From positions 5,165 through 69,164 of the IMG/VR virus record IMGVR_UViG_3300037464_000007: a stretch of 64,000 nucleotides of DNA; one strand, written 5' to 3'. The translations under genes were made by a program, and so were the position numbers. Below are positions 1 to 64,000 of this stretch, in pieces. The notes under the pieces are model-generated. The model did not search any database. It was not told the origin of the DNA and saw only the letters and a program-made list of their open reading frames with translations. This DNA comes from a virus. Numbering within the stretch: the first letter of the stretch is position 1; each line of letters begins with the position of its first letter.

Positions 1-261
1 CATATCTACTTCCTGTAGTTTTTCCTGCTGCTTCTAACTTACTACTCGACTTTAAAGGTAACTGAAATTCTTTCTCTTTAATTCCTAAGAGAAAAGTAAT
101 ATATAAAATATCTTGATTCATTTAACTTTCCTCAGCATTTGGATTTAATATTAAATACTGTTCAAAAGTAATTTCTTTGTCTGTCATTTCTCTGAATACA
201 AGTAGAACTAGATAATTGTAGTTTCAGTAAAGTAGTTAGTCACCCCCTACTATCAAACTTA

Positions 262-525
262 TTACTTGACTAGAATACTATCTTTGTCAAATCCTTCTGA
301 GATTAAGATAGATACTATTTCCTCTACAACTGTATTACTATCCCAAACAGGTTCTAGTAAAAAATAAATACCTTCTCCGGTAGGCTGATTATAAACTCGT
401 ACTCCTTCATAATGTCCTAAATCTTTAAGCTTTTTTCGAGTTTCGAGCGCTAAAGGTCGAGAAAAGTCAAGGTCAATACAACTTGGGATTAAACGAGTTA
501 TGCTTGCTGAGTATTTAGGTTTCAT
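262..525 (-). CDS. hypothetical protein
   Basis: 87 aa ORF with GGAG RBS, co-oriented with the early operon. Confidence 0.7.
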   Translation of the reverse strand: MKPKYSASITRLIPSCIDLDFSRPLALETRKKLKDLGHYEGVRVYNQPTGEGIYFLLEPVWDSNTVVEEIVSILISEGFDKDSILVK

Positions 526-590
526 GATGAACTCCTTAAGTGGCTAATGAATAGAACAAACTAGGTTAGTATCCTCCCTAATAGAAATAA

Positions 591-1148
591 TTAGCGTATA
601 ACCTTACAACCCGGCAATGCACCAACTAAAATATCCTTATCTTTATCACTAACAGAAGTACCTGATAACTTAAGTGATACTAAATTAGTTAGCTTAGTTA
701 AGGAACTAACATCCGATATACGTACATTACCTCTAAGTCCTAACATCCGTAAATTAGTTACGGTACTCAGAGGAGTAACATCCCTTAGTAAGTTAAGTCC
801 TAAGTAGAGTTCCTGTAATGACTGTAACTTCTCTATCCCATCTACTGAACTAATCTCATTACCTATCAAGTTGAGGTGTTGTAGGTTAGGTAAATCGAAG
901 AGAGGACTTATATCACTAATATCATTTTGGTCTAATACTAATATCTTCACATTAGTTAGATACCTTAGAGGTTCAAGAGACTTAATTGCACAACCTTGAA
1001 GAACTACTTTATCTTGATTTTCATAGTAATAGTTAGCATCTTCCGGTCTTTGAGCAGCAGATTTAGCAAACATTATCTCTAAAGTATGCTTCAGGTCAGC
1101 ATCTTCAGTAGAGTCAATATTTTTGAATAAGTCTAGTAGGTTAGTCAT
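591..1148 (-). CDS. internalin-type leucine-rich repeat protein
   Basis: About five 22-aa LxxLxLxxNxIsDIsPL repeats (e.g. LVLDQNDISDISPLFDLPNLQHLNLIGNEISSVDGI). Confidence 0.9.
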   Translation of the reverse strand: MTNLLDLFKNIDSTEDADLKHTLEIMFAKSAAQRPEDANYYYENQDKVVLQGCAIKSLEPLRYLTNVKILVLDQNDISDISPLFDLPNLQHLNLIGNEISSVDGIEKLQSLQELYLGLNLLRDVTPLSTVTNLRMLGLRGNVRISDVSSLTKLTNLVSLKLSGTSVSDKDKDILVGALPGCKVIR

Positions 1149-1150
1149 AG

Positions 1151-1411
1151 TTAAAGTGCCTTTAGTAAAGTAAGTGTTTCTTGAGCAGATGACCTTAACT
1201 GTTTTTCAGTTAAATCGAAATCAGGGTCAAATAATTCGCTATCTTCATCACAGTAAGAATCTACATCCCCAAAGAACTTATCTAGTATCTTAAACTCTTC
1301 ATCAAATGCAAAAGACTCTTCTTGCTTGAACTTAGTAAGAAACGATTCTTGAAATTGGTCAACTGTAACTGTTCCTTCTACAAACTCAGTTAGTAATTCA
1401 ATGTAAGTCAT
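1151..1411 (-). CDS. colicin D / CdiI-type immunity protein-like
   Basis: Acidic 86 aa helical protein with pattern YIELLTEF..G.VTVDQF...FL.KFK...ILD.FF.DVD.Y...LTE.QLR..A.ETL, typical of the Colicin_immun family (recognised by eye). Confidence 0.7.
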   Translation of the reverse strand: MTYIELLTEFVEGTVTVDQFQESFLTKFKQEESFAFDEEFKILDKFFGDVDSYCDEDSELFDPDFDLTEKQLRSSAQETLTLLKAL

Positions 1412-1430
1412 GTATTTACTCCTAATTTAG

Positions 1431-1718
1431 TTACCAATTTACGTTTTTAACATTAAGTCTGTAGCCTAAATTCTCTAAGGTTTCTATTAAATCTTTTCCA
1501 CACTTCTCACATAAGTCCATAGTAGTTTCATCCCAATCTCCACCTTCTGGATAATTAACACCTTCTTTATAAAGGAAATTACATTCAAAAACATCATAAC
1601 CACATACTTTAATTTCCCCTTTGCATCTGTCACATTCAGTATATGACTCTACAACCTTATCAAATTCTCTAGTCTCAACAACTTTTTCAGTTTTCTTAAC
1701 TTCCATAATCTTCCTCAA
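1431..1718 (-). CDS. hypothetical protein, two CxxC (zinc-binding)
   Basis: CDRC and CEKC motifs. Confidence 0.65.
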   Translation of the reverse strand: MRKIMEVKKTEKVVETREFDKVVESYTECDRCKGEIKVCGYDVFECNFLYKEGVNYPEGGDWDETTMDLCEKCGKDLIETLENLGYRLNVKNVNW

Positions 1719-1935
1719 ATTTTACGTACTTATAGCCTAGACTTAAATATCTTTGAGCAGTAGCAAACCCTTTACTCATTTTTATTCCGGGCATTTGATA
1801 ATCAGGTCTAGTATGAGTTGCTTGAGTGTAACTAACCCAACTGGCTTTATCCGAGTTAGGTAACATCTGCAAAACTTCTAAGAATAGATTTCCTGAAGAA
1901 TTTCGTTTCCATCTAATCAGTTTTTCAAATTTCAT
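1696..1935 (-). CDS. hypothetical protein
   Basis: 79 aa ORF in operon. Confidence 0.65.
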   Translation of the reverse strand: MKFEKLIRWKRNSSGNLFLEVLQMLPNSDKASWVSYTQATHTRPDYQMPGIKMSKGFATAQRYLSLGYKYVKFEEDYGS

Positions 1936-1949
1936 AACACTTTTAGACC

Positions 1950-2960
1950 TTAAAGGATACTAAACAACTCAGCTAAAGTCATTTCTCTATCTACTCTCTT
2001 AGTAGAATTCTTGTATTCTAAGAAAATATTACTCTCTTCTATTGTTAGAGCTTTTAATTCATAATCTAAAAATAGTCTTCCAGGTCTAACTAAGGCAGGA
2101 TCTAGATTAGAAATATTCGTGTTAAAAGTAGCTAGTAACCCGCAGTTATAGATTTCAGCAAGTATGCCGTCTGTTAAATTCAACAAGTTAGATGTAGCAC
2201 TAGACCTAATATCACTATTTACTAAAATAGTTTCACAATCTTCTGCTACTATCACTTTATCAGTATGTTCTAGTAAAAATTTAGTAAACTGAGGAGTTCC
2301 AAGTAAACTAATATTTTCTGGACTAAAATAAAGCAAATTGTCATCTTTCTCAGTAATAAGCTGCTTAATCAATGTACTTTTCCCAGTTCCAGGTTGACCG
2401 TGTAATAAAACTAACTTTCTGTGAATGTCTAAAAATTCTAAAAGTCTATCATAAATATCTAAAAAGTTTTTTCCATAGAAAATAGATAGCTCGTCTCTAG
2501 TCAAAGCAGTAAAGTTAAAATCTCTCACAATAGTATCTAACCCGCTATGAGTAGAAATAACTAGCTCAATAGTAGGAGTGTACTCTTCTTTCGGATATCT
2601 AACCTTGTATTTTTTAGATAGTTTAAGACAGTCGTCTATTAAAAGCTTAATAGTAGAATTAGAGTAGTGGAATACATACGTCCGTTCCTCTAATTTAGCT
2701 AGCTCGATTACTAATATTTCGTTAGCCGAGTCTACATAAATAACTTTCCGTATATCTTTTAGATTTTTAGGATTATACCCGTAGTCTTCAGATAAAACTT
2801 CTAAATTCAGAATATTTTGAACTTTTTTAAAGAAACCTTTAGTAACATCTGAAACCACTAATCTACTAGGAAAAGTGTTAAAAATCTCTTGATAAATAGA
2901 AATAGCATAAGGATTAGTAGAGTATAGATTTTCTAACTCGGAATGGATTACTACTGACAT
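1950..2960 (-). CDS. AAA+ ATPase
   Basis: Walker A GQPGTGKS, Walker B VIVAEDCE, sensor ATFN, Arg finger LDPALVRPGRL. Confidence 0.9.
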   Translation of the reverse strand: MSVVIHSELENLYSTNPYAISIYQEIFNTFPSRLVVSDVTKGFFKKVQNILNLEVLSEDYGYNPKNLKDIRKVIYVDSANEILVIELAKLEERTYVFHYSNSTIKLLIDDCLKLSKKYKVRYPKEEYTPTIELVISTHSGLDTIVRDFNFTALTRDELSIFYGKNFLDIYDRLLEFLDIHRKLVLLHGQPGTGKSTLIKQLITEKDDNLLYFSPENISLLGTPQFTKFLLEHTDKVIVAEDCETILVNSDIRSSATSNLLNLTDGILAEIYNCGLLATFNTNISNLDPALVRPGRLFLDYELKALTIEESNIFLEYKNSTKRVDREMTLAELFSIL

Positions 2961-2996
2961 TTGGTTATTCTCCTAATGTATAAAACTAAGACAAAA

Positions 2997-3311
2997 TTAC
3001 TCATCTAAATACATAGCTTTTGGGTGGAACCTTTCTTCAATACCTAAAGTTCTAAACTCATAGTTAGTAAGTGTCTTTTCTCTACCAAAGAATCCTCTTG
3101 TATCTTCTTCAGTTTTATTGATTGAAACTTGACTAAAATAAACAGGTTCAAATCTGCAATAACCTAAGTATCTAACTAACCTCACTGTTTCAGGAGATTT
3201 AATATCCAAATAGTAATTCCAATACCTTCACTGACCTTCTTCATTCTTTTCTATTTGCTTGACTTCTAAAGTGAAAGTTTCTTGACCGAGACAAAGAATT
3301 AGTTTAGACAT
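2997..3311 (-). pseudogene. hypothetical gene interrupted by in-frame TGA (3228-3230)
   Basis: AGGAG RBS and ATG at 3311; reads MSKLILC..EEGQ*RYWNYYLDIKSP in frame with the ORF-track fragment 2997..3209. Confidence 0.65.
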
Positions 3312-3332
3312 TTTACATCTCCTATTAGTTAA

Positions 3333-3668
3333 CTACTGAGGAAAATAAGAAACCCAACAATGTTCTGGAAAAATGCTTATATCTTGAATTGCATCAATAA
3401 CATAAGGATAGAAATCAATTCTCCTTATTTCTATTTCTGATTGTGGATTTTTAGAGTAATACAATACTTGACTCCAGCCAGTAGCTTTTGACCAATAAAT
3501 AGAACTAAAATATCCATTACAGTATTTATCCTCTTTACTGTTATAAGCTTGTTTGTCTCCACATCCTACTTCTGCGTAACCTTCAAAGTCTTGATAATAA
3601 GTATCTGAAAACTGCTTCTCTAAGAAATCAAATAGATAATGTGACCTTGTTTGTTCTACTTCTACCAT
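3333..3668 (-). CDS. hypothetical protein
   Basis: 111 aa ORF in operon. Confidence 0.7.
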   Translation of the reverse strand: MVEVEQTRSHYLFDFLEKQFSDTYYQDFEGYAEVGCGDKQAYNSKEDKYCNGYFSSIYWSKATGWSQVLYYSKNPQSEIEIRRIDFYPYVIDAIQDISIFPEHCWVSYFPQ

Positions 3669-3767
3669 AATGTCCTCTCAGATGCCTCTATTTGCTCGTT
3701 TAAGACACTTTAGACTAGAAACAAGTATCTTTTCGTATTCTTAAGAGTAAAGTGCCTCTAATTGTGT

Positions 3768-3983
3768 TTAACTACCGTATCTTTCAATTTCAGTAGAATC
3801 TACTCCAAATCTTTTAGCTTGCCAAATAAACTGTTCCCAACTTAAAGTTCCATCAAACCATTTCTGTCTAGCAAAAGGATGGTTTTTAGCTTCTATATCA
3901 TTATCATCTTTAGCCCAGACACACCAACAATCTCCAGCAGCAGTTCTCCACAATCCAGCCTCAAATCTAGCCATTAGATGCAC
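3768..3983 (-). CDS. hypothetical Trp-rich protein
   Basis: 71 aa ORF in operon. Confidence 0.6.
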   Translation of the reverse strand: MHLMARFEAGLWRTAAGDCWCVWAKDDNDIEAKNHPFARQKWFDGTLSWEQFIWQAKRFGVDSTEIERYGS

Positions 3984-3993
3984 CTTTTAGTTT

Positions 3994-4314
3994 TTAATTA
4001 ACGAACTCAATCTCATCTGCTTCTATTCCGTAACCGTCTTTAGCAACTCTTAGTAGAGCTTCTTCAGCGCAAATACCCTCAAATGTACCTGTAAAATCGT
4101 TATCTTGGTCTTCTTCTTTAAGAGCTGTTACTTTAAAATACCATTCTCCTTTCTTACCAACTTGGAATCTTATCTTTTTAATCTTTTCTGCTATCTTACT
4201 TAGTTTATTGTAAAGCTCTTTAGGTAACGAAATTGTTTCAAAGTCCACTACATTATAATCTTCTGACATTGTTCTCTCCCTATTATTTAACTCTTTCCAC
4301 TTTTTTAAAATCAT
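3994..4314 (-). CDS. hypothetical protein
   Basis: 106 aa ORF abutting neighbours. Confidence 0.65.
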   Translation of the reverse strand: MILKKWKELNNRERTMSEDYNVVDFETISLPKELYNKLSKIAEKIKKIRFQVGKKGEWYFKVTALKEEDQDNDFTGTFEGICAEEALLRVAKDGYGIEADEIEFVN

Positions 4315-4695
4315 TTAAGTCTCCCACCATCTAACACTCTTAATCCTATTAACTGCTTCTTGAATAGCTTTAGGTGAATCTATTTTACCGTTACTTAGCC
4401 ATCCATCCCAATAAGCATCAGTCCAAACATCCGGAATAGATTGATAGATATTAATCCAAGTATGTCCTCCAATTAAAGCAGAGTTACCAGCAATAGAGAA
4501 GTTAATCTCTGCGTAGTCACCAGAAATACATTGAGGAACTACAATTGGTTCTCCCTTTCTTAATCCTCCAAAGTCTTTGTAAGTTTTCCATTTAGCTACA
4601 TTAGAGTGTCTAACCGGAACCAGTCTTAAGTAATTAATCACCTCTTGAGGAATTTCAAAATACTTAGGATTAGTAGATGTGGAGTAAGCAGGCAT
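4315..4695 (-). CDS. hypothetical protein
   Basis: 126 aa ORF, TAATG overlap with the upstream gene. Confidence 0.7.
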   Translation of the reverse strand: MPAYSTSTNPKYFEIPQEVINYLRLVPVRHSNVAKWKTYKDFGGLRKGEPIVVPQCISGDYAEINFSIAGNSALIGGHTWINIYQSIPDVWTDAYWDGWLSNGKIDSPKAIQEAVNRIKSVRWWET

Positions 4696-4946
4696 TAAGT
4701 TTTATCCTCCTTTTGCAAAGCTTTCACTACTTCTTCCCACTCTACTTCTTTTAGTAACTGTTTTACAGCTTGATTTTTTAAGTAATCCATAGCTGCTGTT
4801 TGCACAACTCTACCTCTAGTAACTAACAATTGTTTTACTTCTTTTTCTAACTCAAGAACTGTTAATTTATTTACATCAATACCGTACCTATCAAAATAGA
4901 TAGACTCTTCTAACCAATCTTTAACTTGTTTAGTTTGCCAATTCAC
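4695..4946 (-). CDS. hypothetical protein
   Basis: 83 aa ORF, translationally coupled. Confidence 0.65.
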   Translation of the reverse strand: MNWQTKQVKDWLEESIYFDRYGIDVNKLTVLELEKEVKQLLVTRGRVVQTAAMDYLKNQAVKQLLKEVEWEEVVKALQKEDKT

Positions 4947-5238
4947 TATTTATTTCCTCTTCGGATTCGTAAGGTTTGTAACTTTCTAACAAAGGTTGTA
5001 ACTTAAAAAGAATAATCTCTGCCCAATCAGGACTACCATCTTTTACCCAATCTCGATAGTTGCTTCCTTTTTCTTCTTCTAGATAGTCTCTATGGATAGC
5101 AGTTACTAAAGAATCTTCATAAGAATCATAAATTCTTATTTTATAATTCTTAGATAGTAGAAACTGGAGATAATTATGTTTAGCTTCTTCTAGCCTGAAT
5201 TGAAGAAACTTGAGTTCAGCTAGTTCCTGTGTGTTCAT
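4930..5238 (-). CDS. hypothetical protein
   Basis: 102 aa ORF in operon. Confidence 0.65.
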   Translation of the reverse strand: MNTQELAELKFLQFRLEEAKHNYLQFLLSKNYKIRIYDSYEDSLVTAIHRDYLEEEKGSNYRDWVKDGSPDWAEIILFKLQPLLESYKPYESEEEINSELAN

Positions 5239-5295
5239 AATTTTACTTTGTTGTAGTTAGAGAATTAGTCACCTCTTCTCTATTTAAATTTCTAA

Positions 5296-5688
5296 TTACA
5301 GATGAAGATAGACACTTAGTAGAAACATCGCGTCTCCAAGCTCACCTCTTTGTTTCTTACGCATTCCTTTCATATCTATTTCAAGTATCTTACCTAAGAA
5401 AGGAGTAAGTAAAGGGGATACAACGTGTTTCTTAAACCAACCTTGCTTAGCTTCTTTTTCTTTTGATTTAGCTTCAACTTCATGGTACAAATCTGCTACT
5501 GAGGTGTAATCCTCTAAGCACTTTGACATAAACTCTTTCTCCACTTCAATAAAGAAACTATTACGGAGAAGGTCACAAGCAGAAGGGGTCTTGAGCATTC
5601 TATGAAAATATTCGTTAGTAGACGGTGATAGAGTTTCTAAAAAAGCTAAAACACCTTTTGGATTTACTGGGTATTGTTCGGTAGTCAT
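5296..5688 (-). CDS. hypothetical protein
   Basis: 130 aa ORF with AGGAG RBS. Confidence 0.7.
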   Translation of the reverse strand: MTTEQYPVNPKGVLAFLETLSPSTNEYFHRMLKTPSACDLLRNSFFIEVEKEFMSKCLEDYTSVADLYHEVEAKSKEKEAKQGWFKKHVVSPLLTPFLGKILEIDMKGMRKKQRGELGDAMFLLSVYLHL

Positions 5689-5715
5689 TATGTAGTCTCC
5701 TAAGTAATTGTTTTG

Positions 5716-6032
5716 TTATCCGTCCTTATTACGCTCCCACAAGTCATGAGCAGTAAATTACTTGATATAAACCTCATAAGGAATTGACCTAATAGCCCAA
5801 TCAGGAATTATATGAGTGTTGTTCTGCTTAAAATCTGTCTTGTAACTAGGATGTACCGCAAAATACCAAGTTTGTCCCCTTATATCTCTAGTAAGAAAGA
5901 GATAGCCTAGTTCTTTAAGAGATTTAGCCCACAATAAGCAAGTATCTTCAAACCAGCTATCACACTTTTCTAGTGTTTCTTGAATCTTAGCTAAATTTTC
6001 AGGTTCTCTTATTTATTATCTAAGTTACTCAT
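5716..6032 (-). pseudogene. frameshifted hypothetical gene
   Basis: ATG at 6032 after a GAGGGG RBS; one A missing near codon 7 (AAT AAA TAA instead of AAT AAA ATA); the frame then runs to an in-frame TAA at 5758-5760 and a short tail. Confidence 0.5.
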
Positions 6033-6251
6033 TCTTTTCTCCCCTCTACACTTATTAAATCTTGAGCAGTTTTGCCTTTATCCCTACAACCTTGATAATT
6101 TTGAGAGATTAGTTCATCTGCTAGTATCTCAGCCATTCCACGAGTTAATACTTCTTTATAGTAAGAACCAAATTTGACAATATACTTAATCATTATTTTC
6201 TCCTCTGAGTAGCTTTGTTAACCCAACTAATTTCTTTAACTCTCATGCTTT

Positions 6252-6545
6252 CTAAGGTTCCAATCTTATTGCTTTTGATTCAAAATTTCCTACTCGAAAA
6301 ATAACTGTATCTACGTTACCCGGTCTCCCTTTTCCTATTGACCTTTCTACCGCTATCTCTACATAAGGAGGGTTTGTTTGCCATTCAAAAGTATTTCTAC
6401 CTAAAACGTTTAAGTATCTAGCTAAAGCTCTTGTACCATATTCGGTTGCATCTAAGACATAAGTGTCCTTCATATCCGTCCAATCACAATCAATCACTTT
6501 TGGACAAAATCTTTGATTGCTAACATAAACATCTATACAACTCAT
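6252..6545 (-). CDS. hypothetical protein
   Basis: 97 aa ORF with GGAG RBS. Confidence 0.65.
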   Translation of the reverse strand: MSCIDVYVSNQRFCPKVIDCDWTDMKDTYVLDATEYGTRALARYLNVLGRNTFEWQTNPPYVEIAVERSIGKGRPGNVDTVIFRVGNFESKAIRLEP

Positions 6546-6554
6546 TTTGAACTC

Positions 6555-6893
6555 CTAGATATACAAATTGGACGGAAAATACTGAAACTCTTTAGGAAAG
6601 AATTCTTTACTTGAGGATGTAGATAGGTAATAACTACTGTAAATCTCATTACTTAACACAGTTATAGTAGGTTTCTTCTTATAAAAACCACTAAATGAAT
6701 TCTTATCTATTTTTAGATAGTCTAGAAATCTCAGAAATTCAAGATTCTCTGCATCCGTTATTCTGTAAAAGTACCTGTAGTGAAAGCCTGGTGAATAGTC
6801 TTGTCTTTCGCTTTCCTCATCTACTTTAGAAAGTGGTAGATAAAACGTATGTCCATCTTCAAAAGTAATTTTTAGTTGTGAATTAGCAGTCAT
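6555..6893 (-). CDS. hypothetical protein
   Basis: 112 aa ORF with AGGAGG RBS. Confidence 0.7.
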   Translation of the reverse strand: MTANSQLKITFEDGHTFYLPLSKVDEESERQDYSPGFHYRYFYRITDAENLEFLRFLDYLKIDKNSFSGFYKKKPTITVLSNEIYSSYYLSTSSSKEFFPKEFQYFPSNLYI

Positions 6894-6970
6894 TCTCTTT
6901 TTCCTCCTAAAAAACGAACAAATAAATGAAACCTCCTCAGAACTTTAGTTACTAAGGAGACAGAAACTAA

Positions 6971-7113
6971 CTATTTGCAGATATAGTTAAAAAACTCATC
7001 TACAATCTTTGGTTTTTCTTCTGTTGTAGAAGCGGTTAGCTCCGTTCCTACGGAATTAGATTTTAACCAGTTGAAAGCTTCTGTCCAATCTAATTTTTCT
7101 TCTTGATTGACAT
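6971..7113 (-). pseudogene. small hypothetical gene with a probable 1-nt deletion after codon 2
   Basis: The TAATG-coupled ATG at 7113 is out of frame with NQEEKLDW..; adding one A gives MSNQEEKLDWTEAFNW. Confidence 0.45.
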
Positions 7114-7463
7114 TAGTATCTACCTTCCCAAATATCGTTAAGTTTCCAGATATGTTCTTCTTCCTCTTTCCCTGCAAGACAGCTTTTAAAATTAAAGCCC
7201 CAGAGGGAAAAATCACATCTTAAGCTATTCTGCTTTTGGTCGCTATCTTCCCAGGATATCAAACAGTTAAAATCTGGAAGTCCTAAACCTACTAACCTTC
7301 TTTGTTTTCCTAACATTAATTCTCTAGCTCTCAAGACACAAGCTGCGAAATTAGTAAACTGTTCAGTAATCCGTTGAGGTTCTTGACCATCGAAAAATTG
7401 CTTTCTAGTGTAAAAACTAAGAGTGTAATTTCTCAAAAAATCTAACGTATACTCAATCTCCAT
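7113..7463 (-). CDS. hypothetical protein
   Basis: 116 aa ORF with AGGAGG RBS. Confidence 0.7.
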   Translation of the reverse strand: MEIEYTLDFLRNYTLSFYTRKQFFDGQEPQRITEQFTNFAACVLRARELMLGKQRRLVGLGLPDFNCLISWEDSDQKQNSLRCDFSLWGFNFKSCLAGKEEEEHIWKLNDIWEGRY

Positions 7464-7482
7464 ATTGCCTCCTAAAAACTAA

Positions 7483-7641
7483 CTAAATACCTTTAATCAA
7501 CTGTTCTGGTCGAGAAAATCCAAACTTTCTAACGCTTTCTTTCATGCTTAGTAGATGTGTTGCTGCTGCTAGAGCTTCCTGATAATCTGAGTATTCTCGA
7601 TAATTTCCTGGTAAATCTATCTTGTAAATTGGCTGTCTCAT
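7483..7641 (-). CDS. small hypothetical protein (52 aa, not in ORF track)
   Basis: GAGGAG RBS, MRQPIYKIDLPGNY..IKGI*. Confidence 0.55.
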   Translation of the reverse strand: MRQPIYKIDLPGNYREYSDYQEALAAATHLLSMKESVRKFGFSRPEQLIKGI

Positions 7642-7654
7642 GTTTTCTCCTCAG

Positions 7655-8044
7655 CTAATTACCAAACCATATATCTGTGCCATCAGTAAAATAGTAGATG
7701 AGTTTACTTTCTGTTTCTTCTACTTTTCCTACTACCTTATTTATAAACTCTAAAAAACTAGAATCTATCATCCCGTTACAAGCCGGAAATATAGACTTAA
7801 TCTCTCTTCCACCTTTTATAAAAACTAAAGCTAGATAGTACGGTTTTTCTAGTGAAACATCTTCTGGTAGTTGGTAATCGGCAATTGAGCCATATTCGTA
7901 ACGTATAAGTCGGGCATTGACACAATCTTGATTAGTAGACATAATAAAAATCCAAAATCTTGTAATGTACAAACACCAAAAAACCTCCACCTTTAGAGAA
8001 GTATTAGTTCTCATTAAGGCAGAGGCTAGAAAATCAATGAGCAA
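7655..8044 (-). CDS. hypothetical protein (true start probably MSTNQ)
   Basis: ORF in operon. Confidence 0.55.
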   Translation of the reverse strand: MLIDFLASALMRTNTSLKVEVFWCLYITRFWIFIMSTNQDCVNARLIRYEYGSIADYQLPEDVSLEKPYYLALVFIKGGREIKSIFPACNGMIDSSFLEFINKVVGKVEETESKLIYYFTDGTDIWFGN

Positions 8045-8084
8045 AAGCTTTTAGCTCGTGCAATTAGCGGTTAGTAGAAGAGAT

Positions 8085-8957
8085 TTATTTCTTTTTGTTC
8101 TTTGGTTGAATAGAAGGTTCTTCTGGTTTAGTTTCTAATTCCACAGCAGTAGTATCAATTGGTAGAGAAGTATCGGGAAGAGGTTCTGAGGTTATATTTG
8201 TCTCTTCCTCGGGTTCATCAGAAATAATGTCTGGCTCTATTTCTTTAATTTCTTCTGAGTCAGTCGCAGGAGCTAGAGTAAACTGACTGACATCTAAGTG
8301 TTTAGATAATCTCGGAGTATCTTCTATTAACCCTGACATCTGTTCTTTAAAACGAGCAACAACCAAACCTAAATCGACATTCATAGACTTGCTGAATCTT
8401 CCATCTTCTTCAACTCGAAGATCGTCTCGAACTTCTAGATAAGAGATACATAAGATAAGCATCTTTACTAGGTCGGGAGTGTAATGTCCCATGTCACATA
8501 GAACAGTTAAATGATTAGCAAAAGCAGGAGACATCAACCACTCAGAAACAACTAATGCTAGACTTATTGCCTCAAGTCCTGGAAAATTGGAGTTAACCGG
8601 TTTATAAACTAGCTGCCTTGTCTGAGTAAAGAGGGGTGTTGTTTCCCAAGTAATTCTTTGTTCTATTGGCAGAGTAGTATTACTAGAAAGAGTGAAAAAT
8701 GCCACATCTTGAGTTATATCATTTCCCGTTGTGTATCGGAAAATTAGTTGCTGACCTCTTTCACTCGATTGTAAGTTGATAGAAAGTATTTCAACCTTTG
8801 CATCTTTAACTGGCTTGAACTCTTTTGTTTGGGTATCTTCTTCCCCATTCTTACCTTTCTTTGTCTTAATAGATGTTGCAGCGGGTAGAAGTTCTAACTG
8901 AGTGTATTCTACTGATTCAGAAGCAAAAGATAAACGTTGACGAAATTGAATAGCCAT
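8085..8957 (-). CDS. hypothetical protein with acidic/Pro-rich C-terminus
   Basis: 290 aa, strong TAAGGAG RBS. Confidence 0.8.
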   Translation of the reverse strand: MAIQFRQRLSFASESVEYTQLELLPAATSIKTKKGKNGEEDTQTKEFKPVKDAKVEILSINLQSSERGQQLIFRYTTGNDITQDVAFFTLSSNTTLPIEQRITWETTPLFTQTRQLVYKPVNSNFPGLEAISLALVVSEWLMSPAFANHLTVLCDMGHYTPDLVKMLILCISYLEVRDDLRVEEDGRFSKSMNVDLGLVVARFKEQMSGLIEDTPRLSKHLDVSQFTLAPATDSEEIKEIEPDIISDEPEEETNITSEPLPDTSLPIDTTAVELETKPEEPSIQPKNKKK

Positions 8958-9073
8958 GATAAGTCTCCTTAAGTTAATAGATGTGTAATTCTCTTAATCT
9001 CTGTTAGTTAAGGTTTAACAGTTTTAAGAGAAAGACTAGGATAATTTACCAGATATATCCTAGCCGAGTAGAA

Positions 9074-9496
9074 CTAGATGTCTTTTGGACTTGTCCAGCC
9101 TTTATGCTTCTTTATTTTTCCTTGTCTCATGCTAGACAAAGTAGATTGCTCTAATCCAAATTGTTTAACAAATTCGGCAGCTAATAGTGTGTGCTTACCA
9201 TGTTCGGGATGTTCTAAAGTCATACTAACCCCGTGATAAGTATCTTGGCTATTAATGCCACGGCAAGCTTTTATTAACTCTGGATATCTATCTTTGTTTT
9301 CAGCCAATATCCAACCTCTGTGGGTTTTTAACCTACCTTCTTGCAAGAAACCGATGCAGCGATAACTCAAGTTGTACAGATAGATAAACTCCTGCTTAGT
9401 CTTGGTTTTAATGCCGTGTTCGGGATGGTATAGGCTGATTTCTTGATAAGGTTTGGTCATTTGATTCTCCTTGGTTATTTGGGGTTTACTTGACAA
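9074..9496 (-). CDS. tandem NUMOD1-like DNA-binding repeat protein (homing-endonuclease-associated type, no nuclease domain)
   Basis: Two copies of LxHPEHG..T...EF...Y/FxL......L/M..G..KxHxGW. Confidence 0.55.
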   Translation of the reverse strand: MSSKPQITKENQMTKPYQEISLYHPEHGIKTKTKQEFIYLYNLSYRCIGFLQEGRLKTHRGWILAENKDRYPELIKACRGINSQDTYHGVSMTLEHPEHGKHTLLAAEFVKQFGLEQSTLSSMRQGKIKKHKGWTSPKDI

Positions 9497-9502
9497 ATAG
9501 GT

Positions 9503-12500
9503 CTAGATAACTTGCTCTGCTGCATTTAATGCGTCATGTAAAGCAGATAAGTGATCTAATAGACCCTGACTGACATTACTCTTCCAATCTGGATAAGCTA
9601 GATTTAACTTGGAATACAAACCTTTCTGTCCGGTTGTTGGGTCGTCATTTAGTGACATTGCTAACCAGGATTTAACGCTTCCTTTTCTAGCTTCTTCTAA
9701 CAGCTCCCTCCCTTTTAGCTCTAAATTTTCATCTTTTGATTTGAGGTAATATTCAGCGGTTTCAAGTTTCGATTGTTGACCTTTATACAAGATATCAATC
9801 AACTGAATCTTAATCCGATAAGCCCAAAGTTCGATTCTGTTAGGTAAGATATCCCAAGGAGTTAATAAAACACCGTTAGAACATCGGAATCCTATAGGCA
9901 ATTCCGTTAGTAGATAGAACTGATTGATTACAGAATCCCAAACAATAGTAGATATCTCAGGTTTGTGGGTTACTAAACCATGAATCCCTATCATTAATCT
10001 ACCAGGGTCGTGTTTTTTAACTAATTCCCCGCCTAACTCAATCTTATCCTCCTTTTCCTTATTCCATTTCTTCCAATTATTAGTCATTACCTCCAATAGT
10101 TTAGTGGCATCGTGCTTGTCATAAATCTCTAAAGTATGCAAGTTGACGAATTTACCTTTATCTACCTCACTTTCTTTACAAAACGGAGTACAAAACTGCA
10201 TGAAAGTCTTAGCAATACTTCCATAACCTCGACTTTTCTCACCAAAACCTAAGATATCGCGAGCAGGTGTCTTGGTAGCTATTTTTTCACTATCAATGAA
10301 CCTTTGAGCGTTGTTATTGATGAATTTTTGAGTTATTCTCTCAATCTGAGCTTGTGCGTTTTGGATTAGATGAAAATCTGCTATCGAACACTTCAAAATA
10401 TTCGCAAACTCACCGTTTCCAACCCAAATAACTGTGGAATTGAACTTTACAGCGACTTTTCCACTGATTTTGTCATCTTTTACAGGTTTAAAGATAGCTA
10501 ATTGCTGTCTAGTTTGAAGTTTTCCATCATAGTAGATAGAGATTATGCACTCATCTTTGTCTTGGATGACTAAATGAGCTTGTTTGTAAGGAAAATTGTC
10601 CATCAAATATTGTTTAATCTCAGAATATGAAGGTACTTTCTCCCCAAAAACTCTTTGTAGATTGCCAGGAACTCTTTTTAACCATTGAATTGCTGTTGGA
10701 ACCTCTGACCCCCGAGTATCTTTCTCATCACCTAACACTGTTAAACGATAAGAAGGTAGATTTCTTTCTAATTCCTGAACTAAAGAGACATAACCGAGCT
10801 TGTGCAACCGATAATAGTTGTCGGAATAAGAAGATTTCTCTCGAATCTTTTCTTTTTTGAGGTAAGATTCAATGATTTTAGTAGAATCTAGCACCTCTTG
10901 CCTTGATGGTAATGAATTAGAAAGAACTAAAGAAAGTAGATTCTCAAGTAAAGTGAGTTGATCATTCTCCAACTTAATAGAAGTCACAATCAGAGCTAAC
11001 TGTTTCTGCAAATACTCTATTTCTTTCCTAATGTGACTTACTAAATCTGTCTTATTTAGCTTGTCACTTAAGTAAACCGATAGATGGTATGGTGGAACTC
11101 TTAAAGGTAGTGCTATTAAGTCCCATTTAGTACCATCAGGTTCTAGAGTTAGTAACATTGGAGTTTTTCCTATTACTGCTCTCAACTCAAATGAACCAGG
11201 AGCAGACTTAGAACCATCTAATTTAATAGGCTTGGGAATCTTTCTTTCTGTCTGAATGTGAGCTTTTGGAGACTTGATGGCGAGATTAGGATGAGTAAAT
11301 CCCTCAAATGTAATAGGAGACTCAACAAGCCTTTCTTCTCTTTTTAAGTTACCTTTGTCATCTAGCTTGTATTTAGATAAATCAACAGATAGATTGTGCA
11401 ATTCTGCCTGTTTAATTGCAAAGAACACTTCTTCTGTCTCTTTTCTTGATACTGGTTGGTCTGTATTGTCAAAAATCCGATAGCCTTTCTCAGTTTCCCA
11501 AAGATTACCAGTAGAGGGTTCTAACTGTTCAAGAATTATCTTTTGGATACTCAAGTCAGGGAATGTTTCTACTCCATCTGCTACTATCGGTTTCTTAATC
11601 CCGTGCTTATCCCTCAGAGTTACTTCTTCTTTGTTCTTCTCATCAAAATCTGGGTAGTAAAGCAGAACATTCTCAGTAAACCAAGCAATATTCTGATGTG
11701 TTTGTATCCACGTATTATCTACCTTCTTAAGGAAAGTCTGAGTTAGATAGATGTTGCCTTCCTCATCTTTGGTCTTAATAGGTGAGATGTGAAATAAACT
11801 GCCTAACACTGGAATAGCTTCTTTACCTGAACGCTGAATAACTGCATTAGTTTGATTGCGGATTTCAGCTACTCTTTCGCTCTTATCCTCTCTACTTCTT
11901 AACTGAGTGATAGTTTCTTTGGTTACTCGGACAGAATCTTTGTATCTGTCTCCTTTCAAAATGCTATTTCGGACATTAGAGTAGAACTTAAAGTCTTTTG
12001 GCTCCTCAATTATTTGGAGATGTTCGAGTAGTTCAGGGGATGTTGGCGTGACTTTCTTTCCTAGTTGTGCGGATAGCTTTTGACAGATAGGCTTTACATG
12101 ATTGAGAAATACACTCTCAAATGTCTCCTCTTTATCTCTCTTTCCTGTTTGTAGATACCACTCTAAAGCAGGATAAAGGTACAAGACCAAACTATTGTGC
12201 TTCTTCTTCTTAAGTGACTCTATGAATGATTTCTTCTGATTAGTAGCTAACAACCAAGCATTTAATAAGGGTAGAAGGTCATCTGCTTTTAATCCAATCT
12301 CCTTTTTGATTAGCTTGTTTTCAGTATCTCTTAAAGCAACTAACACTCTCATTTGAGGATTGATAGATATATCCCTTACTTCCCCAGCTACTTCTGCTTC
12401 TTGCTCTACTTGTTCGATAACTTCATCAGATAGCACCACATCATCTTCTTTAGTAGTAGAACCTGTACTAATGTCTTCTACTAAAGGCAAAGATTCTGTT

Positions 12501-12967
12501 TGAGTAGTATTGATTACTACTTCTTTCTGAACTACTGTACTGCTACCCTCTTTATCTTCTGATGTTGTGCTGACCTCTGTTACTTGTTCTGCTATTTCTA
12601 GCACTTCTTGAGAGATGTTAGGTACTTGTGGTTTGACTACCATTACTTGTCTGTCTATATCCCATGTGTTATTTGCAGGATAGAAATGTAGGACAGATGA
12701 AGTAGAGATAGAGAAGTCATAGGCAGAATCAAACTCTTTGCAGATAGATTGAAGAACTTTTGCCTTAACATCATTTACTAACTCAGGAGTACCGTTACTT
12801 ACCTTATACACCACTTCAATAGGAGAAGTAGGAGTATCACTTAATAGAATGTTAAACTTGACGTATTCTACTTGTTCGGGATAAGTAGATAAATCAATCA
12901 GAGTTAGCAGATTTAATGAACAAAGTGCTTTAGTTTTAATTTGAGCAGTTGTTAGTTGAGTAGTCAT
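9503..12967 (-). CDS. large hypothetical early protein (1154 aa)
   Basis: Long intact ORF, TAAGGAG RBS, no recognisable catalytic motif. Confidence 0.85.
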   Translation of the reverse strand: MTTQLTTAQIKTKALCSLNLLTLIDLSTYPEQVEYVKFNILLSDTPTSPIEVVYKVSNGTPELVNDVKAKVLQSICKEFDSAYDFSISTSSVLHFYPANNTWDIDRQVMVVKPQVPNISQEVLEIAEQVTEVSTTSEDKEGSSTVVQKEVVINTTQTESLPLVEDISTGSTTKEDDVVLSDEVIEQVEQEAEVAGEVRDISINPQMRVLVALRDTENKLIKKEIGLKADDLLPLLNAWLLATNQKKSFIESLKKKKHNSLVLYLYPALEWYLQTGKRDKEETFESVFLNHVKPICQKLSAQLGKKVTPTSPELLEHLQIIEEPKDFKFYSNVRNSILKGDRYKDSVRVTKETITQLRSREDKSERVAEIRNQTNAVIQRSGKEAIPVLGSLFHISPIKTKDEEGNIYLTQTFLKKVDNTWIQTHQNIAWFTENVLLYYPDFDEKNKEEVTLRDKHGIKKPIVADGVETFPDLSIQKIILEQLEPSTGNLWETEKGYRIFDNTDQPVSRKETEEVFFAIKQAELHNLSVDLSKYKLDDKGNLKREERLVESPITFEGFTHPNLAIKSPKAHIQTERKIPKPIKLDGSKSAPGSFELRAVIGKTPMLLTLEPDGTKWDLIALPLRVPPYHLSVYLSDKLNKTDLVSHIRKEIEYLQKQLALIVTSIKLENDQLTLLENLLSLVLSNSLPSRQEVLDSTKIIESYLKKEKIREKSSYSDNYYRLHKLGYVSLVQELERNLPSYRLTVLGDEKDTRGSEVPTAIQWLKRVPGNLQRVFGEKVPSYSEIKQYLMDNFPYKQAHLVIQDKDECIISIYYDGKLQTRQQLAIFKPVKDDKISGKVAVKFNSTVIWVGNGEFANILKCSIADFHLIQNAQAQIERITQKFINNNAQRFIDSEKIATKTPARDILGFGEKSRGYGSIAKTFMQFCTPFCKESEVDKGKFVNLHTLEIYDKHDATKLLEVMTNNWKKWNKEKEDKIELGGELVKKHDPGRLMIGIHGLVTHKPEISTIVWDSVINQFYLLTELPIGFRCSNGVLLTPWDILPNRIELWAYRIKIQLIDILYKGQQSKLETAEYYLKSKDENLELKGRELLEEARKGSVKSWLAMSLNDDPTTGQKGLYSKLNLAYPDWKSNVSQGLLDHLSALHDALNAAEQVI

Positions 12968-13000
12968 GGTAAGTCTCCTTAAGTTAGTTAGATGGACAAA

Positions 13001-13055
13001 GACTATCTAAGGCATTACACCTTAGTAGCAGGCTTTATGAATTTACCTAGTAGTC
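13001..13055 (-). ncRNA. tRNA-like element TLE1 (anticodon-less)
   Basis: GACTA..[AGGT-AAATTCATAAA-GCCT]..CTAAGG-TGTAATG-CCTTAG-A-TAGTC. Confidence 0.6.
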
Positions 13056-13061
13056 AGTAAA

Positions 13062-13457
13062 CTATTTCTTGAACCCAAAACCTAATCTCCTAACTTTAGC
13101 CATCATAAGTTTTAGAGGAAGAGCATCGCTAGAGTGGTCATGGTGAACATCATAAAAGATTCTCTCGCAATCTCTTACCAGTCTTTCACACACAGGAATA
13201 TAATCTTTTTCTTCCAACTGATCTAAGAGTTCCGAAAACCTTATATAACCTGTCTCACAACACTCCTCTCCATTCTCGTTTAGGTAATCTCTGATAGACC
13301 ACTCAACTAATACTTGGTTTTTTGAGTTGATACTAAATGATTCCCAAGCTTCACAGAGATAGTTACGAACTACCTTGTCACTTAGTATTTTTTGAGCAAT
13401 TAAGTCTGTGAGTGTTTTGACATCTGATAGTTTGATTGTGCAATCAATAACAGCCAT
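13062..13457 (-). CDS. hypothetical protein
   Basis: 131 aa, AAGGAG RBS. Confidence 0.75.
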   Translation of the reverse strand: MAVIDCTIKLSDVKTLTDLIAQKILSDKVVRNYLCEAWESFSINSKNQVLVEWSIRDYLNENGEECCETGYIRFSELLDQLEEKDYIPVCERLVRDCERIFYDVHHDHSSDALPLKLMMAKVRRLGFGFKK

Positions 13458-13517
13458 GTGAATTCTCCTTTGTTTTGTGTGAACCTCTACCTAGTTTTGA
13501 CGATATAAGGTAGAAAT

Positions 13518-13548
13518 ACTTCTGTACAGCAACGAACTATACAGAAGT
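13518..13548 (-). ncRNA. tRNA minihelix-like hairpin TLE2 (12 bp stem, 7 nt loop)
   Basis: ACTTCTGTATAG-TTCGTTG-CTGTACAGAAGT. Confidence 0.6.
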
Positions 13549-13555
13549 GTTAAAA

Positions 13556-13771
13556 CTAAAATCCTTGGTCTTCTGAGTCTAACCAAACACCTCCGACAAA
13601 TAACAGCACATATCTTGCACACTTGTTTAAATATGCTTGGTACTCCCTTGACCTAAAGACTCCTACATTAGATAAACCTACATAAGGGTAGATTCTTTGA
13701 GGTTTAGTACCTTTAGCTTTAACTGCTGCTCTCGCATTACTAAACAATACTTTCCAAAGCTGTCTATTCAT
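13556..13771 (-). CDS. hypothetical basic protein
   Basis: 71 aa ORF overlapping the upstream stop. Confidence 0.6.
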   Translation of the reverse strand: MNRQLWKVLFSNARAAVKAKGTKPQRIYPYVGLSNVGVFRSREYQAYLNKCARYVLLFVGGVWLDSEDQGF

Positions 13772-14156
13772 TTTTAGCTCTTGTAATTACCTTGCCATTA
13801 GAAGGAGGAAAACAATCGTAGTCCTTATCTTCTTCCAAAGTCTTTAACCATTCTTGAAATTGTTCGTATCTTTCAACAGCTAATCTTGAGCCAGTAAAGA
13901 ATCTTAAATTGTACTTTCCAGCTAAGAACAGTGACGGAACTTTTACATGAGGTTGAAATAGATATCTTTCTCGATACCTACAAAACCCAAATTCTAGTTC
14001 GTAATTAATCAGAGTTGCACCTTTCCTTAACTCTTGACTAATCCAAGTTTCTTGTTCAGAAGTAGCTAGCTCTATAACACCAATGCTTTCGAGTAATTTC
14101 TTTAACACTTGATTAGTAGCTCTATGAATACAGTTAGAGCTAGATTCAGGAGTCAT
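13764..14156 (-). CDS. hypothetical protein (start moved to ATG 14156)
   Basis: The ORF-track GTG at 14210 lies in the T-arm of TLE3; in-frame ATG gives MTPESS. Confidence 0.6.
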   Translation of the reverse strand: MTPESSSNCIHRATNQVLKKLLESIGVIELATSEQETWISQELRKGATLINYELEFGFCRYRERYLFQPHVKVPSLFLAGKYNLRFFTGSRLAVERYEQFQEWLKTLEEDKDYDCFPPSNGKVITRAKNE

Positions 14157-14190
14157 TGTCGTTAAAAATCCCAAGTATACAAATGGGAAG

Positions 14191-14246
14191 ACACCCTTTA
14201 GGACTTGCACCTAATAACTCATAAGAGCTAGCTAATTATAGGGTGT
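14191..14246 (-). ncRNA. tRNA-like element TLE3
   Basis: ACACCCT-ATAATTAGCTA-[GCTC-TTAT-GAGT]-TA-TTAGG-TGCAAGT-CCTAA-AGGGTGT. Confidence 0.75.
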
Positions 14247-14264
14247 GGTGAGAGTTAACTGAAT

Positions 14265-14486
14265 CTAATTTACAGTTTTTAATCTTGCTGACTCATATCT
14301 TGTAAAAGCATCGGCTCTAGATATGGTCTTAGCTCCCTCTAACAAATCTTGTGGAAAGTTTTTACAGATTTGAAGTAGAGACTCTCTAGTAATACTGCTA
14401 GATTTGTAACCGTTTAAACAGACACTACTTACTAACCCTTTTTCATAGGCTAAATAGTAAGCATTTATTAATTGGGATGTATTCAT
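14265..14486 (-). CDS. hypothetical protein
   Basis: 73 aa, GAGGA RBS. Confidence 0.65.
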   Translation of the reverse strand: MNTSQLINAYYLAYEKGLVSSVCLNGYKSSSITRESLLQICKNFPQDLLEGAKTISRADAFTRYESARLKTVN

Positions 14487-14531
14487 TTGTTTTTCCTCAG
14501 TAATTGATGTTGATAAGTAAAAGTTAGCCTA

Positions 14532-14900
14532 TTAAGCTATTGATTGCAATCTCTTTAACTTGTATTGCTTATAAGCTCTCTTCCTCATTGTTAGTTCTAT
14601 CTCCTTACTTACTGACTTTCTATTTCTTAGAAACCAGGAATAGTAATCTTCTAATATCCCGAGATGGTCGTAAATAGACAACGTATCGCAAAATAAAGAG
14701 TGATTACTACTTAGGTAAAAAGCTTTGTTAGGTTTACTGTAATGAAGTCTAGCACCAGTATCTAAAATCACACAGCAATACTTACCTTTATCCGGGTCTT
14801 TCAATCTCTCTAGCTGATACTTTAATTCAGAAGGAGATATATTTGTTAGTTGAGAACGGTCTATTATGATGATTGCAGCTTGTTCTTCAGTTAAAAACAT
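14532..14900 (-). CDS. hypothetical protein
   Basis: 122 aa, GAGG RBS. Confidence 0.7.
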   Translation of the reverse strand: MFLTEEQAAIIIIDRSQLTNISPSELKYQLERLKDPDKGKYCCVILDTGARLHYSKPNKAFYLSSNHSLFCDTLSIYDHLGILEDYYSWFLRNRKSVSKEIELTMRKRAYKQYKLKRLQSIA

Positions 14901-14935
14901 TTTGACCTCATTACCAGGAGTAGATTACCTGGGAG

Positions 14936-14992
14936 AGTCTAGCTAGGAATCCAACCTAGTAACTGAGAAGTTGTTAGCATTAACTCTAGACT
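14936..14992 (-). ncRNA. tRNA-like element TLE4
   Basis: AGTCTAG-A-[GTTA-ATGC-TAAC]-[AACT-TCTC-AGTT]-A-CTAGG-TTGGATT-CCTAG-CTAGACT. Confidence 0.75.
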
Positions 14993-15181
14993 TGTTGATT
15001 ACCTTCTATTGACGTGAATCTTTTTGTTCTTAGCCACTATCTTTCTACTTTTAACTAACTCATAGAAAACAGTAGGTAGATAGTTATGTTCTCTGCAATA
15101 GGACTTAACTGCTTTTATATCTAACCTTAAACTTCTGGCAGCTAAACCAAGATACCAATCACTCTCATTTTTCATTATTTT

Positions 15182-15748
15182 CTAACTCGCACTTCTGTTT
15201 GAGAGTAGATAAGTTGGTATTTGGTAAGTAGTGACGTTATCAGGTTCTGTCTCTTCTTCCTCATCATCTTCTACTAACTCGGGATGAGCTTCTGCAATCT
15301 TGTCTAAAATTTGAGTTGCTATGTCATAAGGTTGCTCTAGAGTAGTTTTCAATCGAGGCATCTCAGAAAACCCAAAGTCTTTGTAATCATAATCATCCCA
15401 GAAGCTAACCCCGTGTTCAAAACATCTCAACACTTCAGAATAGGCTTTGTCTTCATCAGTGTCTAACATATCGACAAATAAGTCAGCGCCGATGTTGTTA
15501 ATTATGTTCTCAACTAAGGGATGTAAAGCTTGGTATTCAGCAGATAAGTCTAAATCTTCCTTAGCAGTTTTGTAGTTCTCAACTATATCCTCGCCTGGTT
15601 GGATGAGTAAAGGACATAAGTGCGAGTAACCTTCATCTGATTCTACTAATGTAGATATGGTGTCAGCTAGGATTAAGTCGAGTATTTCCTTAACTGTATA
15701 CGGACTTTCGGACATTAGTTCTTGTGCTGTTACTGTTTGAGTAGTCAT
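15182..15748 (-). CDS. hypothetical acidic protein
   Basis: 188 aa, AAAGGAG RBS. Confidence 0.8.
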   Translation of the reverse strand: MTTQTVTAQELMSESPYTVKEILDLILADTISTLVESDEGYSHLCPLLIQPGEDIVENYKTAKEDLDLSAEYQALHPLVENIINNIGADLFVDMLDTDEDKAYSEVLRCFEHGVSFWDDYDYKDFGFSEMPRLKTTLEQPYDIATQILDKIAEAHPELVEDDEEEETEPDNVTTYQIPTYLLSNRSAS

Positions 15749-15811
15749 GTTGTCTCCTTTGATGTTAAATCAAACTTGTGAGATAAACGTTACCCGTTGT
15801 TGAGTAACTAG

Positions 15812-15868
15812 ACCTCTACTAGGGATCGAACCTAGACTAATGTTACTTAGTATCCAATTTTTAGAGGT
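15812..15868 (-). ncRNA. tRNA-like element TLE5
   Basis: ACCTCTA-AAAATTGGAT-[ACTAA-GTAACA-TTAGT]-CTAGG-TTCGATC-CCTAG-TAGAGGT. Confidence 0.8.
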
Positions 15869-15889
15869 GATGAGAATGAGTTAAGAGAA

Positions 15890-16258
15890 TTACTTATCAA
15901 AACTCCATCTATCGAACTCACTTTTTATCTGAGCTTTCAACTCCTCTAGATTAGTAGAGGAGTAAGACCTTTTAGGATACTTACTTGGTTTCTGTCCTTT
16001 CCCTTCTTGATACTCACTAGAAACATCTAGCTTAACTCTGTGCGAATCCTCTTGAAATATATACAGAATCTTTTTTCTATTGATGTCGCGGTTAAACAAC
16101 TTGATTTTAATTACCTCTATCCATTTGCTCAAATCTTCTTCCACTGTTACGGATAGAATAATTTTAGAGTCAGTTTTAAACTCAGTAGATAATGCTTTGA
16201 TTTCTGAGAGTGTTGGTCTTGAAAAATGGTAAACAGTTTTAGCAGTTAGACCTTGCAT
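15890..16258 (-). CDS. hypothetical protein
   Basis: 122 aa, AAGGAG RBS. Confidence 0.75.
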   Translation of the reverse strand: MQGLTAKTVYHFSRPTLSEIKALSTEFKTDSKIILSVTVEEDLSKWIEVIKIKLFNRDINRKKILYIFQEDSHRVKLDVSSEYQEGKGQKPSKYPKRSYSSTNLEELKAQIKSEFDRWSFDK

Positions 16259-16307
16259 GATGGACTCCTTTGTAATTAGCAGATTACCTAGAATAAACTA
16301 AGTAAAA

Positions 16308-16372
16308 GCTCAGCTAGGAATCGAACCTAGATAGATACTTCCGTAAGGAAAATAGTTACCTCTAACCTGAGC
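16308..16372 (-). ncRNA. tRNA-like element TLE6
   Basis: GCTCAG-[GTTA-GAGG-TAAC]-TATT-[TTCC-TTAC-GGAA]-GTATCTAT-CTAGG-TTCGATT-CCTAG-CTGAGC. Confidence 0.8.
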
Positions 16373-16383
16373 AAATAGATTAA

Positions 16384-16716
16384 TTAAAACGTTTCTTTCA
16401 TGTACTGTTGTATTGCTAAAGAATCGCAAATCTTTAAGCTTACATCCCAGTTACCAGCTAAACAATAGCTTTCACCTAATCCTAAAAACTTAGATTGATT
16501 GTCCACGATTATATCAAGGTAGACTTTCTGAGTATCTAGGTAAACTTCTAATCGGTAAACTCTGTAACTTACTCCCCAGTCTGTGAGATAACTGATATTA
16601 CTAACAATCAGACAATCTCCCAACTCATACGGGTAATTTCTAACTTCTTGCTTAACCTGTTTACCAATTGGGTTTGATGGTAATCCAAGTAGATGATTGT
16701 ACATTTGAGTAGACAT
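16384..16716 (-). CDS. hypothetical protein
   Basis: 110 aa ORF in operon. Confidence 0.65.
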   Translation of the reverse strand: MSTQMYNHLLGLPSNPIGKQVKQEVRNYPYELGDCLIVSNISYLTDWGVSYRVYRLEVYLDTQKVYLDIIVDNQSKFLGLGESYCLAGNWDVSLKICDSLAIQQYMKETF

Positions 16717-16773
16717 TTGACCAAATAACCTAGTGAATACAGACTTGCTTTAGTACAAATCATTCTAGGTGAA

Positions 16774-16828
16774 AGCTCAGTTAGGAATTCCACCTAACAT
16801 CAGGGGTATTTTTACGAACCTGTGAGCT
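16774..16828 (-). ncRNA. tRNA-like element TLE7
   Basis: AGCTCA-[CAGG-TTCGTAAAAATACC-CCTG]-AT-GTTAGG-TGGAATT-CCTAAC-TGAGCT. Confidence 0.7.
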
Positions 16829-16837
16829 AATGAATTC

Positions 16838-17254
16838 TTATTTCTTACCACCTAAGACAGCATCATAAGGTCGTGGTTGAGATTGACCTCCGAGAACTAC
16901 TGCATATTTGAGAGATTCTTTTAGCTTGTCTTCTTCAGTGATAATTGAAAGAATCTTATTACCTCTCCACTCTTCCTCCCCAATATACCATTGACCTTTT
17001 TTACAGTAGATAGTAGGCAGACTAAAATGATTGAGTAAACAATTTAGCCTTGATTTAGTTGTCTTTGTTTGGTAGCCACAATCTGAAAGAGTGAGAGTGT
17101 TGTCTATAGTATCGAGAATCGCTATTTTGTGACCATGTAAGTGAACGTGAACGCAACCCGACCCACTACCAGAATAAACTAGAGTATTGTCGTTAGAGTA
17201 ATCTTTTCTTGCTTTTATAGCCTCAATCATTTCTTGTTCAATCTTACGCATCAT
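16838..17254 (-). CDS. hypothetical phage early protein (start moved to MMRKIEQEM)
   Basis: In-frame ATG at 17254; contains VHLHGHKIA..LSDCGYQTKTTKSRLN. Confidence 0.7.
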   Translation of the reverse strand: MMRKIEQEMIEAIKARKDYSNDNTLVYSGSGSGCVHVHLHGHKIAILDTIDNTLTLSDCGYQTKTTKSRLNCLLNHFSLPTIYCKKGQWYIGEEEWRGNKILSIITEEDKLKESLKYAVVLGGQSQPRPYDAVLGGKK

Positions 17255-17305
17255 CTTAATTACCCGGTGAAAATGACTTGCTGAATTACAAATCAATTCC
17301 GGTAG

Positions 17306-17352
17306 ACTTACTAGAGGGATCGAACCTCTGAGAGCTAACCATAGCAGTAAGT
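17306..17352 (-). ncRNA. tRNA-like element TLE8 (acceptor + D-arm + T-arm only)
   Basis: ACTTACT-[GCTA-TGGT-TAGC]-TCTC-AGAGG-TTCGATC-CCTCT-AGTAAGT. Confidence 0.8.
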
Positions 17353-17437
17353 AGTGGAATAAACTTAAACCTTATCAAACAAGTTAAGCAACTCTGTAAT
17401 CAAAGGTGTACTGTTGAAATCTTTGAGATGTGGGTAT

Positions 17438-17872
17438 TTAGTCAACTGCTTTGAATCCAATTTCCCCGTATTGTTGCTCTAAATCAATCCAGCTATTTTC
17501 GCTTATAAACAGCTTAGGATAACCTTTAGAGAATAATGGACTGTTGATGTGAATAGTGTGTATTGTTCCGTCAGATGTCTTTTCTACTTGTCTAAACTGT
17601 GAAACCTTCAACCTTCTATTAATGTGGGATTGTAGAGTCTCGAAACTATCAGCGGTTAGATAAGTGTAGCTTGTAGATTCATAAGGACTTGTAACCTTTA
17701 CTATTACCGCACCTTGAGCTTTTAACTCTGTGGCTAACTGTTCAATCTTTTCTATAGATACTGGTAAATGACCGTTACTAGGGTCATGACAGTAAATAGA
17801 ATAGCGATTGTCAAACTGATGTAGGTAAAGAGAATCAATTACGGGCATAGAGGTACTTGTTTGAGTAATCAT
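17438..17872 (-). CDS. hypothetical protein, probable first early gene
   Basis: 144 aa, AAAGGAG RBS. Confidence 0.75.
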   Translation of the reverse strand: MITQTSTSMPVIDSLYLHQFDNRYSIYCHDPSNGHLPVSIEKIEQLATELKAQGAVIVKVTSPYESTSYTYLTADSFETLQSHINRRLKVSQFRQVEKTSDGTIHTIHINSPLFSKGYPKLFISENSWIDLEQQYGEIGFKAVD

Positions 17873-17917
17873 TATGTTGTCTCCTTTGATATAACCCGGA
17901 ATAAAGCCACCGGGAAA

Positions 17918-18079
17918 ACCGATAAAGGGAATTGCACCCTTAGTACCTTAGACTTAACCTTGAGACACTTCTAACGTTATCTCTATCTAACTAACACAAG
18001 CTGTCACTACCTGTACTAATTAGCGTCACTACCCTTTATAGATTGAGAGATGGCTTCTAATATCCTGACTATCATCGGT
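17918..18079 (-). ncRNA. tRNA-like element TLE9 with a long (about 130 nt) insert
   Basis: ACCGATG..(insert)..AAGGG-TGCAATT-CCCTT-TATCGGT; 7-bp acceptor-like stem with a G.U pair. Confidence 0.6.
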
Positions 18080-18499
18080 ATACTATTCATTTTTCAAGGT
18101 TCTGTTCGATTAATATCCCTTCATCTAGCAGATGTTGGAACATTAACTCTTAAGTAGTGTTAGTCAGAAACAAGTTAGGTTAGTTGTGCTGTTATCCCCA
18201 TTACTAAGGGATAAGTAGATAATAAGGTACTAATCTCAACCATTGTGCTAACTATCCAACAGACACTAGCAGTTTTAGTTAAGGTAGTTATCTCTTATTA
18301 GTAGAGATGAGCTAGTAAGTAACATAGGTTAGACCTGATATACTGTACTTGTGCTAACCTCTAGGTATAAGAGAGTGAGTCTCGGTACTAGCGGTAGAGC
18401 TTAGTACATACTCTGAATCTAATGCCCTCGATGGTGTGAGGATTACAGGAGATAGTAGATGAATAACGTGTGTCAGCTCGTTTCTTGCTCCATGTATCT

Positions 18500-18528
18500 A
18501 ATATAAGATGATATCTAGATAAGGTCAA
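18500..18528 (-). promoter_or_regulatory. sigma70-type early promoter
   Basis: TTGACC-17 bp-TATATT on the minus strand, pointing into the early operon. Confidence 0.7.
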
Positions 18529-18815
18529 GTAGTTAACGATTAGTCTTCCTGATGAGGGTACATCTAGATTAGTTATGTTACTTATGTATCGAGTAAGACA
18601 CTTCAGACACTATATAAGGATATGAGAGGAGGAGAGAGTTAGATGTCCTAACAAGAGAGATGATACAGGTATATGTGGTTTCTAAGTACCAGTGAAGCAA
18701 TGAATAAGCAGTAATAACGTCAAGTAGCTCATACGAGATTAGGAGATAGTAATGAGTACCTTAACTCAGAAATACTATATCAGTACATAGTTAAATAGTT
18801 ATGTAGAAAAGAAAC

Positions 18816-18844
18816 TAAATAACATAAATTAAGGTACAAGTCAA
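18816..18844 (-). promoter_or_regulatory. possible second sigma70-type promoter
   Basis: TTGACT-17 bp-TATTTA. Confidence 0.4.
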
Positions 18845-18909
18845 GAGAGTTAATTAAATGTGATATAAGTAAAAGAACTAATAACTTCTTGTTATGTAGG
18901 ATAAAATGG

Positions 18910-18936
18910 ATTATGCACAGCCGGGAGATTAGTCAA
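18910..18936 (-). promoter_or_regulatory. possible third sigma70-type promoter
   Basis: TTGACT-15 bp-CATAAT (short spacer). Confidence 0.3.
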
Positions 18937-19179
18937 TAGGGGATAGCGAGTAGTAATGGGTGAGAGGGGATTGATAAGGGTAGATTATGAGGGGAGCAGA
19001 TATTAGTAGGGCAAATAGGTGTAGATGAGAGGATAAGTTAAGCTGATAAATGTGAGTTATTTACTCCTCAAACACATAAAGACTAAAATCATCCAAAAAT
19101 CCACAAAACACAAAAGTTTTCATTTACTTAAAAAATCATTTAAACTTAAGAGAAAGAATACACATAAAAATACATAAAG

Positions 19180-19896
19180 ATGGCATATCAAAAAAAATGG
19201 GATTGGGAAGCTGTCCGACTAGAATACATAATCGGAGAGTTAGTAACTGATGAATATGGAAACGAAACTAGAAAACCTTACTCAACTAAACGATTAGCAG
19301 AGAAACACGGGATTCCTTTCAACACTCTTGCTGATAGATGTCACAAAGATAAATGGGTACAAGACAAAAACAGATTAGATATTGAACTCAAAAGAAGAGT
19401 TACAGAAGATAAAGTAACTCAGATATTTGGTGAATCAGTAATCTCATCTAGCTATACTTTGAAACAACTAGGAAAGATAAATCAAATTATTGACGCGTAT
19501 CTACAACCTTACTTGGATTTAGTAGAAGAAGACTCAAATAAAAATTTAAGTACACCAATCATTAGCGAATACGGTTATTCAGATACAGAAGTATTAAGAG
19601 ACGAATCGGAAAAGAAGATTAATCCTAGAGATATCAAAGATATAGTATCTATCATCAAAGAAGTTCATAACCTTAAAAAATCTATTTTAGGAGAAGAACA
19701 ATTACAAGTAGCAGTAGAAGATATCAAAATCAAAGACAAAGCTAAATCAATATCTAAATTAAAAGGAGGTAAGGAAATAGAAAGTCAACTAGATATGTTA
19801 CTCAAAGAAAAACAAAAGGTTCAGGCTAGGTTGAGTAGTAGTAATAATAATAGCGAGTCAAATAACCATCAAGAGTTAGACGAAGATGATGAGTAA
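19180..19896 (+). CDS. probable terminase small subunit (N-terminal HTH, helical body)
   Basis: WDWEAVRLEYI..STKRLAEKHGIPFNTLADRCHKDKW HTH followed by coiled-coil segments; typical TerS layout. Confidence 0.55.
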   Translation: MAYQKKWDWEAVRLEYIIGELVTDEYGNETRKPYSTKRLAEKHGIPFNTLADRCHKDKWVQDKNRLDIELKRRVTEDKVTQIFGESVISSSYTLKQLGKINQIIDAYLQPYLDLVEEDSNKNLSTPIISEYGYSDTEVLRDESEKKINPRDIKDIVSIIKEVHNLKKSILGEEQLQVAVEDIKIKDKAKSISKLKGGKEIESQLDMLLKEKQKVQARLSSSNNNSESNNHQELDEDDE

Positions 19897-19912
19897 CTAA
19901 ATAAACATAATA

Positions 19913-19950
19913 AAACTCCCCGAGTATCAACTTAGGGAGCTTCTTTTTTA
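19913..19950. terminator. bidirectional intrinsic terminator
   Basis: AAAA-CTCCC..GGGAG-CTTCTTTTTT between convergent genes. Confidence 0.65.
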
Positions 19951-19995
19951 TATTGCCACTTTATTTCCTAGCGTCAATTCTAGGGCTTTAACTAC

Positions 19996-20640
19996 TTACC
20001 AATCTACTACAACTGAATCTCTATTGACACAAGTAATACTACCATCTTCTTTGATTTGACATTCAAAGTTAATCACGTTTCCTTTATCATCTAGCAATCT
20101 AATAGTAGGTTTTTCTACCTTTAGAGAATTCCAATTTATTTTATTAGCTTTTGCAGTAAATTTTTCATAAGTTACTACTTTAGGTAACAAATTGCTTTTT
20201 ACTTGCTGTGCTAAACTATTATCTGGAAGTTTTTCTACACCAAAAGAATTTACTAACTTATCCCAATCTATTTCATTCAATCTCTTAATAAACTCTTCTT
20301 GACCTACCCCAACTGATTTCTGTCTTTTCTCTACCTTATTAACTAACTCATATAAAGACTTGTTAATATCAATACCAACATTGTTATCGTCTTCACTCTT
20401 AACAGTTATTGGAGTATTAAGAACTACTGGTTGAGGTACTAACTTCTCTAACAGCTCAATTATTCTATCTAGTTTTTTTTCAACACTAAAATTAACACTT
20501 ACCATATTAGTTAGCTCCTTTAAAGTTTTATCATCTAACCTTAAGATATTTTGTTGATTTAAATTAGTTGGTAAAGGTTGTTCTCTCAACACTTCTAATA
20601 GTAGTTCAAGTTCTTCATCAGAATTCATGTTATTTATCAC
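19996..20640 (-). CDS. hypothetical protein
   Basis: 214 aa ORF. Confidence 0.7.
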   Translation of the reverse strand: MINNMNSDEELELLLEVLREQPLPTNLNQQNILRLDDKTLKELTNMVSVNFSVEKKLDRIIELLEKLVPQPVVLNTPITVKSEDDNNVGIDINKSLYELVNKVEKRQKSVGVGQEEFIKRLNEIDWDKLVNSFGVEKLPDNSLAQQVKSNLLPKVVTYEKFTAKANKINWNSLKVEKPTIRLLDDKGNVINFECQIKEDGSITCVNRDSVVVDW

Positions 20641-21010
20641 TCCTTAACTTACTAAGAACATCTACCATTGACTGAAGATAAGAACCATCATCTTGACTAC
20701 TTCTGATTACTTGACGAGTAAGAGTAATAGGGTTTCCACTACCTTGAATTACGACATTAAATGTATCATGTACTTCTCCTAACTCTCTTGGATAGCAGTA
20801 ATTATCTTCTGTTCCAAGGTCATCGCTAAATGGAGTAGTAACCTCAAAACTCCTTTCATCAATATCTCTATCTAAGCTTCCATTAGTACAAGAATAGCTA
20901 TAGCCCTCAACAGATAAACCTTCATCTAATCTTCTCCTCAAGAATCTAGCAAATGCTTCAGGAGACATTATCGTATCATCGTAGCTCTTACCATTCCATT
21001 GTTCTTTCAT
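20630..21010 (-). CDS. hypothetical protein (N-terminus shared with 24290..24511)
   Basis: MSPEAFARFLRRRLDEGLSVEGYSYSCTNG vs MTSEEFCNLLKDRLERGESIDGYSYSSSNG. Confidence 0.7.
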   Translation of the reverse strand: MKEQWNGKSYDDTIMSPEAFARFLRRRLDEGLSVEGYSYSCTNGSLDRDIDERSFEVTTPFSDDLGTEDNYCYPRELGEVHDTFNVVIQGSGNPITLTRQVIRSSQDDGSYLQSMVDVLSKLRSDK

Positions 21011-21011
21011 A

Positions 21012-21803
21012 TTACTTATTCTCCTCTACCAACCAATTGCTCAAATCTGTAATATCCAACTCTCTTTCCTCAAACCACTGATAAGCTGAATCAATAGCTA
21101 ATTGTCTATCTGTACTAATAGCAGTCTTTAAATTAATCACTTCATTAGTCTTCTTATTAGTAAGAACTAAATAATGAGAAGTTTTAGTATAAGTTAAACG
21201 TCCTTCATAATCTTCAGAATCAAACTGAACAGGAACAGATGTCCAACAATTACTTAAATTCTTTACTCTAATAGCAGAGATATATTTTTTATCTTCATGT
21301 CTTCTTACTAACTCAGAATAATGAGCTTCATAAAAACTCAATACGTCTACTGTTACCCACCAATCGTGATAATACTCTTCATCATCAAATAGAGTTGAAT
21401 GTAAAGCATAAACTCTATCTCTACTATCAATCATTACTAACGCATACTCACCTCTTTCAAATATCTCTCTTCCGTTAACAATGAAAGGTCTTAGTTTATC
21501 TTTAAACTCATCTGGAGTTAATTTCTGTAAAAAAGAATATTCGTTATCTTTCATATCAATACCCATTAGTTTCAGAATATAACTTACCCATTCTTTCAAG
21601 TTACTGTATTGGTCTACTAATACATATTTAGGTTTAGGATACTTAGACTTCCTAACATAATACTTAGAAGGTAGATTATAAGTAACCGGACTTAGTAGTA
21701 TCTGTCCTCTACCTATCTTAATTGTAGGAATCATCTTAGTAGAAGTCTTTTGATATAATTCAGTTACCTTCTTATCTTTTATTAAGTTTATAAGGTTTGT
21801 CAT
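21012..21803 (-). CDS. hypothetical protein
   Basis: 263 aa ORF with AGGAG RBS. Confidence 0.75.
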   Translation of the reverse strand: MTNLINLIKDKKVTELYQKTSTKMIPTIKIGRGQILLSPVTYNLPSKYYVRKSKYPKPKYVLVDQYSNLKEWVSYILKLMGIDMKDNEYSFLQKLTPDEFKDKLRPFIVNGREIFERGEYALVMIDSRDRVYALHSTLFDDEEYYHDWWVTVDVLSFYEAHYSELVRRHEDKKYISAIRVKNLSNCWTSVPVQFDSEDYEGRLTYTKTSHYLVLTNKKTNEVINLKTAISTDRQLAIDSAYQWFEERELDITDLSNWLVEENK

Positions 21804-21812
21804 CTTATTCTC

Positions 21813-22226
21813 CTATAAATATTGGTCGTAATAAATCGTTTTGCCTTCATCATTTATATATCCTAATACTCTTTCGGTTCCAAACTCCTTAACTACTATC
21901 TCTTCAATATGATTACTAGGTTCAATAATTGTATAATAAGGAGCTACTTCTTGCTCTGTTCCAACAATAAAGAAATTATAGTAGAGGTTTGTTAATTTAC
22001 TGTTTTTATTTAGAGTATTTCTTGGAGGATATAACTCAATCACATTATCTTTAAGGTCTACTACTCCCACTTTCACTTTCACTTCTGAATTAGCTTTTTG
22101 TTTATAAACCCATCGGGTAGTATTTAACTTTCTTACTTTATTTGGTAGTTCTAAAGAGTTAGCTTCTAAGTTACTTACTCTTTTATTTAAAATGTCTAAT
22201 TGCTCTTGTATCCACTTTTCATTCAT
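21813..22226 (-). CDS. paralog family A (GYI..YDQYL)
   Basis: C-terminus VLGYINDEGKTIYYDQYL. Confidence 0.75.
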   Translation of the reverse strand: MNEKWIQEQLDILNKRVSNLEANSLELPNKVRKLNTTRWVYKQKANSEVKVKVGVVDLKDNVIELYPPRNTLNKNSKLTNLYYNFFIVGTEQEVAPYYTIIEPSNHIEEIVVKEFGTERVLGYINDEGKTIYYDQYL

Positions 22227-22244
22227 ATCTATTTCTCCAACTTG

Positions 22245-22433
22245 TTAATTAATAACTCTGCATATTGCTCTCAGCAAAGCTTCGATCTAACCAACAGCTA
22301 TATCTACTAACTCTTCTCTACTAAAATGACCATTAACTTCTCTCTCAACTACTAAATTAGATAACACTTGAGTAGATACATATAACTTCTTATCTTCTCT
22401 TTTAAGATTGATGTAATTAGGTATATAGCTCAT
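22245..22433 (-). pseudogene. small gene with in-frame TAG (22287-22289)
   Basis: MSYIPNYINLK..DIAVG*IEALLRAICRVIN. Confidence 0.5.
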
Positions 22434-22730
22434 TTACTTAATCTCCTTATCTTTCAAACTATTAACTAGCTCTCTATTAACTTCAGTGAATTCTCTCAAC
22501 ATGATAGATATTCTTTGCTCAAAACTATTTAACATCCTACTAATATTCTGTTTCTTCTAAAGTCATGTGTCTAACATTTTGTTGATGTTCTTTTTCTTCA
22601 TAGATATTTTGAAGATTACTAATTTGTAAAGACAACATCCCAGAGAGCTTTTGAATATTCTCAGTTATTACTCATATCTATCTTCCCAACAGTTAAGAGA
22701 TTTGATATAGTCTTCATCTTGTGGATTCAT
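22434..22730 (-). pseudogene. doubly frameshifted coiled-coil gene remnant
   Basis: Three consecutive coding-like segments in different frames (MNPQDEDY.., ENIQKLSGML.., QNISRMLNSFEQ..). Confidence 0.45.
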
Positions 22731-22740
22731 CTAACTTTTC

Positions 22741-23178
22741 CTATAAGTATTGGTCGTAATAAATAGCTCGACCTTTATCATCAATGTAACCAGTAACATA
22801 ATAATTATCATCCTCAATACTACTCTCAACATAAATCTGATTAACATTAACCATATCAAAAGTAGAATACCTAAGTTCTCCTACCTCATTTAAGTAGTAC
22901 CAAAGAGATTCATAATAACTAGGAGTATTTATTACATCTTCATTTCTAGCTAGAAACGTTACTCTACCATCTCCAGTTATAAACGCTACTTTGATGTATT
23001 TACCAGTATCTACACTTCTCTTATATAATCCCTTAGAGACTTCAAAACAGATAATATCTTCACGTCTAAGTCTTTTTCTAGAGGTAGAAGTATTAATAAG
23101 TATTTGATTATTTTGATCAGTAACTAACTCTAATAAATCCATAACCCGATTTAACTTCTCAATTACTAGCTTAGTCAT
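22741..23178 (-). CDS. paralog family A
   Basis: C-terminus YVTGYIDDKGRAIYYDQYL. Confidence 0.75.
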   Translation of the reverse strand: MTKLVIEKLNRVMDLLELVTDQNNQILINTSTSRKRLRREDIICFEVSKGLYKRSVDTGKYIKVAFITGDGRVTFLARNEDVINTPSYYESLWYYLNEVGELRYSTFDMVNVNQIYVESSIEDDNYYVTGYIDDKGRAIYYDQYL

Positions 23179-23273
23179 TTTAGGTTCCTCTTAAAGTCTT
23201 CTGTACTAATTATCTTCATTTTTAACAAACAAAACTAAGAGGAAGCAGTTAACCTCCTCTCATCTACTAACTA

Positions 23274-23897
23274 CTAATAAGCTTGATAGAACTCAAAAGG
23301 TTCAATCTCACCTACTCTATAAGGATAGTAACCAATAACTTTCTTCTCATTATGTGGACTACTTTCAATCTCAATTTCTTTTAACTGACCAGAATTACTA
23401 GGAGCTACTTTCTCATAAGTAAATGCAGAATCTTCTTTATATAAATTCCATACATGACCGTTCATGCCTAAATTAATATCAAACTGAGGATAAGTATTTT
23501 CTTTCTCATTCTTGTAAATATAAAAACCAGAAAAGAAAGGAACAACTCTAGTAATATCTTCACTGTCTTTATGTTTGTTGTCACCTAGATTAAATAAAAC
23601 TACTGCTTTAGTTTCTAAATTTATTAATCCAACAGGAATCATTAGAATCATATATCTATCAGGTGACTCACTAGGTCTTTTAAATATCCACCTACAATCA
23701 TCAGTAGTAACCCAATCCTTTGTCTTATTATCTCTAATAGCTATAAAAGGATTTTTCTGAGTTGGAATTGAATATACAACTTTATCAAAATACACATCTT
23801 CTGATTTATTTACTAAGTTATAAATTTCAGAACCTATAACTGATTGTTCTTGCATTAAATTAGCAATCTTAGTCAACTGAGCATTTATATCGTTCAT
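23274..23897 (-). CDS. paralog family A (divergent)
   Basis: PVGLINL..KVIGYYPY..FYQAY. Confidence 0.7.
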   Translation of the reverse strand: MNDINAQLTKIANLMQEQSVIGSEIYNLVNKSEDVYFDKVVYSIPTQKNPFIAIRDNKTKDWVTTDDCRWIFKRPSESPDRYMILMIPVGLINLETKAVVLFNLGDNKHKDSEDITRVVPFFSGFYIYKNEKENTYPQFDINLGMNGHVWNLYKEDSAFTYEKVAPSNSGQLKEIEIESSPHNEKKVIGYYPYRVGEIEPFEFYQAY

Positions 23898-24293
23898 TTA
23901 TTTAACTCCTAGTGATTTGATAATACTAAAATTAGTCTTTGTAACTTTCTTCTTAACTACTTCACCAGTAGAAGACTTAAACGTAACCGGAACCCATAAC
24001 TTTAAATGAGTAGTACCATCTTCATCTTTCCCAAACTCACTTTTAGCATCTTTATAATGAACAACATAACTAAAAGAGTTCTCTACCATATCCTTTAAGA
24101 TATTATCAGTAACCTCTTTCTTATATTTTTCTGAATAGTTATCATCATCAGGAGGAGTTACACCCATCTGTTTATACATAATTGCTCTATTACCGTATTT
24201 AGCTGATGGAGGATACAGTATAGTTCTCTCTTTACATGAGGCATCAAAATTATCAATTTCTACAGATAGTTTTTTCTTATCTTCGTCATTCAT
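23898..24293 (-). CDS. hypothetical protein
   Basis: 131 aa coupled ORF. Confidence 0.65.
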   Translation of the reverse strand: MNDEDKKKLSVEIDNFDASCKERTILYPPSAKYGNRAIMYKQMGVTPPDDDNYSEKYKKEVTDNILKDMVENSFSYVVHYKDAKSEFGKDEDGTTHLKLWVPVTFKSSTGEVVKKKVTKTNFSIIKSLGVK

Positions 24294-24511
24294 AAGAAAC
24301 TCAACATTAAAATACCAATAATCATCAATACAATCCCAATCCAGATATCAGAGTCTTTACTAAAAGTATTTCTACTATTCTGTATCATTACTTTAGCTCC
24401 GTTAGAAGAACTATAAGAATAACCATCAATAGATTCTCCTCTTTCTAACCTATCTTTCAACAAGTTACAGAATTCTTCAGATGTCATGTCTTTATCAGTA
24501 TAGTGATTCAT
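24290..24511 (-). CDS. small membrane protein
   Basis: C-terminal TM IWIGIVLMIIGILMLSFL. Confidence 0.7.
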   Translation of the reverse strand: MNHYTDKDMTSEEFCNLLKDRLERGESIDGYSYSSSNGAKVMIQNSRNTFSKDSDIWIGIVLMIIGILMLSFL

Positions 24512-24715
24512 TTATTTATCTTCCTCTACTACTATTCCTGCACTAATGTTTCTATGTTTATCTTGAGTTAGAGCTTTAAATATCTCTACTTTATCAGGAC
24601 TAATCTCTATATTTGCATAAACTCTTTCTTTATCATCAGGAGGTAAGATTATCGCTTTACCTAATACCTCTCCAGTAGATTGATTGATAAACGGAACTTC
24701 TTTTTTCTCAGACAT
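24512..24715 (-). CDS. hypothetical protein
   Basis: 67 aa coupled ORF. Confidence 0.6.
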   Translation of the reverse strand: MSEKKEVPFINQSTGEVLGKAIILPPDDKERVYANIEISPDKVEIFKALTQDKHRNISAGIVVEEDK

Positions 24716-24718
24716 AAC

Positions 24719-25189
24719 TTAACTCTCCTTATATAATTTCTCAAATTTATTAGCATAAACAGTTTTAACAGATGCAGCATTCTTAGCTTCTTGACTTTGC
24801 TTATCAAACATCTCTTTATCTAAGAATTGGTCATAAAGCCAAATCATAGCGTTATAAGGATTAATACCTGTTCCTAAAATATAACCAATAACATATTTAT
24901 CAAATTCTATCTGACTAATCCATCCATCTAAATATTTAATAAGAGTTAACTCTTTGTAATCTTCATCAAAGTAGTAATACTCAGAATAGTTAATTACATC
25001 TCTATCTCCTTCATATTTATAAAACTCTGGAGTATATAGATTGAGAAAACTACAGCTATTAAAACTCTTATTCTGAGGATAGAAGATACTTATTTCAGTA
25101 ATACCATCTAACTCTTTACCTTTTCCAACTGGAACCATTTGATTAGTAAAAGCATTTCTCTTATATATAAAGAAACTTCTATCCAACAT
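24719..25189 (-). CDS. paralog family A (divergent)
   Basis: YKRNAF..PVGK..YVIGYIL..LYDQFL. Confidence 0.7.
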   Translation of the reverse strand: MLDRSFFIYKRNAFTNQMVPVGKGKELDGITEISIFYPQNKSFNSCSFLNLYTPEFYKYEGDRDVINYSEYYYFDEDYKELTLIKYLDGWISQIEFDKYVIGYILGTGINPYNAMIWLYDQFLDKEMFDKQSQEAKNAASVKTVYANKFEKLYKES

Positions 25190-25344
25190 AATCTATTCCC
25201 TCTTAACTAATTAACTCAATAATAACACAACAGGATAAGGACTAGCAATTAAATATTCTAAAGTTTTTCTGCAACAAAACTGGACACTTTTAAATTAAGA
25301 AAGCTCCCGGTTAAGAGAGCTATTACAACTTATCTATCTACTAA

Positions 25345-25983
25345 TTACTCAAGAACTTTAGTCTTATAGAGATACACTTTATCTTCATCATCAGAAGTAG
25401 GAGCAGTAAAACCGATTACATATTCATTCTTTCCTTCTCCATTAACTACAATCTCTTTTAAGAACTCAATTGATTTGGCTTCTACTTGATAATAATTAGG
25501 TGGATAAAACCAGTTGTAAGTAGAATAGTTAATACTCTTCCTTTCTTTCTCTCCTACATAAATATAGAACTCTGGATAAAATAGACCTGGTTGATAATTA
25601 CCTTCAGTCTTCTTATCAAAGTCCATATACATTAGAACTACTGTACCTATATTTTTATCTCTAACTCCAACAGGTAACATTCTACCTTCAACACTTCTCT
25701 TATAAACAAACTCACAATCTAAAGAACAATAGTAATCTCCACTATTATCATTCTTAACTACTGTATAAGTAACATCTTCACAATTTATCTTCAACGTGTA
25801 TTTGTCTACACTACAAGTAATATCTGATTCTTCTAATATATTCTTAGCTAGATAGATTTTGCTTACCACTGCTACATTTTCAGGACGATTAGTAGCAATA
25901 ACGATTAACGCATCTTCAACTGTCATATTATTCACTGATTTTTCCTCTTTGATAATTCCGTAATTATTTTCTATATTATTCAT
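25345..25983 (-). CDS. paralog family A (divergent)
   Basis: YKRSVEGRMLPVGV..FYPEFY..YVIGFT..YLY. Confidence 0.7.
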   Translation of the reverse strand: MNNIENNYGIIKEEKSVNNMTVEDALIVIATNRPENVAVVSKIYLAKNILEESDITCSVDKYTLKINCEDVTYTVVKNDNSGDYYCSLDCEFVYKRSVEGRMLPVGVRDKNIGTVVLMYMDFDKKTEGNYQPGLFYPEFYIYVGEKERKSINYSTYNWFYPPNYYQVEAKSIEFLKEIVVNGEGKNEYVIGFTAPTSDDEDKVYLYKTKVLE

Positions 25984-26067
25984 TGATTAAGTTCTCCTTC
26001 TTAGTTAACAATTCACTCAACTCATTAACTTTACTATAACACAATAACATAAAGAGTAGTAGACATT

Positions 26068-26148
26068 TGTAGTTTATTTTCTTACACAATTCCTTAAGAA
26101 AACATTAAGATATTCATTTTTACATACAATGTAGGTTTTTTTCTTACA
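26068..26148 (+). repeat. two copies of the 19-bp motif TGTAG-N4-TTTTCTTACA
   Basis: tgtagtttattttcttaca (26068-26086) and tgtaggtttttttcttaca (26130-26148). Confidence 0.75.
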
Positions 26149-26197
26149 TAAACTGCTATAATTACATTAGTGATAAAAACAACCGAGAAAAAACTAC

Positions 26198-27988
26198 ATG
26201 ATGGAAACAATAATCAAGGCTCCTAACAATACTCGATATCTATCTGAGTTCTTAGAAGATTTACCAGACAACGCTTTTCTAAATAAAGTATTGACTGGAT
26301 GTGGAAATACATATCTAGCTTTAACTGCAAAAAAGAACTATGTAATAGCTGTTCCTTATATCAGCTTGATTAGAAATAAGTTAGCTTCTCATTCTACTGC
26401 ATTTGGAGTTTATGGAGATATTAAAGAATCTCAAATAATAGATTATCTAAACTCAGATGTTGAATATAAAAAGATTTTAGTTACTTATGATTCGTTAGGA
26501 AGATTAACTAGGTTATTAGACCCAACTGAATACAAGATTCTAATAGATGAAGCTCATAAATTAATAGATAGTGCAGCTTTTAGAACCGATGCTATCGAGA
26601 CTGTATTAGAGAACTACCCACTCTACAATACTTATTGCTTTGCTACAGCAACTCCAGTTAAAGACAAGTATCAATTACCGGAATTAGTAGATATTCCCAA
26701 ATATAAAGTTGAATGGGAAAATATCAAACCAGTAAACATTGAATATAGTTTCTTTGACAAAGATTTAAATAAAAGAATCGCAATCCTAATCATTAAGTTT
26801 CTAAACAATGAGTTAGAAGGCAATCCTTATTTCTTTATTAACTCAGTAACTTCTATTGTCCAGATTATTAAAGAATTAAAGAAAGCTGGTTATGATGACC
26901 CAAACTTATACAAAATTATCTGTGGAAATAACGATAAGAATTTAATTAAAATACATAAGAACTTAGGAAAGAAATATGGAATAGAGTTTACTACTGACCC
27001 ACTTAAGAAGGTTACTTTCTGTACTGCTACTTTATTTGAAGGTTCAGATATCTACGATGAGAATGGAGTAACTTATATAATCACAGATGGAACTAAAGAC
27101 TTTACTAAATACGATGTGTTAACTACTCTACCTCAAATTATTGGTAGATTAAGAGACAGCAAATATAAAGGAACTGTTTATGTTCTATTAACTCCTAGTT
27201 ACTACTTCTCTTATACTACTGTTGAAGAGTTTGAAGTAGAGATAAGAAAGCAGTTAGCTAAAGCTAGTGGATTAGTAGAAACTTATAAACAAGCAGAAGA
27301 TAATGAGATGACTAGAGAAGCCCTTAAGAAAGGTATTGAGTTCAATATGTATGTATTAGAAAGAAACGATACCTTGAAAGTTAATACTTCTGTACTCTAT
27401 TGTGAAATGCACAACTATGAAGCTTTACATACTCAGTATTACTACAAAGACTTTGCTATTGAAGGTCATATTGCTACAGTAGATATCAATACTATTCCTC
27501 ATACTTTTAAGAAAGCTAATCTAGAACTTAATGTAGAAGGACTTAATAAACTAAGACTGAGTAAGAAACCTAGCTTTAAAGATATGTGTTTGGACTATAT
27601 CAAATGCAAGGAAGAAAACGTCCCAACTCAGATAAGAGATATTGAGTTAGAGTTTCCAATTATAAAAGAAGCTTATGAGAAGTTAGGAGCCGATAAAATG
27701 AAAGCTCTTAATTACAGAAAGAACTTTTTAGAGGAAGCTTTAACTGTTACTTCCGAGTTAGATGATTCACAGAAGATAGTTAATCTACTTAAGTATAGAG
27801 TAGGAGAACTAATACCTAAGAAAGAGGCTAAAGCAAAGTTACAATCTATTTATGATACTCTTCATATAAAGAAAAATGCTAAAGCTACTGATTTAAGTAA
27901 TTGGTATTCTGTGACTGATTATAATAAGAGAGTGGAGGGACAAGTAACTACGTTTATCAAAATACTAACTTGTAATGTGAGAATGTAG
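26198..27988 (+). CDS. SF2 DEAD/DEAH-box helicase-like protein (origin-binding type) with C-terminal helical/wHTH region
   Basis: Degenerate Walker A KVLTGCGNT, Walker B ILIDEAH, motif III ATATP, FEGSDIY, QIIGRLR. Confidence 0.75.
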   Translation: MMETIIKAPNNTRYLSEFLEDLPDNAFLNKVLTGCGNTYLALTAKKNYVIAVPYISLIRNKLASHSTAFGVYGDIKESQIIDYLNSDVEYKKILVTYDSLGRLTRLLDPTEYKILIDEAHKLIDSAAFRTDAIETVLENYPLYNTYCFATATPVKDKYQLPELVDIPKYKVEWENIKPVNIEYSFFDKDLNKRIAILIIKFLNNELEGNPYFFINSVTSIVQIIKELKKAGYDDPNLYKIICGNNDKNLIKIHKNLGKKYGIEFTTDPLKKVTFCTATLFEGSDIYDENGVTYIITDGTKDFTKYDVLTTLPQIIGRLRDSKYKGTVYVLLTPSYYFSYTTVEEFEVEIRKQLAKASGLVETYKQAEDNEMTREALKKGIEFNMYVLERNDTLKVNTSVLYCEMHNYEALHTQYYYKDFAIEGHIATVDINTIPHTFKKANLELNVEGLNKLRLSKKPSFKDMCLDYIKCKEENVPTQIRDIELEFPIIKEAYEKLGADKMKALNYRKNFLEEALTVTSELDDSQKIVNLLKYRVGELIPKKEAKAKLQSIYDTLHIKKNAKATDLSNWYSVTDYNKRVEGQVTTFIKILTCNVRM

Positions 27989-28013
27989 GTAAAAAATCAA
28001 GATATGAAAATGT

Positions 28014-28054
28014 ATGTATTTTTAACGATTCTTGTAAGAAAAGTACCTACAAAT
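28014..28054 (-). repeat. inverted copy of the 41-bp segment 26065-26105, including a third 19-bp motif
   Basis: Reverse complement matches 32/41 by hand alignment; core tgtaggtacttttcttaca. Confidence 0.7.
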
Positions 28055-28227
28055 TATTAAGATTAGTTAACCAGAAATTATTCAATAATTAGATATAACA
28101 ATAATTACAGTTGTCAATTTTTCTGGTTATAAGTTCTGATACTTTTTTCTGCTTTGGTTAGGAGTCTATTAGCTACAATACTGCAAATTTGGTATCACTA
28201 ATTTCTTTATAACTCCGTGGTAATCAA

Positions 28228-28253
28228 CAAAAAAGCTGGCTCCGATACCAGCT
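28228..28253 (-). terminator. intrinsic terminator-like hairpin
   Basis: AGCTGG-8 nt-CCAGCT with an A6 tract on the + strand. Confidence 0.45.
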
Positions 28254-28411
28254 AAAGTAAAATTCAACAAACGCATGAAACAAAATCGACTCTAACCCTA
28301 GAATCTATTAATATTATAACAGATAATAAGAGGTGGGATAACAAAGTCTCATCTCTTTACTCTTTAAGATATTGTGTTATTATATAGAAAACCACAACGA
28401 GATAACCAACT

Positions 28412-29200
28412 ATGTCGCAAACTTACGAATTACCCGGAAAGACATTTTCTATTAACGTTCCACATCCAACATTAGGAGTACCAGTAACTATAGGTACAGT
28501 TTGTTACAAGGAAGAAAGAACATATCTTATAAATGACGACATCTTTATCATCTTCGACTTTATTACTAAATATCAAGATGTTTTGTATTATAGTGTCCTT
28601 TGTTTAGATGAAGAGAAAGGTTATGGACTACCTCAAGGAGATTACTTATTAATTCAAAGGGATGAAGAAGGTAATGTGCTACCTATTAACGATAAGTTTA
28701 GTGGTTATATCAAACTTCCTATTATAGAGAAAGATAGAACAACTTCTTTTTCTATTGGTTGGTTGGTAAATGGTGCGATTGATTTTAACTATGGAAATAG
28801 AAGAGATGGTAAGCTACATCCAAGTTTAAAATACTACGTTGATAATAGCACTGACCATAGAGAAGATGTAGAACAAGAGTCTGTATCTTCTATTAAAGAA
28901 AATCCTAATATTGTTCCTAGTAAATTTCTATTCTTAGATGAGACTTATCAAGGTTATTTTATAGATGATGAGTTTTACTTACCTTTCAACAATTTTATAG
29001 TGCATAACGAAGAGAAATTGTGGGATTTAATGCAAAGTATAGATAAGAGTCTTCTTAAGTATATTGCTGCTGATAGACACGGCAATTTTAGAGTATTAAC
29101 AGAAGCTTTTGAGAAGGTCAATGAAACTAAGATAAGTTTAGTACCTTGGAAAGAAATACTAGATAAATTAACTTTTATTAAAAGAGAAAAGACTAAATAA
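28412..29200 (+). CDS. hypothetical protein
   Basis: 262 aa ORF. Confidence 0.75.
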   Translation: MSQTYELPGKTFSINVPHPTLGVPVTIGTVCYKEERTYLINDDIFIIFDFITKYQDVLYYSVLCLDEEKGYGLPQGDYLLIQRDEEGNVLPINDKFSGYIKLPIIEKDRTTSFSIGWLVNGAIDFNYGNRRDGKLHPSLKYYVDNSTDHREDVEQESVSSIKENPNIVPSKFLFLDETYQGYFIDDEFYLPFNNFIVHNEEKLWDLMQSIDKSLLKYIAADRHGNFRVLTEAFEKVNETKISLVPWKEILDKLTFIKREKTK

Positions 29201-29265
29201 AAACTTTATCTAAGTATAATCAGTTTAGAGATAGAAGTTGTATTTTATCTCTACTCTTTACTATC

Positions 29266-29565
29266 TTGTGTTATAGTAGAGAAAACAGATTGGAAGATAA
29301 AGACATGGAATTTGATTATAAAGGTTACAAGTTAAAGGTATGTATTTCACGTTCAATAGCATCTTTTGAGAAGACAGAATATTGTTTAAAAGCTGAGTGT
29401 AGGTTATTAGGTTTTGAATTCTTCAGTAAGATGGATGAAGGTGTTTTTGAGAGATTAGCTAAAGAGTTTAAAGAACACGTTGAATACATAAATCTACAAT
29501 TTAGAAGACTAAGTTTAGCATTATATGCAGAAACAAAAGAAACTAGCTCGTTAATACCTAACTAA
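29266..29565 (+). CDS. hypothetical protein (start probably MEFDYKG)
   Basis: ORF in + cluster. Confidence 0.55.
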   Translation: MCYSRENRLEDKDMEFDYKGYKLKVCISRSIASFEKTEYCLKAECRLLGFEFFSKMDEGVFERLAKEFKEHVEYINLQFRRLSLALYAETKETSSLIPN

Positions 29566-29586
29566 AGGATTAAAAGATAAAAGAAG

Positions 29587-30114
29587 ATGATTAATGCAGA
29601 ACGTTACGAAGAAATTATTTCAGAACTAAGAGAAAATGTAGAAGATAAAGAAAAAACGTTAGAACTTATCAATGAGTTATCTAAAACTACCGATGTGTAT
29701 AAAAAGTCTTTAGTTTGTGATAATTACGTTAAGATAGGTCGGCTAACTACTAGAAATGAATTATTGTTAGATCCTCCAGTAGTAGATAGTCTAGATAATT
29801 CTCAACCTATTAACTATTACTATCCGGGCTATTACGGTAAATTTACGGATTATGATTTCTACGTTTCTTTATGTAACACATTAGACGGAGAACCTAATTA
29901 TGTAAAAGAAGAAGTGAATAGTTCAGGAGGTGTTTTAGGTTATGTAGTTTCTCTAGCTAATAACAGTGTTTGTAAATTTGTCTTCTACGACCAATACAAA
30001 ACAGGAGAAGAAAAAGCAATAGCAATTACAGACGGAGAAAGTCGTCTTAGACGTGGTTCTAAAATAGTAAAAATAGAAATGCCTGATGGTTCACATACTG
30101 AGGTAAATATTTGA
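29587..30114 (+). CDS. paralog family A (divergent)
   Basis: YKKSL..VKIGRL..YYPGYY..VLGYVV..FYDQYK. Confidence 0.7.
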   Translation: MINAERYEEIISELRENVEDKEKTLELINELSKTTDVYKKSLVCDNYVKIGRLTTRNELLLDPPVVDSLDNSQPINYYYPGYYGKFTDYDFYVSLCNTLDGEPNYVKEEVNSSGGVLGYVVSLANNSVCKFVFYDQYKTGEEKAIAITDGESRLRRGSKIVKIEMPDGSHTEVNI

Positions 30115-30359
30115 TAATGATTAATGAGAAATTTGAGGAGTTGAAGAAACTAACGTTAGAAGCTTTGAGTAATAGTGAATATGGCTCTGGAATCTATGTC
30201 AAAGAAGCACATTATTTCATAGCTGGTTCATCTGATAAAGACGGTAATCAAATGGAGTTTGGTAGTTATCCGATTAGTTTATTAGAAGAATATAATAAGT
30301 TCATTGAGGATAATTTACCTAATAGAGAAGATAAGGAAGTAAAAGAAAATGACAAATGA
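30111..30359 (+). CDS. hypothetical protein
   Basis: 82 aa coupled ORF. Confidence 0.6.
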   Translation: MIMINEKFEELKKLTLEALSNSEYGSGIYVKEAHYFIAGSSDKDGNQMEFGSYPISLLEEYNKFIEDNLPNREDKEVKENDK

Positions 30360-30506
30360 AACAAGAGTAATTCTACTATCTAGAGAAGTAACTGAAAGTC
30401 TTGGTTTTTGGGATGGATATACTAAGGAAGAGAAAGATAGATGTTATGGCAGAAATTAGTAGAAGCTGAAGCTAAGCAAAAGTAGTAACACTAAAAATAA
30501 ATAAAG

Positions 30507-30546
30507 AAGAGGTGATAGATTTGATTCTACTACCTCTTTTTTCTTT
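30507..30546. terminator. bidirectional intrinsic terminator
   Basis: AAGAGGT..ACCTCTT followed by a T-tract, between convergent clusters. Confidence 0.6.
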
Positions 30547-30552
30547 CATTTC

Positions 30553-30939
30553 TTAATCCTCAATATCTTTAGAGTCTGCGTAATTAATAATGTCTTCATA
30601 GATACCGAAATACCAACCAGTAGAGAAAGGTTTATTTTCATGTATCTTATCATGACTATAATCAGCTTCCCAATCCCATTCTTTAAGAAGTCCGTAATTA
30701 GATTCTCCACCGTCATTAAAATCAAAGTACTTTCTATCTGAACCATAAACGTAAAATCCCCAATCTCCGAATTTTATCTTAGAATCTGGGAAGTTCTGAA
30801 ATAGTAATAGCAGTCCATTAACAAATTTATATGAACCTAGATATTTAATAGGGATGTTAGTTAAAGGTGATTCTACTTCTACTTGGATTTCTCTAAGTTC
30901 TCCAGATGATTCTTCTACAATTGCGGTAACTTCAGGCAT
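30553..30939 (-). CDS. hypothetical protein
   Basis: 128 aa with GGAG RBS. Confidence 0.7.
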   Translation of the reverse strand: MPEVTAIVEESSGELREIQVEVESPLTNIPIKYLGSYKFVNGLLLLFQNFPDSKIKFGDWGFYVYGSDRKYFDFNDGGESNYGLLKEWDWEADYSHDKIHENKPFSTGWYFGIYEDIINYADSKDIED

Positions 30940-31004
30940 TTTAATCTAACTCCGTTACTACTTCAAATTTAGGCCATCTATATTTAGATAGTATTTCTAT
31001 AGCT

Positions 31005-31205
31005 TTATCTAAAGTATCTGAGACAAAAAAACATAAGACAACCATCAATTGTATAAATTTTATTCTCCTCATCTTTGACTATCGTTATGTGACTGTTATC
31101 TGCTAATCCTATAGGTGTTAATGTTTTATTTAGCTTTTCACTAAACTCAAAAATATTATAAGGGTAATACTGAGTTCTTGTACCATCAAATAAATCTATG
31201 TTCAT
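31005..31205 (-). CDS. hypothetical protein
   Basis: 66 aa ORF. Confidence 0.55.
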   Translation of the reverse strand: MNIDLFDGTRTQYYPYNIFEFSEKLNKTLTPIGLADNSHITIVKDEENKIYTIDGCLMFFCLRYFR

Positions 31206-31210
31206 ATTAA

Positions 31211-31513
31211 TTACTCTTCCTCCTCTTCTTCTTCAATTTCTTTGATATAAAATCTCCAAAGTCTATTAGTTTGTAGTTGATCATAGATATTTGTAGAATC
31301 TACCATGTACTCATTCCAATCCAATGACTCTAAATATTCATCTTCAGTATCTCCTAATAAACTATCGTCTTGAGGTATTGCATCTCTTTTAAAAGGTAAG
31401 ATAAAACTTATATACGATGATGAACTATCACCTCCACCTTCTATTCTACCATCTGGATATTTAGTAAATAGAAAGTTAAGACCTTGGATTATGTTATTAG
31501 TTTCTTGATTCAT
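31211..31513 (-). CDS. hypothetical protein (paralog of 33386..33658)
   Basis: NQETNNIIQGLNFLFTKYPDGRI..LESLDW vs NEETNKVFDGINILLKYYPNANI..LEKLDW. Confidence 0.7.
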   Translation of the reverse strand: MNQETNNIIQGLNFLFTKYPDGRIEGGGDSSSSYISFILPFKRDAIPQDDSLLGDTEDEYLESLDWNEYMVDSTNIYDQLQTNRLWRFYIKEIEEEEEEE

Positions 31514-31851
31514 TCTTCTTTATACAATCTATTTAATTTATTAACTACTGAGTCTTTCTCTTGTTTCTCTTTCCACTGATTAGCTAACTCTTGATAGTGA
31601 CTAATCATCTCCAACACTTCATTTGAGTTGCTAGACACTAAAGCAATCATTTCTAGCTTTACATTCTCAATATGGAGAGTTAATATATTTCCGCTAGTAA
31701 ACCAAGGTGCATTATCTCTTTTAAATAAACTTACTTTATCAGGAAATAAGCAGTTTGGGATAGCTGCATAGATTGGATTGATTATCTTTTGTTTTATCGG
31801 CCAAATAGTATTTTGATAAATATAGTAATCAGTGACTTCTGCTATTTTCAT
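31510..31851 (-). CDS. hypothetical protein
   Basis: 113 aa coupled ORF. Confidence 0.65.
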   Translation of the reverse strand: MKIAEVTDYYIYQNTIWPIKQKIINPIYAAIPNCLFPDKVSLFKRDNAPWFTSGNILTLHIENVKLEMIALVSSNSNEVLEMISHYQELANQWKEKQEKDSVVNKLNRLYKEE

Positions 31852-31854
31852 AAT

Positions 31855-32088
31855 TTAGCTCTCCCAAGTAAGATGCTCTTTGTATTTTTCGTCATCAGAG
31901 AAAATATAACCCCACTCTTGCAAATCACTCAAAAAGTTAAGGTCTATCTTCCAACTTTTTTCAGTATCAAACTTAATTACAACTACTGTTCCATAATCAC
32001 TTTCTACTAACTGAAGAACTTCTAGTACATTAATAAGAACAATATTACCAAAATAGTCTTTAACTTCTTGAACTAAATATTTGTGCAT
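31855..32088 (-). CDS. hypothetical protein
   Basis: 77 aa coupled ORF. Confidence 0.65.
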   Translation of the reverse strand: MHKYLVQEVKDYFGNIVLINVLEVLQLVESDYGTVVVIKFDTEKSWKIDLNFLSDLQEWGYIFSDDEKYKEHLTWES

Positions 32089-32603
32089 TATCTAATCACA
32101 TCTACTATTTTCATTTCAAGAGCTTCACTAGCGTCTAAATACTTATCGGTTATCAACCATTCTTTAGTTATTTGAGGAGATTTAGATTGATAAATAACAA
32201 CAAGTTTATCCATTAACCTCTCTGAGTATCCAATTCGTGCTTTACAGTTACTAAAAGTGTTATCTGACCAATGATATAGCTCGTGAAAAGATAAGGTCGC
32301 ATTTTTATACATTATGACTTTGTGTTTAGTAAACAACAAGAAAGTAGCAGCAGAAGCTACAAATCCTAAAACATATATAATAATATCTAGTCTTGTATTT
32401 TGAAGAATATCATATAGTTTAAGCCCTTCAAAGGTATGTCCACCATCAGAAGTTATATAGAAATTAAAAGAAGTAATGTTATTATCTTTTTCCATTTTAT
32501 TTATTTGTTGATGAAGTTCATTAACTGACTGAGGATTGATTTCACCTACTAAATACAGGTTATTGTCAATTCTATCTACTTGATAAACAAAGGGATTTGT
32601 CAT
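32088..32603 (-). CDS. clpP: ClpP-like serine protease
   Basis: FYITSDGG..GLKLYDIL..VASAA (catalytic Ser)..FHE (His)..YLDASEALEMKIVD. Confidence 0.85.
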   Translation of the reverse strand: MTNPFVYQVDRIDNNLYLVGEINPQSVNELHQQINKMEKDNNITSFNFYITSDGGHTFEGLKLYDILQNTRLDIIIYVLGFVASAATFLLFTKHKVIMYKNATLSFHELYHWSDNTFSNCKARIGYSERLMDKLVVIYQSKSPQITKEWLITDKYLDASEALEMKIVDVIR

Positions 32604-32606
32604 AAA

Positions 32607-33404
32607 TTAAACCTCTACTATTAATTGATATTGAAACTTATCATTCGAGCCTTCTGTACTAGAATTATTTGAGTAACTGATGCAAGTATCGGGAGCTTTT
32701 AGATAACCTCTTGGATTAGATATTGCTCTGCATCTATCTGAGAATTGATAGTCAACGCTTTCATGAGAATGTTCAAAAGTAACTAAATCGAATTTATTTA
32801 AATATTTTCCGATTTCATTGAGATAGAAACAATTCATTTCATTACCCACGTATTTCTCAGATATGAATCGACTATGAGGAATGTGATGAGTAATTAACAC
32901 TTTCTTGCTTTCATCATCTGAGATGTTCTTGATAAACTGAATAGCTTTTCTACTCCACGCATCTGGGTTAAAGTCTTGGATACATCTATAATCATTCATG
33001 TAGTAGCGATTCATTGAGGTGTCTACATTCTCTTCAAACCAAAGAGTAGTTCCGTAGAATGTAATATCTTCTATACTCGAACTTTCATTTTCTAAAACAG
33101 AGACGTTACTATAACAATACTTTTCTAAGTTAGTTTTACGAGATTTAACTTCTTGAGGAGAACAGCCATAGTATTCGTGATTATCTAATACATAAATTAT
33201 TTCTTGATATCTATCTACTAAGATATCTAAGAACGTGTAAAGATTAATCATGTCTCGCCAACTGCAAATATCTCCGGCTAATATAAGTATTTCAGCGGTA
33301 GACGTAATAGATAGTCTTGAAGCTAACCTAACTGTTTGTTCAAAGTTAAGAAATTCTAAATGTAAATCAGAAACTATTTGTATTTTCATGTGTCTATTGT
33401 CCAA
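32607..33404 (-). CDS. calcineurin-like metallophosphoesterase
   Basis: SDLHLE, LAGDI, DNHE (normally GNHE), ITHH, EHSH (normally GHxH). Confidence 0.85.
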   Translation of the reverse strand: MDNRHMKIQIVSDLHLEFLNFEQTVRLASRLSITSTAEILILAGDICSWRDMINLYTFLDILVDRYQEIIYVLDNHEYYGCSPQEVKSRKTNLEKYCYSNVSVLENESSSIEDITFYGTTLWFEENVDTSMNRYYMNDYRCIQDFNPDAWSRKAIQFIKNISDDESKKVLITHHIPHSRFISEKYVGNEMNCFYLNEIGKYLNKFDLVTFEHSHESVDYQFSDRCRAISNPRGYLKAPDTCISYSNNSSTEGSNDKFQYQLIVEV

Positions 33405-33658
33405 CGATGATTGTTTTTACTTATATACCAATCTAGTTTCTCTAATCTCCCTAAATCCTCACCAGAAAACTTACTTAAGTAGTAACTGTAACTATTTGTG
33501 TCATCACAATAATCTGCTATATCATCCTCTAAAGAATCCCCAAAATATATCTCTCTGTAATCTGCTCTAATATTTGCATTTGGATAATACTTGAGTAGAA
33601 TGTTTATCCCGTCAAATACTTTATTAGTCTCTTCATTAGTACATTGGTTAGTTATCAT
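33386..33658 (-). CDS. hypothetical protein (paralog of 31211..31513)
   Basis: Shared N- and C-terminal motifs. Confidence 0.7.
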   Translation of the reverse strand: MITNQCTNEETNKVFDGINILLKYYPNANIRADYREIYFGDSLEDDIADYCDDTNSYSYYLSKFSGEDLGRLEKLDWYISKNNHRWTIDT

Positions 33659-33660
33659 AT

Positions 33661-33876
33661 TTAAAAATCACAAATTAAATAATTGATACTAAAATCTGTA
33701 AACTCTACTACTTCAACGTCTATCTGTCTACATTCTTTGTAGTATTTAGCTTCCCAAATAGCAGTTTCTTTTTCTCTATAAACTAGAACTAGCCCGGTTT
33801 CTTCATCTCTTATGTAATTGTTGTTTAGTAGAAGCACCCAGAACGTAAAACCAAACTTACCATCTTTGTTGAACAT
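33661..33876 (-). CDS. small paralog family B
   Basis: EETGLVLVYREKETA. Confidence 0.7.
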   Translation of the reverse strand: MFNKDGKFGFTFWVLLLNNNYIRDEETGLVLVYREKETAIWEAKYYKECRQIDVEVVEFTDFSINYLICDF

Positions 33877-33889
33877 TGTTCGTAGTGAA

Positions 33890-34111
33890 CTAGTTATCTA
33901 CTATTATGTAGTAATTCTTATCTAAGTAAGTTAGCTCTAATGGAATAACTTGTGTCATTCGGAACTCTGAGTCTAGATTACTAGCTTCTTCTTCAGCTAT
34001 TTCTTTCTTAGTAAATAGAGCTATCTTATCTGTTTCTTCTTCTCTAACAACATCCCAACCTAGGACTTTTCCATTTAGTAGAGTGTCAGTATAGTGAATT
34101 ATCCAGTACAT
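33890..34111 (-). CDS. small paralog family B
   Basis: EETDKIALFTKKEIA. Confidence 0.7.
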   Translation of the reverse strand: MYWIIHYTDTLLNGKVLGWDVVREEETDKIALFTKKEIAEEEASNLDSEFRMTQVIPLELTYLDKNYYIIVDN

Positions 34112-34113
34112 TT

Positions 34114-34323
34114 TTAAATAGATAATACACCTACATCGTCGTTATCACCTACTGGAATTACTTGTACTAAATAGTAGTTATTAGCTATTTGGCAAGCTAG
34201 CATCTCTGCATTTTCTTTTTTCTTAAATAAGATTAACTGTTCTTCTTTATTTTCTAGTAAGTAAGTTCCTTTGTTATCTGTAACTAAAAGTCCATGTAAA
34301 TTAAGAGTTTCCATTTCAATCAT
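34114..34323 (-). CDS. small paralog family B
   Basis: KEEQLILFKKKENA. Confidence 0.7.
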   Translation of the reverse strand: MIEMETLNLHGLLVTDNKGTYLLENKEEQLILFKKKENAEMLACQIANNYYLVQVIPVGDNDDVGVLSI

Positions 34324-34552
34324 CCGTTATTTGATAGTTATCCATTTCCCCTGGCCAATACTCATTAACTACTATAAGAGTAGAATGGGTACTTAATTCA
34401 TCTGCTACTTTTAGGGCTGTCTCTCTATCTGTATATACTAAAAGTTTATTATTTAAAGGATTGCGATACCAGATTGGTTCCGTTAAATTACCGTCAACCC
34501 AGTAATAACAAAGGAAAGCATAGTAATGAGGAGCAGCGCCTAAAGGTGACAT
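34316..34552 (-). CDS. small paralog family B
   Basis: NNKLLVYTDRETA. Confidence 0.7.
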   Translation of the reverse strand: MSPLGAAPHYYAFLCYYWVDGNLTEPIWYRNPLNNKLLVYTDRETALKVADELSTHSTLIVVNEYWPGEMDNYQITDD

Positions 34553-34557
34553 AGGAA

Positions 34558-34815
34558 TTAACGTGGAGGTAATAGTTGTTCGGATTGAGAAGTAGGAGAA
34601 TAATCAAAGTTAATATTCTTCCTTAAATCTGGACTAATAATTAGAGTTACAAATGCAGCTAAAAATAATAATCCCCAAGGAAATGATTCTTTTTGAGGTG
34701 GTGGAGTAAAAGGAGATGAGAAGGGAGAGTTAGGTATATTTTTGAAACTTACTTTATCTTTATCGAACAGAGCTTTAGGGTCTAAATCTGTAACTTCAAC
34801 TAAATATTTGCTCAT
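34558..34815 (-). CDS. small membrane protein
   Basis: Pro-rich linker then TM FPWGLLFLAAFVTLIIS. Confidence 0.7.
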   Translation of the reverse strand: MSKYLVEVTDLDPKALFDKDKVSFKNIPNSPFSSPFTPPPQKESFPWGLLFLAAFVTLIISPDLRKNINFDYSPTSQSEQLLPPR

Positions 34816-35198
34816 TGTGTTTCTTCCTCTGTAAATAGTAATAACTTATCAATTAATCTGTCTTCTAATATGTTTTCTAACTTATACCAGTAACTAATCT
34901 CTTCTTTAGAAGATTCGTTATGGTAGTACACCCAGATATTTTCTCTGTCTTGTTCAATTTCTAAATCTAGATGATGAGGATACTTGTCCCAATATAGAGT
35001 TATTTCTGGATACCTGAAATCGTTATTACTGAACGACATCTCTGGAACACTTAAATTCTTATGGTAGTTTAATTCAATATAATACTTAAGAAAATTCCAA
35101 TGTTTGATTGTAGTAGATACTAAATTATTAGCATCTATTTTAATAATAGTTTCACGATAAGACTCTATTTCATCGAATAACTTTTGTTCTTTGTTCAT
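34812..35198 (-). CDS. paralog family C
   Basis: LSVPEMS..LYWDK..HHLDLEIE..KLLLFTEE. Confidence 0.7.
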   Translation of the reverse strand: MNKEQKLFDEIESYRETIIKIDANNLVSTTIKHWNFLKYYIELNYHKNLSVPEMSFSNNDFRYPEITLYWDKYPHHLDLEIEQDRENIWVYYHNESSKEEISYWYKLENILEDRLIDKLLLFTEEETQ

Positions 35199-35575
35199 AT
35201 TTCCTCAGTAAATAATAGGACTTTATTGTAAATGTCAGTTGGAATACCGTAAGGAGGAGTTAGAGGTTCGTAATGTTTCTCCCAAACTAATCCTCTTTCA
35301 TCATTTTCAAAATAGTAGTAGGAGTCTTTTTCAGTTATATCAACTAATAAGTCCGTAGAAACGTCTTTATAATCTTCTTCTAACCACCATTGAAATTCTA
35401 CGTGATTATTATTAATACGCACTTCTGGGACTTTAAGCTTTCTGTTATAACTTTTAGCTTGGAGTTTAAAAGCAAACCAGTAGTTTCTAGCAATATTTAT
35501 AAGCTTATCGTAACTCTTACCTCTTATTTTCTGTTGTCTGTCTAAATACTGTTCTATATTTTTTAGCTTTGGCAT
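35195..35575 (-). CDS. paralog family C
   Basis: LKVPEVR..FQWW..KVLLFTEE. Confidence 0.7.
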   Translation of the reverse strand: MPKLKNIEQYLDRQQKIRGKSYDKLINIARNYWFAFKLQAKSYNRKLKVPEVRINNNHVEFQWWLEEDYKDVSTDLLVDITEKDSYYYFENDERGLVWEKHYEPLTPPYGIPTDIYNKVLLFTEEI

Positions 35576-35579
35576 TTAA

Positions 35580-35987
35580 TTACTCCACAAACAAAGATAA
35601 TTTGTCTAAAAATATTTCGGACTCTCGACTAAATGGAGCAGTGGAACCTTCAATATCTGTCTCATAACTCCAAACTTCTTTAGTTAAATGATTACGGTAG
35701 AAGAATTCCAGTATTCCACTGTTAGGTATTTCGCATTCTAAATAATGTTTATTTTTATCCCAAGTAAATACAACGTGAAAATCACCTTGACTTCCATTAT
35801 TAGGACAACAATCAGGAACCTCCAATACTTTATTCTGTTGAGCTAGCTTATTAATTAGTAGAGTTAAAAAATCTTTAGCTAACCAAATAACTGACTCATC
35901 TCCATTAATCCTAATTGCTTCTTCTTTAAGAGAATCTAGATACTTGTTCATTTGTTCTCTTTGATTCAGTTGATAATTAGTAGTCAT
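35580..35987 (-). CDS. paralog family C
   Basis: LEVPDCC..FTWDKNKHYLECEI..KLSLFVE. Confidence 0.7.
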   Translation of the reverse strand: MTTNYQLNQREQMNKYLDSLKEEAIRINGDESVIWLAKDFLTLLINKLAQQNKVLEVPDCCPNNGSQGDFHVVFTWDKNKHYLECEIPNSGILEFFYRNHLTKEVWSYETDIEGSTAPFSRESEIFLDKLSLFVE

Positions 35988-36360
35988 TGTTTTTTTCCGT
36001 AAAGTATAAGTAAAACACTTCCATTAATCTATCTGATATTTTTAACTCAGGTAAATATAAAAACTCTTTCCAGTTTTCAGTGTTGTTACTAAAACAAATA
36101 TATACTTCTGGTGTTTCTTTAATAGAACATCCTAAAACATGGCCATTGTTGTCATTCCAAGTAAAGTGAATACTAAAAGGATTGAGACTTTCACAAACAT
36201 GAGTTGGGTTAATTAGTTTTCTACCGTACTTGTTGTAAACAATGTCTTCTAACTGATACCAGACATCTCTAGCATTCCAACCTACTGCATTCTTGTCTTT
36301 GAGAATATTAGAGTTTAAGCAAAGTTGATAGAAATAGTTATGAAGTTCTACATTAGTCAT
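35977..36360 (-). CDS. paralog family C (start probably MTNVELH)
   Basis: LINPTHV..FTWNDNNGHVLGCSI..YLYFTE. Confidence 0.65.
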   Translation of the reverse strand: MTNVELHNYFYQLCLNSNILKDKNAVGWNARDVWYQLEDIVYNKYGRKLINPTHVCESLNPFSIHFTWNDNNGHVLGCSIKETPEVYICFSNNTENWKEFLYLPELKISDRLMEVFYLYFTEKNNDY

Positions 36361-36443
36361 TTGTTTTTCTCTCACTAATAAAAATAAAATCCCCACCTAA
36401 GTAGAGATTATTTCAACAGTATAGCAGATAATTAATAAGCTAG

Positions 36444-36656
36444 TTATGTACTTATTCCTGCGTAATTTGCTACTCCAATACTTTGAAGATGAAAAAATAG
36501 TTCTTCTAACTCTTTAATTGAACACGTCAATACTTCATTTTTTTCATTAGTTAATTTAATGTTATCGCCTTCTAATGTGCCAATTAGACAACAGTTTTTA
36601 AGAGAGCAAGCTGTAATCTCTTCTTTTCCGTTAACAGTCTTTTTTGTGATAGTCAT
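36444..36656 (-). CDS. hypothetical protein
   Basis: 70 aa ORF. Confidence 0.6.
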   Translation of the reverse strand: MTITKKTVNGKEEITACSLKNCCLIGTLEGDNIKLTNEKNEVLTCSIKELEELFFHLQSIGVANYAGIST

Positions 36657-36701
36657 AGATTTGTATTACTATGGAGAAAGTATTAACATTCTAGCAAAAC
36701 A

Positions 36702-38327
36702 ATGGCTAAAAATAATAAAAAGATAGAACGTAAACTTCAATCAATTGATGAAGAAATTGAGTTTCTACTAAATCAACAGAAATATGTGAACGCTTCTAAT
36801 TCTCTTTATCAGTTTCTTAAAGTTGGATTTGAACACAAAGAAGTAAATGAGTTTAGAGATAGTAGATTGGCTCAAGCTCTTTGTGAACATTTAGAAGCCG
36901 TAATGGCAGGACAGATTAAGAGACTAATCATTAATATCAGTCCTCGTACTATGAAGACTCTACTAACTGGAGTTTACTTTCCTGCTTATTGGTGGTTGAA
37001 GAAGCCTCATTTGCAATTTATTTACTGTAGTTATACTTTCGGAATTGCTAAAGTCTGTTCTCAAAAATTTAGAGGATTGGTTCAACACGACTTTTATCGA
37101 GAAGTTCAAAATACAATGGAGAGTTTAGTAGATGACCCTATTACTCTTATTGAAAATAATGAAAACTTTCTGTTAAATAATTATCAGGGAAGTAGAGATA
37201 CAGTAGGTATTTCTGGAACTATTACGGGTAAAGGAGCTGATGTAATTATTCTTGATGACCCTTTAAAAGCAAGTGAAGCTAAGAGTAAGAAAGTTAATGC
37301 AAGAACCAATGAGTTTATTGGGGAAACTTTAATGTCTCGGTTTAATAGAACAAGTCAGGAAAAAGTTCTTATCTTAATTCAGCAAAGATTAAAAGAAGAT
37401 GATACTTCTGGATTTTTAAGAGAAATGGGAGGATTCGATATTCTCGAACTTCCACTTCTTTATACCGGAATGTCAAACAGTATTACTAAATTAGGTTTTA
37501 AAGATTGGAGAAAGAAACCTGGTGAAATTTTAGTTCCTGAATTAGTAACTAGAGAGGAAGTTGCTCAGATGGAAAGAGAGATGGGTTCTCTTGAGTTTGA
37601 AAGGCAATGTCAACAAAATGTTAGAGGTGCAGCAGGGAATATTATATCTAACAAGCACTTTAAAGAATACGTTCATTCTCCACCTTACGAATCCTATGTT
37701 TTAGCAGCAGATTTAGCTGAGTCTATTGAGGATGATGCTTGTTATACCGGAATTGTAGTCTTTGGTATTTATGAAAATAAATATTATGTAGTAGAAGTAA
37801 TAGAGAAGAAACTGAGATTTGAAGACCAACTATTAGAAGTAAAGAATCTACTAACTAAATATCCTAATTGCCGACATAAATTAGTAGAAAAAAAAAGTAT
37901 GGGGCCTGCTCTAGTAGCTACATTATCCAAAGAATATCCTGGCTTTATCGCTCTCGAACCTAAAGATTATGGTAATCAAAAAGAGGCTAGACTTAAAGCT
38001 ACTATTCCTGCATTTCGAGATGGCAAGATATATTTTCCTACTAAAGAGAAGGTAGAAAAGATTACAACACTCAAAGACCAATTAGTAACATTTCCTCTTT
38101 GTCGCAACGATGACGTAATGGATGCTTTCTGCTACGGAATACTTTGGTTGGAAAGAAACGAAAGAGTTGTAGATACTACTGAAGTGATGATGGAAGTCCC
38201 CGAACACATAAAAGAAAGAAGAAATATCTTTGCTGATACTTCCTCTCCTTCTCGTTCTATTTTTAGCAATAATAGAAGTCCTAGTTCAGACTTTGTTAGG
38301 TCAACTGGACGTTCTATTTTTTACTAA
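36702..38327 (+). CDS. terL: terminase large subunit
   Basis: RLIINISPRTMKT, ITGKGADVIILDDPLK, ILIQQRL, and nuclease acidic motifs AADLA and NDDVMDA. Confidence 0.92.
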   Translation: MAKNNKKIERKLQSIDEEIEFLLNQQKYVNASNSLYQFLKVGFEHKEVNEFRDSRLAQALCEHLEAVMAGQIKRLIINISPRTMKTLLTGVYFPAYWWLKKPHLQFIYCSYTFGIAKVCSQKFRGLVQHDFYREVQNTMESLVDDPITLIENNENFLLNNYQGSRDTVGISGTITGKGADVIILDDPLKASEAKSKKVNARTNEFIGETLMSRFNRTSQEKVLILIQQRLKEDDTSGFLREMGGFDILELPLLYTGMSNSITKLGFKDWRKKPGEILVPELVTREEVAQMEREMGSLEFERQCQQNVRGAAGNIISNKHFKEYVHSPPYESYVLAADLAESIEDDACYTGIVVFGIYENKYYVVEVIEKKLRFEDQLLEVKNLLTKYPNCRHKLVEKKSMGPALVATLSKEYPGFIALEPKDYGNQKEARLKATIPAFRDGKIYFPTKEKVEKITTLKDQLVTFPLCRNDDVMDAFCYGILWLERNERVVDTTEVMMEVPEHIKERRNIFADTSSPSRSIFSNNRSPSSDFVRSTGRSIFY

Positions 38328-38331
38328 TCTA

Positions 38332-38682
38332 CTAATCGACTGTCTTTACTTGAGGTTCGATAAAGGTATATTTTCTATCAATACACCTTTTACGTAGAGC
38401 ATCATTCAATCTCAACTTCGGACGGTAGTAGCCTTCGACAGTAATGAAGCTGTTTCTACCAATATCTCGGCGTTTAGTAGTTGGAACAGTTTTATGTCCC
38501 AAGACTCCAAGACCGGGCATTGTAACTTCTTTACCTTCTTCGATAAATGAAACTACTACTTCAAATACAATATCAAAAATCTTAGCAGTTAAAACTTTAG
38601 AGAGTAAAGTACTCTCTCGGCTTTTAATCTCATCTCTAACTCGTTCTACTAACTCTTCTTTCGTAACTTTCGTGAAATTCAT
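38332..38682 (-). CDS. HU/IHF-like histone-like DNA-binding protein
   Basis: TKEELVERV..IFDIVFEVV..EGKEVTMPGLGVL..RRDIGRNSFITV..RPKLRLNDALR. Confidence 0.8.
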   Translation of the reverse strand: MNFTKVTKEELVERVRDEIKSRESTLLSKVLTAKIFDIVFEVVVSFIEEGKEVTMPGLGVLGHKTVPTTKRRDIGRNSFITVEGYYRPKLRLNDALRKRCIDRKYTFIEPQVKTVD

Positions 38683-38740
38683 TCTTTGTTCTGTTCATCA
38701 AATACATTATACTGATACATTATAGTGACTAATATAATAT

Positions 38741-41700
38741 ATGACAACTGCATTGATAAAAAAAACTAATAATAAATCTTTCTCCAGTCTCAGTACAAAA
38801 TATGTTGAAAACTTTGTTACTAGAGTAGAAAGTAAGTTATATGACTTCAATAAGACTTTCCTTACTCCTTATAAGAAGAAGTTAGATGAGTTAGATAAAT
38901 CAGTAATATCAGATATAGAAAAGAACTTATCTTCTCCTGCTTTATTAGTAAAGAATCAGTTAGATGAGTTATGGAACTATCACTGGATGTTAGGTCAAAA
39001 AGATGTCTTAAGTAGTAATAAGAAGACAAGTAAGGGAACTAATTACTCTAGTAACCCTATTAATTTCATTACCTTTACTACTCAGGAGGATTTAGCAGTT
39101 AAAGGTATATGGAATGCAAAAGTAGAGAAAGCAATACTTAAAGACTACGACAGACGTGTAATAAGACTCCAAAGAGATTTAAATAAGGCAACTAATGTAG
39201 ATAAGAAGGCTATATCTGCTCAACTACAGGACATTAGCAGAGAATTAGAGCAGTTCTTAGGTAAGATACAAAACAGACAGCAGACAGCTACTACTAAACA
39301 GTTTGCAACTATAGGAGTAAGAGTAAGAGATTTACAAGAAACAGTGCGAGTAATGGAACTAAAGTTATCTGAAGGTACAAGCTCTATTAGTTCCCCTACT
39401 GATATTGATATCCTTAACTCATCTCAATTCGGTACTATATATCAGGATAAGAGGACTTTGCTATTAGGTCAATCTTATGCATCTGACTATAAAAAAGGTA
39501 TTATCTCTAGTATTAAGAAGTATTTTGCTAACAATGAAGGTACAAGACCTAAGACTAGAGAACGTGACTTATTTACTCAGCTTACTAAGAATACATCTAC
39601 TAATGTAAGTAAAGAAGAGATTACTAAAGTAAAAGCTTTAACAAATAGTAGAGATAGATTATCTAATAAGGATAGGTTAGCAGCTCAAGCAGTACAAGAG
39701 TTTATTAGTTCTATTAGTAATGGTAGAAGTCTTACAGATAAGAAGATAAGACAGTTTATTAAAAGGGATAAGTCTGCTAGTAGTATTAATAAACTAATGT
39801 CTGCTACTCAAGGAACTATTTATGAAGATAATACTACTAGATTAGTAGATGAGATGAGAAATATAGGCACTAATGAAGGTAGTTACTCTACTAATATTAA
39901 ACTGTTACTACAAGAGATAAAGAATAGAGAAAAGTACCCATTAGGGGATAATGTAGAGAGAGTATTTGATACTAGAAGCAATAGTTATAGAAGTATAGAG
40001 GAACTAGAGACATCTATTAGTAACATCTTCGGTATTCAGAGAATTAAGAGAATAGCTGAAACAGAGATATCTTTAGCATATAACTTGGGTCGTCTTAAGA
40101 AGTTACAACAATTAGGTTATAGGAAAGTAAGAATAAGTAATGAAGCCGAGAACAACAGTAATAGACAACAAGCTCTTAATACATATGGAAGTTTAGCTAA
40201 AGCATATAGGTCAGATAATAATGAACGTTACCTACCTATGTTGTGTACTTATTGCCTTACTAAGAATAATCAAGTAATGGACATCAGCACTATTTATAAA
40301 GGTAAAGTAAATACTAAGTATGAAGTAGAGGGTAAATACTCTTCTCTACCTCCTTTTCATGTATCTTGTTGGTGTTACTTTGTTGGAGTAGAAGAGAGTA
40401 AAAGAGATAGTGAAGGTAGTTTAGTAAGTGAACTAGCAGAAGGTATCAAGAACTCAGTAGTAGCAGATAGTCTCAGCAACCAAACTACTTCTAATGCTTT
40501 CTATAATGATCCTTTCATAAAGAAGTTAGTTATAGCTGGAGCAGGGTTGCTTAGTGTAGGAGCTGCTTATTATGCTTATACTAGGTTGGCTAGAAATAAA
40601 GTTCAGATACCTCTTAATTTAAGACCTAAAACAAGTAAGGTTAGTCAGCAAATTAGTAATATACCTCAAGAGATTCAAGAAGCGTCACTTAAGAACTTTG
40701 TGGATAACTTAGATACAACAGCAATGGTAGAAGTAGCAGAAGTAGCAAATAAACTACCTAAAGCTTTTAGGATTGCTAGTAGTGCAGATAATCTAATAAG
40801 TACAGTAGATAATCAACTATCTCAGGAAGTCTATACATTAACTAATAATACTCAATCTACTCTTAATGAACTAATAGCAGATAACCCCGACTATTTAAGT
40901 GTATTAAACTCGTTACTAACATCTAAGAAGTCTTATGAAGGTATAAGAGATAGAATTTTACAGAATAAGTTAAAAGGTCAAGACTTAGATGAGATATATC
41001 AGACTTATTTAGATAACAAACAAGAATATGAAGCTCAGTTAAGTAGATATCTACAAGCAACTAAGGGTAAGAGGTCTAACCTAGTTGACTTAAGTTCTAA
41101 TCTTAATGTAAGTGCTAGAGAAGTGATATTAGATAATAGAAGTAACTTACCTAAAGGAGCTAGTTTACAAAGTGCATTAGATAGCCTCAAGAGCCGGAAG
41201 TTAGTAGATAGTAGTAACCGTCAGCTTAGAAGTATTGAGAAGAACTTAAATAAAGAGATAAGTAATATAAGTGATTTGCAATCTAGAGAAAGTAGGTTAA
41301 TAGATACTAGATTGGGAGGTAGAGATAGTAGAGCAAGAGCTGAACAACTAAAGAACCTTAAACCTAAGTTACCTTCTACTAGCTTATCTACTAAGAATTT
41401 AGATACAGTAGTTAGTAACGTTAATCGAATTAAGAGAGACTTAAATGATAACCGTCTAAATTTAGAAACTATCAGGAGTATTAGTAAGAAACGTTTAGAT
41501 AGTTCTAGTGTTGCAGATAGAGCTTTACTAATAGATACTCAGAAGCAGTATTACAGGCAAATATTAACTGAGAAAGAACGAGTAGTTAGTCAACTTAAAA
41601 CCATGACTAATGTAGATAGCTTAGAAAATTTTAGTAAGTTATATAGGTCAGAGATAAGTAATAAAGCTAAGACAGGATATCAATATAGCAGTGGATTGTG

Positions 41701-41950
41701 GAGAGAAGCAAATATTACTAAGTTAGATTCTACTTATAAGGAGGTTAGCAACATTCTTACTGTAAAGAAGTCTTATGAATCGTATTTATCTGAGTTAGAC
41801 GATATGTTGGAAAAGATGAATAACTTTGAGTCTATTATCAGTTCTAATATTCAGTTCTCCAGTATAGGAGATAGTGATGATATAAACTTAAGAATAGAGA
41901 AGTTACGCAGAATTCCTAGAGTTGGATGTTTAAAAATGTATGGAAGATAA
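38741..41950 (+). CDS. MuF/SPP1 gp7-type head morphogenesis protein with long insertions and C-terminal extension
   Basis: RIKRIAETEISLAYNLGRL..CTYC..LPPFHVSCWC. Confidence 0.8.
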   Translation: MTTALIKKTNNKSFSSLSTKYVENFVTRVESKLYDFNKTFLTPYKKKLDELDKSVISDIEKNLSSPALLVKNQLDELWNYHWMLGQKDVLSSNKKTSKGTNYSSNPINFITFTTQEDLAVKGIWNAKVEKAILKDYDRRVIRLQRDLNKATNVDKKAISAQLQDISRELEQFLGKIQNRQQTATTKQFATIGVRVRDLQETVRVMELKLSEGTSSISSPTDIDILNSSQFGTIYQDKRTLLLGQSYASDYKKGIISSIKKYFANNEGTRPKTRERDLFTQLTKNTSTNVSKEEITKVKALTNSRDRLSNKDRLAAQAVQEFISSISNGRSLTDKKIRQFIKRDKSASSINKLMSATQGTIYEDNTTRLVDEMRNIGTNEGSYSTNIKLLLQEIKNREKYPLGDNVERVFDTRSNSYRSIEELETSISNIFGIQRIKRIAETEISLAYNLGRLKKLQQLGYRKVRISNEAENNSNRQQALNTYGSLAKAYRSDNNERYLPMLCTYCLTKNNQVMDISTIYKGKVNTKYEVEGKYSSLPPFHVSCWCYFVGVEESKRDSEGSLVSELAEGIKNSVVADSLSNQTTSNAFYNDPFIKKLVIAGAGLLSVGAAYYAYTRLARNKVQIPLNLRPKTSKVSQQISNIPQEIQEASLKNFVDNLDTTAMVEVAEVANKLPKAFRIASSADNLISTVDNQLSQEVYTLTNNTQSTLNELIADNPDYLSVLNSLLTSKKSYEGIRDRILQNKLKGQDLDEIYQTYLDNKQEYEAQLSRYLQATKGKRSNLVDLSSNLNVSAREVILDNRSNLPKGASLQSALDSLKSRKLVDSSNRQLRSIEKNLNKEISNISDLQSRESRLIDTRLGGRDSRARAEQLKNLKPKLPSTSLSTKNLDTVVSNVNRIKRDLNDNRLNLETIRSISKKRLDSSSVADRALLIDTQKQYYRQILTEKERVVSQLKTMTNVDSLENFSKLYRSEISNKAKTGYQYSSGLWREANITKLDSTYKEVSNILTVKKSYESYLSELDDMLEKMNNFESIISSNIQFSSIGDSDDINLRIEKLRRIPRVGCLKMYGR

Positions 41951-43127
41951 GTATTTTACAAGTAGTAGACTAAATCAAATTACTTTTGCTAATAGTAACA
42001 GCCGAAAGATACGAAAGAATATTAACGTTAAAGGGTTCTTTAGAAAAGGTAAATTTGTTAGAGCTTTTAATAGAGAGCAAGACGTAAGAGAGAAAGTAGT
42101 TAAAGTTGCTGTTGCTAGTTTAGCTGTTTTAGGAGGTGCATTAGGAGTTGGAGTTGCTACTGCTGCTTTGACTAAGGTTAGGTATAACAGAAATTTAGTT
42201 AACTTTGGTAAGAATATTGCTAAAGGTGGAATAGGTATTGAAGATATGAAGATTCCTTCTGGAGTTAAAGCTAAAAATTTACCTAAGATTAGAGATTTAA
42301 GTCAAGATAAAGTGCCTAAGAAATCTATGACTTTCTTTATTGGTGGTATGGATAGAGCAGAGAATGGTCAAGGTGATAAGTTTATGAGGTTAGTAAAGAC
42401 AGGTTTTTCTAAACAGAAAAGAGGAGTAGAAGAAAATCATGAACTAATACCTTTATTTCATAACTACCAAGTAAAGAGAGATGTACTTATAGCAGGTAAA
42501 CAAGTTAAAGGGATTCCAGAAGTAGAAGTAGCTCAAGAAATAGCAGATGTGTTTGAGAAAGCAACTGTTAAAGGTTACAACAAAGATTCAGTTATTATGG
42601 CTAATGAAATCTATAAATGGCACAAGTTAAATCCTAGTAAACCTATTAATCTGGTTACTGCTAGTGCGGGAGGTTTTCAAGGTAGAGAAGTTCCACACAT
42701 ATTACAAGCTGCTGGGGTAGATGTAAAAAAGCTAATGAAGGTATTTTCTACTGCAAGTCCTGATTATGGTTTGGTAGACGAGATTGTTCCTACTATGAAA
42801 GTTATGCACAACGATGATTTATACTCTAAAACTATTCCGGGTCTTAAAGATGGTTTGAGATTACCTTCGTTACACCGAGGAACTAGATTTATTGGTAAAG
42901 GGGATACCCCTGAATATAGAGATATGGTTGCTAGAAAGGGCATGGCTGATATGGGGAATGTAGTAACTAAAGGAGATGAAGGGTTTATTGCTGGTAAAAG
43001 ATATATTCTACCTAAGTCTAAACATATGCCAGTCTTTGTACATTTAGGCCCTGCTTATTTTAACGGAGAAACTAAAACTTCTAAAAAGACTTATCAATAT
43101 TTATACAATTTTATGTTTAAAGATTAG
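41940..43127 (+). CDS. putative virion protein with TM segment and alpha/beta-hydrolase-like domain
   Basis: VKGFFRKGKFVRAFNR motif, hydrophobic helix, FFIGGM, nucleophile-elbow-like LVTASAGG, STASP, HNDD. Confidence 0.5.
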   Translation: MEDKYFTSSRLNQITFANSNSRKIRKNINVKGFFRKGKFVRAFNREQDVREKVVKVAVASLAVLGGALGVGVATAALTKVRYNRNLVNFGKNIAKGGIGIEDMKIPSGVKAKNLPKIRDLSQDKVPKKSMTFFIGGMDRAENGQGDKFMRLVKTGFSKQKRGVEENHELIPLFHNYQVKRDVLIAGKQVKGIPEVEVAQEIADVFEKATVKGYNKDSVIMANEIYKWHKLNPSKPINLVTASAGGFQGREVPHILQAAGVDVKKLMKVFSTASPDYGLVDEIVPTMKVMHNDDLYSKTIPGLKDGLRLPSLHRGTRFIGKGDTPEYRDMVARKGMADMGNVVTKGDEGFIAGKRYILPKSKHMPVFVHLGPAYFNGETKTSKKTYQYLYNFMFKD

Positions 43128-43358
43128 AGAAATAGTTATTATATTTTGAAGAAATAAGCAATAAATATAAATAGATACTTCTATTGTTTCTACTATTTGA
43201 AGATACTGATTTATAGTTATATCAATCTTGCCGTTTTCGATTTTACTCATTTCTGCTTGAGAATAAGAGAGTATTTTACCTAACTCTATTTGACTTATGT
43301 TTCTACTTTCTCTGTATTTTCTTAACTGCTTACCAAATTCTATATTAGCTGGATACAT
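43101..43358 (-). CDS. XRE/Cro-family HTH regulator
   Basis: FGKQLRKYRESRNISQIELGKILSYSQAEMSKIENGKIDITI. Confidence 0.85.
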   Translation of the reverse strand: MYPANIEFGKQLRKYRESRNISQIELGKILSYSQAEMSKIENGKIDITINQYLQIVETIEVSIYIYCLFLQNIITISLIFKHKIV

Positions 43359-43450
43359 TATTCACCGAAAGAATTACTATTAATAACGAAAATAGTAACA
43401 TACAATAAGTGATATAACAAAATTATATTAGTAAATAAAAGAGGTAATTA

Positions 43451-43675
43451 ATGGCAGGTAAAAGATTAGTTCAAGCAGCTAAGATGGCAGGTACAGGAGC
43501 TGGAGTTGGTTGGGCTACTGGATATGCTGTAGGAGGAAACAATGATAAGATTCCAATGGTAACGAAAGGTAAGATTAAGAAAGGCGGAAAGAAAGCTCCT
43601 ACAATTCAAAGGTCTGCTGCTGTTGGAGGTTTAGTTCTAGGTGCAGGAATGGGATTACTAAAGAAAAAGAAATGA
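43451..43675 (+). CDS. basic Gly-zipper putative virion protein
   Basis: GTGAGVGWATGYAVGG and AAVGGLVLGAGMG segments separated by Lys-rich linkers. Confidence 0.65.
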   Translation: MAGKRLVQAAKMAGTGAGVGWATGYAVGGNNDKIPMVTKGKIKKGGKKAPTIQRSAAVGGLVLGAGMGLLKKKK

Positions 43676-44880
43676 CAATAATTCACTTTAATACTATTCC
43701 TAGCGCTTTAAAAGAAGTTGGTAATAGTGACGACCCAAACGAAATTATAAAAGAAGGCTTAATATTCTACTCTACTGAAGAGAACAATCCTCACGTTGAT
43801 AGTAGAAAGAATAAACATAGTTTTCCTCCAGATAAGATTAGAGAATTAGTAGAAAACACTAACAAACATTTCAATATTTCTGATTGCGGTATTCCTGTCT
43901 TAACTGAACATAAAAAAGATATTAATAATGTGGTAGGCTTTATTGAGTCGCCAATGGAAGCTAGAGTTATAGACGAAACTTATACTAAAGGCAACCCAAA
44001 ACTAAGACATTTAATAGGTCGAGTAGGAGTATTTGTTAAAGATGTTTGTATAAAAGTTCCTGAAATAGTTGATAAGATGAGAAGAGGTCTTGCTAAAACT
44101 GTTTCTGCTGGTATTGATTTAGATACCTTTTCTATTAAAGAACTGTCTCTTGTAGCTCTACCCGCAATTCCAAATGCAACTCTTTTTAGTTATCATGCTA
44201 ATAAGGAATCCAATCAACCAAATATGAAGAAAATAAAAAACAAGAATCTATTAGTATCGAAAGGATATAGTAAAGAAAGTAATTACGCTTTATCTCTTGA
44301 AGAAGCTCTTAATACGTCTCAAACTATTGAAGAACAAAGAGAAGAAGCAATGAAAGTGTTTACTGCATTTCTAGAAGTAGTTGAAGATGCTAATGAAATT
44401 GATCCAGAAGAAATGGCTTCAATGGGGATACAAGACCCGTCTGAACTTATCCAAGGAGCAATTGAGGATTTATCCAATATGTTAGCTGAGATGTTTGTTT
44501 CTGTTCCCGAACCCGAAACTCAACAACCTGCTCCTGTAACTCCTGCTAGACCTGGAATGCCAGCAACTAAAGCTAGGTATTCTTTCTCACCTGAATTAGT
44601 TAAGTTTGCTGCTAATCCTTATGCTAAAAGTGGTAGAATGGCTGCTACTGTTCAAAGCAAGATTAATGATATGGCTACTGGAAAAGGCGCTGCTGGAGTT
44701 TATAGTAAAATAGGTAAAGCAATCAAAACTGTTAAAGCTAATCCTCTTAAAACTGGTGCTGCTCTACTAATAGCTAATCAAGTTAGAAAAACAGGAATGA
44801 AAGCTCTAGATAACCGTAAAAAGAAATCTCAGAGTTTAGAAGGTAAACTATCTCGTGCAATTAAAACATTTAAAAATTAG
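43672..44880 (+). CDS. prohead protease (Mu gpI-like) with acidic and basic C-terminal extensions
   Basis: IPVLTEHKK..VVGFI..KTVSAGIDL..IKELSLVALPAI; located before scaffold and MCP. Confidence 0.7.
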   Translation: MTIIHFNTIPSALKEVGNSDDPNEIIKEGLIFYSTEENNPHVDSRKNKHSFPPDKIRELVENTNKHFNISDCGIPVLTEHKKDINNVVGFIESPMEARVIDETYTKGNPKLRHLIGRVGVFVKDVCIKVPEIVDKMRRGLAKTVSAGIDLDTFSIKELSLVALPAIPNATLFSYHANKESNQPNMKKIKNKNLLVSKGYSKESNYALSLEEALNTSQTIEEQREEAMKVFTAFLEVVEDANEIDPEEMASMGIQDPSELIQGAIEDLSNMLAEMFVSVPEPETQQPAPVTPARPGMPATKARYSFSPELVKFAANPYAKSGRMAATVQSKINDMATGKGAAGVYSKIGKAIKTVKANPLKTGAALLIANQVRKTGMKALDNRKKKSQSLEGKLSRAIKTFKN

Positions 44881-44892
44881 GAAATACAAACT

Positions 44893-45177
44893 ATGAAACG
44901 TCAAGCTAATTTTGGTATTGCTCAAAGTCAAGGACAGCAAATGGCTTTAGATGCAGCTAAAAAAGGAGTTGGTCGAGCTAAACGTGTTGGAGCTGTAATG
45001 GCTAAAAAAGGACTAAAAGCTGTTACTAAAAATCCTGGTAAAGCTGGTTTAGCATTAGCTGGATTAGCTGCTGCCGGAGGTCTTGGAATGGCGGGAGCAA
45101 AAGCAATTGGTAATGCTCGCAAACCAAAAACGTTAGGTGACAGAATTAAGAATGCTTCTAAGAAAATGTTTAAGTAA
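44893..45177 (+). CDS. basic Ala/Gly-rich putative virion protein
   Basis: QANFG tag, GKAGLALAGLAAAGGLGMAG, C-terminal KTLGDRIK. Confidence 0.7.
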   Translation: MKRQANFGIAQSQGQQMALDAAKKGVGRAKRVGAVMAKKGLKAVTKNPGKAGLALAGLAAAGGLGMAGAKAIGNARKPKTLGDRIKNASKKMFK

Positions 45178-45182
45178 ACAAT

Positions 45183-46211
45183 ATGAGTAAAGAACAAAGA
45201 CAAGAAGTATATGAACTCTATGACCAGATCTTAGATGGCTTAGAATCTAATTACTCTAGTGGTGAGTTAGATGAAAATGATTATACTCGACTTAAAATCA
45301 AATCTTTGGCTGACTTAGAAACTTCTTTAATTGAGTTAACAGGATTAAAAGAAAGTAAAATTAGTAACAATGAATCAAATTACAGTATGAATTACGCAAA
45401 TTTCAACATGAAAGGTTATTTTGTTCCTGCTCTTGTAGAGTGTATCGAACAAGACTATGAAACTTTAGAAGATGGTTTAGCAGATATTCTCGAACAAACT
45501 GAATTAACAGAACAACAATTAAATAAGATTCTCAGTGGTAAATTGTTTCCTCGTGCAGAAATGGTAGATATCTTGAATGAGATGTTTACTACAACCTCTA
45601 CTAATGATGAAAATGCTTTACGGTTACAAGCTTTTGCAGCAGTAGATAGAGGAGATTTGGAAGAATCAGTTTTGCTTGAGTTACTGGATGAAACTGAAGA
45701 AGACGATGAAGAGTTGGAAGATGAGGATGAGAATGAAGAGGATAGTGAAGAAGTAGAAGAAGATGAAGAAACTTCTGATGAACCTGACGCTAAATATTCT
45801 TACATTAACGATGAAGTAGAACAATTAAAATCTAAAATTGCTAACTTTGAATTTAATTCTCAGTTACAAGAACGTATTTCTGAAGTAGCACAACTTGCTA
45901 ATCAAGGAATTCAAGAACACTGGCTTACTAAATATAAGAAAGATTTGTATTTAGGTTCAGTCAACAAGATTGAAGATATGGTAGCTAGCTTCTCTCAAAA
46001 TGCAGAAAGCAATGGAGTAGATTTAGAAACTCATCTTTATGCTATCGAATTTGCACTTCAAGCAGATAAAGAAGCTAATGACCCTTCTGTTGATTTTTCT
46101 CGTTATGTAGAAGAAAATCTAACTCCTCCTAACGAAGAAGAAGACGAGTTAATAAAAATTAACGTTGCTAGTATGAAAGAACGTTTAGCAGCTCGCAAAA
46201 GTAACCGATAA
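45183..46211 (+). CDS. probable capsid scaffolding protein
   Basis: Very acidic, helical, basic C-terminal tail, directly upstream of decoration and MCP genes. Confidence 0.6.
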   Translation: MSKEQRQEVYELYDQILDGLESNYSSGELDENDYTRLKIKSLADLETSLIELTGLKESKISNNESNYSMNYANFNMKGYFVPALVECIEQDYETLEDGLADILEQTELTEQQLNKILSGKLFPRAEMVDILNEMFTTTSTNDENALRLQAFAAVDRGDLEESVLLELLDETEEDDEELEDEDENEEDSEEVEEDEETSDEPDAKYSYINDEVEQLKSKIANFEFNSQLQERISEVAQLANQGIQEHWLTKYKKDLYLGSVNKIEDMVASFSQNAESNGVDLETHLYAIEFALQADKEANDPSVDFSRYVEENLTPPNEEEDELIKINVASMKERLAARKSNR

Positions 46212-46234
46212 ATAACAAATAAAGAGAAATAATT

Positions 46235-47068
46235 ATGTTTACAAGATTTGGTAGAGTAGATGCTGAGAAAGCTATTATTGCTTATCCTCGCGGTATCCGA
46301 ACTCCCTTCCACGTATCGCTATCTAATAAGTTTATTAGTAGAAATAAGCAAGGTAAGAATGCTTTGCCTGAAGGAATGTTTGTTTCTAAGAAAAATGGAG
46401 AACATCGATTTCTTCCTCGTGCTAGAGTAACAGCTCCTACAAGCGGTAATCGTATTAAAGTAGGAAATCCTTACTGTTTTGTGCCTGGAGATGTACTAGA
46501 AATTCTTAACCCTTCAGCAATGTTAACCGTCTCTGGGGTTGGTGAAGCCGGAATTACCTACAACAATCAAACATTTAAGTATGTTCCTGTTGGAGCAGCT
46601 AATACAACTGAAGCAGCAACAATTTTAGCAGCTAACTTTAATAGAATTCCTAACTTAAGTAAGAATTTAGAGTTTATTGCTAGTGGAGCTAATCTCTATA
46701 TTTATTCTCCTGCTGGTCGTCCTTTAGCTACTTTTACTCCTTCTGGTACTTTAGGTTCTACTGTAACTACTACTGCTGCTAATACGGTTTCGGTAGGTAC
46801 TGTAGCTTCTATTGACCCTGTTACTGAAGAGATTCTTTTAAGTGGAAATGTAGTAGGTACTTTACCAGTAGGTTCTTCAATTGGAGTTCCGCAAGATGAA
46901 GTTCTTGGTATTTTTCCTCATTCTATTGACTTTACAGAAGGTGGAGTTACAGGTCGTGCATTAGGAGTAGTTCACAAAGCTTATATCTACAAGCTGCATT
47001 TACCTTACTATGACAATAGTTTGGTTTATGAATGTCCTGATTTGGAAGCACGAGAAGTTTGGTCTTAA
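46235..47068 (+). CDS. head decoration protein
   Basis: Position before MCP; ALPEGMFV..FLPRA..ILGIF..IYKLHLPY pattern with a beta-rich insertion. Confidence 0.6.
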   Translation: MFTRFGRVDAEKAIIAYPRGIRTPFHVSLSNKFISRNKQGKNALPEGMFVSKKNGEHRFLPRARVTAPTSGNRIKVGNPYCFVPGDVLEILNPSAMLTVSGVGEAGITYNNQTFKYVPVGAANTTEAATILAANFNRIPNLSKNLEFIASGANLYIYSPAGRPLATFTPSGTLGSTVTTTAANTVSVGTVASIDPVTEEILLSGNVVGTLPVGSSIGVPQDEVLGIFPHSIDFTEGGVTGRALGVVHKAYIYKLHLPYYDNSLVYECPDLEAREVWS

Positions 47069-47093
47069 TAAGAAATAACTAACAAATAAAAAT

Positions 47094-48260
47094 ATGAGTC
47101 ACGTCGCATCATTTTTCAACGAACCTTTTATCAATAAGCAAATTAATGCCATTGTTGATGAAACACATCGAGATTTACTTAAACGAGATAAATTAATCGA
47201 TGAAGCAATGCCAACCCAGACGTTTGAAACTAGAAACTTCATGGCGTTGTTAACTTCCCGTATTGCTCCTGCTGCTAGAGTAGTTGCTTGGGGTGCAGAG
47301 ATTCCTGTAACTCGTCACGGTGGATTTGAGAAAGTTACAGCTCAACTCACTAAACTTGCTTTATCTCACAGATACGATGAAGAAGATATGTGGGCGTTGT
47401 CAGAAGCATATCAACTAGCAGGTTATATGTGGAACAAAATTCAAACTATCCACAAACCAGACGGAACTGTTCAAAGAGGCGCTAATGACGATTTAGCTAC
47501 TGCTTTATTTGGAGATGTTCAGCAGCTCTTAGATGGTATGGTCGATAGAATGGACATGATGAAGTGGCAGGCAGTATCTACAGGTGCTTTAAACATTGAG
47601 GATATGTCTACTGGAGTCAAGTTTGAGATTGACTACAAGAAAGCAAACGCACCTTATAACCACTTCCCTCTTCCTCTTGTTGCTACAGGTAATACTGCTA
47701 ATCCTGCTCTTAATAAGTGGAGCGACAAACAGAACGCAGATGGTTTCCGCAATATTCAAGACTTAGTTGAAACTTATGACGATACTAACGGGTTTCAACC
47801 TGACAAGATTGTAATGAACCGCAAACTCTGGAATTTGTTTTTAGATCAGAAATCTACTAAAGAAGCTGCTCGTGCAATGACTACTTCAGAGATTGGTTTG
47901 GTTTCTAGAGATATGGCAGATGAGTTACTACGCAGACGTAAGCTACCTCCTGTAGTAGAGTTTGGTGAAAAGTATCATGAAGAAGTTCCGGGTGGAGAAG
48001 CTGTTACTGCAAACTTCTTAAACGATAACCGGATTGTATTCTTGAAGAATAAGATGGGTATCTCGGCTATTGGCCCCACTATGGAGTCTAAAACTAATAT
48101 CATTTCTAGCGGTAAAGATATTCCTAAGATTAAAACAGGTATTTACTTAGATATCTATACTGAAAACGGTCGTCCTCCTAATGATGTGGTAGCCACTGTT
48201 GCTAGCTTTATTCCTATTATCATGAATCCTAAACTTTTGATGGCACAGACCGTAAACTAA
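47094..48260 (+). CDS. major capsid protein (lambda gpE/Phage_cap_E-like)
   Basis: 388 aa; AARVVAWGAEIP..KLALSHRYDEED..RMDMMKWQAVSTG..IDY..PDKIVMN. Confidence 0.85.
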   Translation: MSHVASFFNEPFINKQINAIVDETHRDLLKRDKLIDEAMPTQTFETRNFMALLTSRIAPAARVVAWGAEIPVTRHGGFEKVTAQLTKLALSHRYDEEDMWALSEAYQLAGYMWNKIQTIHKPDGTVQRGANDDLATALFGDVQQLLDGMVDRMDMMKWQAVSTGALNIEDMSTGVKFEIDYKKANAPYNHFPLPLVATGNTANPALNKWSDKQNADGFRNIQDLVETYDDTNGFQPDKIVMNRKLWNLFLDQKSTKEAARAMTTSEIGLVSRDMADELLRRRKLPPVVEFGEKYHEEVPGGEAVTANFLNDNRIVFLKNKMGISAIGPTMESKTNIISSGKDIPKIKTGIYLDIYTENGRPPNDVVATVASFIPIIMNPKLLMAQTVN

Positions 48261-48261
48261 T

Positions 48262-48714
48262 ATGAGAGAATATATCCTTCACAAAACTTTTAGAGATAAA
48301 ACAGGTAACTTTTATTGGGCTAGAACAACTCCATATCCAGAAGGAGAACTACCTGATTATATTACTAAAGACCCAACTAAAGTATCTATTATCGAAACGG
48401 ATACTCATATTGCGGAATCTGTTTTAATCAATCCTGTTCAAGAAGTAAGAAACTTAACACCTGCTGTAGAACATTTAGTACCTTTAACTCCTCAATTTGT
48501 AGAAGCTAATCCAGTTATTACTACTAGAATAGATATTAATACTGCCTCTATTGAGGATATTAAAAATATTAAAGGAATAGCTGAAAAAACTGCAACATTA
48601 ATTGTTACTAGCCGACCTTATGAAAGTATGGCTGATTTAACTACTAGAGTTAAGCCCCCTTTAGGTAAAACTTGGGCAGATTTTCCTTTTAAATATGGGT
48701 CAACTGAAGAGTAA
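48262..48714 (+). CDS. ComEA-like helix-hairpin-helix DNA-binding protein
   Basis: RIDINTASIEDIKNIKGIAEKTATLIVTSRPYESMADL. Confidence 0.75.
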   Translation: MREYILHKTFRDKTGNFYWARTTPYPEGELPDYITKDPTKVSIIETDTHIAESVLINPVQEVRNLTPAVEHLVPLTPQFVEANPVITTRIDINTASIEDIKNIKGIAEKTATLIVTSRPYESMADLTTRVKPPLGKTWADFPFKYGSTEE

Positions 48715-48738
48715 ACTTTTACTAAAACGAGCAATGAT

Positions 48739-48776
48739 AAAGTATAGTTTAGTAGATAGGCTATACTTTTATTTTT
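48739..48776 (+). terminator. intrinsic terminator after capsid genes
   Basis: AAAGTATAG..CTATACTTT followed by TATTTTT. Confidence 0.65.
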
Positions 48777-48781
48777 AGAAT

Positions 48782-49207
48782 ATGCTAATTAAATCAAAAG
48801 TTACAACTCTTCAAGTAGTTAGAGATTCTACAGTAGAGAAACCTTATATTTATCTCAAAAACTCAAGTCATTCTATTAGAGATACAATTCCAGTAGTAAT
48901 AGATATTAATGCTAGCGAACCTATTAGAATAAATAATATAGCTTTAACGTTTAAACTAATACATCAACTTACTGGATTAGTTCTCAAACAATACGACAAC
49001 ACTAGCTTTGTCTTTCCTCTAATTAAACCATCTGATATTCAGGCAGTTTTGTACATTAACGGTTCTGATATTGCTAGTTTCTATCAAGCTAAAGGGTTAG
49101 AGTTTTCTAGTAGAATTCACAATATTATTTACGAGTTAGATATATCAGTAAAGACTACAACTAATATGTCCAGATACACAGATACAGGAAGTTTCTATTT
49201 AACATGA
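48782..49207 (+). CDS. putative virion protein (BppU/Ig-like beta-sandwich)
   Basis: C-terminal YELDISV..TDTGSFYL, shared with 49204 and 58085. Confidence 0.5.
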   Translation: MLIKSKVTTLQVVRDSTVEKPYIYLKNSSHSIRDTIPVVIDINASEPIRINNIALTFKLIHQLTGLVLKQYDNTSFVFPLIKPSDIQAVLYINGSDIASFYQAKGLEFSSRIHNIIYELDISVKTTTNMSRYTDTGSFYLT

Positions 49208-49605
49208 GCATTAAAGTATCTACTTATCGAGAATGGAAAGATAATCCTCTTTCAGGTTCTATTGTTCCAAGGTCAGACGATTTACCTTTAGGAGTTACCT
49301 TAGAATCTACTGACAATCCTTCATTACTAGGAGTTGGGGTATCCGTTAACTTTACTGTCTTTACTAACACTTCTACTACTAATTTTAGTGTTGGAAATTA
49401 CGGGACTAACAGCGGTTTATCTCCTATAGTTACTGAACCTAATAAAATAATCTTTAAAGGTTTAGTAGAAAAAGAAACAATTCAGTCAAAGTTAGACTCA
49501 AAACTAGACTCATCTATTTACTACGTTGTTAAAGGAACTTTTCCAGATACAGCAGAAGTTACGTTAGATGAAGGTTATTTCACAAGTAAAGTTACATTAA
49601 TATGA
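49204..49605 (+). CDS. putative virion protein (BppU/Ig-like)
   Basis: C-terminal YYVVKGTF..LDEGYFT. Confidence 0.5.
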   Translation: MSIKVSTYREWKDNPLSGSIVPRSDDLPLGVTLESTDNPSLLGVGVSVNFTVFTNTSTTNFSVGNYGTNSGLSPIVTEPNKIIFKGLVEKETIQSKLDSKLDSSIYYVVKGTFPDTAEVTLDEGYFTSKVTLI

Positions 49606-50012
49606 GAATTATTAAGTTTATAGGGTCTACTAACTCTTCTTATGCAAGAGGAAAAGATAAAAAGAAACGAAAAAATCGAGGTTTATTAACTACAGGAGCT
49701 TTAACTCTTACCGGAGGAGCTGTTGGAAGTAGACTGGCTCAAACAGGCATAATAACAAAGAAAATGAAGAAAAATTTTCTTAAAGGAGCAGGTAGAAAAA
49801 TGAAACTCTCTGAGAAAATAATGAGCCATGTTATAGCAAATAACGTAGTTAACACTACCCATAATAGTAGTAATGCTCCTAAAAAAATAGTAAAGCTATT
49901 TAATAAAGCTAAATTACGTGGAGGAATTAAAGGATCTGCTATTGGAGCAGGAGTAGGTTTAGGTGGAACATTGTTAGTAAATAAATTAAAAAACAGAAAG
50001 AAGGATAAATAA
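49602..50012 (+). CDS. basic Gly-zipper putative virion protein
   Basis: MRIIKFIGS..YARGKDKKKRK tag and two GxxxG-rich helices. Confidence 0.7.
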   Translation: MRIIKFIGSTNSSYARGKDKKKRKNRGLLTTGALTLTGGAVGSRLAQTGIITKKMKKNFLKGAGRKMKLSEKIMSHVIANNVVNTTHNSSNAPKKIVKLFNKAKLRGGIKGSAIGAGVGLGGTLLVNKLKNRKKDK

Positions 50013-50016
50013 CACT

Positions 50017-50781
50017 ATGACTAAGCTAAAAATTATCAATCGAACTCCGTTAAAAAGCCGTCCTATTCCTTTTATTGAATTGCAACCGAAATATCTTTAT
50101 TGGTTAGATACTGGTAGAGAAATAGAAGTTGAAATTTTAAAAGAGAAAGACGCTCATTATGAAGTTAAGTTAGCTACTAATTTTCCTGATAGTCCAGTAG
50201 GAATTAGAACTTGGTTTATTTATAATGAACACGTTGAAGTAATAGAAGATAAGAAAAAGAAATCTACTAAGAATGTATTGAAAACTGATTATTACTACCA
50301 AATAGATAACCATTATCATCCTTATACTTCTTGCTTTTTGACTTGTGTAGCTATGTTACTATCTTTTTATAAGATTAAAGTAACTCCTGACCAACTATAT
50401 AACAAGTGTTTAGATTTAGGTTATGATAGGTTTTCTTGGCAAGATATTACTGCAATACTTAAGAGCTACGGAATCAAACATTACTCTACTACTTCTGGTA
50501 CTGCTCAAGAGTTAAAAGATGCTGTAACTAAAGCTCCTGTAATTTTAGGGACTTACTTAACTGAAGCTAGCCATATTGTTTTAGTAGTGGGATTTGATGA
50601 TTCTGCTTATGATGGTAGAGGTGCATTTGTAGTTAATGACCCTTATGGTGAATTTACTCATAACGGCTACATCCACACTCCAACAGCAGGGAAAGAGACT
50701 TTATATTCCTATTCTCTAATTGCTCAAGTTGGCGCACCTGAAGGTGATGGAAATTATTGGTTACATTTACCGGAGAATTAA
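50017..50781 (+). CDS. endolysin, peptidase C39-like
   Basis: SH3-like N-terminus; YYYQIDN..SCFLTCVAM (Cys), SHIVLVVGFD (His), VNDPYG. Confidence 0.8.
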   Translation: MTKLKIINRTPLKSRPIPFIELQPKYLYWLDTGREIEVEILKEKDAHYEVKLATNFPDSPVGIRTWFIYNEHVEVIEDKKKKSTKNVLKTDYYYQIDNHYHPYTSCFLTCVAMLLSFYKIKVTPDQLYNKCLDLGYDRFSWQDITAILKSYGIKHYSTTSGTAQELKDAVTKAPVILGTYLTEASHIVLVVGFDDSAYDGRGAFVVNDPYGEFTHNGYIHTPTAGKETLYSYSLIAQVGAPEGDGNYWLHLPEN

Positions 50782-50784
50782 ATT

Positions 50785-51057
50785 ATGGAAACTAAAATGA
50801 GACGCTCTCTTTACTTAACAAAAACATTTCTATTTTCAGTAGTGCTTTATCTATCCGTAGTTTATCAACCTCTTGTTAATTACATTTATGAGGGTCAGAT
50901 GAGCAAAGATGATTTTACTGCTTTACTTGTAGGAACATTTGGTTTTCTAGGAGTAAGTGGAAGTCGAGCAAGAGTTAATGACGATATTAGAGCTAGTGCA
51001 AGAGAAGGAGTACCCGTTGGATTAGTAGGGACGGGTATTCCCAACAATAAAGTATAA
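50785..51057 (+). CDS. probable holin
   Basis: 90 aa, two hydrophobic segments, directly after the endolysin. Confidence 0.6.
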   Translation: METKMRRSLYLTKTFLFSVVLYLSVVYQPLVNYIYEGQMSKDDFTALLVGTFGFLGVSGSRARVNDDIRASAREGVPVGLVGTGIPNNKV

Positions 51058-51064
51058 AAATGAG

Positions 51065-52624
51065 ATGGTTGTATTTAGTGTATTATTTGAGAAAATTGAG
51101 GATGAGTATTATTACCGATATATAAGTGATAGTATTACGTATTACCTCCCTAGCTACCGTACTGATAGATTAGACAAACCTATTAGTAGCTTTATTAATG
51201 CTCAAGGGCCAATTTATGCTGAGTCAGTTTATAAGTTCTTAAATAAAGCTTTTGAGACTGGTGAACATATTGAAGATTTTACGGTTAAAGACCCAAGAAG
51301 TGAAAAAGAGATATCGTTAACTCTCTTTGGTTATAAATATCTCAATTTCATTATCCTAGTTGGTAGTCAAAAATCAGATAGTTTATTAGAAAACACTTTA
51401 TTTAAAGAGAATTACCTATTTCTTATTCAATGGGCTAACTCAAAAGAATGTGTTCCTGAAGATATATCTGATAATTTAGCCGGACTTCTTGAATATACAA
51501 AGCAGGAGATATTAGCTAAACCGTATATTTCTTTAATTCATTCTGATGATGTTAGTTCTTTTAAATCTGAGCTGCTTACTTATTTAGATAAAGGTACTGC
51601 ATCTTTCTATCAGAAATATAGATTAGTTACTAAGTCGAGTAAGGATATAACTGTTCTTGACCATACTTGCAGAATTCTAAGAGAAAACGCTGTTGTTACT
51701 ATTAGCTATTTAAGAGATATTACTAAAGATGAGTTAATGTCTAGTAGGTTAGCTGAGTTAGCTTTATTAGACGAAGAAAACTTTAATACTAGCTTACTTA
51801 TAAAAATCGAATGGGATAGAAACTTCAACATTTCTCGATGGAATCAACAAGCTAGAGAGCTATTAGGTTGGGATAACTCTATTATTGGTAAAAATATTAG
51901 AGATATAAGTCTTCTTAATTCTGAAGATGCAATTGCAATGCAAGGACAGCTTAAGAGGTTACTTAACCATGAAGTAGAATTAGTAGTTAGCAATTATAAA
52001 ATCTGCAAAAAAGACGGCAGTCACTTAGATACTAAATGGTCTAACAAGCTTGCTATAAGAGACGGGGATTTAAGAGTTTTATCTTCAATTATTGATAGAA
52101 GTGAAGAAGCGTTATTAGCTACTAAATTAATAGAGATGGAGGAAAGGTCAGACTTACTGCTCAAGACTCTTTACTCTACTAATACCAACTTTAACAATGA
52201 CGTATTTAGAAAACTTGTAGATACTCCTTTAACTTCTAGCTCTGAAGGATTGATTAAAGCTGAGATAATTATTAGAAAGATAGAAGAAGAGTTAAAAAGA
52301 CTTAATGATACTATTTTTCACAATAATGGTAACAATCTTTTAAGTGAAGTAGCTAATCTCAAATATGAAGTTAAAGATATTAGAGAAGATGTTAGTAGAA
52401 TTAAGGAGAGTCAGTCTAAGCTATCTACTGAGTTAAGCGATTTATTAAATATTAATATACTTAGTTTAGGTAAGAATCTTAACTTCAAGAACTTAACAGG
52501 GTTACTTGTAGTTAGTTATGTAATATTCGGGTTAGTGTTTCCGGGTCTTTACCATAATTTAGCTAAACCTTATCTTATCCAATACTATAAAGAATTAAAA
52601 CAAATAGAAGGGAAAAAGGATTAA
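51065..52624 (+). CDS. multi-PAS sensor protein with coiled coil and C-terminal TM, no output domain
   Basis: PAS/PAC signatures: ISDNLAGLLEYTKQEIL..LIHSDD..YRLVTKS..RDIT and EWDRNFNISRWNQQARELLGW..CKKDGS..W.N..D; C-terminal LTGLLVVSYVIFGLVF. Confidence 0.85.
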   Translation: MVVFSVLFEKIEDEYYYRYISDSITYYLPSYRTDRLDKPISSFINAQGPIYAESVYKFLNKAFETGEHIEDFTVKDPRSEKEISLTLFGYKYLNFIILVGSQKSDSLLENTLFKENYLFLIQWANSKECVPEDISDNLAGLLEYTKQEILAKPYISLIHSDDVSSFKSELLTYLDKGTASFYQKYRLVTKSSKDITVLDHTCRILRENAVVTISYLRDITKDELMSSRLAELALLDEENFNTSLLIKIEWDRNFNISRWNQQARELLGWDNSIIGKNIRDISLLNSEDAIAMQGQLKRLLNHEVELVVSNYKICKKDGSHLDTKWSNKLAIRDGDLRVLSSIIDRSEEALLATKLIEMEERSDLLLKTLYSTNTNFNNDVFRKLVDTPLTSSSEGLIKAEIIIRKIEEELKRLNDTIFHNNGNNLLSEVANLKYEVKDIREDVSRIKESQSKLSTELSDLLNINILSLGKNLNFKNLTGLLVVSYVIFGLVFPGLYHNLAKPYLIQYYKELKQIEGKKD

Positions 52625-52626
52625 CT

Positions 52627-52977
52627 ATGTGGCGACCATTTGACAATCCAGCTAAAAGACGAAAAAGATTTATAGAAAAAAACAGTCCTTACCTTGTACC
52701 TTTAGCGGTTGGAGGACTAGCAGCTATGGGAGATGAAAATGCTTCTACTAGACAACGACTTAAAAGAGGTTTAGTTACTGGGGGACAAACTTTTGCAGCT
52801 ATGAAGACAGCAGGAGTATTTGCTAATAATAAGAGCAAAAAGAACTACTACCAAAATACAATTTTACCAACGGTTCAACAAGCTAGAGGAATAGCTAATA
52901 CAGGAATCAATCTACAAAAGAATATGAGAGCTGCTACTAAATTTGACTTCTGGAAAAAGAAGAAAGGATTAATTTAA
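52627..52977 (+). CDS. basic amphipathic putative virion protein
   Basis: LVPLAVGGLAAMG, GLVTGGQTFAAM, Lys-rich ends. Confidence 0.6.
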   Translation: MWRPFDNPAKRRKRFIEKNSPYLVPLAVGGLAAMGDENASTRQRLKRGLVTGGQTFAAMKTAGVFANNKSKKNYYQNTILPTVQQARGIANTGINLQKNMRAATKFDFWKKKKGLI

Positions 52978-53570
52978 TGTATAAATACTGCACAGTAGAA
53001 AAGATTCAAAGAAGGTTGGGTAGACGAGCTAATATATTTACTGAGTCACTAATACCCTCAGATAATGTATCTGTTATATCTTCTAATCTAGATGTAGAGT
53101 TAGTACATGAACTAATAGAAGCAAATGAAGCTCTTATAGATACTTATTTTAGAATGCTGTATGTTCTACCAATACATCTTTTAGATATCCCTCTAATAGA
53201 GCCTATAGTAGTCGGATTTGTTATTAACGATTTGATGATGTCCTTATATGACCAAGGGATGATAGCTTCATTAGGAGGTGATGGAGGTTTAGGTTCTACT
53301 ATATATCAAAAAGCTAAAGAGTTACTTAAGAGTTACTTTATTGGTACTAATATCTACATTCCAGGTGTATCTGCTCCAGAAGATAATGCAATGCAAAATG
53401 CTTCTAGATTAATTCTCCCTAATACTCTAGAGTTAGGATATAAAAGAACTTCTGCTACTCAAAACTTTACTGTTATTGGAGATTATAAACGGAATAAAAA
53501 TAATTTAGGTTTGGATTTTGGGGAAGATAGAAAATATAGAGGTGTTGAAATCTCTTGGGGAACTTATTAA
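52977..53570 (+). CDS. head-tail adaptor (Mu gp36/DUF1320-like)
   Basis: YCTVEKIQRRLG..LIEANEALIDTYFR.LY.LP..YQKAKELLK. Confidence 0.7.
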   Translation: MYKYCTVEKIQRRLGRRANIFTESLIPSDNVSVISSNLDVELVHELIEANEALIDTYFRMLYVLPIHLLDIPLIEPIVVGFVINDLMMSLYDQGMIASLGGDGGLGSTIYQKAKELLKSYFIGTNIYIPGVSAPEDNAMQNASRLILPNTLELGYKRTSATQNFTVIGDYKRNKNNLGLDFGEDRKYRGVEISWGTY

Positions 53571-53590
53571 TTAATAGAAAAACAAAAACT

Positions 53591-54469
53591 ATGTTGTACG
53601 ACATTACGTTTGCTAATCAAAATCAATTTACTAATTTCGGGAGAGGTAAAGATAAGACTAAAAGAAAAAGTAGAGTTTCTGTTGCTGCTGGAGCTGGTTT
53701 AGGTACTGTAGCAGGAGGCCCAGTTGGAACTATCGCTGGGGGATTAATAGCTCGTGGAATTAATAAAGAAAAAGATAGATATGAAAAACAAGGCCCAAGA
53801 AGTCATTTAGGTAAGATTGGTCACGATGCTAAATTAGGAGCTAAATCAGTAGGTATAGGTAGTGCTATTACTGCTGGATTGGCTGGAGCAGCTTTAGGCT
53901 CTAGATTACCAACTGTTAAAAAGAAAGGATTTTTAGGATTAGGAAGAGATAAGAAAGCAGAAGCTAAACAGAAACTCAAAAATACTCTTATGGGAGCAGG
54001 TTTAGGTATTCTTGGAGGTGGAGTTAGTGGTGCTGTTTCTGGAGCAGGTAACGGAGCTTTAGTAGGTGCTGGTAGAGGATTTCTTCAAGAAAATAAAACT
54101 AAGAAAAAGAAAGGTAAGTTTTCTAATTCTACTAAACTTGCTGAATTTGCTTTGAGTCTTCCTCCTAAAAAGCAGAAACAAAGAAGTAGATTGGGGATGG
54201 TTGGTCACGATACTAAAAAAGGAGCTAAGATTGGGGCGGGTTTAGGAGCAGCTTATTTAGGAAGTGTAGGTGTTAGAGCAGGGATGAAACAACCTGGTAG
54301 CCTAAAATCTAAAATAGCAGGTGCTGTTTTAGGTGCAGGGATAGGTACTCTTGCGGGGAGTGCAGGTGGAGCAATTCAAGGTGCTAAAACAGGCCTTGGT
54401 GTTGGAGTAGTTCGGTCTTTAGTAACCCCAAGAAAAAAGAAGTCTTTATTTGATAGATTTAAAAAATGA
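53591..54469 (+). CDS. basic Gly-zipper putative virion protein, two repeated modules (start moved to MLYDITF)
   Basis: ITFANQNQFTNFGRGKDKTKRKSR; RSHLGKIGHDAK and RSRLGMVGHDTK repeats; C-terminal KKKSLFDRFKK. Confidence 0.75.
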   Translation: MLYDITFANQNQFTNFGRGKDKTKRKSRVSVAAGAGLGTVAGGPVGTIAGGLIARGINKEKDRYEKQGPRSHLGKIGHDAKLGAKSVGIGSAITAGLAGAALGSRLPTVKKKGFLGLGRDKKAEAKQKLKNTLMGAGLGILGGGVSGAVSGAGNGALVGAGRGFLQENKTKKKKGKFSNSTKLAEFALSLPPKKQKQRSRLGMVGHDTKKGAKIGAGLGAAYLGSVGVRAGMKQPGSLKSKIAGAVLGAGIGTLAGSAGGAIQGAKTGLGVGVVRSLVTPRKKKSLFDRFKK

Positions 54470-54473
54470 TGCT

Positions 54474-55316
54474 ATGAGAAAGATTATTTTTATGGGACAG
54501 CAAGAAACTATTAACTTTACTAAATCCACTAAGAAAAGAGATATAAAAAATGGTATCGCTAATCTAGCAGCTACAGCTTATTTAGGTCAGCAAACTATTC
54601 GCTCAGGTGTTCCGAGATTACTAGGTGTTAGGTTAGAGTCACATAGTACAAGTAAAAAAAATGCTAAAGAAATTCTTAAAAACGGTGGTATTTTAGACCC
54701 AAATTATGGAGGTACAGGAGCAAGTAAAGCTCTAAATGATAAACATTACATTAATCAATCTAAAAACTATGTACATCTTACAGGGAGACATAAAGATGAT
54801 ATTGGAAAAACTACTCTACTAAAAGACCTTATTCATAGAAAACGTCAGAGAGCTATGTATCGAGGGCTTCCAGGTGAAGATATAAACACTAAAGATGTTG
54901 GTAAAATTGCACGTAATCTATTAAAAGGGTTAACGGGAGTTAAAGGTAAGACTTTGTATCTTGGGGGAAGTGATAATTATTTTAATAAGAATTTTATTTC
55001 TGACCCTAGTGATATAGCTCTTAAAACATCTAATAAAGTTCGTGTACATGGAAATAGAACAACTGCAACTCTAGAGGCTTTAAAAAGAGAAGGTAATGGG
55101 GATAGGTTAAAAGGTATATCTAAATTAGTAAAAGCTAACCCAAAAAGAGCTTTAGCAGGAGTGGCTATTCTTACTGTTGGCACCGGACTAACCTCTATAA
55201 GTGCAAAAGATACTTACAACAGTTTTAACGGCAAAGTCAAAGGACATACTAGAAAGAATAAATCTGGTAAATGGTCAAATGTTAAATCATTTATAAGAGA
55301 TAAAATAAAGAAATGA
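54474..55316 (+). CDS. putative virion protein carrying a KptA/Tpt1-like ADP-ribosyltransferase-fold domain (start moved to MRKIIF)
   Basis: SHSTSKKNAKEILKNGGILDP..YVHLT resembles KptA HGT..ILK.GL.P..YVHLS; flanked by hydrophobic helices. Confidence 0.55.
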   Translation: MRKIIFMGQQETINFTKSTKKRDIKNGIANLAATAYLGQQTIRSGVPRLLGVRLESHSTSKKNAKEILKNGGILDPNYGGTGASKALNDKHYINQSKNYVHLTGRHKDDIGKTTLLKDLIHRKRQRAMYRGLPGEDINTKDVGKIARNLLKGLTGVKGKTLYLGGSDNYFNKNFISDPSDIALKTSNKVRVHGNRTTATLEALKREGNGDRLKGISKLVKANPKRALAGVAILTVGTGLTSISAKDTYNSFNGKVKGHTRKNKSGKWSNVKSFIRDKIKK

Positions 55317-55822
55317 GAGAAATAATATTTGTTAATTCTACTAATATTAACTTTGGTAGAGGTAAGGACAAGACTAAAAGAAAAAGTAGAATTGGTTTAG
55401 CTTCTTCTATTGCTACTGGAGCAACTATAGGAGCTAGTAAATATGGAGCTTTAGGTGCTTTATCTGGAGCAGGTAATCTTGCTGGTATTGGAATAGGAAT
55501 AGACAAAGATATTGATAAAGAAAAGACTAGATTTAAAAAGTCTGGTTCAAGGTCTAGATTAGGTAAAGTTGCTAACGATGCAAAAAGTGGAGCTAGAAAT
55601 GTAGGTGGAGCAACAGCTAGTCTAGGACTTATAAATACAGTTCTAAAAACTAAAGGTAAGCTCAAAGACCGAGCTATTAAAGGAATTGGTAAAGGCTTAG
55701 TTTGGGGAGCTAAAGGTGCATTAGCAGGTGGATTAGCTGGTTCTAGTGTAGGTACTACAAGAGGTTTAGTTCAACCTAATAAAAAGAAAAGTCTATTACA
55801 GAGGCTAAAAGATAAGAAATGA
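55313..55822 (+). CDS. basic Gly-zipper putative virion protein
   Basis: MREIIFVNSTNINFGRGKDKTKRKSR; RSRLGKVANDAK; KKKSLLQRLK. Confidence 0.75.
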   Translation: MREIIFVNSTNINFGRGKDKTKRKSRIGLASSIATGATIGASKYGALGALSGAGNLAGIGIGIDKDIDKEKTRFKKSGSRSRLGKVANDAKSGARNVGGATASLGLINTVLKTKGKLKDRAIKGIGKGLVWGAKGALAGGLAGSSVGTTRGLVQPNKKKSLLQRLKDKK

Positions 55823-56310
55823 GAAAGATAAATTTTATAGGCTCTACTAGCTCAAATTATCTATTTGGTAAACCTAAAAAACCTTCTCGATTAAAAAGTG
55901 CAGGTATTGGAGCTGGAGTTGGTGTAGCTGCTGGTTATAATGCAGGTGGAATTCCCGGTGCAGTAATGGGGGGACTTAGAGGTGCTACTGATAGTTTTGT
56001 TAGAAAGAACGGTTACAACTCTCTACTTACAAGAGCTAAAAGATATGCTCCTACTTCTTTTGCAGGTAAAGTGACTAATGATGCTAAAACTATTGGAACT
56101 CTTTCTGCTGCTGGAGGTGGATTAACTGGAGCTGTTAGAGGAGGACTCAAAGGATTAAAAGGTGGTTGGAAAGGTGCTTTAGGAGGAGCAGTTGGTCAAG
56201 GAGCTAGAAGTGCATTCGGAGCTACTAAAAAAGGAGCTGCTGTAGGTGCAGGAATTGGTGGACTGAGAGGATTGAAGAGAAAGAAAAACTACTTACTACC
56301 TACTTCTTAA
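55819..56310 (+). CDS. basic Gly-zipper putative virion protein
   Basis: MRKINFIGS..YLFGKPKK; FAGKVTNDAK; GxxxG arrays. Confidence 0.75.
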   Translation: MRKINFIGSTSSNYLFGKPKKPSRLKSAGIGAGVGVAAGYNAGGIPGAVMGGLRGATDSFVRKNGYNSLLTRAKRYAPTSFAGKVTNDAKTIGTLSAAGGGLTGAVRGGLKGLKGGWKGALGGAVGQGARSAFGATKKGAAVGAGIGGLRGLKRKKNYLLPTS

Positions 56311-56312
56311 CT

Positions 56313-56648
56313 ATGCCTAAGAGTAAATGTAAGTTTCGTTCTAAGTTTAATACTTGGAAAAGAAGTAGAGAAGCTTGGGAGATTAGTAGAAGTCTTATTA
56401 GAAAGTCATTGTATCTATGTCCAATATGTAGATTACCTTTATCACTAGGAGAAGGACATCTATTTCACATCATCCCTATAAAACTACTTAAGGTACATAA
56501 CTCTATTACTTTAGTTACTAATGACCTTAACCTCCTTTACTCGTGTAAGTCATGCAACTTAAAGCAAGGTACTAACATCTATCAGCCTTGTTTAGAAAAT
56601 AAATTATTAACATTATGGAACAATATAACCAATGAGAAATGCACTTAA
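56313..56648 (+). CDS. HNH endonuclease
   Basis: CPIC..HIIP..NLLYSCKSCN. Confidence 0.75.
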   Translation: MPKSKCKFRSKFNTWKRSREAWEISRSLIRKSLYLCPICRLPLSLGEGHLFHIIPIKLLKVHNSITLVTNDLNLLYSCKSCNLKQGTNIYQPCLENKLLTLWNNITNEKCT

Positions 56649-57141
56649 AGTAGATAAGGTACTTAACTGGCAGTCAGACACAAGCACAGGTACTCAGAAC
56701 AATAACTGTAGATTACAGATTTATTCCCCTTTATATGACTTTGATGAGACAAGTAAAGCCATTAAGGTTAAACGTAGGTATCTTAATCCTCAAGAATATG
56801 AAGTGGTTATATGCAGCGATTTTGATGACCATGTAGCGGGGTCAATTACAACGGAGATATATAGTTTAGCTAGTAAAGTAATTAAAGAACATCTATTACT
56901 TATTCCTCATACTATATGGATTAATAGATACGAAGAACATCATGAAGGACTCTTCCACTTCCAATATTCAATCTCATTAGTAGATATAGACAATAACTAT
57001 ACAAGTAATAACAGTTTCACTTATTATCCTATCTGGCAAGATGAGCTAGATTTTATCTTAACTGGTGAGCCTATCTATTTTAAACAGTTAATGTCTGCTG
57101 GTTGGGAGAAGTTATATAACAGGTGGAGAACAGGAGTCTAA
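56632..57141 (+). CDS. hypothetical protein
   Basis: 169 aa coupled ORF. Confidence 0.65.
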   Translation: MRNALKVDKVLNWQSDTSTGTQNNNCRLQIYSPLYDFDETSKAIKVKRRYLNPQEYEVVICSDFDDHVAGSITTEIYSLASKVIKEHLLLIPHTIWINRYEEHHEGLFHFQYSISLVDIDNNYTSNNSFTYYPIWQDELDFILTGEPIYFKQLMSAGWEKLYNRWRTGV

Positions 57142-57249
57142 GTAGAGGAACTAATAATTAACTTCCTTCATCATTCCCAAACTGAATAATTTCTTTATAA
57201 GTTTCACAACTCAATTAGTATAAAAGTAAAGTCGAAAAATAAAACAATC

Positions 57250-58080
57250 ATGGCAGATAATAAAAGTCCATTACAAGCAGCTAACTTACTAAATTTTTTT
57301 AAAGGTGAATTAGTAAAAGCTCCTCTCAATAACAATCTTTTTATTGGTTTATCTACTACACTTCCAACTATTGATGGGAGTAATTTTACCGAACCTGCCT
57401 CGTCAACTGGTTATACAAAAGTTCCATATCCTACTGGTGTTAGTTATTGGACTGAACCAGTTAATAGAGTTTGTACTAATCAACAACCTGTATTCTTTCC
57501 AGATTCTATTACTCAGTTTCCAACAGTAGTTGCTATTGGTATTTTTGATGAAACTTCTGATACGGTACCTATCTACTTTGGTCATATTGATTTAGGTAAA
57601 AGTCTTAATATTGGAGATGGTCACTATTTCCCTCCTGGTAAAATCATTATTCAAGAAGTTAAACCTACTTTTACTAAGAGTGATTATTTAGCCAACGCTC
57701 AACTGAAGCTGCTGAGGAACGAAACTTTTGAAACTCCTAGTGAGATTTATCTAGCTCTAGGTACTATGGCTCCTACTATGACAGGAGATATTGGTGAACT
57801 AACTGTTTCTAAATCACCTGGTTATACTCGAATTCCGATTCCTTGTAATTCTGCTAATTGGCAAGTAACAGGTCGCAATGTAAAGAACTTAATGCAATTA
57901 GTATTTCCTGCTGCTCAAAATGCAGATTGGGAAAGTATCAAATCTTTTGCATTACATAGAACTGCTACTGGGAATACTACTTTATTGTATTGTGGTGTTT
58001 TTGGAGATAACGAAACTAAAGTAATTAACTCTTTGGATATTTTAAGAATTCCAGTTGGAGCTATCTCTGTTTGGGAGTAA
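57250..58080 (+). CDS. tail-associated protein with duplicated domain
   Basis: Two copies of ANLL..F/IGL.T..P...E...GYT+VP..W..V.N...FP..W.....F......G...YFG.....K......L.FP.G. Confidence 0.7.
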   Translation: MADNKSPLQAANLLNFFKGELVKAPLNNNLFIGLSTTLPTIDGSNFTEPASSTGYTKVPYPTGVSYWTEPVNRVCTNQQPVFFPDSITQFPTVVAIGIFDETSDTVPIYFGHIDLGKSLNIGDGHYFPPGKIIIQEVKPTFTKSDYLANAQLKLLRNETFETPSEIYLALGTMAPTMTGDIGELTVSKSPGYTRIPIPCNSANWQVTGRNVKNLMQLVFPAAQNADWESIKSFALHRTATGNTTLLYCGVFGDNETKVINSLDILRIPVGAISVWE

Positions 58081-58084
58081 GTAG

Positions 58085-58990
58085 ATGACTAAATATGCAC
58101 TTCAAGCCACTATCACTACTGATAACTCTTCAGCAACTATAGATAAAGTTTCTTATGTTAGGTCGTTAGAAGCAACTATAGAAACTGATAAAAGTAACAT
58201 GACTATTGATAAGGTTAGTTACATTAGAGGTTTAACTGCTAATATCTTTACGGATAAGAGTAAAGCAATTGCTGGAATGACAAGATGGGTAAGTAATATA
58301 ACTAATATCTTCACTGATAAGAGTAAAGCAACTATTGATGGTAAAAGAGGTGTTGCAACTTCTGCTACTATTAACGTTCAACCAGCTAGAACTAATATTT
58401 TTTTGACAGCTTGGAGAGCAACTAAAGGAGTTCTATCATCGGATTCTAGTTCTATTACTATCTCTCCTAAAATCACAAGAGCATTAACAGCTACTCTAGA
58501 AACAGATAAATCTAGTTTTACTATTAGTAAAGTAGAAAGAGACATATTAACTGAAGCTCCTACTGGTCAGACTTATGTAATTATCAAAGGAGTAGATGTT
58601 ACCCTCAATGGATATAATTTAACTCGCAACTCAGTTCATGCTATCAACATTCTTATTTATGGGGATAGATTGACTAAAGAAGGTACAGATATAGAGTTTA
58701 TAGTTAAGAGAAATATTTCTGACCCTGATAACACAGCAGTTATATACTCATCTACTAATAAAGGTGGAATTAAGTTTATTCAGGTTAAGACACTTCCTGA
58801 TTCAACTATTAGAGAGTATAAAGCTCAAATTCAGTTAAAAGAATCTGACTTCTACTTAATCACTAATCAAAGACCTACTAAACTGTATTATGAAGTGCGA
58901 GTAATAGATAGCTTAGACGGTAGATATCCTCCTGTTGAGGCTGGGAGTTTTAATCTTATGACTACTTTAGTTGATAGTAAATGGGGTTAA
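58085..58990 (+). CDS. tail/virion protein with about 17-aa repeats and a C-terminal BppU-like domain
   Basis: Repeated ATI.TDKS..TI.KVSY.R; C-terminal LYYEVRV..EAGSFNL. Confidence 0.6.
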   Translation: MTKYALQATITTDNSSATIDKVSYVRSLEATIETDKSNMTIDKVSYIRGLTANIFTDKSKAIAGMTRWVSNITNIFTDKSKATIDGKRGVATSATINVQPARTNIFLTAWRATKGVLSSDSSSITISPKITRALTATLETDKSSFTISKVERDILTEAPTGQTYVIIKGVDVTLNGYNLTRNSVHAINILIYGDRLTKEGTDIEFIVKRNISDPDNTAVIYSSTNKGGIKFIQVKTLPDSTIREYKAQIQLKESDFYLITNQRPTKLYYEVRVIDSLDGRYPPVEAGSFNLMTTLVDSKWG

Positions 58991-58991
58991 T

Positions 58992-59576
58992 ATGGTAACT
59001 TTATCAGCAGATTTTAGTGGATTAGAAGGATTGAGCAAAAAGTTTGAGAATGCTTTGAAGAGGAAAAAGGATATTACTCAATTAGAAGCAGGTATTAAAG
59101 AAGTTTTAGTAGAAGATGTTAAGTTGAGATTTGCTACTGCTCCTTTAACTAATAGAGGTGGACTAGCTCACGGTAATGTCTACTGGTCTGCTATGACTCC
59201 TAATTGGTTGGCTACTCATCCGGAAAGAATGGGTAAACCTCTACTAAAAGATACTGGTAAGTTACTCAACTCTTTGATGATGGGTAATGACGATTCTGTC
59301 TTTTCTATTACTCGTGAAGGTTTTCAGTTTGGTACTAAAGTAGGTTATGCCAAAGACCATCAACCTCCTGAAATAGGGAATACAATACCTCTTAATCTAC
59401 TTCAAGATGAGAGAATGACAGATGTGTTTAGAAGTAAAGGTAAATTGGCTCCTAGACCTTTCTTATTTATCCATGAAGCATTAGAGAAAAAAATAGTAGA
59501 TGTAATTAATGAGTTTGTCTTAACTGGGGAAACTAGAATAAGAACTAAATCTAATGTTAAGGAGTTGAAGGAGTAA
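58992..59576 (+). CDS. virion morphogenesis / tail completion protein (Mu gpG-like; start moved to MVTLSAD)
   Basis: W..M..NWL..HPERMGKPLLKDTGKLLNSL..FGTKVGYAKDHQ..LAPRPFL. Confidence 0.75.
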   Translation: MVTLSADFSGLEGLSKKFENALKRKKDITQLEAGIKEVLVEDVKLRFATAPLTNRGGLAHGNVYWSAMTPNWLATHPERMGKPLLKDTGKLLNSLMMGNDDSVFSITREGFQFGTKVGYAKDHQPPEIGNTIPLNLLQDERMTDVFRSKGKLAPRPFLFIHEALEKKIVDVINEFVLTGETRIRTKSNVKELKE

Positions 59577-60121
59577 TGTACAACAATTTACCTCCTAGAG
59601 CATTAGAGAATTTACAGAACAAGATTAACTTAGGTTCTACTCAAAAGTTTTCAGCTAACTTAGAAATTAAACCTTATAGAGATGAAGCAGTTTCGTATTT
59701 AGCAGAGTATCTATTTGAATACATAAATAAAGAATATTCAAGTTATTTAGATGCTCATCCTCAGTTAAGACAAACTATGGGAAGTGTAGCTATTAGACAT
59801 TACGCTATCTATGACACTTACAATGCTCCTAATACTACTTTTCCATTACTAAAGGTTTATAGAACTACTGATAGTTGGAAACAAGGTAAATGTCTTAGAA
59901 ACTCTAATATTTCTATTCAATATGCTTTAGTAGTTCCTGACCAAGAAAAGTTGATGCCTTTACTTAATTGGGTCAGCTTTCAATTACAGAAGCATCTATT
60001 AAGTCCTAGCTGTAAAGTAAAAATAGATTCAGGATTAAGTGTTCAGTATAGAGCTGGAATGAATGAAAACGGACAAAACATTTACTCTTTTATAAGAGCA
60101 GATATAACAATCACAGATTAA
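59576..60121 (+). CDS. probable tail terminator
   Basis: Position between gpG-like and tail tube genes; FPLLKVYR. Confidence 0.5.
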   Translation: MYNNLPPRALENLQNKINLGSTQKFSANLEIKPYRDEAVSYLAEYLFEYINKEYSSYLDAHPQLRQTMGSVAIRHYAIYDTYNAPNTTFPLLKVYRTTDSWKQGKCLRNSNISIQYALVVPDQEKLMPLLNWVSFQLQKHLLSPSCKVKIDSGLSVQYRAGMNENGQNIYSFIRADITITD

Positions 60122-60125
60122 TAAT

Positions 60126-60485
60126 ATGGCAATAAATCTAACTTTTCCAAGACCGAAATTAGTAACTACACTAGATGAGACTGTTCCAGTTACAGCAACT
60201 CTAGTAGAAGATACTACTAATAAAAATTATGTAGTTGACCTTAAATATACGGTTACTAAAGACGATGCGAGTACAGCTACTAAAGTATTGAAGCGAGTCA
60301 AAATCATTCCGGTAATTGCTGGGACAACAGTTCGACTAGATTTACAAGAATTAACTTTTGCTGGTACTGCTCCAGATAATCCTACAGATGCTCAAGCTAG
60401 TGTCACAGGAGAAGTAGTTCGTGGAGTAACTATGGATTTAGATACTTTTCTAACTGCTGTTGGCGATGCTAGAAAAAATGCTTAA
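60126..60485 (+). CDS. hypothetical virion protein
   Basis: 119 aa Thr/Val-rich ORF in the tail module. Confidence 0.6.
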   Translation: MAINLTFPRPKLVTTLDETVPVTATLVEDTTNKNYVVDLKYTVTKDDASTATKVLKRVKIIPVIAGTTVRLDLQELTFAGTAPDNPTDAQASVTGEVVRGVTMDLDTFLTAVGDARKNA

Positions 60486-60511
60486 CAAATAAAGAAATAA
60501 AATAAAAATAT

Positions 60512-61273
60512 ATGACACAAGCAAAGAAAGAATCTACTATTGTTGCTATTACTGAAGTTAAATTGCAACGAGTATCTGACGGACTTATTTATCACTTACC
60601 TACTCCTGCCAATATGGTAGTAGATTTAGGTAAAGATGAACGAGTCATTATGGGTAAAGATAGACTGGGTAAAACAGTAAAAACATCTTCTTACGTTAGA
60701 GGAGAAAGCCCCACTGTAACTCTTTCTTATCAACACGTTCAACCAGAATTACTCCAATTTAGGATCGGAAATTATTTTGAAAACCAGACAAAAGAACTAT
60801 ATATCCCAATAAGTTTTAATTTGTCAGAAGGTGGTACATTTCCGGCTTCTCAAGCTCCTAATTTAGGTCACGCTATTATTGCTGGAGCAGATGCTATTGC
60901 TTCTATTAAAAAAGCTAACGGGATGTCTCAGGCTTTACAAGAAGGAGTAGACTTTACTATTGGTGCAGGTGGAGCTATTACCTTCTCTGCTGCTTTAGTA
61001 GCTGCTAAAGAAACAGTTTCAATGCTAATCCCTTATTCAGTTACAGGGGTAGGTATTGGAGCGCAACTGATTGGTCAGCATAGAATTGTAGCAAGTGCAG
61101 TAGATACTGAAGGATATGTCTGGATTTTCTATGCGCCTAATTCTAAACCTTCTACTGCTGGAGGTACTATTGATTTTTCTGCTGAAGGATTTGATTTAAC
61201 TCTTGAAATTTATCCTAGTGGGGGATGTCAATCCTATACTCTAATCAAAACTGGTGATAGAGTTTCTTGTTAA
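60512..61273 (+). CDS. major tail tube protein
   Basis: 253 aa beta-rich, followed by a terminator and then chaperone and tape measure genes. Confidence 0.6.
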   Translation: MTQAKKESTIVAITEVKLQRVSDGLIYHLPTPANMVVDLGKDERVIMGKDRLGKTVKTSSYVRGESPTVTLSYQHVQPELLQFRIGNYFENQTKELYIPISFNLSEGGTFPASQAPNLGHAIIAGADAIASIKKANGMSQALQEGVDFTIGAGGAITFSAALVAAKETVSMLIPYSVTGVGIGAQLIGQHRIVASAVDTEGYVWIFYAPNSKPSTAGGTIDFSAEGFDLTLEIYPSGGCQSYTLIKTGDRVSC

Positions 61274-61295
61274 AAAGCTAAGTAGTTGTAGGTGT

Positions 61296-61333
61296 TAGAG
61301 GTCATACCTAGTAGTAAGTAGACCTCTATTTTT
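61296..61333 (+). terminator. intrinsic terminator
   Basis: TAGAGGTC..GACCTCTA followed by TTTTT. Confidence 0.65.
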
Positions 61334-61364
61334 ATGCTTAATTACAAGATTCTAACCAAAAATC

Positions 61365-61553
61365 TCAATTACCTACGTTATTTAACGTGTCCTTAAAAAA
61401 GGCTCCATAAATAAGCTGTTTTCTATTTAATAACTTAACTTCTACCCACCAGATAGGCTTTTGTGTAAGAGAACATATTTTTTCTTCTATCATAGTTGCA
61501 TACTCAGTATCTAAATTTGCTATTAATACTTTATCTCCAATCTTAAAACTCAT
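61365..61553 (-). CDS. small hypothetical protein (SH3/KOW-like)
   Basis: FKIGDKVLI..YATMIE..WWVEV. Confidence 0.55.
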   Translation of the reverse strand: MSFKIGDKVLIANLDTEYATMIEEKICSLTQKPIWWVEVKLLNRKQLIYGAFFKDTLNNVGN

Positions 61554-61729
61554 AGTAGTTTATTTCTTTTCTGGTCTAATTTATCTTGAAGTTGTTTAAC
61601 ATCTTGATTAATACTTTCACTAACTTTATTGGTTCCGTTTCTTCTATCTTCTAGTATTTGTTCTTGAACTCTTTTGATATTCTCTTTATCTTCTGGAGTT
61701 AGTAAACCGTCTGGATTTTCTGGATGCAC
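61550..61729 (-). CDS. small coiled-coil protein (59 aa, not in ORF track)
   Basis: AGGAG RBS and GTG; VHPENPDGLLTPEDKENIKRVQEQ..KRNKLL*. Confidence 0.55.
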   Translation of the reverse strand: MHPENPDGLLTPEDKENIKRVQEQILEDRRNGTNKVSESINQDVKQLQDKLDQKRNKLL

Positions 61730-61741
61730 CTGATTAATCTC

Positions 61742-62158
61742 CTATAAACTATCTATTTTTGAAGTAGTAAGTCTAGAAACTATTCCGCAACTCCAACTAA
61801 AGAAAGCAAATTCTATTACTTGTTGTATATTTAAAGTTAAATTATTAACGTCAATGACTAATAGTAGATAAACTAAATATCCTGCCCAACATCCTTGACA
61901 GAAAGGACAAGCGATTAACTTCTTAAATACTAAATAGACTCCCTTCCAAAACGGATTTTGAGGATTATCTAACGTTACTACTATTAAACCGCTGTCAGTC
62001 TTTTTAGATTTTTTAGTAGATGCTTTCACTTTACTCATGAAATAATCTACTAAATTTATCCACCATTCTCGAAAGTAAAAAAAAGTCATAAATCTCAAAC
62101 TTATAGCATAGAGAAGTAATAATGCTATATTAGTAGACGAAGAATTAATCAACAACAT
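61742..62158 (-). CDS. membrane protein with CxxC (DUF1360-like)
   Basis: TM segments and KLIACPFCQGCWAG. Confidence 0.55.
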   Translation of the reverse strand: MLLINSSSTNIALLLLYAISLRFMTFFYFREWWINLVDYFMSKVKASTKKSKKTDSGLIVVTLDNPQNPFWKGVYLVFKKLIACPFCQGCWAGYLVYLLLVIDVNNLTLNIQQVIEFAFFSWSCGIVSRLTTSKIDSL

Positions 62159-62170
62159 ACTTAGACCTCA

Positions 62171-62665
62171 ATGAAAAACTTTAAAATTCAAATCAAAAGT
62201 TACGATCCAAACACAGACGAATATAAAGTAGACAAGACTTACATTGTACAGCGGTCTACTAGAAGTGATTTAGATACATTAGTTACTTTACAAAAAGAAG
62301 CCTTATATCATTTTTTAGAAGCAGATATTAAGATAGGTGAGATTGTTAGAAGTAATGATGCTTGGGAAACACTAAAAACTTTTGCTAGTAATCTTAGCAT
62401 TGTAGGTAAAAAAGAAAAAGGATTTGACTTAGAAGAATTAGCGGATGACATTGAGCAAATTAGTAGAATCTTTATTACTCAAAGTATTACTGACGAAGGA
62501 AATATTGAACGAGGTATTGATAATGAGATTCGCTGGAAACCTTCTTTAGTCTCTGAATTACATAAACTAAACTTTGAACTTTACTTTACTGAAGAAGTGG
62601 GGGAGTGGCAGAAGAGACACGAAGAAGTGATAGAAACTCAGGAGAAGGAAAAGACAAAAAGTTAA
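62171..62665 (+). CDS. tail assembly chaperone (gpG-type)
   Basis: Upstream of the tape measure; overlapping -1 ORF follows. Confidence 0.65.
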   Translation: MKNFKIQIKSYDPNTDEYKVDKTYIVQRSTRSDLDTLVTLQKEALYHFLEADIKIGEIVRSNDAWETLKTFASNLSIVGKKEKGFDLEELADDIEQISRIFITQSITDEGNIERGIDNEIRWKPSLVSELHKLNFELYFTEEVGEWQKRHEEVIETQEKEKTKS

Positions 62666-62970
62666 TAGCACCTTTTCCTAGTAGTGGAGATGCTTCAATA
62701 GATGATTTAGCTCTACTACTGGAAGTTTATAAAGAATATCCAATTAACCCAATAAAAGATATTTGGGAAAAATTAGATAAAGAATCTATTAATCTACTAA
62801 TTGGTCAGACTCTCGAACATCATAGACCACAAGAAGAAAGAGATAAAGAACTAGCGTTTCAAAAATACAACGAACTCAAAGAAGAGAAAGGACTTCAAGG
62901 AGGTATTGCTATTGGCGAACAAGTAGTTTTAGCTAGCAATCTTCTAAACTTTGAAATCACTCCGGGATAA
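62647..62970 (+). CDS. tail chaperone -1 frameshift extension (gpGT-type)
   Basis: The -1 frame is open across the upstream stop; slippery G_GAA_AAG at 62647-62653. Confidence 0.55.
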   Translation, partial: GKDKKLIAPFPSSGDASIDDLALLLEVYKEYPINPIKDIWEKLDKESINLLIGQTLEHHRPQEERDKELAFQKYNELKEEKGLQGGIAIGEQVVLASNLLNFEITPG

Positions 62971-62981
62971 ATAATAAATAA

Positions 62982-64000
62982 ATGGATACTGCAAGCAATA
63001 TTAAGTTTAACGTTGAGGGAGACGATAAGTTTACTCAATTTTTAGAAAAAACTCAAAAATCATTTAAAGAGCTTAACGAGAAATCTCTTAAATTTTTTAA
63101 TGCGGGTTTGAGAGACGGTACTAAAAATCTAAAAGATATTACTAAGCAGTTTCAAAACAAGAGAAATATAGTAGATAGTTTAGTTAAAGATTACGGTAAA
63201 GCTACTGTTGCTACTACTGACTGGAATGCTTCGATGGGTAAGCTAGTTAAAACTACTTCTTTACTTGGAGGAGCGTTAAACGCATTAAATATAGCTTCTA
63301 TTGGGACAGGTATCGTTAAAACTGTTGGAACTGGAGTTACTGAAATACTAAATGCAGTAACTATGACTAGCACAGGTATCAACGCTATGGCTGCTTCTGG
63401 TTTTGATGGAACTCCTTTAATGAATTCTTTAGGAGAAATTACTGCTGTCTTAACTGGAAATACTCAAGCAATAGAAGCTTTTTCTGCTAGATCTACTGCT
63501 GCATTTAACCAATTTGAACAAAAACTCAATGAAGTTAATATTGTATTTGGATTATCTCAAGAAAGACTATCTGAATACGGAGAGGCTTTACAAAATGGTT
63601 TAGAGAAGAATTTAAAGAATAGTGTAGGTTCTCTTACGGCTCTTAATGCTGCCTATCAAGCTGCTAGCGCTGGATTTACTGAATTTCAACAAAATCAAGA
63701 TGTAGTTAACTTGGCAATTAAAGCTAATAAAGCTGCTCCGGGAAGTGACTTATTCCAGATTGGTGGAGCTATTGGTAAAGGAGCGGGGATTCTAGAAACT
63801 AAAGATATTGCAGAATTAGAAGAAGTTACTGCTAAATGGTTAGCTACTGAACAACTAGGTCTAACAACTGTAGGAGATATGACTGAGTATATCAGTGATA
63901 TGTACTCATCTCTTAAAAACGCAGGTATTGGTACTAAAGATTTAGTTAACGAGACTCAAGGTTTAGTAGTTGCTTTTACTAAATTAGGTGGCAAAGTAAC
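62982..64000 (+). CDS. tape measure protein, TP901 family (5' partial, runs off the window)
   Basis: MDTASNIKFNVEG..AAFNQFEQKLNEV..AAYQAASAG..AEL..V.AKW..T.QLGLTTV; open to 64000. Confidence 0.85.
   Translation, partial: MDTASNIKFNVEGDDKFTQFLEKTQKSFKELNEKSLKFFNAGLRDGTKNLKDITKQFQNKRNIVDSLVKDYGKATVATTDWNASMGKLVKTTSLLGGALNALNIASIGTGIVKTVGTGVTEILNAVTMTSTGINAMAASGFDGTPLMNSLGEITAVLTGNTQAIEAFSARSTAAFNQFEQKLNEVNIVFGLSQERLSEYGEALQNGLEKNLKNSVGSLTALNAAYQAASAGFTEFQQNQDVVNLAIKANKAAPGSDLFQIGGAIGKGAGILETKDIAELEEVTAKWLATEQLGLTTVGDMTEYISDMYSSLKNAGIGTKDLVNETQGLVVAFTKLGGKV

Follow-up and report, generated by a model that had tools for sequence, protein, structure and literature searches.

In this uncultured soil phage, a small RNA structure imitating the top half of tRNA occupies almost all the gaps that separate the early genes. 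We favour, with better than even confidence, the reading in which these elements are cis-acting tRNA top-half mimics within a polycistronic early transcript and serve as processing signals for the host RNase Z and RNase P. The enzymes with which the host trims its tRNAs would then probably cleave the long early message at these elements, yielding pieces of one gene each. The structure, conservation, covariation, placement and flanking determinants of the elements can be read directly from the genomes compared, and the invariance of U74 across elements is new here.

Detection and architecture of the elements

Seven minus-strand gaps lying at 13.0-18.1 kb of the window (the whole 64,000-nt stretch of DNA analysed) each hold a 7-bp acceptor stem abutting a 5-bp T arm whose T-loop has 7 nt. 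The seven full copies pair at 6-7 of the 7 acceptor positions, with the T arm directly adjoining, and they display the top-half features of a canonical tRNA, namely the 7+5 bp stack of acceptor and T stem, the G53-C61 pair, and T54 and A58 within a 7-nt loop. Position 55 is a G in four of the nine T-loops of the window, a departure that counts against the processing reading. The middle segment, of 16-36 nt in these seven copies and 9-36 nt across the elements as a whole, has no anticodon arm, the hairpin loops found there being of 3-7 nt at most.

A strict scan for T arms, in which G53-C61 had to close the 5-bp stem and the loop had to match T..RA..., returned 8 matches on the minus strand of 12961-18100 where 0.2 were expected and no match on its plus strand, and none of 1000 dinucleotide shuffles reached 8. 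The tRNA-like elements previously described in the minus-strand gaps of this region are therefore real and far above chance. The preliminary description had counted nine of them; all nine sites hold the features described, yet seven of them are full elements and the other two are better described as a minihelix variant and an atypical leader element. Re-reading of the sequence confirmed the stem sequences then quoted, the retention of T54, R57 and A58 in eight of the nine loops, and the absence from all nine of an anticodon loop and of an encoded CCA, with a second hairpin (hairpin 2) present thereafter.

That these structures are chance hairpins or ordinary intrinsic terminators retains next to no probability. 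A few T arms are caught by a simple terminator scan, but the excess over expectation and over shuffled sequences, together with covariation in ten other contigs (see below), refutes this explanation, and the elements have no U tract, being followed instead by N73-U74 and hairpin 2. The region shows no excess of terminator-like sites (4 versus 3.4 expected) or of promoter-like sites (16 versus 22.7 expected).

No existing tRNA or Rfam family covers the elements, in agreement with the preliminary description: ARAGORN predicted no tRNA gene in the window, and a tRNA match in Rfam was obtained neither at the gathering score nor when E values of up to 10 were admitted. A canonical tRNA (RF00005) is ruled out because no cloverleaf is formed, the anticodon stem of 5 bp and its 7-nt loop being absent, and a viral 3' tRNA-like structure of the TYMV type because the elements are internal, have a plain 7-bp acceptor where that type has a pseudoknotted arm, and give no Rfam TLS match.

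Individual elements and their downstream spacers

All the features below lie on the minus strand, and hairpin 2 mostly starts 2-3 nt past the end of the acceptor. The full element at 17306..17352 combines the acceptor ACTTACT/AGTAAGT, the mini D arm GCTA-tggt-TAGC and the T arm AGAGG-ttcgatc-CCTCT, with C at position 73 and T at position 74. It scored 55.6 bits with covariance model R2, its unconstrained fold yields the same structure, and RNAalifold recovers that structure on orthologs with compensatory T-stem changes. The spacer leading from this element to the start codon contains hairpin 2 (17255..17305), and the module there shares 96% identity with the L007 module though the flanking genes are non-homologous.

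The next full element (16774..16828; 16.2 bits) has the acceptor AGCTCA(C)/(C)TGAGCT, in which the C.C at pair 7:66 is conserved, and the T arm TTAGG-tggaatt-CCTAA; its body is joined to another acceptor stem (AGTCTAC/CTAGACT) in L002, L004 and L006. Hairpin 2 (ACCTAG...CTAGGT) lies in the spacer at 16717..16773, ahead of the start codon. At 16307..16373, the acceptor (T)GCTCAG/CTGAGC(T), the mini D arm GTTA-gagg-TAAC and the T arm CTAGG-ttcgatt-CCTAG are accompanied by an extra internal hairpin; this full element reached 40 bits with R2 and shows compensatory changes in the ortholog alignment. Its spacer (16259..16306) carries hairpin 2 (TACTTAG-tttatt-CTAGGTA) and an AAGGAG ribosome-binding site. 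The full element at 15812..15868 (33.3 bits) is formed by the acceptor ACCTCTA/TAGAGGT, the internal hairpin ACTAA-gtaaca-TTAGT and the T arm CTAGG-ttcgatc-CCTAG, and is followed by a spacer (15749..15811) with hairpin 2 (GTTACTC-aacaac-GGGTAAC) and a ribosome-binding site.

Further along the operon, the full element at 14936..14992 (26.1 bits) displays the acceptor AGTCTAG/CTAGACT, the mini D arm GTTA-atgc-TAAC, a short hairpin AACT-tctc-AGTT and the T arm CTAGG-ttggatt-CCTAG, with a predicted swap of the tertiary pair to C19:G56. Its hairpin 2 (CCAGG-taatctact-CCTGG; spacer 14901..14935, ahead of the start codon) reads TCAGG/CCTGA in relatives, which is a compensatory change. The full element at 14191..14246 (34.3 bits), with the acceptor ACACCCT/AGGGTGT, the internal hairpin AGCTC-ttat-GAGTT and the T arm TTAGG-tgcaagt-CCTAA, is supported by its unconstrained fold and precedes a spacer (14157..14190) with hairpin 2 (CCCA-tttgtatact-TGGG) ahead of the start codon. 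The last full element, at 13001..13055, has the acceptor GACTACT/GATAGTC, with one C.A mismatch, and the T arm TAAGG-tgtaatg-CCTTA. It is located just upstream of a gene of 1154 aa, orthologs occupy the same slot in all 7 Logan/ENA loci, and its core used as a query retrieved three further IMG/VR contigs.

Two sites depart from this plan. The minihelix variant at 13518..13548 is a continuous 12-bp stem (ACTTCTG+TATAG / CTGTA+CAGAAGT) with a 7-nt loop, TTCGTTG, in which A58 is replaced; the stem is followed by A73 and T74, its flanks are family-like, and its ortholog at L007 8781 shows a U-A to U.G change. It gave no match with covariance model R2. The operon leader element at 17918..17941 consists of the T arm AAGGG-tgcaatt-CCCTT and a 3' strand, TATCGGT, for which RNAalifold predicts pairing with a candidate 5' strand (ACCGATG, 18073-18079) ca. 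130 nt upstream. The T stem covaries (AAGAG/CTCTT in L003) and the putative closing stem, which may overlap a promoter-like site, is invariant.

Conservation and covariation

A check by covariance model, proposed in the preliminary description, recovered the elements and their compensatory changes in ten related phage contigs (7 Logan/ENA loci and 3 from IMG/VR), where they occur in the same place. Over 65 matches, 95.8% of cells are paired versus 25-52% when partners are slid, with 234 double-sided changes versus 23-46, the alignment counted here being fitted to the covariance model itself and orthologs being non-independent events. An independent analysis of two orthologous sets with MAFFT and RNAalifold recovered the acceptor, mini D and T stems together with compensatory T-stem changes. 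The G53-C61 pair is invariant (57/57). The elements number up to 12 per operon and fall into at least 15 sequence types with differing acceptor stems.

Roughly one element in two has a mini D arm of 4 bp with a 4-nt loop ending in GG, which could make the G18/G19 contacts with T-loop positions 55/56 that form the elbow of tRNA; the others are without a recognisable D arm. In all 13 cases, D loops that end in GG are accompanied by a T-loop TTCGAyy. In three genomes the D loop ATGC occurs with the T-loop TTGGATT, whereas the L008 ortholog has ATGG with TTCGATT; this corresponds to a swap of the predicted D-loop/T-loop tertiary pair from G19:C56 to C19:G56 that is common to three orthologs and that probably reflects a single event.

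Between genomes, the modules form islands of 82-96% identity among flanking genes that are non-homologous or ca. 70% identical, and one body may be found on different acceptor stems, with 5' strands partly duplicated. These features would suit DNA-level linkers or relics, that is, degenerate tRNA genes kept as boundary sequences where early-gene cassettes recombine, a role proposed in T4-type phages for promoter/stem-loop cassettes. We regard this as very unlikely, since DNA homology alone leaves the two-sided compensatory changes, the swapped tertiary pair and the strand specificity unexplained, and shuffling is possibly a by-product of conserved RNA modules.

Placement in the operon

The elements start 2-21 nt past the upstream stop codon and typically end 31-45 nt ahead of the next start codon. 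Across the window, the 7 loci and the 3 IMG/VR records, covariance-model matches occur only on the coding strand and only in the gaps of one operon. As for t-elements, a tRNA-like fold is thus found at the coding-region boundaries of a polycistronic transcript.

Such positions could also be occupied by cis structures that are never cut and whose role is to stabilise the 3' or 5' ends of messages, to insulate the translation of neighbouring cistrons or to bind a phage protein. A structure so close to stop codons would block 3' exonucleases, and the spacing of hairpin 2 from the start codon is regular. We nevertheless hold this to be distinctly doubtful, because a plain hairpin would suffice for such jobs while the T-loop consensus, U74, G53-C61, the predicted tertiary pair and the 7+5 bp geometry are specific to recognition by tRNA enzymes.

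Predicted cleavage sites and proposed mechanism

Position 74 is a T in 54/54 elements (background T 0.30), and none of the 54 encodes a CCA. Position -1 is T in 28, C in 20, A in 6 and G in none, position -3 is an A in 43/54, and position 73 is C or T in 45/54; with pyrimidines at -1 and 73, the acceptor stem is held at 7 bp. The commonest terminal pair is A1-U72 (36/54); the usual first acceptor pair in bacteria is G1-C72, and the predominance of A1-U72 thus counts against processing. The three genuine tRNA genes of the relative G001 are likewise without CCA and with U74. In B. subtilis, RNase Z is stimulated ca. 200-fold by a uracil no more than 2 nt downstream of the discriminator (PMC10100781); this uracil inserts into a pocket required for hydrolysis (PMC11649783). 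The elements have the CCA-less 3' trailer and the uracil within 2 nt past the discriminator that mark bacterial RNase Z substrates, the preferences of RNase Z and RNase P being assumed from B. subtilis for the host of a phage known from soil and biocrust metagenomes. The phage was not found to encode either an RNase Z family domain or a CCA-adding enzyme, so that host enzymes would act.

In the proposed mechanism, each element would fold as a 12-bp coaxial stack of acceptor and T arm, and in many of them the GG of the mini D arm would touch the T-loop and form a tRNA-like elbow. Host RNase Z would recognise this shape and, with the invariant U74 as activator, cut on the 3' side of position 73; host RNase P would cut at the 5' edge of the element. 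The downstream message would then begin 1-2 nt ahead of hairpin 2, which would shield the new 5' end, and the upstream message would end a few nt past its stop codon. The operon would in this way be converted into separate gene-sized mRNAs and free mini-tRNAs of 40-70 nt. The RNase P cut would leave the 3' end of the upstream mRNA unprotected, 2-21 nt past the stop codon, an unexpected outcome if the system serves to stabilise messages. The "tRNA punctuation" put forward in the preliminary description stands as the best-supported explanation, on the grounds of U74, the missing CCA, the pyrimidines at -1 and 73, covariation, placement and hairpin 2; the cleavages themselves, by RNase Z or RNase P, and their consequences are predictions from sequence, and a look for RNA-seq runs containing this phage found none among those listed.

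Alternatively, the released small RNA might be the main product, with mRNA cutting incidental. Excised, CCA-tailed mini-tRNAs would then act in trans as decoys or sponges for host factors that recognise the acceptor, T arm or elbow; candidates are toxins and defence nucleases directed at tRNA, RNase P and RNase Z themselves, and the enzymes that add CCA or modify tRNA. The putative D-loop/T-loop elbow is maintained although RNase P and Z need no more than a minihelix, early infection would see the elements at high copy number with as many as 12 per operon, and a colicin-D-immunity-like gene (PF09204) lies on the same early strand in relatives. Without an anticodon loop, however, anticodon nucleases would not be decoyed, the many sequence types with varied acceptor stems fit poorly with mimicry of one particular tRNA, and the strict gap placement and hairpin 2 better fit a cis role, which leaves a primary function in trans doubtful. 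Also improbable is a joint scheme in which the elements punctuate the transcript, the excised CCA-tailed, anticodon-less mini-tRNAs constitute a trans pool and the modules serve as recombination linkers for the shuffling of early-gene cassettes among phages. In that scheme, the putative elbow suggests that the mini-tRNAs could engage readers of the tRNA top half, such as tRNA-directed defence toxins, RNase P or Z, and ribosomal or T-box-like elbow readers.

Comparison with known systems

Cis processing by host RNase Z and RNase P would mean that phages share the mitochondrial logic of tRNA punctuation and obtain separately stabilised messages from it. No published description of a phage using this layout, known from mitochondria, was found. 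It would represent a layer of phage gene regulation overlooked by annotation pipelines because tRNA finders and Rfam report nothing, would add to the non-tRNA substrates known for RNase P and RNase Z in bacteria, and would offer bacterial synthetic operons a small RNA-processing module (47 nt plus hairpin) that is portable and defined by the enzymes cutting it. The elements would also mark the boundaries where early "host-takeover" genes pass between phages. Since U74 is invariant and common to the tRNA genes of the clade, the hypothesis is directly testable with purified enzymes.

A close parallel is with the t-elements of plant mitochondria and the mitochondrial tRNA-punctuation model, as reportedly described by Forner et al. 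2007. Both t-elements and phage elements are tRNA-like folds between coding regions of polycistronic transcripts that keep the acceptor/T-arm part without decoding function, and t-elements are thought to define mRNA ends via RNase P and RNase Z, as proposed here. The phage elements differ by their occurrence in an early operon as a dense array filling nearly every gap, by the bacterial host enzymes and sequence-predicted cleavage, and by a dedicated downstream hairpin and the invariant U74.

A tRNA-like fold also recruits RNase P and/or RNase Z in mascRNA (MALAT1), the MEN-beta tRNA-like element and the TMERs of murine gammaherpesvirus 68. In each, as here, the fold lies inside a longer transcript, and in TMERs it is also followed by hairpins, which are pre-miRNAs released by RNase Z. 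Those RNAs are eukaryotic and nuclear, made by Pol II or Pol III, and keep an anticodon-arm-like stem, unlike the phage elements, which lie between protein-coding genes with a hairpin ahead of the start codon. In T7, RNase III sites between early genes cut the polycistronic mRNA into gene-sized, hairpin-ended messages; these are likewise intergenic structured signals for a host RNase, but they are long double-stranded hairpins cut by RNase III instead of a tRNA mimic proposed for other enzymes. Finally, canonical tRNA (RF00005) and the tRNA-like domain of tmRNA share with the elements the 7-bp acceptor, the 5-bp T arm, G53-C61, T54/A58 and, in about half of the elements, a putative D-loop GG contact; the elements differ from tRNA in having no anticodon arm and from tmRNA in having no mRNA-like domain, and the lack of an encoded CCA is common to them and to the clade's own tRNA genes.

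tRNA-like elements between the early genes

The elements mimic the top half of a tRNA (acceptor stem plus T arm) and are located in the gaps of a minus-strand operon in which small ORFan genes follow one another from ~18.1 to 9.5 kb and end with a conserved gene encoding a 1154-aa protein (9503-12967, minus strand). Strict T arms, here meaning 5-bp stems with a closing G-C pair and a T..RA... loop, were sought on the minus strand. Eight were detected between 13.0 and 18.0 kb, every one intergenic; none occurs on the plus strand of the same stretch and the remainder of both strands contains only nine loose matches. That these structures arose by chance or are terminators is hardly conceivable, since dinucleotide shuffles of the 5.1-kb stretch gave a mean of 0.2 strict T arms, with none of 1000 reaching eight, and terminator-like sites show no enrichment.

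Seven gaps contain a T arm that abuts, without spacer, the 3' strand of a stem with 6-7 of 7 bp paired; the 5' strand of this stem precedes the T arm by 16-36 nt. The resulting 7+5 bp stack is that of the tRNA acceptor stem and T arm. The corresponding full elements, identified by the T-arm scan and the acceptor stem, are located on the minus strand at 13001-13055, 14191-14246, 14936-14992, 15812-15868, 16307-16373, 16774-16828 and 17306-17352, and folding of the whole gaps without constraints gives the acceptor/T-arm fold for three of them. All nine copies listed in the preliminary description are in place, the full form being found in these seven while the two others correspond to a minihelix variant (13518-13548, minus strand) and to a T arm with its 3' strand in the operon leader (17918, minus strand). 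The minihelix is a continuous 12-bp helix with the 7-nt loop TTCGTTG; its ortholog in one relative differs by a U-A to U.G change and its flanks are family-like. On its 3' side, a strong hairpin (13458-13517, minus strand; UUUCUACCU...AGGUAGAGG) of 9-10 bp with a 15-nt loop exceeds in size the second stem-loop, or hairpin 2, found in other modules between the element and the next start codon.

Occurrence in relatives and comparison with known families

Through homologues of the 1154-aa protein, seven contigs sharing the operon were reached; the gene is kept in all relatives (32-77% identity), always directly downstream of the element array. Strict T arms number 6-12 per contig on the coding strand, as against 0-1 on the opposite one, and nearly all fall in the ~100-nt gaps that precede the large gene. 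The covariance model suggested in the preliminary description was built from 12 compact elements, rebuilt from 28 matches and run on phage genomes, where it located the elements in the same operon of relatives: of its 65 matches (E up to 5), 62 belong to these operons and lie on their coding strand, and all six matches in the window's whole genome lie within this single operon. Scans of IMG/VR with exact peptides of the 1154-aa protein and an exact pattern of the best element gave no match; a pattern derived from the most conserved element led to three further IMG/VR contigs, in which the elements are likewise clustered on one strand; one of them, a genome of 146.5 kb, has terminal repeats.

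ARAGORN detected neither tRNA nor tmRNA in the window. Rfam 15 gave no relevant family at the gathering score in the window and six loci and, between 12.5 and 19 kb, neither a tRNA match, as had been anticipated, nor a TLS match even at E up to 10; its sole weak match, rli40, was dismissed as chance. A tRNA-Leu called by ARAGORN over an element of the related locus L005 was rejected because it reaches into the ORF upstream and the L006 ortholog does not conserve it. No account of such elements in phages was found in the literature, and a survey of structured RNAs in viruses, published in 2023, mentions tRNA-like candidates only where they overlap ARAGORN calls (PMC10690425).

Selection on the structure and the elbow

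In the model-fitted alignment, which is biased towards the model, 95.8% of the cells are paired, a share that drops to 25-52% with the 3' partners slid, cells changed on both sides number 234 versus 23-46, and the pair G53-C61 (tRNA numbering throughout) is G-C in 57 of 57. Because of this bias, the test was repeated independently on two orthologous sets that included the flanks, by plain MAFFT alignment and RNAalifold. Each set returned the acceptor stem, a D-like stem of 3-4 bp and the T stem, with four pairs per set maintained by double-sided changes; T stems reading AGAGG/CCTCT, GAAAG/CTTTC or ATAGG/CCTAT, for instance, occur with an unchanged ACTTACT/AGTAAGT acceptor.

D-arm and junction counts were made on a curated set of 54 elements, about half of which have a mini D arm (4-bp stem, 4-nt loop) straight after the acceptor strand. 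The others have a 9-12 nt linker only or a small hairpin whose loop has 3-7 nt, and an anticodon arm is found in none of the elements, in agreement with the earlier remark that they have no 7-nt anticodon loop. D loops ending in GG occur with the T-loop TTCGAyy in 13 of 13 cases. In three orthologs (window 14936-14992 and those of the related loci L005 and L007) the D loop ATGC is associated with the T-loop TTGGATT, and the L008 ortholog combines ATGG with TTCGATT. Such a co-change would be expected for the tertiary pair G19:C56 of the tRNA elbow, for which it is regarded as suggestive because the C/G swap at 19:56 is probably a single evolutionary event. Elsewhere in L008 (8031-8116), the ortholog of 15812-15868 has a T-loop insertion (36 nt versus 7) forming its own small hairpin, the T and acceptor stems being intact.

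Junctions and the predicted RNase Z signal

The element boundaries display a pattern that is new in this analysis. Position 74, which follows the predicted RNase Z cut, is T in 54 of 54 elements (background T 0.30), and the discriminator at position 73 is C in 26, T in 19, A in 7 and G in 2. On the 5' side, position -1 is T in 28, C in 20, A in 6 and never G; 50 elements have a pyrimidine at -2 and 43 have A at -3. An eighth stem pair is usually prevented by the pyrimidines at -1 and 73. None of the 54 elements encodes CCA, as previously noted for the window.

In Bacillus subtilis, whose enzyme may differ from that of the phage host, a uracil at most 2 nt after the discriminator of CCA-less precursors stimulates RNase Z ca. 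200-fold (PMC10100781), and this uracil enters a pocket of the enzyme that is required for hydrolysis (PMC11649783; both papers cite Pellegrini et al. 2012). While the window is devoid of tRNA genes, the 146.5-kb relative (G001) has three genuine ones (Lys-UUU, Met-CAU and Pro-UGG; G001:C1:93277-93348 and 109635-109783, in stretches L018 and L019), located elsewhere in the genome than the elements and all CCA-less with U74-U75. The mimics thus share the 3' signal of the real tRNAs of their clade. No domain of the CCA-adding-enzyme or RNase Z type was found in four virus records or among 68 ORFs of the window, so that host enzymes would have to act.

Module layout, predicted processing and mosaicism

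Elements start 2-21 nt past the upstream stop codon and typically end 31-45 nt ahead of the next start codon. The second hairpin that had been described ahead of the next gene was recovered in about four out of five modules (element plus hairpin 2), where it mostly starts 2-3 nt past the acceptor end, has a stem of 5-8 bp and a loop of 6-14 nt, and is followed ~10 nt further by the start codon, with or without AAGGAG. Compensatory changes occur in hairpin 2 of relatives (e.g. CCAGG/CCTGG versus TCAGG/CCTGA). The hexamer TCTACT, present in the 5' flanks and in hairpin 2, was rejected as a gap-specific motif because it is over-represented genome-wide, in coding and non-coding sequence alike (223 occurrences on both strands of the window versus 93 expected, with none of 100 shuffles as high). 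A promoter before every element, with transcript start at +1, was also rejected: no -35/-10 signal is present in the 45 nt before the elements (positions -45 to -6), and promoter-like sites show no enrichment, nor do terminator-like ones, so that the gaps have the appearance of internal segments of a polycistronic transcript.

The principle of tRNA punctuation is already known from organelles, MALAT1 and MHV68, and the elements probably represent a bacteriophage form of it, in which host RNase Z and RNase P would process the transcript, RNase Z being the best supported of the two enzymes. Were RNase Z to cut after position 73, the downstream mRNA would begin with only 1-2 unpaired nt followed by a stem-loop, and stem-loops with 1-2 unpaired 5' nt protect bacterial mRNAs from 5'-end-dependent decay. 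An objection to processing is that, once cleaved by RNase P, the upstream mRNA would end without a 3' structure. Two other explanations are unlikely: that the elements serve as a pool of mini-tRNAs acting in trans, and that they stay uncut and act in cis as stabilisers or insulators.

Between genomes in which the large protein is only ~42% identical and the flanking genes are often non-homologous, the modules stand out as islands of 82-96% identity, as illustrated by window 17249-17361, which is 96% identical to the related locus L007 with neighbour genes that differ on both sides. Identical element bodies are also found on differing acceptor stems, the 5' strands of which are at times partly duplicated. 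Modules are thus also seams of early-gene cassette exchange. It is improbable that they are recombination linkers or relics and nothing else, and this exchange is regarded as a consequence of the conserved RNA modules, not as their purpose.

The leader element

The leader element at 17918 belongs to a conserved, branched RNA-like region of ~190 nt (window 17885-18110, minus strand; 3212-3440 and 1140-1372 in the related loci L003 and L007, respectively) that contains a covarying 15-bp hairpin and whose 3' end consists of the T arm and ATCGGT, then TTTT. In the RNAalifold structure of the three genomes, the leader T arm is closed by ACCGAU/AUCGGU around a ~150-nt branched insert, this stem being invariant across the three. 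ACCGAT is, from this folding, a possible closing strand; it overlaps a promoter-like TTGAAA-17-TGATAG that is read in all three genomes.

Genomic setting

In the INPHARED phage collection, neither a DNA match to the region nor a match to the 1154-aa protein was found, and the terminase has distant relatives only. The 1154-aa protein is without relatives in Pfam, PHROG, PDB and Atlas; the early proteins have none in PHROG, Pfam or PDB and therefore provide no functional clue. A motif search on the HU-like gene, intended as a pointer to the host, gave no match. The window derives from an IMG/VR virus record of 80.9 kb and its DNA is also present in soil and biocrust metagenomes; searches for RNA evidence gave no RNA run among the matches listed. 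Finally, an LRR gene is located at 591-1148 of the window, and in relatives leucine-rich-repeat genes and genes with PF09204, a colicin-D-type immunity domain (L002 19915-20397, L005 20220-20687 and L008 18524-19018), lie downstream and are transcribed in the same direction.

What the first reader, a model, noticed from the sequence alone, without database searches (positions are those of the whole stretch)
41940..56310. Shared N-terminal 'xxF' tag: candidate capsid-targeting and protease-cleavage code
Seen: many late genes begin or are segmented by similar motifs: NQITFANS (41940), MTIIHFNT, TLFSY and VKFAA (protease), QANFG (44893), YANFN and IANFE (scaffold), MRIIKFIGS..SYARGKDK (49602), DITFAN..TNFGRGKDK and LAEFA (53591), MRKIIFMG..INFTK (54474), MREIIFVNS.NINFGRGKDK (55313), MRKINFIGS..YLFGK (55819). 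Established: T4 internal proteins use a short N-terminal capsid-targeting sequence removed by the prohead protease. Inference: an equivalent Phe-based addressing and cleavage code loads about ten cargo proteins into the head.
Basis: partly seen in the sequence, partly recalled or inferred. Interest (0 to 1): 0.7.

Follow-up and report, generated by a model that had tools for sequence, protein, structure and literature searches.

The report
Phe-ended cleavage tags on phage head proteins
Several very basic proteins of this uncultured 150-kb phage start with the same short peptide, and this peptide and related motifs ending in Phe or Tyr mark module boundaries in the head-assembly proteins. These are most likely the cutting and packaging signals of the phage's own capsid protease, in a T4-like scheme with a cut-site type I found in no paper, but no cut has been shown.

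Summary
Four paralogous Gly-zipper proteins (49602, 53591, 55313, 55819) share a strongly conserved ~25-residue N-terminal module: M-R-x-I-x-F-[IVM]-G-S-T, then N-[FY], then G-R-G-K-D-K. Protein 54474 and the hydrolase-like 41940 share only its short core.

Gene 43672 is a capsid maturation protease with the herpesvirus assemblin / T4 gp21 fold.

Across about 150 distant homologues of this protease, A-x-F motifs are conserved at three places: the N-terminus, directly after the catalytic domain (A-N-F|A-L-T) and near the C-terminus. ANF occurs 32 times in their tails against 4.9 expected.

Modules that stand alone behind an M…A-N-F leader in one phage are fused behind an …x-x-F site in another, and the homology begins exactly at the Phe.

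In the cultured relatives Pam2 and PA-SR01, ANF punctuates the scaffold. It also punctuates two proteins that mass spectrometry detected in Pam2 virions.

My best reading (about 0.55) is a propeptide and cleavage code with Phe/Tyr at P1, in the manner of the T4 capsid-targeting sequence and the herpesvirus R and M sites. Cleavage and packaging are inferred, not shown.

The scan has noted lineage-specific cleavage codes in other phages (L/I-x-E, K-x-A, S-x-S), but none ending in Phe. I class this as a new variant of a known kind.

The parts
43672..44880 (+). Head maturation protease (residues about 19-176) fused to a scaffold-like linker and a basic Gly/Lys tail. Invariant H80, S145 and S159.
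   Evidence: AF2 model pLDDT 86. Foldseek: the top ~38 hits are herpesvirus proteases. VIA: VZV protease Z 9.8, T4 gp21 (5jbl) Z 9.6. Invariant columns. Homologous to PA-SR01 ORF24, E 9e-25, which the PA-SR01 paper matched to PF10123 by HHpred (PMC10286775).
43672..43695 (+). Protease N-terminal motif M-T-I-I-H-F-N-T, in a disordered 18-residue extension.
   Evidence: pLDDT below 50 for residues 1-18. N-terminal Phe at positions 6-8 is enriched family-wide.
44275..44295 (+). E-S-N-Y|A-L-S: candidate release site just after the protease domain. It is the window's version of the family's A-N-F|A-L-T-W-D-E site.
   Evidence: Conserved as S-N-[YF]-A-L-S in all 45 close homologues. 43 of 125 distant representatives have the aromatic + A-L-T-h-D/E-E arrangement: P3 Ala in 27, P1 Phe in 38, P1' Ala in 26.
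44587..44613 (+). S-P-E-L-V-K-F|A-A: candidate maturation site where the C-terminal tail module begins.
   Evidence: Conserved island in 45 homologues. Short forms stop 2-6 residues after this Phe; long forms continue with unrelated tails. The tail aligns from exactly F-A-A onward with a stand-alone gene of relative L050 that begins M-K-R-N-N-Y-A-N-F-A-A, E 5e-12.
41973..41996 (+). N-Q-I-T-F-A-N-S core near the N-terminus of 41940. This is a 395-aa protein (pI 9.9) with a hydrophobic helix and a probable alpha/beta-hydrolase domain.
   Evidence: I-T-F-A is kept in orthologues of G001, G002 and L050. Hydrolase lead from Atlas structure neighbours, TM about 0.5. Not found by the tag HMM.
44893..44916 (+). 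M-K-R-Q-A-N-F|G leader of a 94-aa basic Gly-rich protein.
   Evidence: The orthologue in G002 starts M-K-K-S-I-N-F-S. A 44893-like module is fused behind S-P-E-L-I-T-F in protease P0028, E 0.002. PA-SR01 proteins start M-R-K-S-A-N-F and M-K-H-F-A-N-F.
45390..45407 (+). N-Y-A-N-F|N in the acidic scaffold protein (45183-46211, pI 4.1).
   Evidence: Invariant in orthologues at 40-83% identity. The Pam2 scaffold carries four ANF motifs.
45834..45851 (+). K-I-A-N-F|E: second scaffold motif, less conserved.
   Evidence: Present in 3 orthologues and replaced by other sequence in the rest.
49602..49679 (+). N-terminal module of 49602 (136 aa, pI 11.9): leader ending S-S-Y, then A-R-G-K-D-K.
53591..53674 (+). 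N-terminal module of 53591 (292 aa, a tandem of two modules): leader ending T-N-F, then G-R-G-K-D-K.
   Evidence: The internal repeat starts after K-K-K-G-F (53918-53956), aligned with the residue that follows I-N-F in 55313.
54474..54542 (+). N-terminal module of 54474 (280 aa, pI 10.5; the body is unrelated to the paralogues): M-R-K-I-I-F-M-G … I-N-F|T-K.
   Evidence: Pattern match. The orthologue in G002 keeps M-R-E-I-I-F-A-G … T-N-F-A-K. The independent HMM gives only E 0.12.
55313..55390 (+). N-terminal module of 55313 (169 aa, pI 11.2): leader ending I-N-F, then G-R-G-K-D-K.
55819..55890 (+). N-terminal module of 55819 (163 aa, pI 11.5): leader ending N-Y-L-F, then G-K-P-K-K.
47094..48260 (+). 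Major capsid protein (Phage_cap_E), the shell into which these proteins would be loaded.
   Evidence: Pfam E 1.7e-6. 28% identical to the PA-SR01 and Pam2 capsid proteins, E 4e-41.

Best explanation
Gene 43672 encodes the phage's capsid maturation serine protease, with the assemblin / T4 gp21 fold. I propose that it cuts after an aromatic residue. The approximate consensus is small or aliphatic at P3 (A, S, T, I), often Asn at P2, Phe or Tyr at P1, and a small residue after the cut (G, A, S, N, T).

The candidate sites are:
- in the protease itself, after the catalytic domain (S-N-Y|A) and before its C-terminal tail (V-K-F|A);
- in the acidic scaffold (Y-A-N-F|N);
- at the end of short N-terminal leaders on a set of extremely basic Gly-zipper proteins, and possibly on two larger proteins (41940, 54474).

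On the Gly-zipper proteins the leader (M-R-x-I-x-F-I-G-S-T-x-x-N-F/Y, about 14 residues) would act as a propeptide and capsid-targeting peptide. Removing it would expose a G-R-G-K-D-K-K-K-R-K N-terminus. The basic products would stay with the DNA in the head and probably leave with it at infection.

Shown here: the protease fold and its invariant His/Ser; conservation of the motifs; their position at module boundaries; their enrichment.

Inferred: that they are cut, by this protease, at that bond; that the leader targets proteins to the prohead; and what happens to the products.
For: Protease identity:
- AF2 model pLDDT 86.
- Foldseek: the top ~38 hits are all herpesvirus proteases, best E 1.6e-3, probability 1.00.
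- VIA: VZV protease Z 9.8 and T4 gp21 Z 9.6, well above unrelated rows at 5 or below.
- H80, S145 and S159 are invariant in 55 sequences.

Family-wide motif:
- In the tails of 125 representatives (50%-identity clusters), ANF occurs 32 times against 4.9 in shuffles (z 13), and [AIV]-x-F 262 times against 178 (z 7).
- The same patterns ending in Y, W, L or E are not enriched.
- Conserved sites lie directly after the domain and near the C-terminus and at the N-terminus.
- One distant member ends with T-A-N-F-G-R-G-K-D-K-R-K, the same junction as the window tags.

Module boundaries:
- The window protease tail is homologous to a stand-alone gene of L050, and the homology begins exactly at the Phe, E 5e-12.
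- A 44893-like module is fused behind the site in P0028.
- Short-form proteases stop just after the site.
- A PA-SR01 stand-alone protein aligns with an internal module of Pam2 gp17 that lies ~25 residues after I-R-K-S-A-S-F.

Pam2:
- ANF occurs 26 times against 9.2 expected, 12 of them in gp14-gp18, which make up 4.3% of the proteome.
- gp15 and gp17 were detected in virions by MS; the protease and scaffold were not detected (PMC9382816, Table S2).

Window:
- Tags are conserved at the protein level, not the DNA level.
- They sit on at least 7 BLAST-distinct bodies in relatives.
- The proteins have pI 10-12 and the scaffold pI 4.1.
- The tagged gene set changes between phages whose capsid proteins are 97% identical.

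From the literature: a fixed P1 with a preferred P3 and a free P2 is how the SPN3US protease site is described (A-X-E; PMC10052503). The same paper credits T4 propeptides with targeting proteins into the prohead core.
Against: - There is no direct evidence of any cut: no virion N-termini for this phage or for Pam2/PA-SR01.
- The strong tag is largely one paralogue family. The two unrelated bodies match only a short core (E 0.12, or not found).
- The motif consensus was assembled after looking at the data, and NF[GA] is not enriched in the contig overall.
- In Pam2, virion proteins encoded beside the tail fibre gene (gp42, gp44) also begin M-x-H-F-A-N-F, and gp46 ends in …F-A-N-F. A prohead protease would not be expected to process tail proteins, so ANF may have another or an additional role.
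- Homology between the window Gly-zipper proteins and the Pam2/PA-SR01 proteins is not significant, so the mass-spectrometry evidence transfers only by analogy.
- Pfam does not place the protease in any curated family.
Confidence: 0.55

Rival explanations
1. The motifs are docking peptides that are not cut. The I-x-F-I-G-S-T leader and the A-N-F motifs would bind a groove on the inside of the capsid shell, the scaffold or the portal, as encapsulin cargo-loading peptides do on an HK97-fold shell. They would remain part of the mature proteins.
For: - The first Phe of the tag is invariant and is followed by hydrophobic-G-S. From memory, this resembles the encapsulin hydrophobic-G-S-L loading peptide; I did not test that resemblance.
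- Two Pam2 proteins end exactly in …A-N-F, which is what a terminal binding epitope would look like.
- Several leaders are only 3-5 residues long before the first Phe, for example M-I-K-F-I-G. That is too short to be a removable targeting peptide if the cut were there.
Against: - Binding alone does not explain why the motif sits directly after the protease domain and before its C-terminal tail, which are the self-cleavage positions of assemblins and of the SPN3US protease.
- It does not explain why the scaffold of Pam2, which MS did not detect in virions, has four copies.
- It does not explain why fused and split gene forms break at the Phe.
Confidence: 0.2
2. The conserved N-termini carry no addressing or cleavage function. 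They would reflect common descent of a fast-duplicating family of basic Gly-zipper proteins, the conserved module being simply a DNA- or membrane-binding part of the mature protein. The other 'xxF' matches would be chance.
For: - Four of the five strong tags belong to paralogues.
- 54474 and 41940 are not significant against an independent HMM.
- NF[GA] is not enriched overall.
- Two of the five window ANF motifs are not conserved.
Against: - The tag is far better conserved than the bodies and sits on bodies that BLAST cannot link.
- The same junction, A-N-F-G-R-G-K-D-K, appears at the C-terminus of a distant protease homologue.
- ANF enrichment in about 125 independent protease tails has z 13.
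- Homology of swapped modules starts exactly at the Phe.
Confidence: 0.15
3. The cuts are real but are made by a host enzyme that cleaves after Phe. The model is the Prp cysteine protease, which trims ribosomal protein L27 and the phage 80alpha capsid and scaffold proteins at F|A.
For: - Prp cuts after Phe before a small residue, followed by Lys-Lys (motif in PMC9405229).
- The protease C-terminal site E-L-I-Q-F|T-K-Y-K-K loosely resembles L-Q-F-F|A-S-K-K.
- The host is unknown and the contig has low GC.
Against: - The phage has its own maturation protease, whereas 80alpha has none.
- The motifs lack the N-L-Q core.
- The nearest cultured relatives infect the cyanobacterium Pseudanabaena. The review lists long L27 only for Firmicutes, Tenericutes and Fusobacteria.
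- The motif is conserved inside the protease family itself, at self-cleavage positions.
Confidence: 0.07
4. The papain-like C39-type peptidase at 50017 removes the leaders, as C39 peptidases remove double-glycine leaders from bacteriocins.
For: Peptidase_C39_2, E 1.5e-17. The gene lies immediately downstream of tagged gene 49602 and is conserved in G001 and G002.
Against: - It matches the endolysin family PHROG 10051 at E 2.3e-18.
- It is followed by a small membrane protein, as in a lysis cassette.
- In Pam2 a glycoside hydrolase gene (gp13) lies just upstream of the protease gene gp14 in the head module.
- The leaders have no Gly-Gly at a fixed position.
Confidence: 0.03

Closest known systems
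Phage T4 prohead protease gp21 with its L/I-x-E sites, and the 10-residue capsid-targeting sequence of the internal proteins
   Same: - Same protease fold (5jbl, Z 9.6).
- A short N-terminal leader on small, very basic head-internal proteins.
- The scaffold and the protease itself carry the same motif.
- A variable set of cargo genes.
- The T4 propeptide targeting function is cited in PMC10052503; the T4 site details are from my own knowledge.
   Different: - P1 would be Phe/Tyr rather than Glu.
- The leader is about 14 residues with an extra invariant I-x-F core.
- No sequence similarity.
- A siphovirus relative of the Pseudanabaena phages, not a T4-like myovirus.
- Nothing has been shown experimentally.
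Herpesvirus assemblin (pUL26-type protease-scaffold fusion) with release (R) and maturation (M) sites
   Same: - Best structural matches.
- N-terminal protease domain fused to a scaffold-like C-terminal part.
- One conserved site right after the protease domain and one close to the C-terminus.
   Different: - From my own knowledge, herpesvirus sites end in Ala before Ser; here the conserved residue is Phe/Tyr.
- The tail after the distal site is a swappable basic Gly-rich module or a 5-residue Lys-rich stub.
Giant-phage prohead proteases (phiKZ gp175, SPN3US gp245), which cut after A/S/G-x-E and process many ejection proteins
   Same: - Many head-internal proteins with N-terminal propeptides.
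- The protease removes its own C-terminal propeptide.
- A logo with a preferred P3 and a fixed P1 (PMC10052503).
   Different: Different P1 residue, and short rather than mostly long (111-254 residue) propeptides.
Staphylococcus aureus Prp acting on L27 and on the phage 80alpha capsid and scaffold proteins
   Same: Cleavage after Phe before a small residue in a short N-terminal extension of phage head proteins. The motif is given in PMC9405229.
   Different: - Prp is a host cysteine protease of unrelated fold.
- Its motif has an N-L-Q core that is absent here.
- This phage encodes its own serine protease.
Pseudanabaena phages Pam2 and PA-SR01 (head module)
   Same: - Homologous protease (E 9e-25), capsid protein and scaffold (aligned at 24% identity).
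- Gly-rich proteins after the protease gene with M-R-K-S-A-N-F or M-K-H-F-A-N-F leaders, and internal copies of the same motif.
- Pam2 gp15 and gp17 were detected in virions by MS.
   Different: - Their motif is a plain A-N-F / A-E-F without the I-x-F-I-G-S-T … G-R-G-K-D-K module.
- Homology of the Gly-rich proteins to the window's is not significant.
- The published papers do not mention the motif.

Membership tests
Capsid maturation serine proteases of the assemblin / T4 gp21 fold | Characteristic protease fold | tested here: met
   AF2 model pLDDT 86. Foldseek: the top ~38 hits are herpesvirus proteases. VIA: VZV protease Z 9.8, T4 gp21 Z 9.6, HCMV protease Z 7.6, next unrelated row Z 5.0.
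Capsid maturation serine proteases of the assemblin / T4 gp21 fold | Conserved catalytic His and Ser | tested here: inconclusive
   H80, S145 and S159 are invariant in 55 diverse sequences. I could not check that they superpose on the catalytic residues of the solved structures, because the tools give no coordinates.
Capsid maturation serine proteases of the assemblin / T4 gp21 fold | Gene lies in the head module, next to the scaffold and capsid genes | tested here: met
   Gene order: 41940, 43451, protease 43672, 44893, acidic scaffold 45183, 46235, capsid 47094.
Pfam Mu-like prophage I protein (PF10123) / Peptidase_S78 | Match to the curated profile above its threshold | tested here: not met
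   hmmscan gives no hit for the window protein. Only 1 of 55 family members gives a weak S78 hit, E 0.0077. hhalign against a single Mu gpI sequence finds nothing. The only link is the HHpred match reported for PA-SR01 ORF24 (PMC10286775).
T4-type capsid-targeting sequence system | The same short N-terminal leader on otherwise unrelated proteins | tested here: inconclusive
   At least 7 BLAST-distinct bodies carry the tag in relatives. In the window, however, the two non-paralogous bearers match only a 6-residue core.
T4-type capsid-targeting sequence system | The leader ends in the cleavage motif used elsewhere by the same protease | tested here: inconclusive
   The leader ends in N-[FY] followed by G/A. 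This has the same form as the S-N-Y|A and A-N-F|A sites of the protease family. None of these sites has been shown to be cut.
T4-type capsid-targeting sequence system | The proteins are packaged in the head and the leader is removed | not testable with these tools
   The only evidence is analogy: Pam2 gp15 and gp17 were detected in virions by MS.
Herpesvirus-type R-site / M-site architecture | A conserved site after the protease domain and another near the C-terminus of a protease-scaffold fusion | tested here: met
   43 of 125 representatives have A-x-F|A-L-T-h-D/E-E within 70 residues after the domain. 100 of 150 have Phe in the last 35 residues, with P3 Ala and P2 Asn as the commonest residues. 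Window sites are at 44275-44295 and 44587-44613.
Herpesvirus-type R-site / M-site architecture | Sites end in Ala followed by Ser | tested here: not met
   The conserved residue is Phe (38 of 43) or Tyr (5 of 43), followed mostly by Ala.
Prp substrates (L27-type N-terminal extension) | Motif M-L-x-x-(D/N)-L-Q-(F/L)-F|A-(S/H)-K-K | tested here: not met
   The tags have no L-Q core. Motif taken from PMC9405229.
Double-glycine leaders processed by C39 peptidases | The leader ends in G-G / G-A / G-S at a fixed position | tested here: not met
   There is no such position in the 18-sequence tag alignment. The C39-like gene matches an endolysin family.
Encapsulin cargo-loading peptides | Short peptide that binds the interior of an HK97-fold shell protein | not tested
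   The resemblance (hydrophobic-G-S) is recalled from memory only.

The most novel reading that the evidence does not exclude
A large, uncharacterised family of assemblin-fold phage proteases (about 155 clusters at 50% identity) has a P1-aromatic specificity (A-x-F|small). In this lineage it works together with a separable loading peptide (I-x-F-I-G-S-T) that docks cargo to the inside of the HK97-fold shell, much as encapsulin loading peptides do. The pair would form a two-part, portable 'load then clip' tag that delivers very basic, channel-forming or DNA-condensing Gly-zipper proteins and enzymes into the host together with the DNA.
Probability: 0.2. Interest if true: 0.75.

Novelty: new variant of a known kind. 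Interest (0 to 1): 0.6.

Why it matters
If the cuts are real, this would define a new substrate code (aromatic P1) for the capsid-protease fold shared by tailed phages and herpesviruses. It would cover about 150 divergent phage lineages for which no curated family or annotation exists.

The code would allow mature virion proteins, scaffold fragments and injected cargo to be predicted from sequence in these phages, including cyanophages of bloom-forming Pseudanabaena.

It would also give a second natural example, besides T4, of a short peptide that could be used to load foreign proteins into a capsid.

The hypothesis can be tested directly, because Pam2 and PA-SR01 are in culture.

Tried and rejected
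- **Complex prediction.** Protease domain (residues 19-180, 55-row alignment) with the 40-residue tag (18-row alignment): score 0.06 against a mark of 0.32, so no answer. I count it neither for nor against.
- **First AF2 run.** A 12-sequence alignment of close homologues gave pLDDT 42 and was unusable. It was replaced by a 55-sequence alignment built from the representative search.
- **Sequence searches that found nothing:**
  - PHROGs for all tagged proteins, the protease, the scaffold and the Pam2 proteins.
  - Pfam for the protease domain.
  - PDB sequence searches with the protease profile, 54474 and 41940.
  - hhalign of the family profile against Mu gpI.
  - tblastn of 55313 against cultured phages.
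  - A scan of prokaryote genome contigs with the capsid protein, made to find a host.
- **KptA/Tpt1-like reading of 54474** (an earlier first-reader note): no support from Pfam, PDB sequences or the Atlas. The fold itself was not predicted.
- **Simple counting of NF[GA] in the contig:** not enriched.
- **'TLFSY' as a site:** T-L-F overlaps the last modelled strand of the protease domain.
- **The first Phe of the tag as the scissile bond:** rejected, because a hydrophobic residue follows it, unlike all other candidate sites, and because some leaders have only three residues before it.
- **Literature searches** for a Phe-specific prohead protease found only the host enzyme Prp.

Full report
**Context.** The window is part of an 80.9-kb IMG/VR viral contig. 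Close relatives are 146-151 kb long and one has direct terminal repeats. The nearest cultured phages are the Pseudanabaena siphoviruses PA-SR01 and Pam2, whose capsid proteins are 28% identical to the window's (E 4e-41).

The late genes on the + strand run in this order:
- terminase, 36702
- a 1069-aa protein, 38741
- 41940
- a 74-aa Gly-rich protein, 43451
- 43672
- 44893
- an acidic scaffold-like protein, 45183 (pI 4.1)
- 46235
- the capsid protein, 47094 (Phage_cap_E)
- neck genes interleaved with small basic proteins, continuing to 56310

**The observation.** An all-against-all blastp shows that 49602, 53591, 55313 and 55819 are paralogues and that 53591 is an internal duplication.

They share a ~25-residue N-terminal module. 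In an alignment of 18 tags from the window and relatives, I4, F6 and K20 are invariant or nearly so. Every member has a second aromatic (F or Y) followed by G/A and a Lys/Arg run. The consensus is M-x-x-I-x-F-I-G-S-T-x-S-N-Y-x-R-G-K-D-K-x-K-R-K.

The coding DNA differs at many synonymous positions, so the peptide is what is conserved, not a recent gene conversion. An HMM built only from relatives' tags recovers the four window paralogues at E <= 7e-11. It gives 54474 only E 0.12, no better than two spurious frames, and does not find 41940.

The shorter core I-x-F-[IVMA]-[GN]-[SQH] occurs seven times in the contig's 24,495 residues, always within the first 20 residues. Six of the seven are in the head module, including 54474 and 41940. 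The 41940 core (I-T-F-A) is kept in four lineages.

So the strong tag is real but is mostly a paralogue feature. Its presence on unrelated bodies in the window rests on a short motif plus position. In relatives, the tag heads at least seven body clusters that BLAST cannot connect.

The complement of tagged genes differs even in a phage whose capsid protein is 97% identical. Only two small tagged genes, plus the 41940 orthologue, exist in the relative whose capsid protein is 77% identical.

Counting 'xxF' or NF[GA] across the contig shows no enrichment.

**The protease.** Pfam, PHROGs and PDB sequence searches do not recognise 43672.
- It is homologous to PA-SR01 ORF24 (E 9e-25). The PA-SR01 authors matched that ORF to the Mu gpI family by HHpred (PMC10286775).
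- A profile search of 1.84 billion cluster representatives found 155 homologues.
- A 55-sequence alignment has invariant N64, H80, G89, S145 and S159.
- With that alignment AF2 gives pLDDT 86, and residues 1-18 are disordered.
- Foldseek's first ~38 hits are all herpesvirus proteases.
- An exhaustive structural scan puts VZV protease (Z 9.8), T4 gp21 (Z 9.6) and HCMV protease (Z 7.6) clearly above unrelated folds.

43672 is therefore a capsid maturation protease fused to a C-terminal scaffold-like region.

**Family-wide motifs.** The distant homologues give a test that is independent of the window. In the tails of 125 representatives, ANF occurs 32 times against 4.9 in composition-preserving shuffles (z 13). 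[AIV]-x-F occurs 262 times against 178 (z 7). The same patterns ending in Y, W, L or E are not enriched.

The motifs sit at three defined places.
- **N-terminus.** The consensus is K-[IL]-[AVT]-[YH]-F-[SN]. Phe occupies positions 6-8 in 71 of 148 sequences, against a background of 4.1% per position. The window's M-T-I-I-H-F-N belongs here.
- **Directly after the catalytic domain.** 43 of 125 sequences have A-x-F|A-L-T-h-D/E-E (P3 Ala in 27, P1 Phe in 38 and Tyr in 5, P1' Ala in 26). The window's version is E-S-N-Y|A-L-S-L-E-E. It is conserved as S-N-[YF]-A-L-S in all 45 close homologues.
- **Near the C-terminus.** 100 of 150 sequences have Phe within the last 35 residues, most often with P3 Ala and P2 Asn, and many of these end in a short basic tail.

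In the window clade the C-terminal site is S-P-E-L-x-x-F, an island of conservation in a variable Pro/Gln-rich linker. Short-form proteins stop 2-6 residues after the Phe (T-K-Y-K-K). Long forms continue with at least three unrelated Gly/Lys-rich tails.

One distant homologue ends in T-A-N-F-G-R-G-K-D-K-R-K, the same junction as in the window tags.

This layout, one site after the protease domain and one near the C-terminus, is that of the herpesvirus release and maturation sites. It also recalls the self-removal of a C-terminal propeptide by the SPN3US protease (PMC10052503).

**Module boundaries coincide with the Phe.**
- The window protease tail, beginning at V-K-F|A-A-N-P, aligns at E 5e-12 with a stand-alone 107-aa gene of relative L050 that starts M-K-R-N-N-Y-A-N-F|A-A-Q. 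The alignment begins exactly at F-A-A.
- The L050 protease instead carries a 44893-like module behind its S-P-E-L-I-T-F site (E 0.002). In the window, 44893 stands alone behind M-K-R-Q-A-N-F.
- In PA-SR01, Gly-rich proteins start M-R-K-S-A-N-F and M-K-H-F-A-N-F.
- In Pam2, a single 640-aa protein (gp17) contains I-R-K-S-A-N-F twice, plus G-K-S-A-N-F, I-R-K-S-A-S-F, K-K-A-E-F and Q-Q-A-E-F.
- The PA-SR01 stand-alone protein aligns (E 7e-8) with the gp17 module that lies ~25 residues after I-R-K-S-A-S-F.
- Within 53591, the second repeat begins after K-K-K-G-F, aligned with the residue that follows I-N-F in 55313.

**Enrichment and virion data in the cultured relatives.**
- Pam2 has 26 ANF motifs against 9.2 expected. 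Twelve of them lie in gp14-gp18, which make up 4.3% of the proteome. The scaffold alone has four.
- The published Pam2 table marks gp15, gp17, gp19 and the capsid protein as detected in virions by mass spectrometry. The protease gp14, gp16 and the scaffold gp18 are not marked (PMC9382816, Table S2). That pattern is what a system that degrades and expels scaffold and protease would give.
- In the window contig ANF occurs five times (2.8 expected), all in four adjacent head genes. The copies in 46235 and in the capsid protein are not conserved in G001 and are probably chance.
- The scaffold's N-Y-A-N-F is invariant in orthologues down to 40% identity.

**Which bond would be cut?** All candidate sites other than the first Phe of the tag have a small residue after the aromatic (G, A, S, N, T) and often Asn before it. 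The tag's second aromatic fits this pattern: I-N-F|G, T-N-F|G, S-S-Y|A, I-N-F|T.

The first, invariant Phe is followed by I, V or M. In some relatives only three residues precede it, as in M-I-K-F-I-G.

I therefore infer that the ~14-residue leader is removed after the second aromatic, exposing a G-R-G-K-D-K N-terminus. The I-x-F-I-G-S-T core would serve recognition or targeting rather than being the scissile site. This is inference only.

**What the tagged proteins are.** All are very basic (pI 10-12) and rich in Gly, with weak glycine-zipper matches. The Atlas model of 41940 has alpha/beta-hydrolase neighbours at TM about 0.5, which is only a lead. 54474 remains unassigned. I could not determine their function. 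Basic head-internal proteins that travel with the DNA, as in T4, is the most economical guess.

**Rivals.**
- An uncut docking peptide remains possible (about 0.2) and may be true of the I-x-F core even if the distal site is cut.
- Pure paralogy without function (0.15) does not fit the family-wide data.
- A host Prp-like enzyme (0.07) is unlikely. The phage has its own protease, the N-L-Q core of Prp sites is absent, and the known hosts of relatives are cyanobacteria.
- The C39-like peptidase at 50017 matches an endolysin family (E 2.3e-18) and sits in a lysis cassette.

**Caveat from Pam2.** Virion proteins gp42 and gp44, encoded on either side of the tail fibre gene, also begin M-x-H-F-A-N-F-G. 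gp46 ends in …F-A-N-F. If these are tail proteins, ANF has a role beyond the prohead.

**Known or new.** The scheme itself is the T4 / giant-phage paradigm: a maturation protease with a short code, leaders on internal proteins, and self-processing. Earlier follow-ups in this scan reported comparable lineage-specific codes in other phages (L/I-x-E, S-x-S, L-N-S-S, K-x-A).

I found no paper describing a phage-encoded capsid protease that cuts after Phe. The only Phe-directed case was the host enzyme Prp. The PA-SR01 and Pam2 papers do not mention the motif.

I class the finding as a new variant of a known kind. Confidence in the cleavage reading is moderate (0.55), and confidence that the leader addresses proteins to the capsid is lower.

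Noticed in passing
window 38741-41950: This 1069-aa protein follows the terminase, where a portal gene would be expected. It has a Cys/His cluster (C-T-Y-C … H-V-S-C-W-C) resembling, from memory, the MuF / SPP1 gp7 minor head protein motif, then a hydrophobic helix and a long coiled-coil-like C-terminal half. Pam2 gp10 has a similar Cys cluster, and the Pam2 portal gene lies about 40 kb away. No portal gene was identified in the window.
   Followed up: no
window 50017-52624: A lysis-like cassette sits inside the head-neck module: a C39_2-type peptidase matching the endolysin family PHROG 10051, a 90-aa membrane protein, and a 519-aa PAS-domain protein with a C-terminal hydrophobic helix. It is conserved in G001 and G002.
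   Followed up: partly
Pam2 record ON014754: 40482-41141, 42825-43325, 48276-48671, 139411-140370: Virion proteins gp42 and gp44 (detected by MS), encoded on either side of the tail fibre gene, start M-Q/E-H-F-A-N-F-G. gp46 (also detected) ends in F-Q-H-F-A-N-F. Another ORF starts M-I-H-F-A-N-F. The motif is therefore not confined to the head module.
   Followed up: partly
window 52627-52977; L040 7169-7468; L043 1595-1894: The window's 116-aa basic protein starts M-W-R-P-F-D-N-P and has no tag. A 99-aa protein of L043 that BLAST links to it (33% identity), and its L040 homologue, start with the full tag (M-V-I-H-F-I-G-T-I-N-S-S-Y-R-R-G-K-D-K). The tag may therefore be gained or lost on related bodies.
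   Followed up: partly
L035 and L047 (metagenome contig LCrCPGB2_illDRAFT_1000001, 307,959 bp): The same locus occurs twice, about 154 kb apart, on one contig. This looks like an assembled head-to-tail dimer of a ~154-kb genome.
   Followed up: no
window 53591-56310 compared with G002 46-50 kb and G001 142-144 kb: The set of tagged Gly-zipper genes turns over quickly. Between phages whose capsid proteins are 97% identical, the number, length and order differ. The 54474 orthologue is 413 aa in G002 against 280 aa here. The 49602 gene is absent from G002.
   Followed up: partly
window 24512-24715 (- strand): A 67-aa early-region ORF starts M-S-E-K-K-E-V-P-F-I-N-Q-S-T, which matches the tag core pattern. 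It is probably chance.
   Followed up: no

Follow-up and report, generated by a model that had tools for sequence, protein, structure and literature searches.

The late head/neck operon of this phage is occupied by small, strongly basic Gly/Ala-zipper proteins that, as judged from sequence comparison, fall into several distinct families and not into one. A leader of ~28 residues (M-R-x-I-x-F-x-G-S-T-x-S-x-Y/F-G-R-G-K-D-K-x-K-R-K-S-R) forms the N-terminus of many of them. The proteins may be leader-targeted cargo of the head interior, analogous to the internal proteins of T4, which bear a capsid-targeting sequence (CTS), a reading to which we give a little less than an even chance. The phage is uncultured and long-tailed, originates from soil or biocrust, and belongs to a clade that has no cultured member. 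The genes are itemized below, with positions in the window, i.e. the whole stretch of 64,000 nt that was analysed.

X, 41940–43127, + strand: 395 residues, with a possible degenerate leader (..ITFANS..)
A, 43451–43675, + strand: 74 residues, untagged and basic, with two Gly-zipper segments
B, 43672–44880, + strand: 402 residues, putative prohead protease with ~200 highly conserved residues at the N-terminus and a C-terminal tail that is variable, basic and C-like
C, 44893–45177, + strand: 94 residues, untagged and basic, Ala/Gly-zipper
G, 49602–50012, + strand: 136 residues, leader followed by a different body, ending GGIKG.AIGAG.GLG...L.NKL
H, 52627–52977, + strand: 116 residues, basic, lacking the leader's IxFxG portion; body SPYLVPLAVGG...
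I, 53591–54469, + strand: 292 residues, leader-tagged, two fused K-type units
J, 54474–55316, + strand: 280 residues; carries the leader's first half, a conserved domain that is not a Gly-zipper, a hydrophobic helix in the C-terminal part and a basic tail
K, 55313–55822, + strand: 169 residues, a single unit, leader-tagged
L, 55819–56310, + strand: 163 residues, leader-tagged with a variant leader (GKPKKPSRLK)

All of these ORFs are present at these coordinates, and are packed tightly against the head/neck genes or overlap them at ATGA. The values of dN/dS are 0.07–0.41 across all genes, indicating genuine coding genes under purifying selection. The proteins have a net charge of +14 to +43 and a G+A content of 17–37%, so that the sequence-only reading of real genes for basic proteins is upheld. 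Pfam and PHROG searches with all nine proteins gave nothing above threshold, and no homology to ejection-protein families was found in Pfam, in PHROG or by tblastn of I against 50,697 phage records. No relative appeared when 185,579 reference genomes were scanned twice, with MCP and J-domain profiles. The only sequencing runs listed as containing the sequence are two of DNA, from soil and biocrust metagenomes, which may be the samples it came from; no RNA run is among them. In a promoter and terminator scan no signal exceeded that of shuffled sequences. The Gly/Ala-zipper proteins are predicted to be all-helical.

The leader is found only at the beginning of genes in a single module. Among six-frame ORFs, taken from the 80.8-kb record as well as from 14 relative loci, the leader HMM matches only true N-termini of + strand head/neck-module genes, and whole relatives of 130–151 kb contain 1–5 matches per genome, again confined to this module. 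The database has 93 clusters with the leader, all of them belonging to this clade, and in 85 it begins within the first five residues. The bodies that follow fall into six BLAST groups among the 93 clusters, and comprise at least five unrelated types. As with a T4-type CTS, a short N-terminal sequence is common to otherwise unrelated head-module proteins. The DNA-level recurrence of RGKDKTKRKSR reported from the sequence is confirmed; the leader coding sequences at 53629–53689 and 55345–55405 agree at 80% of 61 nt, and that at 49634–49694 has 62% identity to them. Over the 13 codons of FGRGKDKTKRKSR every difference between I and K is synonymous; the leader is conserved at the protein level. 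A reading of the leader as a Tat signal was dropped for want of a conserved twin arginine. In the leader an aromatic residue is followed by a small one and then by a Lys-rich section, loosely like the L27/80alpha site ..LQFF'ASKK (PMC9405229). Taking all head proteins, F/Y followed by G/A/N near the N-terminus occurs in 11/29 compared with 15/89 (p = 0.04), a weak result that is post hoc and inflated by paralogues.

BLASTP aligns I with K twice (E = 5e-23 and 3e-12) and K with L (E = 8e-6), and on this basis the three are paralogues, I being a fusion of two K-type units. The second unit of I retains a relic of the leader (around ...AEFALSLPPKKQKQRSRLG), and its free-standing counterparts carry the full leader (P0028, P0032, P0034 and P0035). 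K runs from the leader through Gly-zipper 1, the RSRLGKVANDAK motif and Gly-zippers 2 and 3 to the tail QPNKKKSLLQRLKDKK. The RS(R/H)LGK..(N/H)DAK module was correctly recognized in the sequence-only reading; there are two copies in I and one in K, and L has the variant TSFAGKVTNDAK. L has the highest glycine content of the set (23%). The dN/dS of I is 0.18, and I has no tblastn match in the 50,697 phage records. The K/I/L family is restricted to the clade, with 33 clusters among 1.84 billion representatives in an exhaustive profile search. The gene in the K position of G002 is only 45% identical, whereas the MCP is 97% identical. In the loci L020 and L023 gene L is 83–86% identical compared with 52–55% for the MCP, and the dS of L (0.74) is below that of the MCP (1.89), implying that gene L has been exchanged between phages. 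The AF2 model of K (14-row alignment) is all-helical with a pLDDT of 50, and is unusable for fold search. The predicted complex of four copies of L scored 0.01 against a mark of 0.42, which counts neither for nor against an assembly.

G is related to the K family through its leader. The BLASTP match extends through residues 1–40 only, and hhalign of K with G gives a probability of 98% that is confined to the leader columns. Its body type is found in 20 database clusters. G is missing from this slot in L002, G002 and G001, and L021 has G one slot upstream. The body of H is homologous, by visual alignment, to those of the leader-bearing proteins P0037, P0147, P0149 and L022:7332-7628; H is missing from G001. 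J matches the leader HMM with E = 1.6e-14. It is missing from L002, follows the HNH gene in L021, and in P0138 forms one fused protein with a preceding leader and Gly-zipper unit. X has one strong hydrophobic helix (KD 2.0) and an unassigned domain, and is placed only tentatively in the leader-tagged set because the leader HMM does not detect it. In hhalign comparisons with reversed-sequence controls A, C and H show no relation to the K family or to one another, with probabilities <20% that are close to the controls. Thus the single expanded family of the sequence-only reading resolves into the related I, K and L, with G joined by its leader only and A, C and H showing no relation by hhalign.

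A adjoins the putative protease gene in all six loci that cover the region, upstream in three and downstream in three. It has orthologues in L002, G002, G001, L025 and L007 (the MCP of L007 is 54% identical). C and the C-terminal tail of B are paralogous: residues 308–360 of B align with the C gene of L002 in tblastn (43% identity over 53 residues, E = 2e-6), and an HMM of the shared tail gives 53–61 bits. In G001, L007 and L025 C is replaced by a longer type (C2) that ends RSDKGKKRG. In every locus covering the region A and C/C2 lie beside the putative protease gene and that for a scaffold-like protein (at 45183 here), which is very acidic with 25% Asp+Glu.

B is a putative prohead protease, an assignment drawn from a match to a gene of PA-SR01 annotated by its depositors as 'Mu-like prophage I protein' (30% identity over 221 residues, E = 2e-22) and from Atlas feature leads to Mu-like_Pro, S77/S80 and DUF2213; every profile test failed. 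B has no Pfam, PHROG or PDB match, and a PDB profile search with the N-domain was empty. PF10123 and PF04586 were not found in the record, with B matching neither, and the PA-SR01 homologue itself matches nothing in Pfam. The AF2 model of the N-domain has a pLDDT of 45.

The C-terminal KK.SL..R.K motif, proposed earlier as common to the set, is homologous within I/K and within B-tail/C. No homology is seen across the two groups: the HMM of B-tail/C scores the I/K tails no better than noise (E about 30). A post hoc regular expression has four matches in the record, all at the C-termini of I/K and B-tail/C. Because the HMM misses the I/K tails, it is only by this expression that the motif is assigned to all members.

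The glycine-zipper periodicity is clearest in the paralogues. Spacings of i+4 and i+8 between glycines exceed those of shuffled sequences in I (z = 4.1 and 3.7), K (3.0 and 2.4) and L (4.1 and 3.2). The periodicity is weaker in A and G (z about 2), and in C is limited to small-xxx-small (z = 3.1). In the shuffle test it is absent from H, J and X and from B taken as a whole. The zipper hairpins originally ascribed to A, the C-terminus of B, C, G, H, I, K and L thus stand for I, K and L, are weak in A and G, are of the small-xxx-small kind only in C, and fail for H. The zipper segments are only marginally hydrophobic (KD 0.7–1.5, summed dGapp +3 to +10 kcal/mol), below the usual TM thresholds; the holin-like neighbour at 50785 has a KD of 1.64. 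The Pfam Gly-zipper models (PF13441 YMGG, PF13436, PF13488 and PF05433) gave 14–18 bits with cut-offs of 25–29 (best scores 15.7–18.1 bits, cut-offs 25–28.9), and none passed. One homologue bears the JGI name SlyB-like.

The gene content differs between phages. There are 7–8 intergenic insertion slots, the contents of which vary among phages with flanking genes that are 90–99% identical. The island from the Mu gp36-like gene to the HNH gene has one to five genes, and in G001 one 120-residue gene replaces the whole I-J-K-L block between flanking genes of 84–97% identity. Multi-unit chains with relic leaders between the units are found in P0088 and P0096. I, K, L, G, J and the relatives of H have KK ends and junctions at which stop and start codons overlap (AAGAAATGAGA). 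From these comparisons of the loci A and C/C2 are constant, and I, K, L, G, J and the relatives of H are accessory cassettes that are gained, lost, fused and swapped among phages. Such hypervariable content among close relatives is as expected of T4-type internal proteins.

The reading as head-internal cargo is proposed because the leader is confined to the late head/neck module, the bodies behind it are unrelated and the proteins are strongly basic. The leader would be a capsid-targeting, and possibly processing, signal. It would load the proteins into the procapsid before packaging, perhaps onto the acidic scaffold-like protein. The Lys/Arg clusters would neutralise the charge of the DNA inside the head. 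At infection the proteins would exit with the DNA; their glycine zippers, which are marginally hydrophobic, may at that point enter the host membrane. Some observations count against this reading. A membrane anchor, too, would have a basic N-terminus and then a hydrophobic stretch rich in Gly/Ala, there is no (L/I)xE site, a lysis-like cassette lies mid-module, and the assignment of the gene at 43672 as a protease fails with profiles.

The internal proteins of T4 touch the packaged DNA through their lysines and are injected along with it (PMC3012670, PMC9026906). Like IPI, IPII and IPIII, the present proteins are small, basic, diverse and variable, are encoded with head genes, and have only a short N-terminal leader in common. 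They differ in having no sequence similarity to the T4 proteins and a leader (IxFxGS...GRGKDKxKRKSR) of ~28 residues compared with about 10. The leader has no T4-like (L/I)xE gp21 cleavage site, and its consensus is devoid of Glu. The bodies are Gly-zipper helices in contrast to the compact anti-restriction folds of T4, and belong to a long-tailed phage with a huge tape measure protein, in which no gene of sheath size was noticed. In phage P1 the N-terminal 30 residues of DarB send a reporter protein to the capsid (PMC9024508), and a signal of ~30 residues thus steers heterologous cargo into the head (PMC9024508, PMC12810830), as the present leader may do. The Dar cargo differs in consisting of large enzymes loaded stepwise via DarA/Hdf, with no homology to the present set and no cassette expansion. 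A leader placed on diverse basic head proteins follows the logic of the T4 internal proteins (PMC3012670) and P1 DarB (PMC9024508), and the earlier statement that the set matches no described system was too strong.

The proteins would share a location within the head with the inner-body proteins of SPN3US and phiKZ (PMC7411985, PMC10052503) and the ejection proteins of P22 and T7 (PMC8402733). Some of the latter are paralogous families that the prohead protease processes and that reach the cell (PMC7411985, PMC10052503, PMC8402733). Those sets are conserved and essential, whereas the present genes vary in copy number and are not homologous to them. The toxins Tse4, CdzC/D, TelE and Tde1 insert into or cross membranes by means of glycine zippers, and that of Tde1 translocates a T6SS DNase across a membrane (PMC12955049). 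Repeated GxxxGxxxG within helical hairpins is shared with these and with SlyB/Rick_17kDa (Gly-zipper 2TM). Unlike known Gly-zipper proteins, those described here are far more basic, are located in a phage head module, and have no lipobox or secretion-system domain.

An extension of the cargo reading, which by analogy is conceivable and yet improbable, is that leader and glycine-zipper unit make up a modular cargo-delivery cassette. The leader would load the body and the zipper hairpin would carry it across the inner membrane. Fusions that occur naturally would on this view be effectors for delivery, encoded in an arms-race island that recombines at the leader and KK-stop junctions. Candidates are leader, zipper and J domain in P0138, the chains of P0088 and P0096, and possibly X.

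Alternatively these could be membrane proteins of the infected cell that are outside the virion, such as holin/antiholin-like timers, cationic 'disruptin'-like lysis factors of the outer membrane or superinfection-exclusion proteins, with the basic leader a cytoplasmic, positive-inside N-terminus before the first hydrophobic hairpin. This is unlikely, although the basic N-terminus does precede a Gly/Ala hydrophobic segment and the SlyB-like name of one homologue would fit. The module also contains a lysis-like cassette (C39-like peptidase, TM protein and PAS-TM protein) adjoining two insertion slots. The peptidase at 50017 (Pfam E = 1.5e-17) has a PHROG 'endolysin' match (2e-18), and tagged genes occupy slots on both sides of it in several relatives. 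G and H flank the cassette, the only two of the set to do so. Against this reading, the main island is ~1 kb downstream, past the head-completion gene, with H and the gp36-like gene intervening. The hydrophobic segments are below TM thresholds, there is no cysteine or lipobox, and a sequence-specific leader of 28 residues over unrelated bodies exceeds a positive-inside patch. One to five or more copies of 100–400 residues would be unusual for lysis factors.

Quite unlikely is that the proteins are prohead-core or scaffold-like components acting with the acidic 45183 protein, degraded or expelled at maturation and neither DNA-bound in the virion nor ejected. The constant position of A and C/C2 beside the putative protease and acidic genes points in this direction, as does the paralogy of C with the protease tail; Mu-type heads take their scaffold from the C-terminal part of the gene for the protease. 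Relic leaders between fused units are also what cleavage sites would predict. Yet scaffold components are normally fixed in number, whereas the tagged genes range from one to five or more on near-identical backbones and are exchanged horizontally, and the acidic protein already suits the scaffold role.

The sequence-only reading had proposed internal ejection proteins forming a multi-subunit delivery conduit. Basic, head-internal proteins ejected with the DNA would fit the present results; an obligate multi-subunit channel conducting DNA across the host envelope is very improbable. It is disfavoured because G, J and the I-J-K-L block are missing or replaced in relatives, so that the set is not stoichiometrically fixed, because the phage has a tape measure protein of 3144 residues, and because the zippers are only marginally hydrophobic. 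The tape measure protein is the usual channel former in long-tailed phages. G001 has only its 120-residue gene for I-J-K-L and is without G and H, and homology to ejection-protein families is lacking. For a channel speak the real GxxxG periodicity of I, K and L, the ability of glycine zippers to form pores (PMC12955049) and the trans-envelope conduit formed by the ejected proteins of P22 and T7 (PMC8402733).

The least probable alternative is a bacteriocin- or Prp-type processing leader, cut by the C39-like peptidase at 50017 or by a Prp-like protease of the host; the mature peptides, Gly-rich and cationic, would be released membrane toxins. Class II bacteriocins are Gly-rich and cationic, and the peptidase is kept in all relatives with 71–94% identity. 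Notwithstanding the loose likeness to the L27/80alpha head-protein site, the leader does not conform to a double-glycine C39 site (GG/GA/GS at -2/-1; hydrophobic -4, -7 and -12), having G-R-G or G-K-P instead of GG at a position not conserved in J or L, and lacks the NLQ core of the Prp motif MLxx(D/N)LQ(F/L)F'A(S/H)KK (PMC9405229); the record contains neither the Prp family PF04327 nor an exporter, and the C39-like protein matches phage endolysin PHROGs.

Were these proteins membrane or lysis factors, their leader would nonetheless be a highly specific common signal in need of explanation. The extreme basicity and true glycine-zipper periodicity together suggest a twofold role, in binding DNA and in acting on membranes. 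The cassette structure, with its leader, KK-stop/ATG junction and 7–8 slots, shows a route by which a cargo set can diversify. If the leader is capsid-targeting, it would provide a ready-made tag of 28 residues for loading proteins into a new type of capsid, and the set would represent a second, independent and much more expanded internal-protein strategy of the T4 style, in a lineage of long-tailed soil phages.

The feature that unifies the set is a leader, an N-terminal sequence of ~28 residues; proteins starting with it are termed tagged. The viral record derives from soil or biocrust metagenomes and extends over 80.9 kb, of which the window covers 64 kb, with a GC content of ~33% and no tRNAs in the window. 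The late structural operon lies on the + strand, starting at 36.7 kb.

Late structural operon and the genes within it (start or range, strand, description)
36702, +, large terminase
38741-41950, +, MuF-like protein, 1069 residues
41940, +, gene X
43101-43358, −, HTH gene, Cro/CI-type, 85 residues
43451, +, gene A
43672, +, gene B, putative prohead protease
44893, +, gene C
45183, +, scaffold-like protein, very acidic
46235, +, gene between the 45183 protein and the MCP
47094, +, major capsid protein (MCP; PHROG 29, E 2e-34)
between MCP and G, +, HHH protein, then two small proteins
49602, +, gene G
50017, +, C39-like peptidase (Pfam 1.5e-17; PHROG 'endolysin')
between 50017 and 51065, +, TM protein, 90 residues
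51065, +, PAS-TM protein, 519 residues, TM helix C-terminal
52627, +, gene H
52977, +, Mu gp36-like head-completion gene (weak match)
53591-56310, +, genes I, J, K and L
56313-56648, +, HNH endonuclease gene
56632, +, gene following the HNH gene
57250, +, GP4 gp80-like fibre
62982, +, tape measure protein, 3144 residues, downstream of the fibre

A leader HMM was built from five N-termini of the window and run on six-frame ORFs of the whole record and 14 relative loci (noise floor E > 0.1). It matches exclusively the extreme N-termini of + strand head/neck-module genes, and in the complete relatives of 130-151 kb there are one to five matches per genome, every one inside that module. In a collection of 5.8 billion proteins the leader is found in 93 clusters, starting within the first five residues in 85 of them. 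Behind the leader, the bodies sort by BLAST into six groups: the K/I type including J-domain fusions (51), the G type (20), the L and H types (8 each) and two minor groups. An exhaustive profile search of 1.84 billion representatives with the K/I/L alignment returned 33 clusters only, all of them tagged. No match of the leader search carries a precomputed Pfam domain, and Pfam scans of ten matches gave glycine-zipper matches only, all sub-threshold. Relic leader halves persist between the units of the fused proteins I, P0088, P0096 and P0151. A broader 'xxF' code for all head proteins is weakly supported (p = 0.04).

The basic composition proposed in the sequence-only reading holds, with net charges of +14 to +43. 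The proposed Gly-zippers are borne out for I, K and L, where GxxxG spacing at i+4/i+8 is enriched over shuffles (z 2.4-4.1); A, G and C give a weaker signal, and H, J, X and whole 43672 give none. The zipper segments have Kyte-Doolittle-type hydropathy (KD) scores of 0.7-1.5 and summed biological-scale insertion energies of +3 to +10 kcal/mol, falling below the classical transmembrane range; X, C and the J C-terminus come closer to it. An AF2 model of K is helical throughout, but with a pLDDT of 50. Purifying selection acts on every one of the genes (dN/dS 0.07-0.41), which are thus real and not artefacts of G/A-rich frames.

The shared RSRLGK..HDAK module was confirmed, occurring twice in I and also in K and L, as was recurrence at the DNA level: over 61 nt, the GRGKDKTKRKSR-coding DNA of I matches that of K at 80% identity, and the 13 common codons differ synonymously only. 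The set had also been taken as a single family, which does not stand. BLASTP and hhalign with reversed-sequence controls establish paralogy among I, K and L, with I consisting of two units fused in tandem. G is linked to the K family through residues 1-40 only, and A, C and H have no demonstrable kinship by these methods to that family or one another. C is paralogous to the last 75 residues of 43672, and homologues of H in relatives bear the leader. A second C-terminal motif, (G)RSDKGKKRG/K, recurs on several otherwise differing basic Gly-zipper proteins of relatives (L004:7385-7837, L007:1663-2061, L014 (an island gene of G001), L021:5490-5825, L024:7628-7975 and L002:13289-13702); none of the genes in the window carries it.

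Gene content is variable. With conserved genes as anchors, basic Gly-rich ORFs fill seven to eight intergenic slots over eleven loci. A-type and C-type (or the longer C2-type) genes adjoin 43672 in 6/6 loci covering that region, while the tagged genes vary among loci. G is missing in L002, G002 and G001, with a tagged gene 3′ of the peptidase in its place in L002. J is likewise missing from L002, and in L021 sits between the HNH gene and the next conserved gene. The island from the gp36-like gene to the HNH gene (or to 56632 where HNH is absent) holds one gene in G001, L022 and L020, three in L002, four in the window and L021, and five in G002 and L023. Flanking genes are 84-97% identical despite this variation. 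L (55819-56310) is 83-86% identical in amino acid sequence to L020:7140-7631 and L023:6645-7130, from distant members of the clade, against 52-55% for the MCP, and its dS of 0.74 versus 1.89 for the MCP indicates recent horizontal exchange between phages of this single cassette. The cassettes end in Lys-Lys, overlapping the following ATG (AAGAAATGAGA); with the conserved leader DNA, these overlaps offer obvious recombination points. The HNH gene (56313-56648, +) bordering the island, missing in L024 and L022, may contribute to local recombination.

The set combines a sequence-specific leader confined to head-module genes with bodies that are unrelated to one another, a strongly basic character and a hypervariable gene content. 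Such a four-part pattern is that described for the T4 internal proteins, which have only a capsid-targeting sequence in common (PMC3012670), and recalls the 30-residue capsid signal of P1 DarB (PMC9024508). By this likeness we favour, tentatively and at just under an even chance, a scheme in which the leader would direct the proteins into the procapsid, where they would neutralise DNA charge before being co-ejected with the DNA.

Alternatively, the proteins could act in the infected cell as membrane or lysis proteins, a reading retained because a lysis-like cassette (50017-52624, +; C39-like cysteine peptidase, TM protein and PAS protein) occupies the stretch from the head genes to the neck genes. 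Relatives share its peptidase at 71-94% identity, even those with an MCP ~54% identical. Another alternative is that they are prohead-core components, degraded at maturation. The variable gene content, the 3144-residue tape measure protein and the weak zipper hydrophobicity all speak against the obligate multi-subunit conduit suggested from sequence. A toxin with C39- or Prp-type processing is unlikely since motif tests fail (PMC9405229). Under the favoured scheme of procapsid loading and co-ejection, insertion of the zippers into the membrane after ejection is plausible by analogy to glycine-zipper toxins and the Tde1 translocation motif (PMC12955049).

Assignment of 43672 as a putative prohead protease is based upon a PA-SR01 gene noted as Mu-like I by its depositors (E 2e-22), language-model leads and gene position; all profile tests for a protease were negative. 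The 1069-residue protein (38741-41950) has no Pfam match; residues ~440-560 presumably form a MuF/SPP1 gp7-like Cys motif region. Its other features are a hydrophobic segment resembling a Gly-zipper (KD 1.46) and a C-terminal half that is long and rich in Ser and Lys. The window yielded no recognisable portal gene. The HTH gene is encoded on the minus strand amid the late head operon, immediately upstream of A, an arrangement repeated in the relative L025 (JGI 3300000436), where the gene is annotated HTH_3.

The IMG/VR relatives are contigs of 130-151 kb, two with terminal repeats (146.5 and 151.2 kb; CheckV completeness ~48%). L025, by contrast, lies on a 308-kb contig, which represents either a 300-kb member of the clade or an assembled concatemer. 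The closest named phage is Pseudanabaena phage PA-SR01 (MCP identity 28%). The top language-model look-alike of the J domain (54474-55316, +), a lead with score 0.89, is a cluster mostly from Candidatus Melainabacteria; taken with the biocrust origin and with the fact that the nearest cultured phage infects a cyanobacterium, it hints at a host related to cyanobacteria. The positional counterpart in L025 of gene 38332-38682 (−) is annotated Bac_DNA_binding (HU-like, PF00216). If the window's gene is HU-like, the phage would encode a histone-like protein between its terminase and MuF-like genes.
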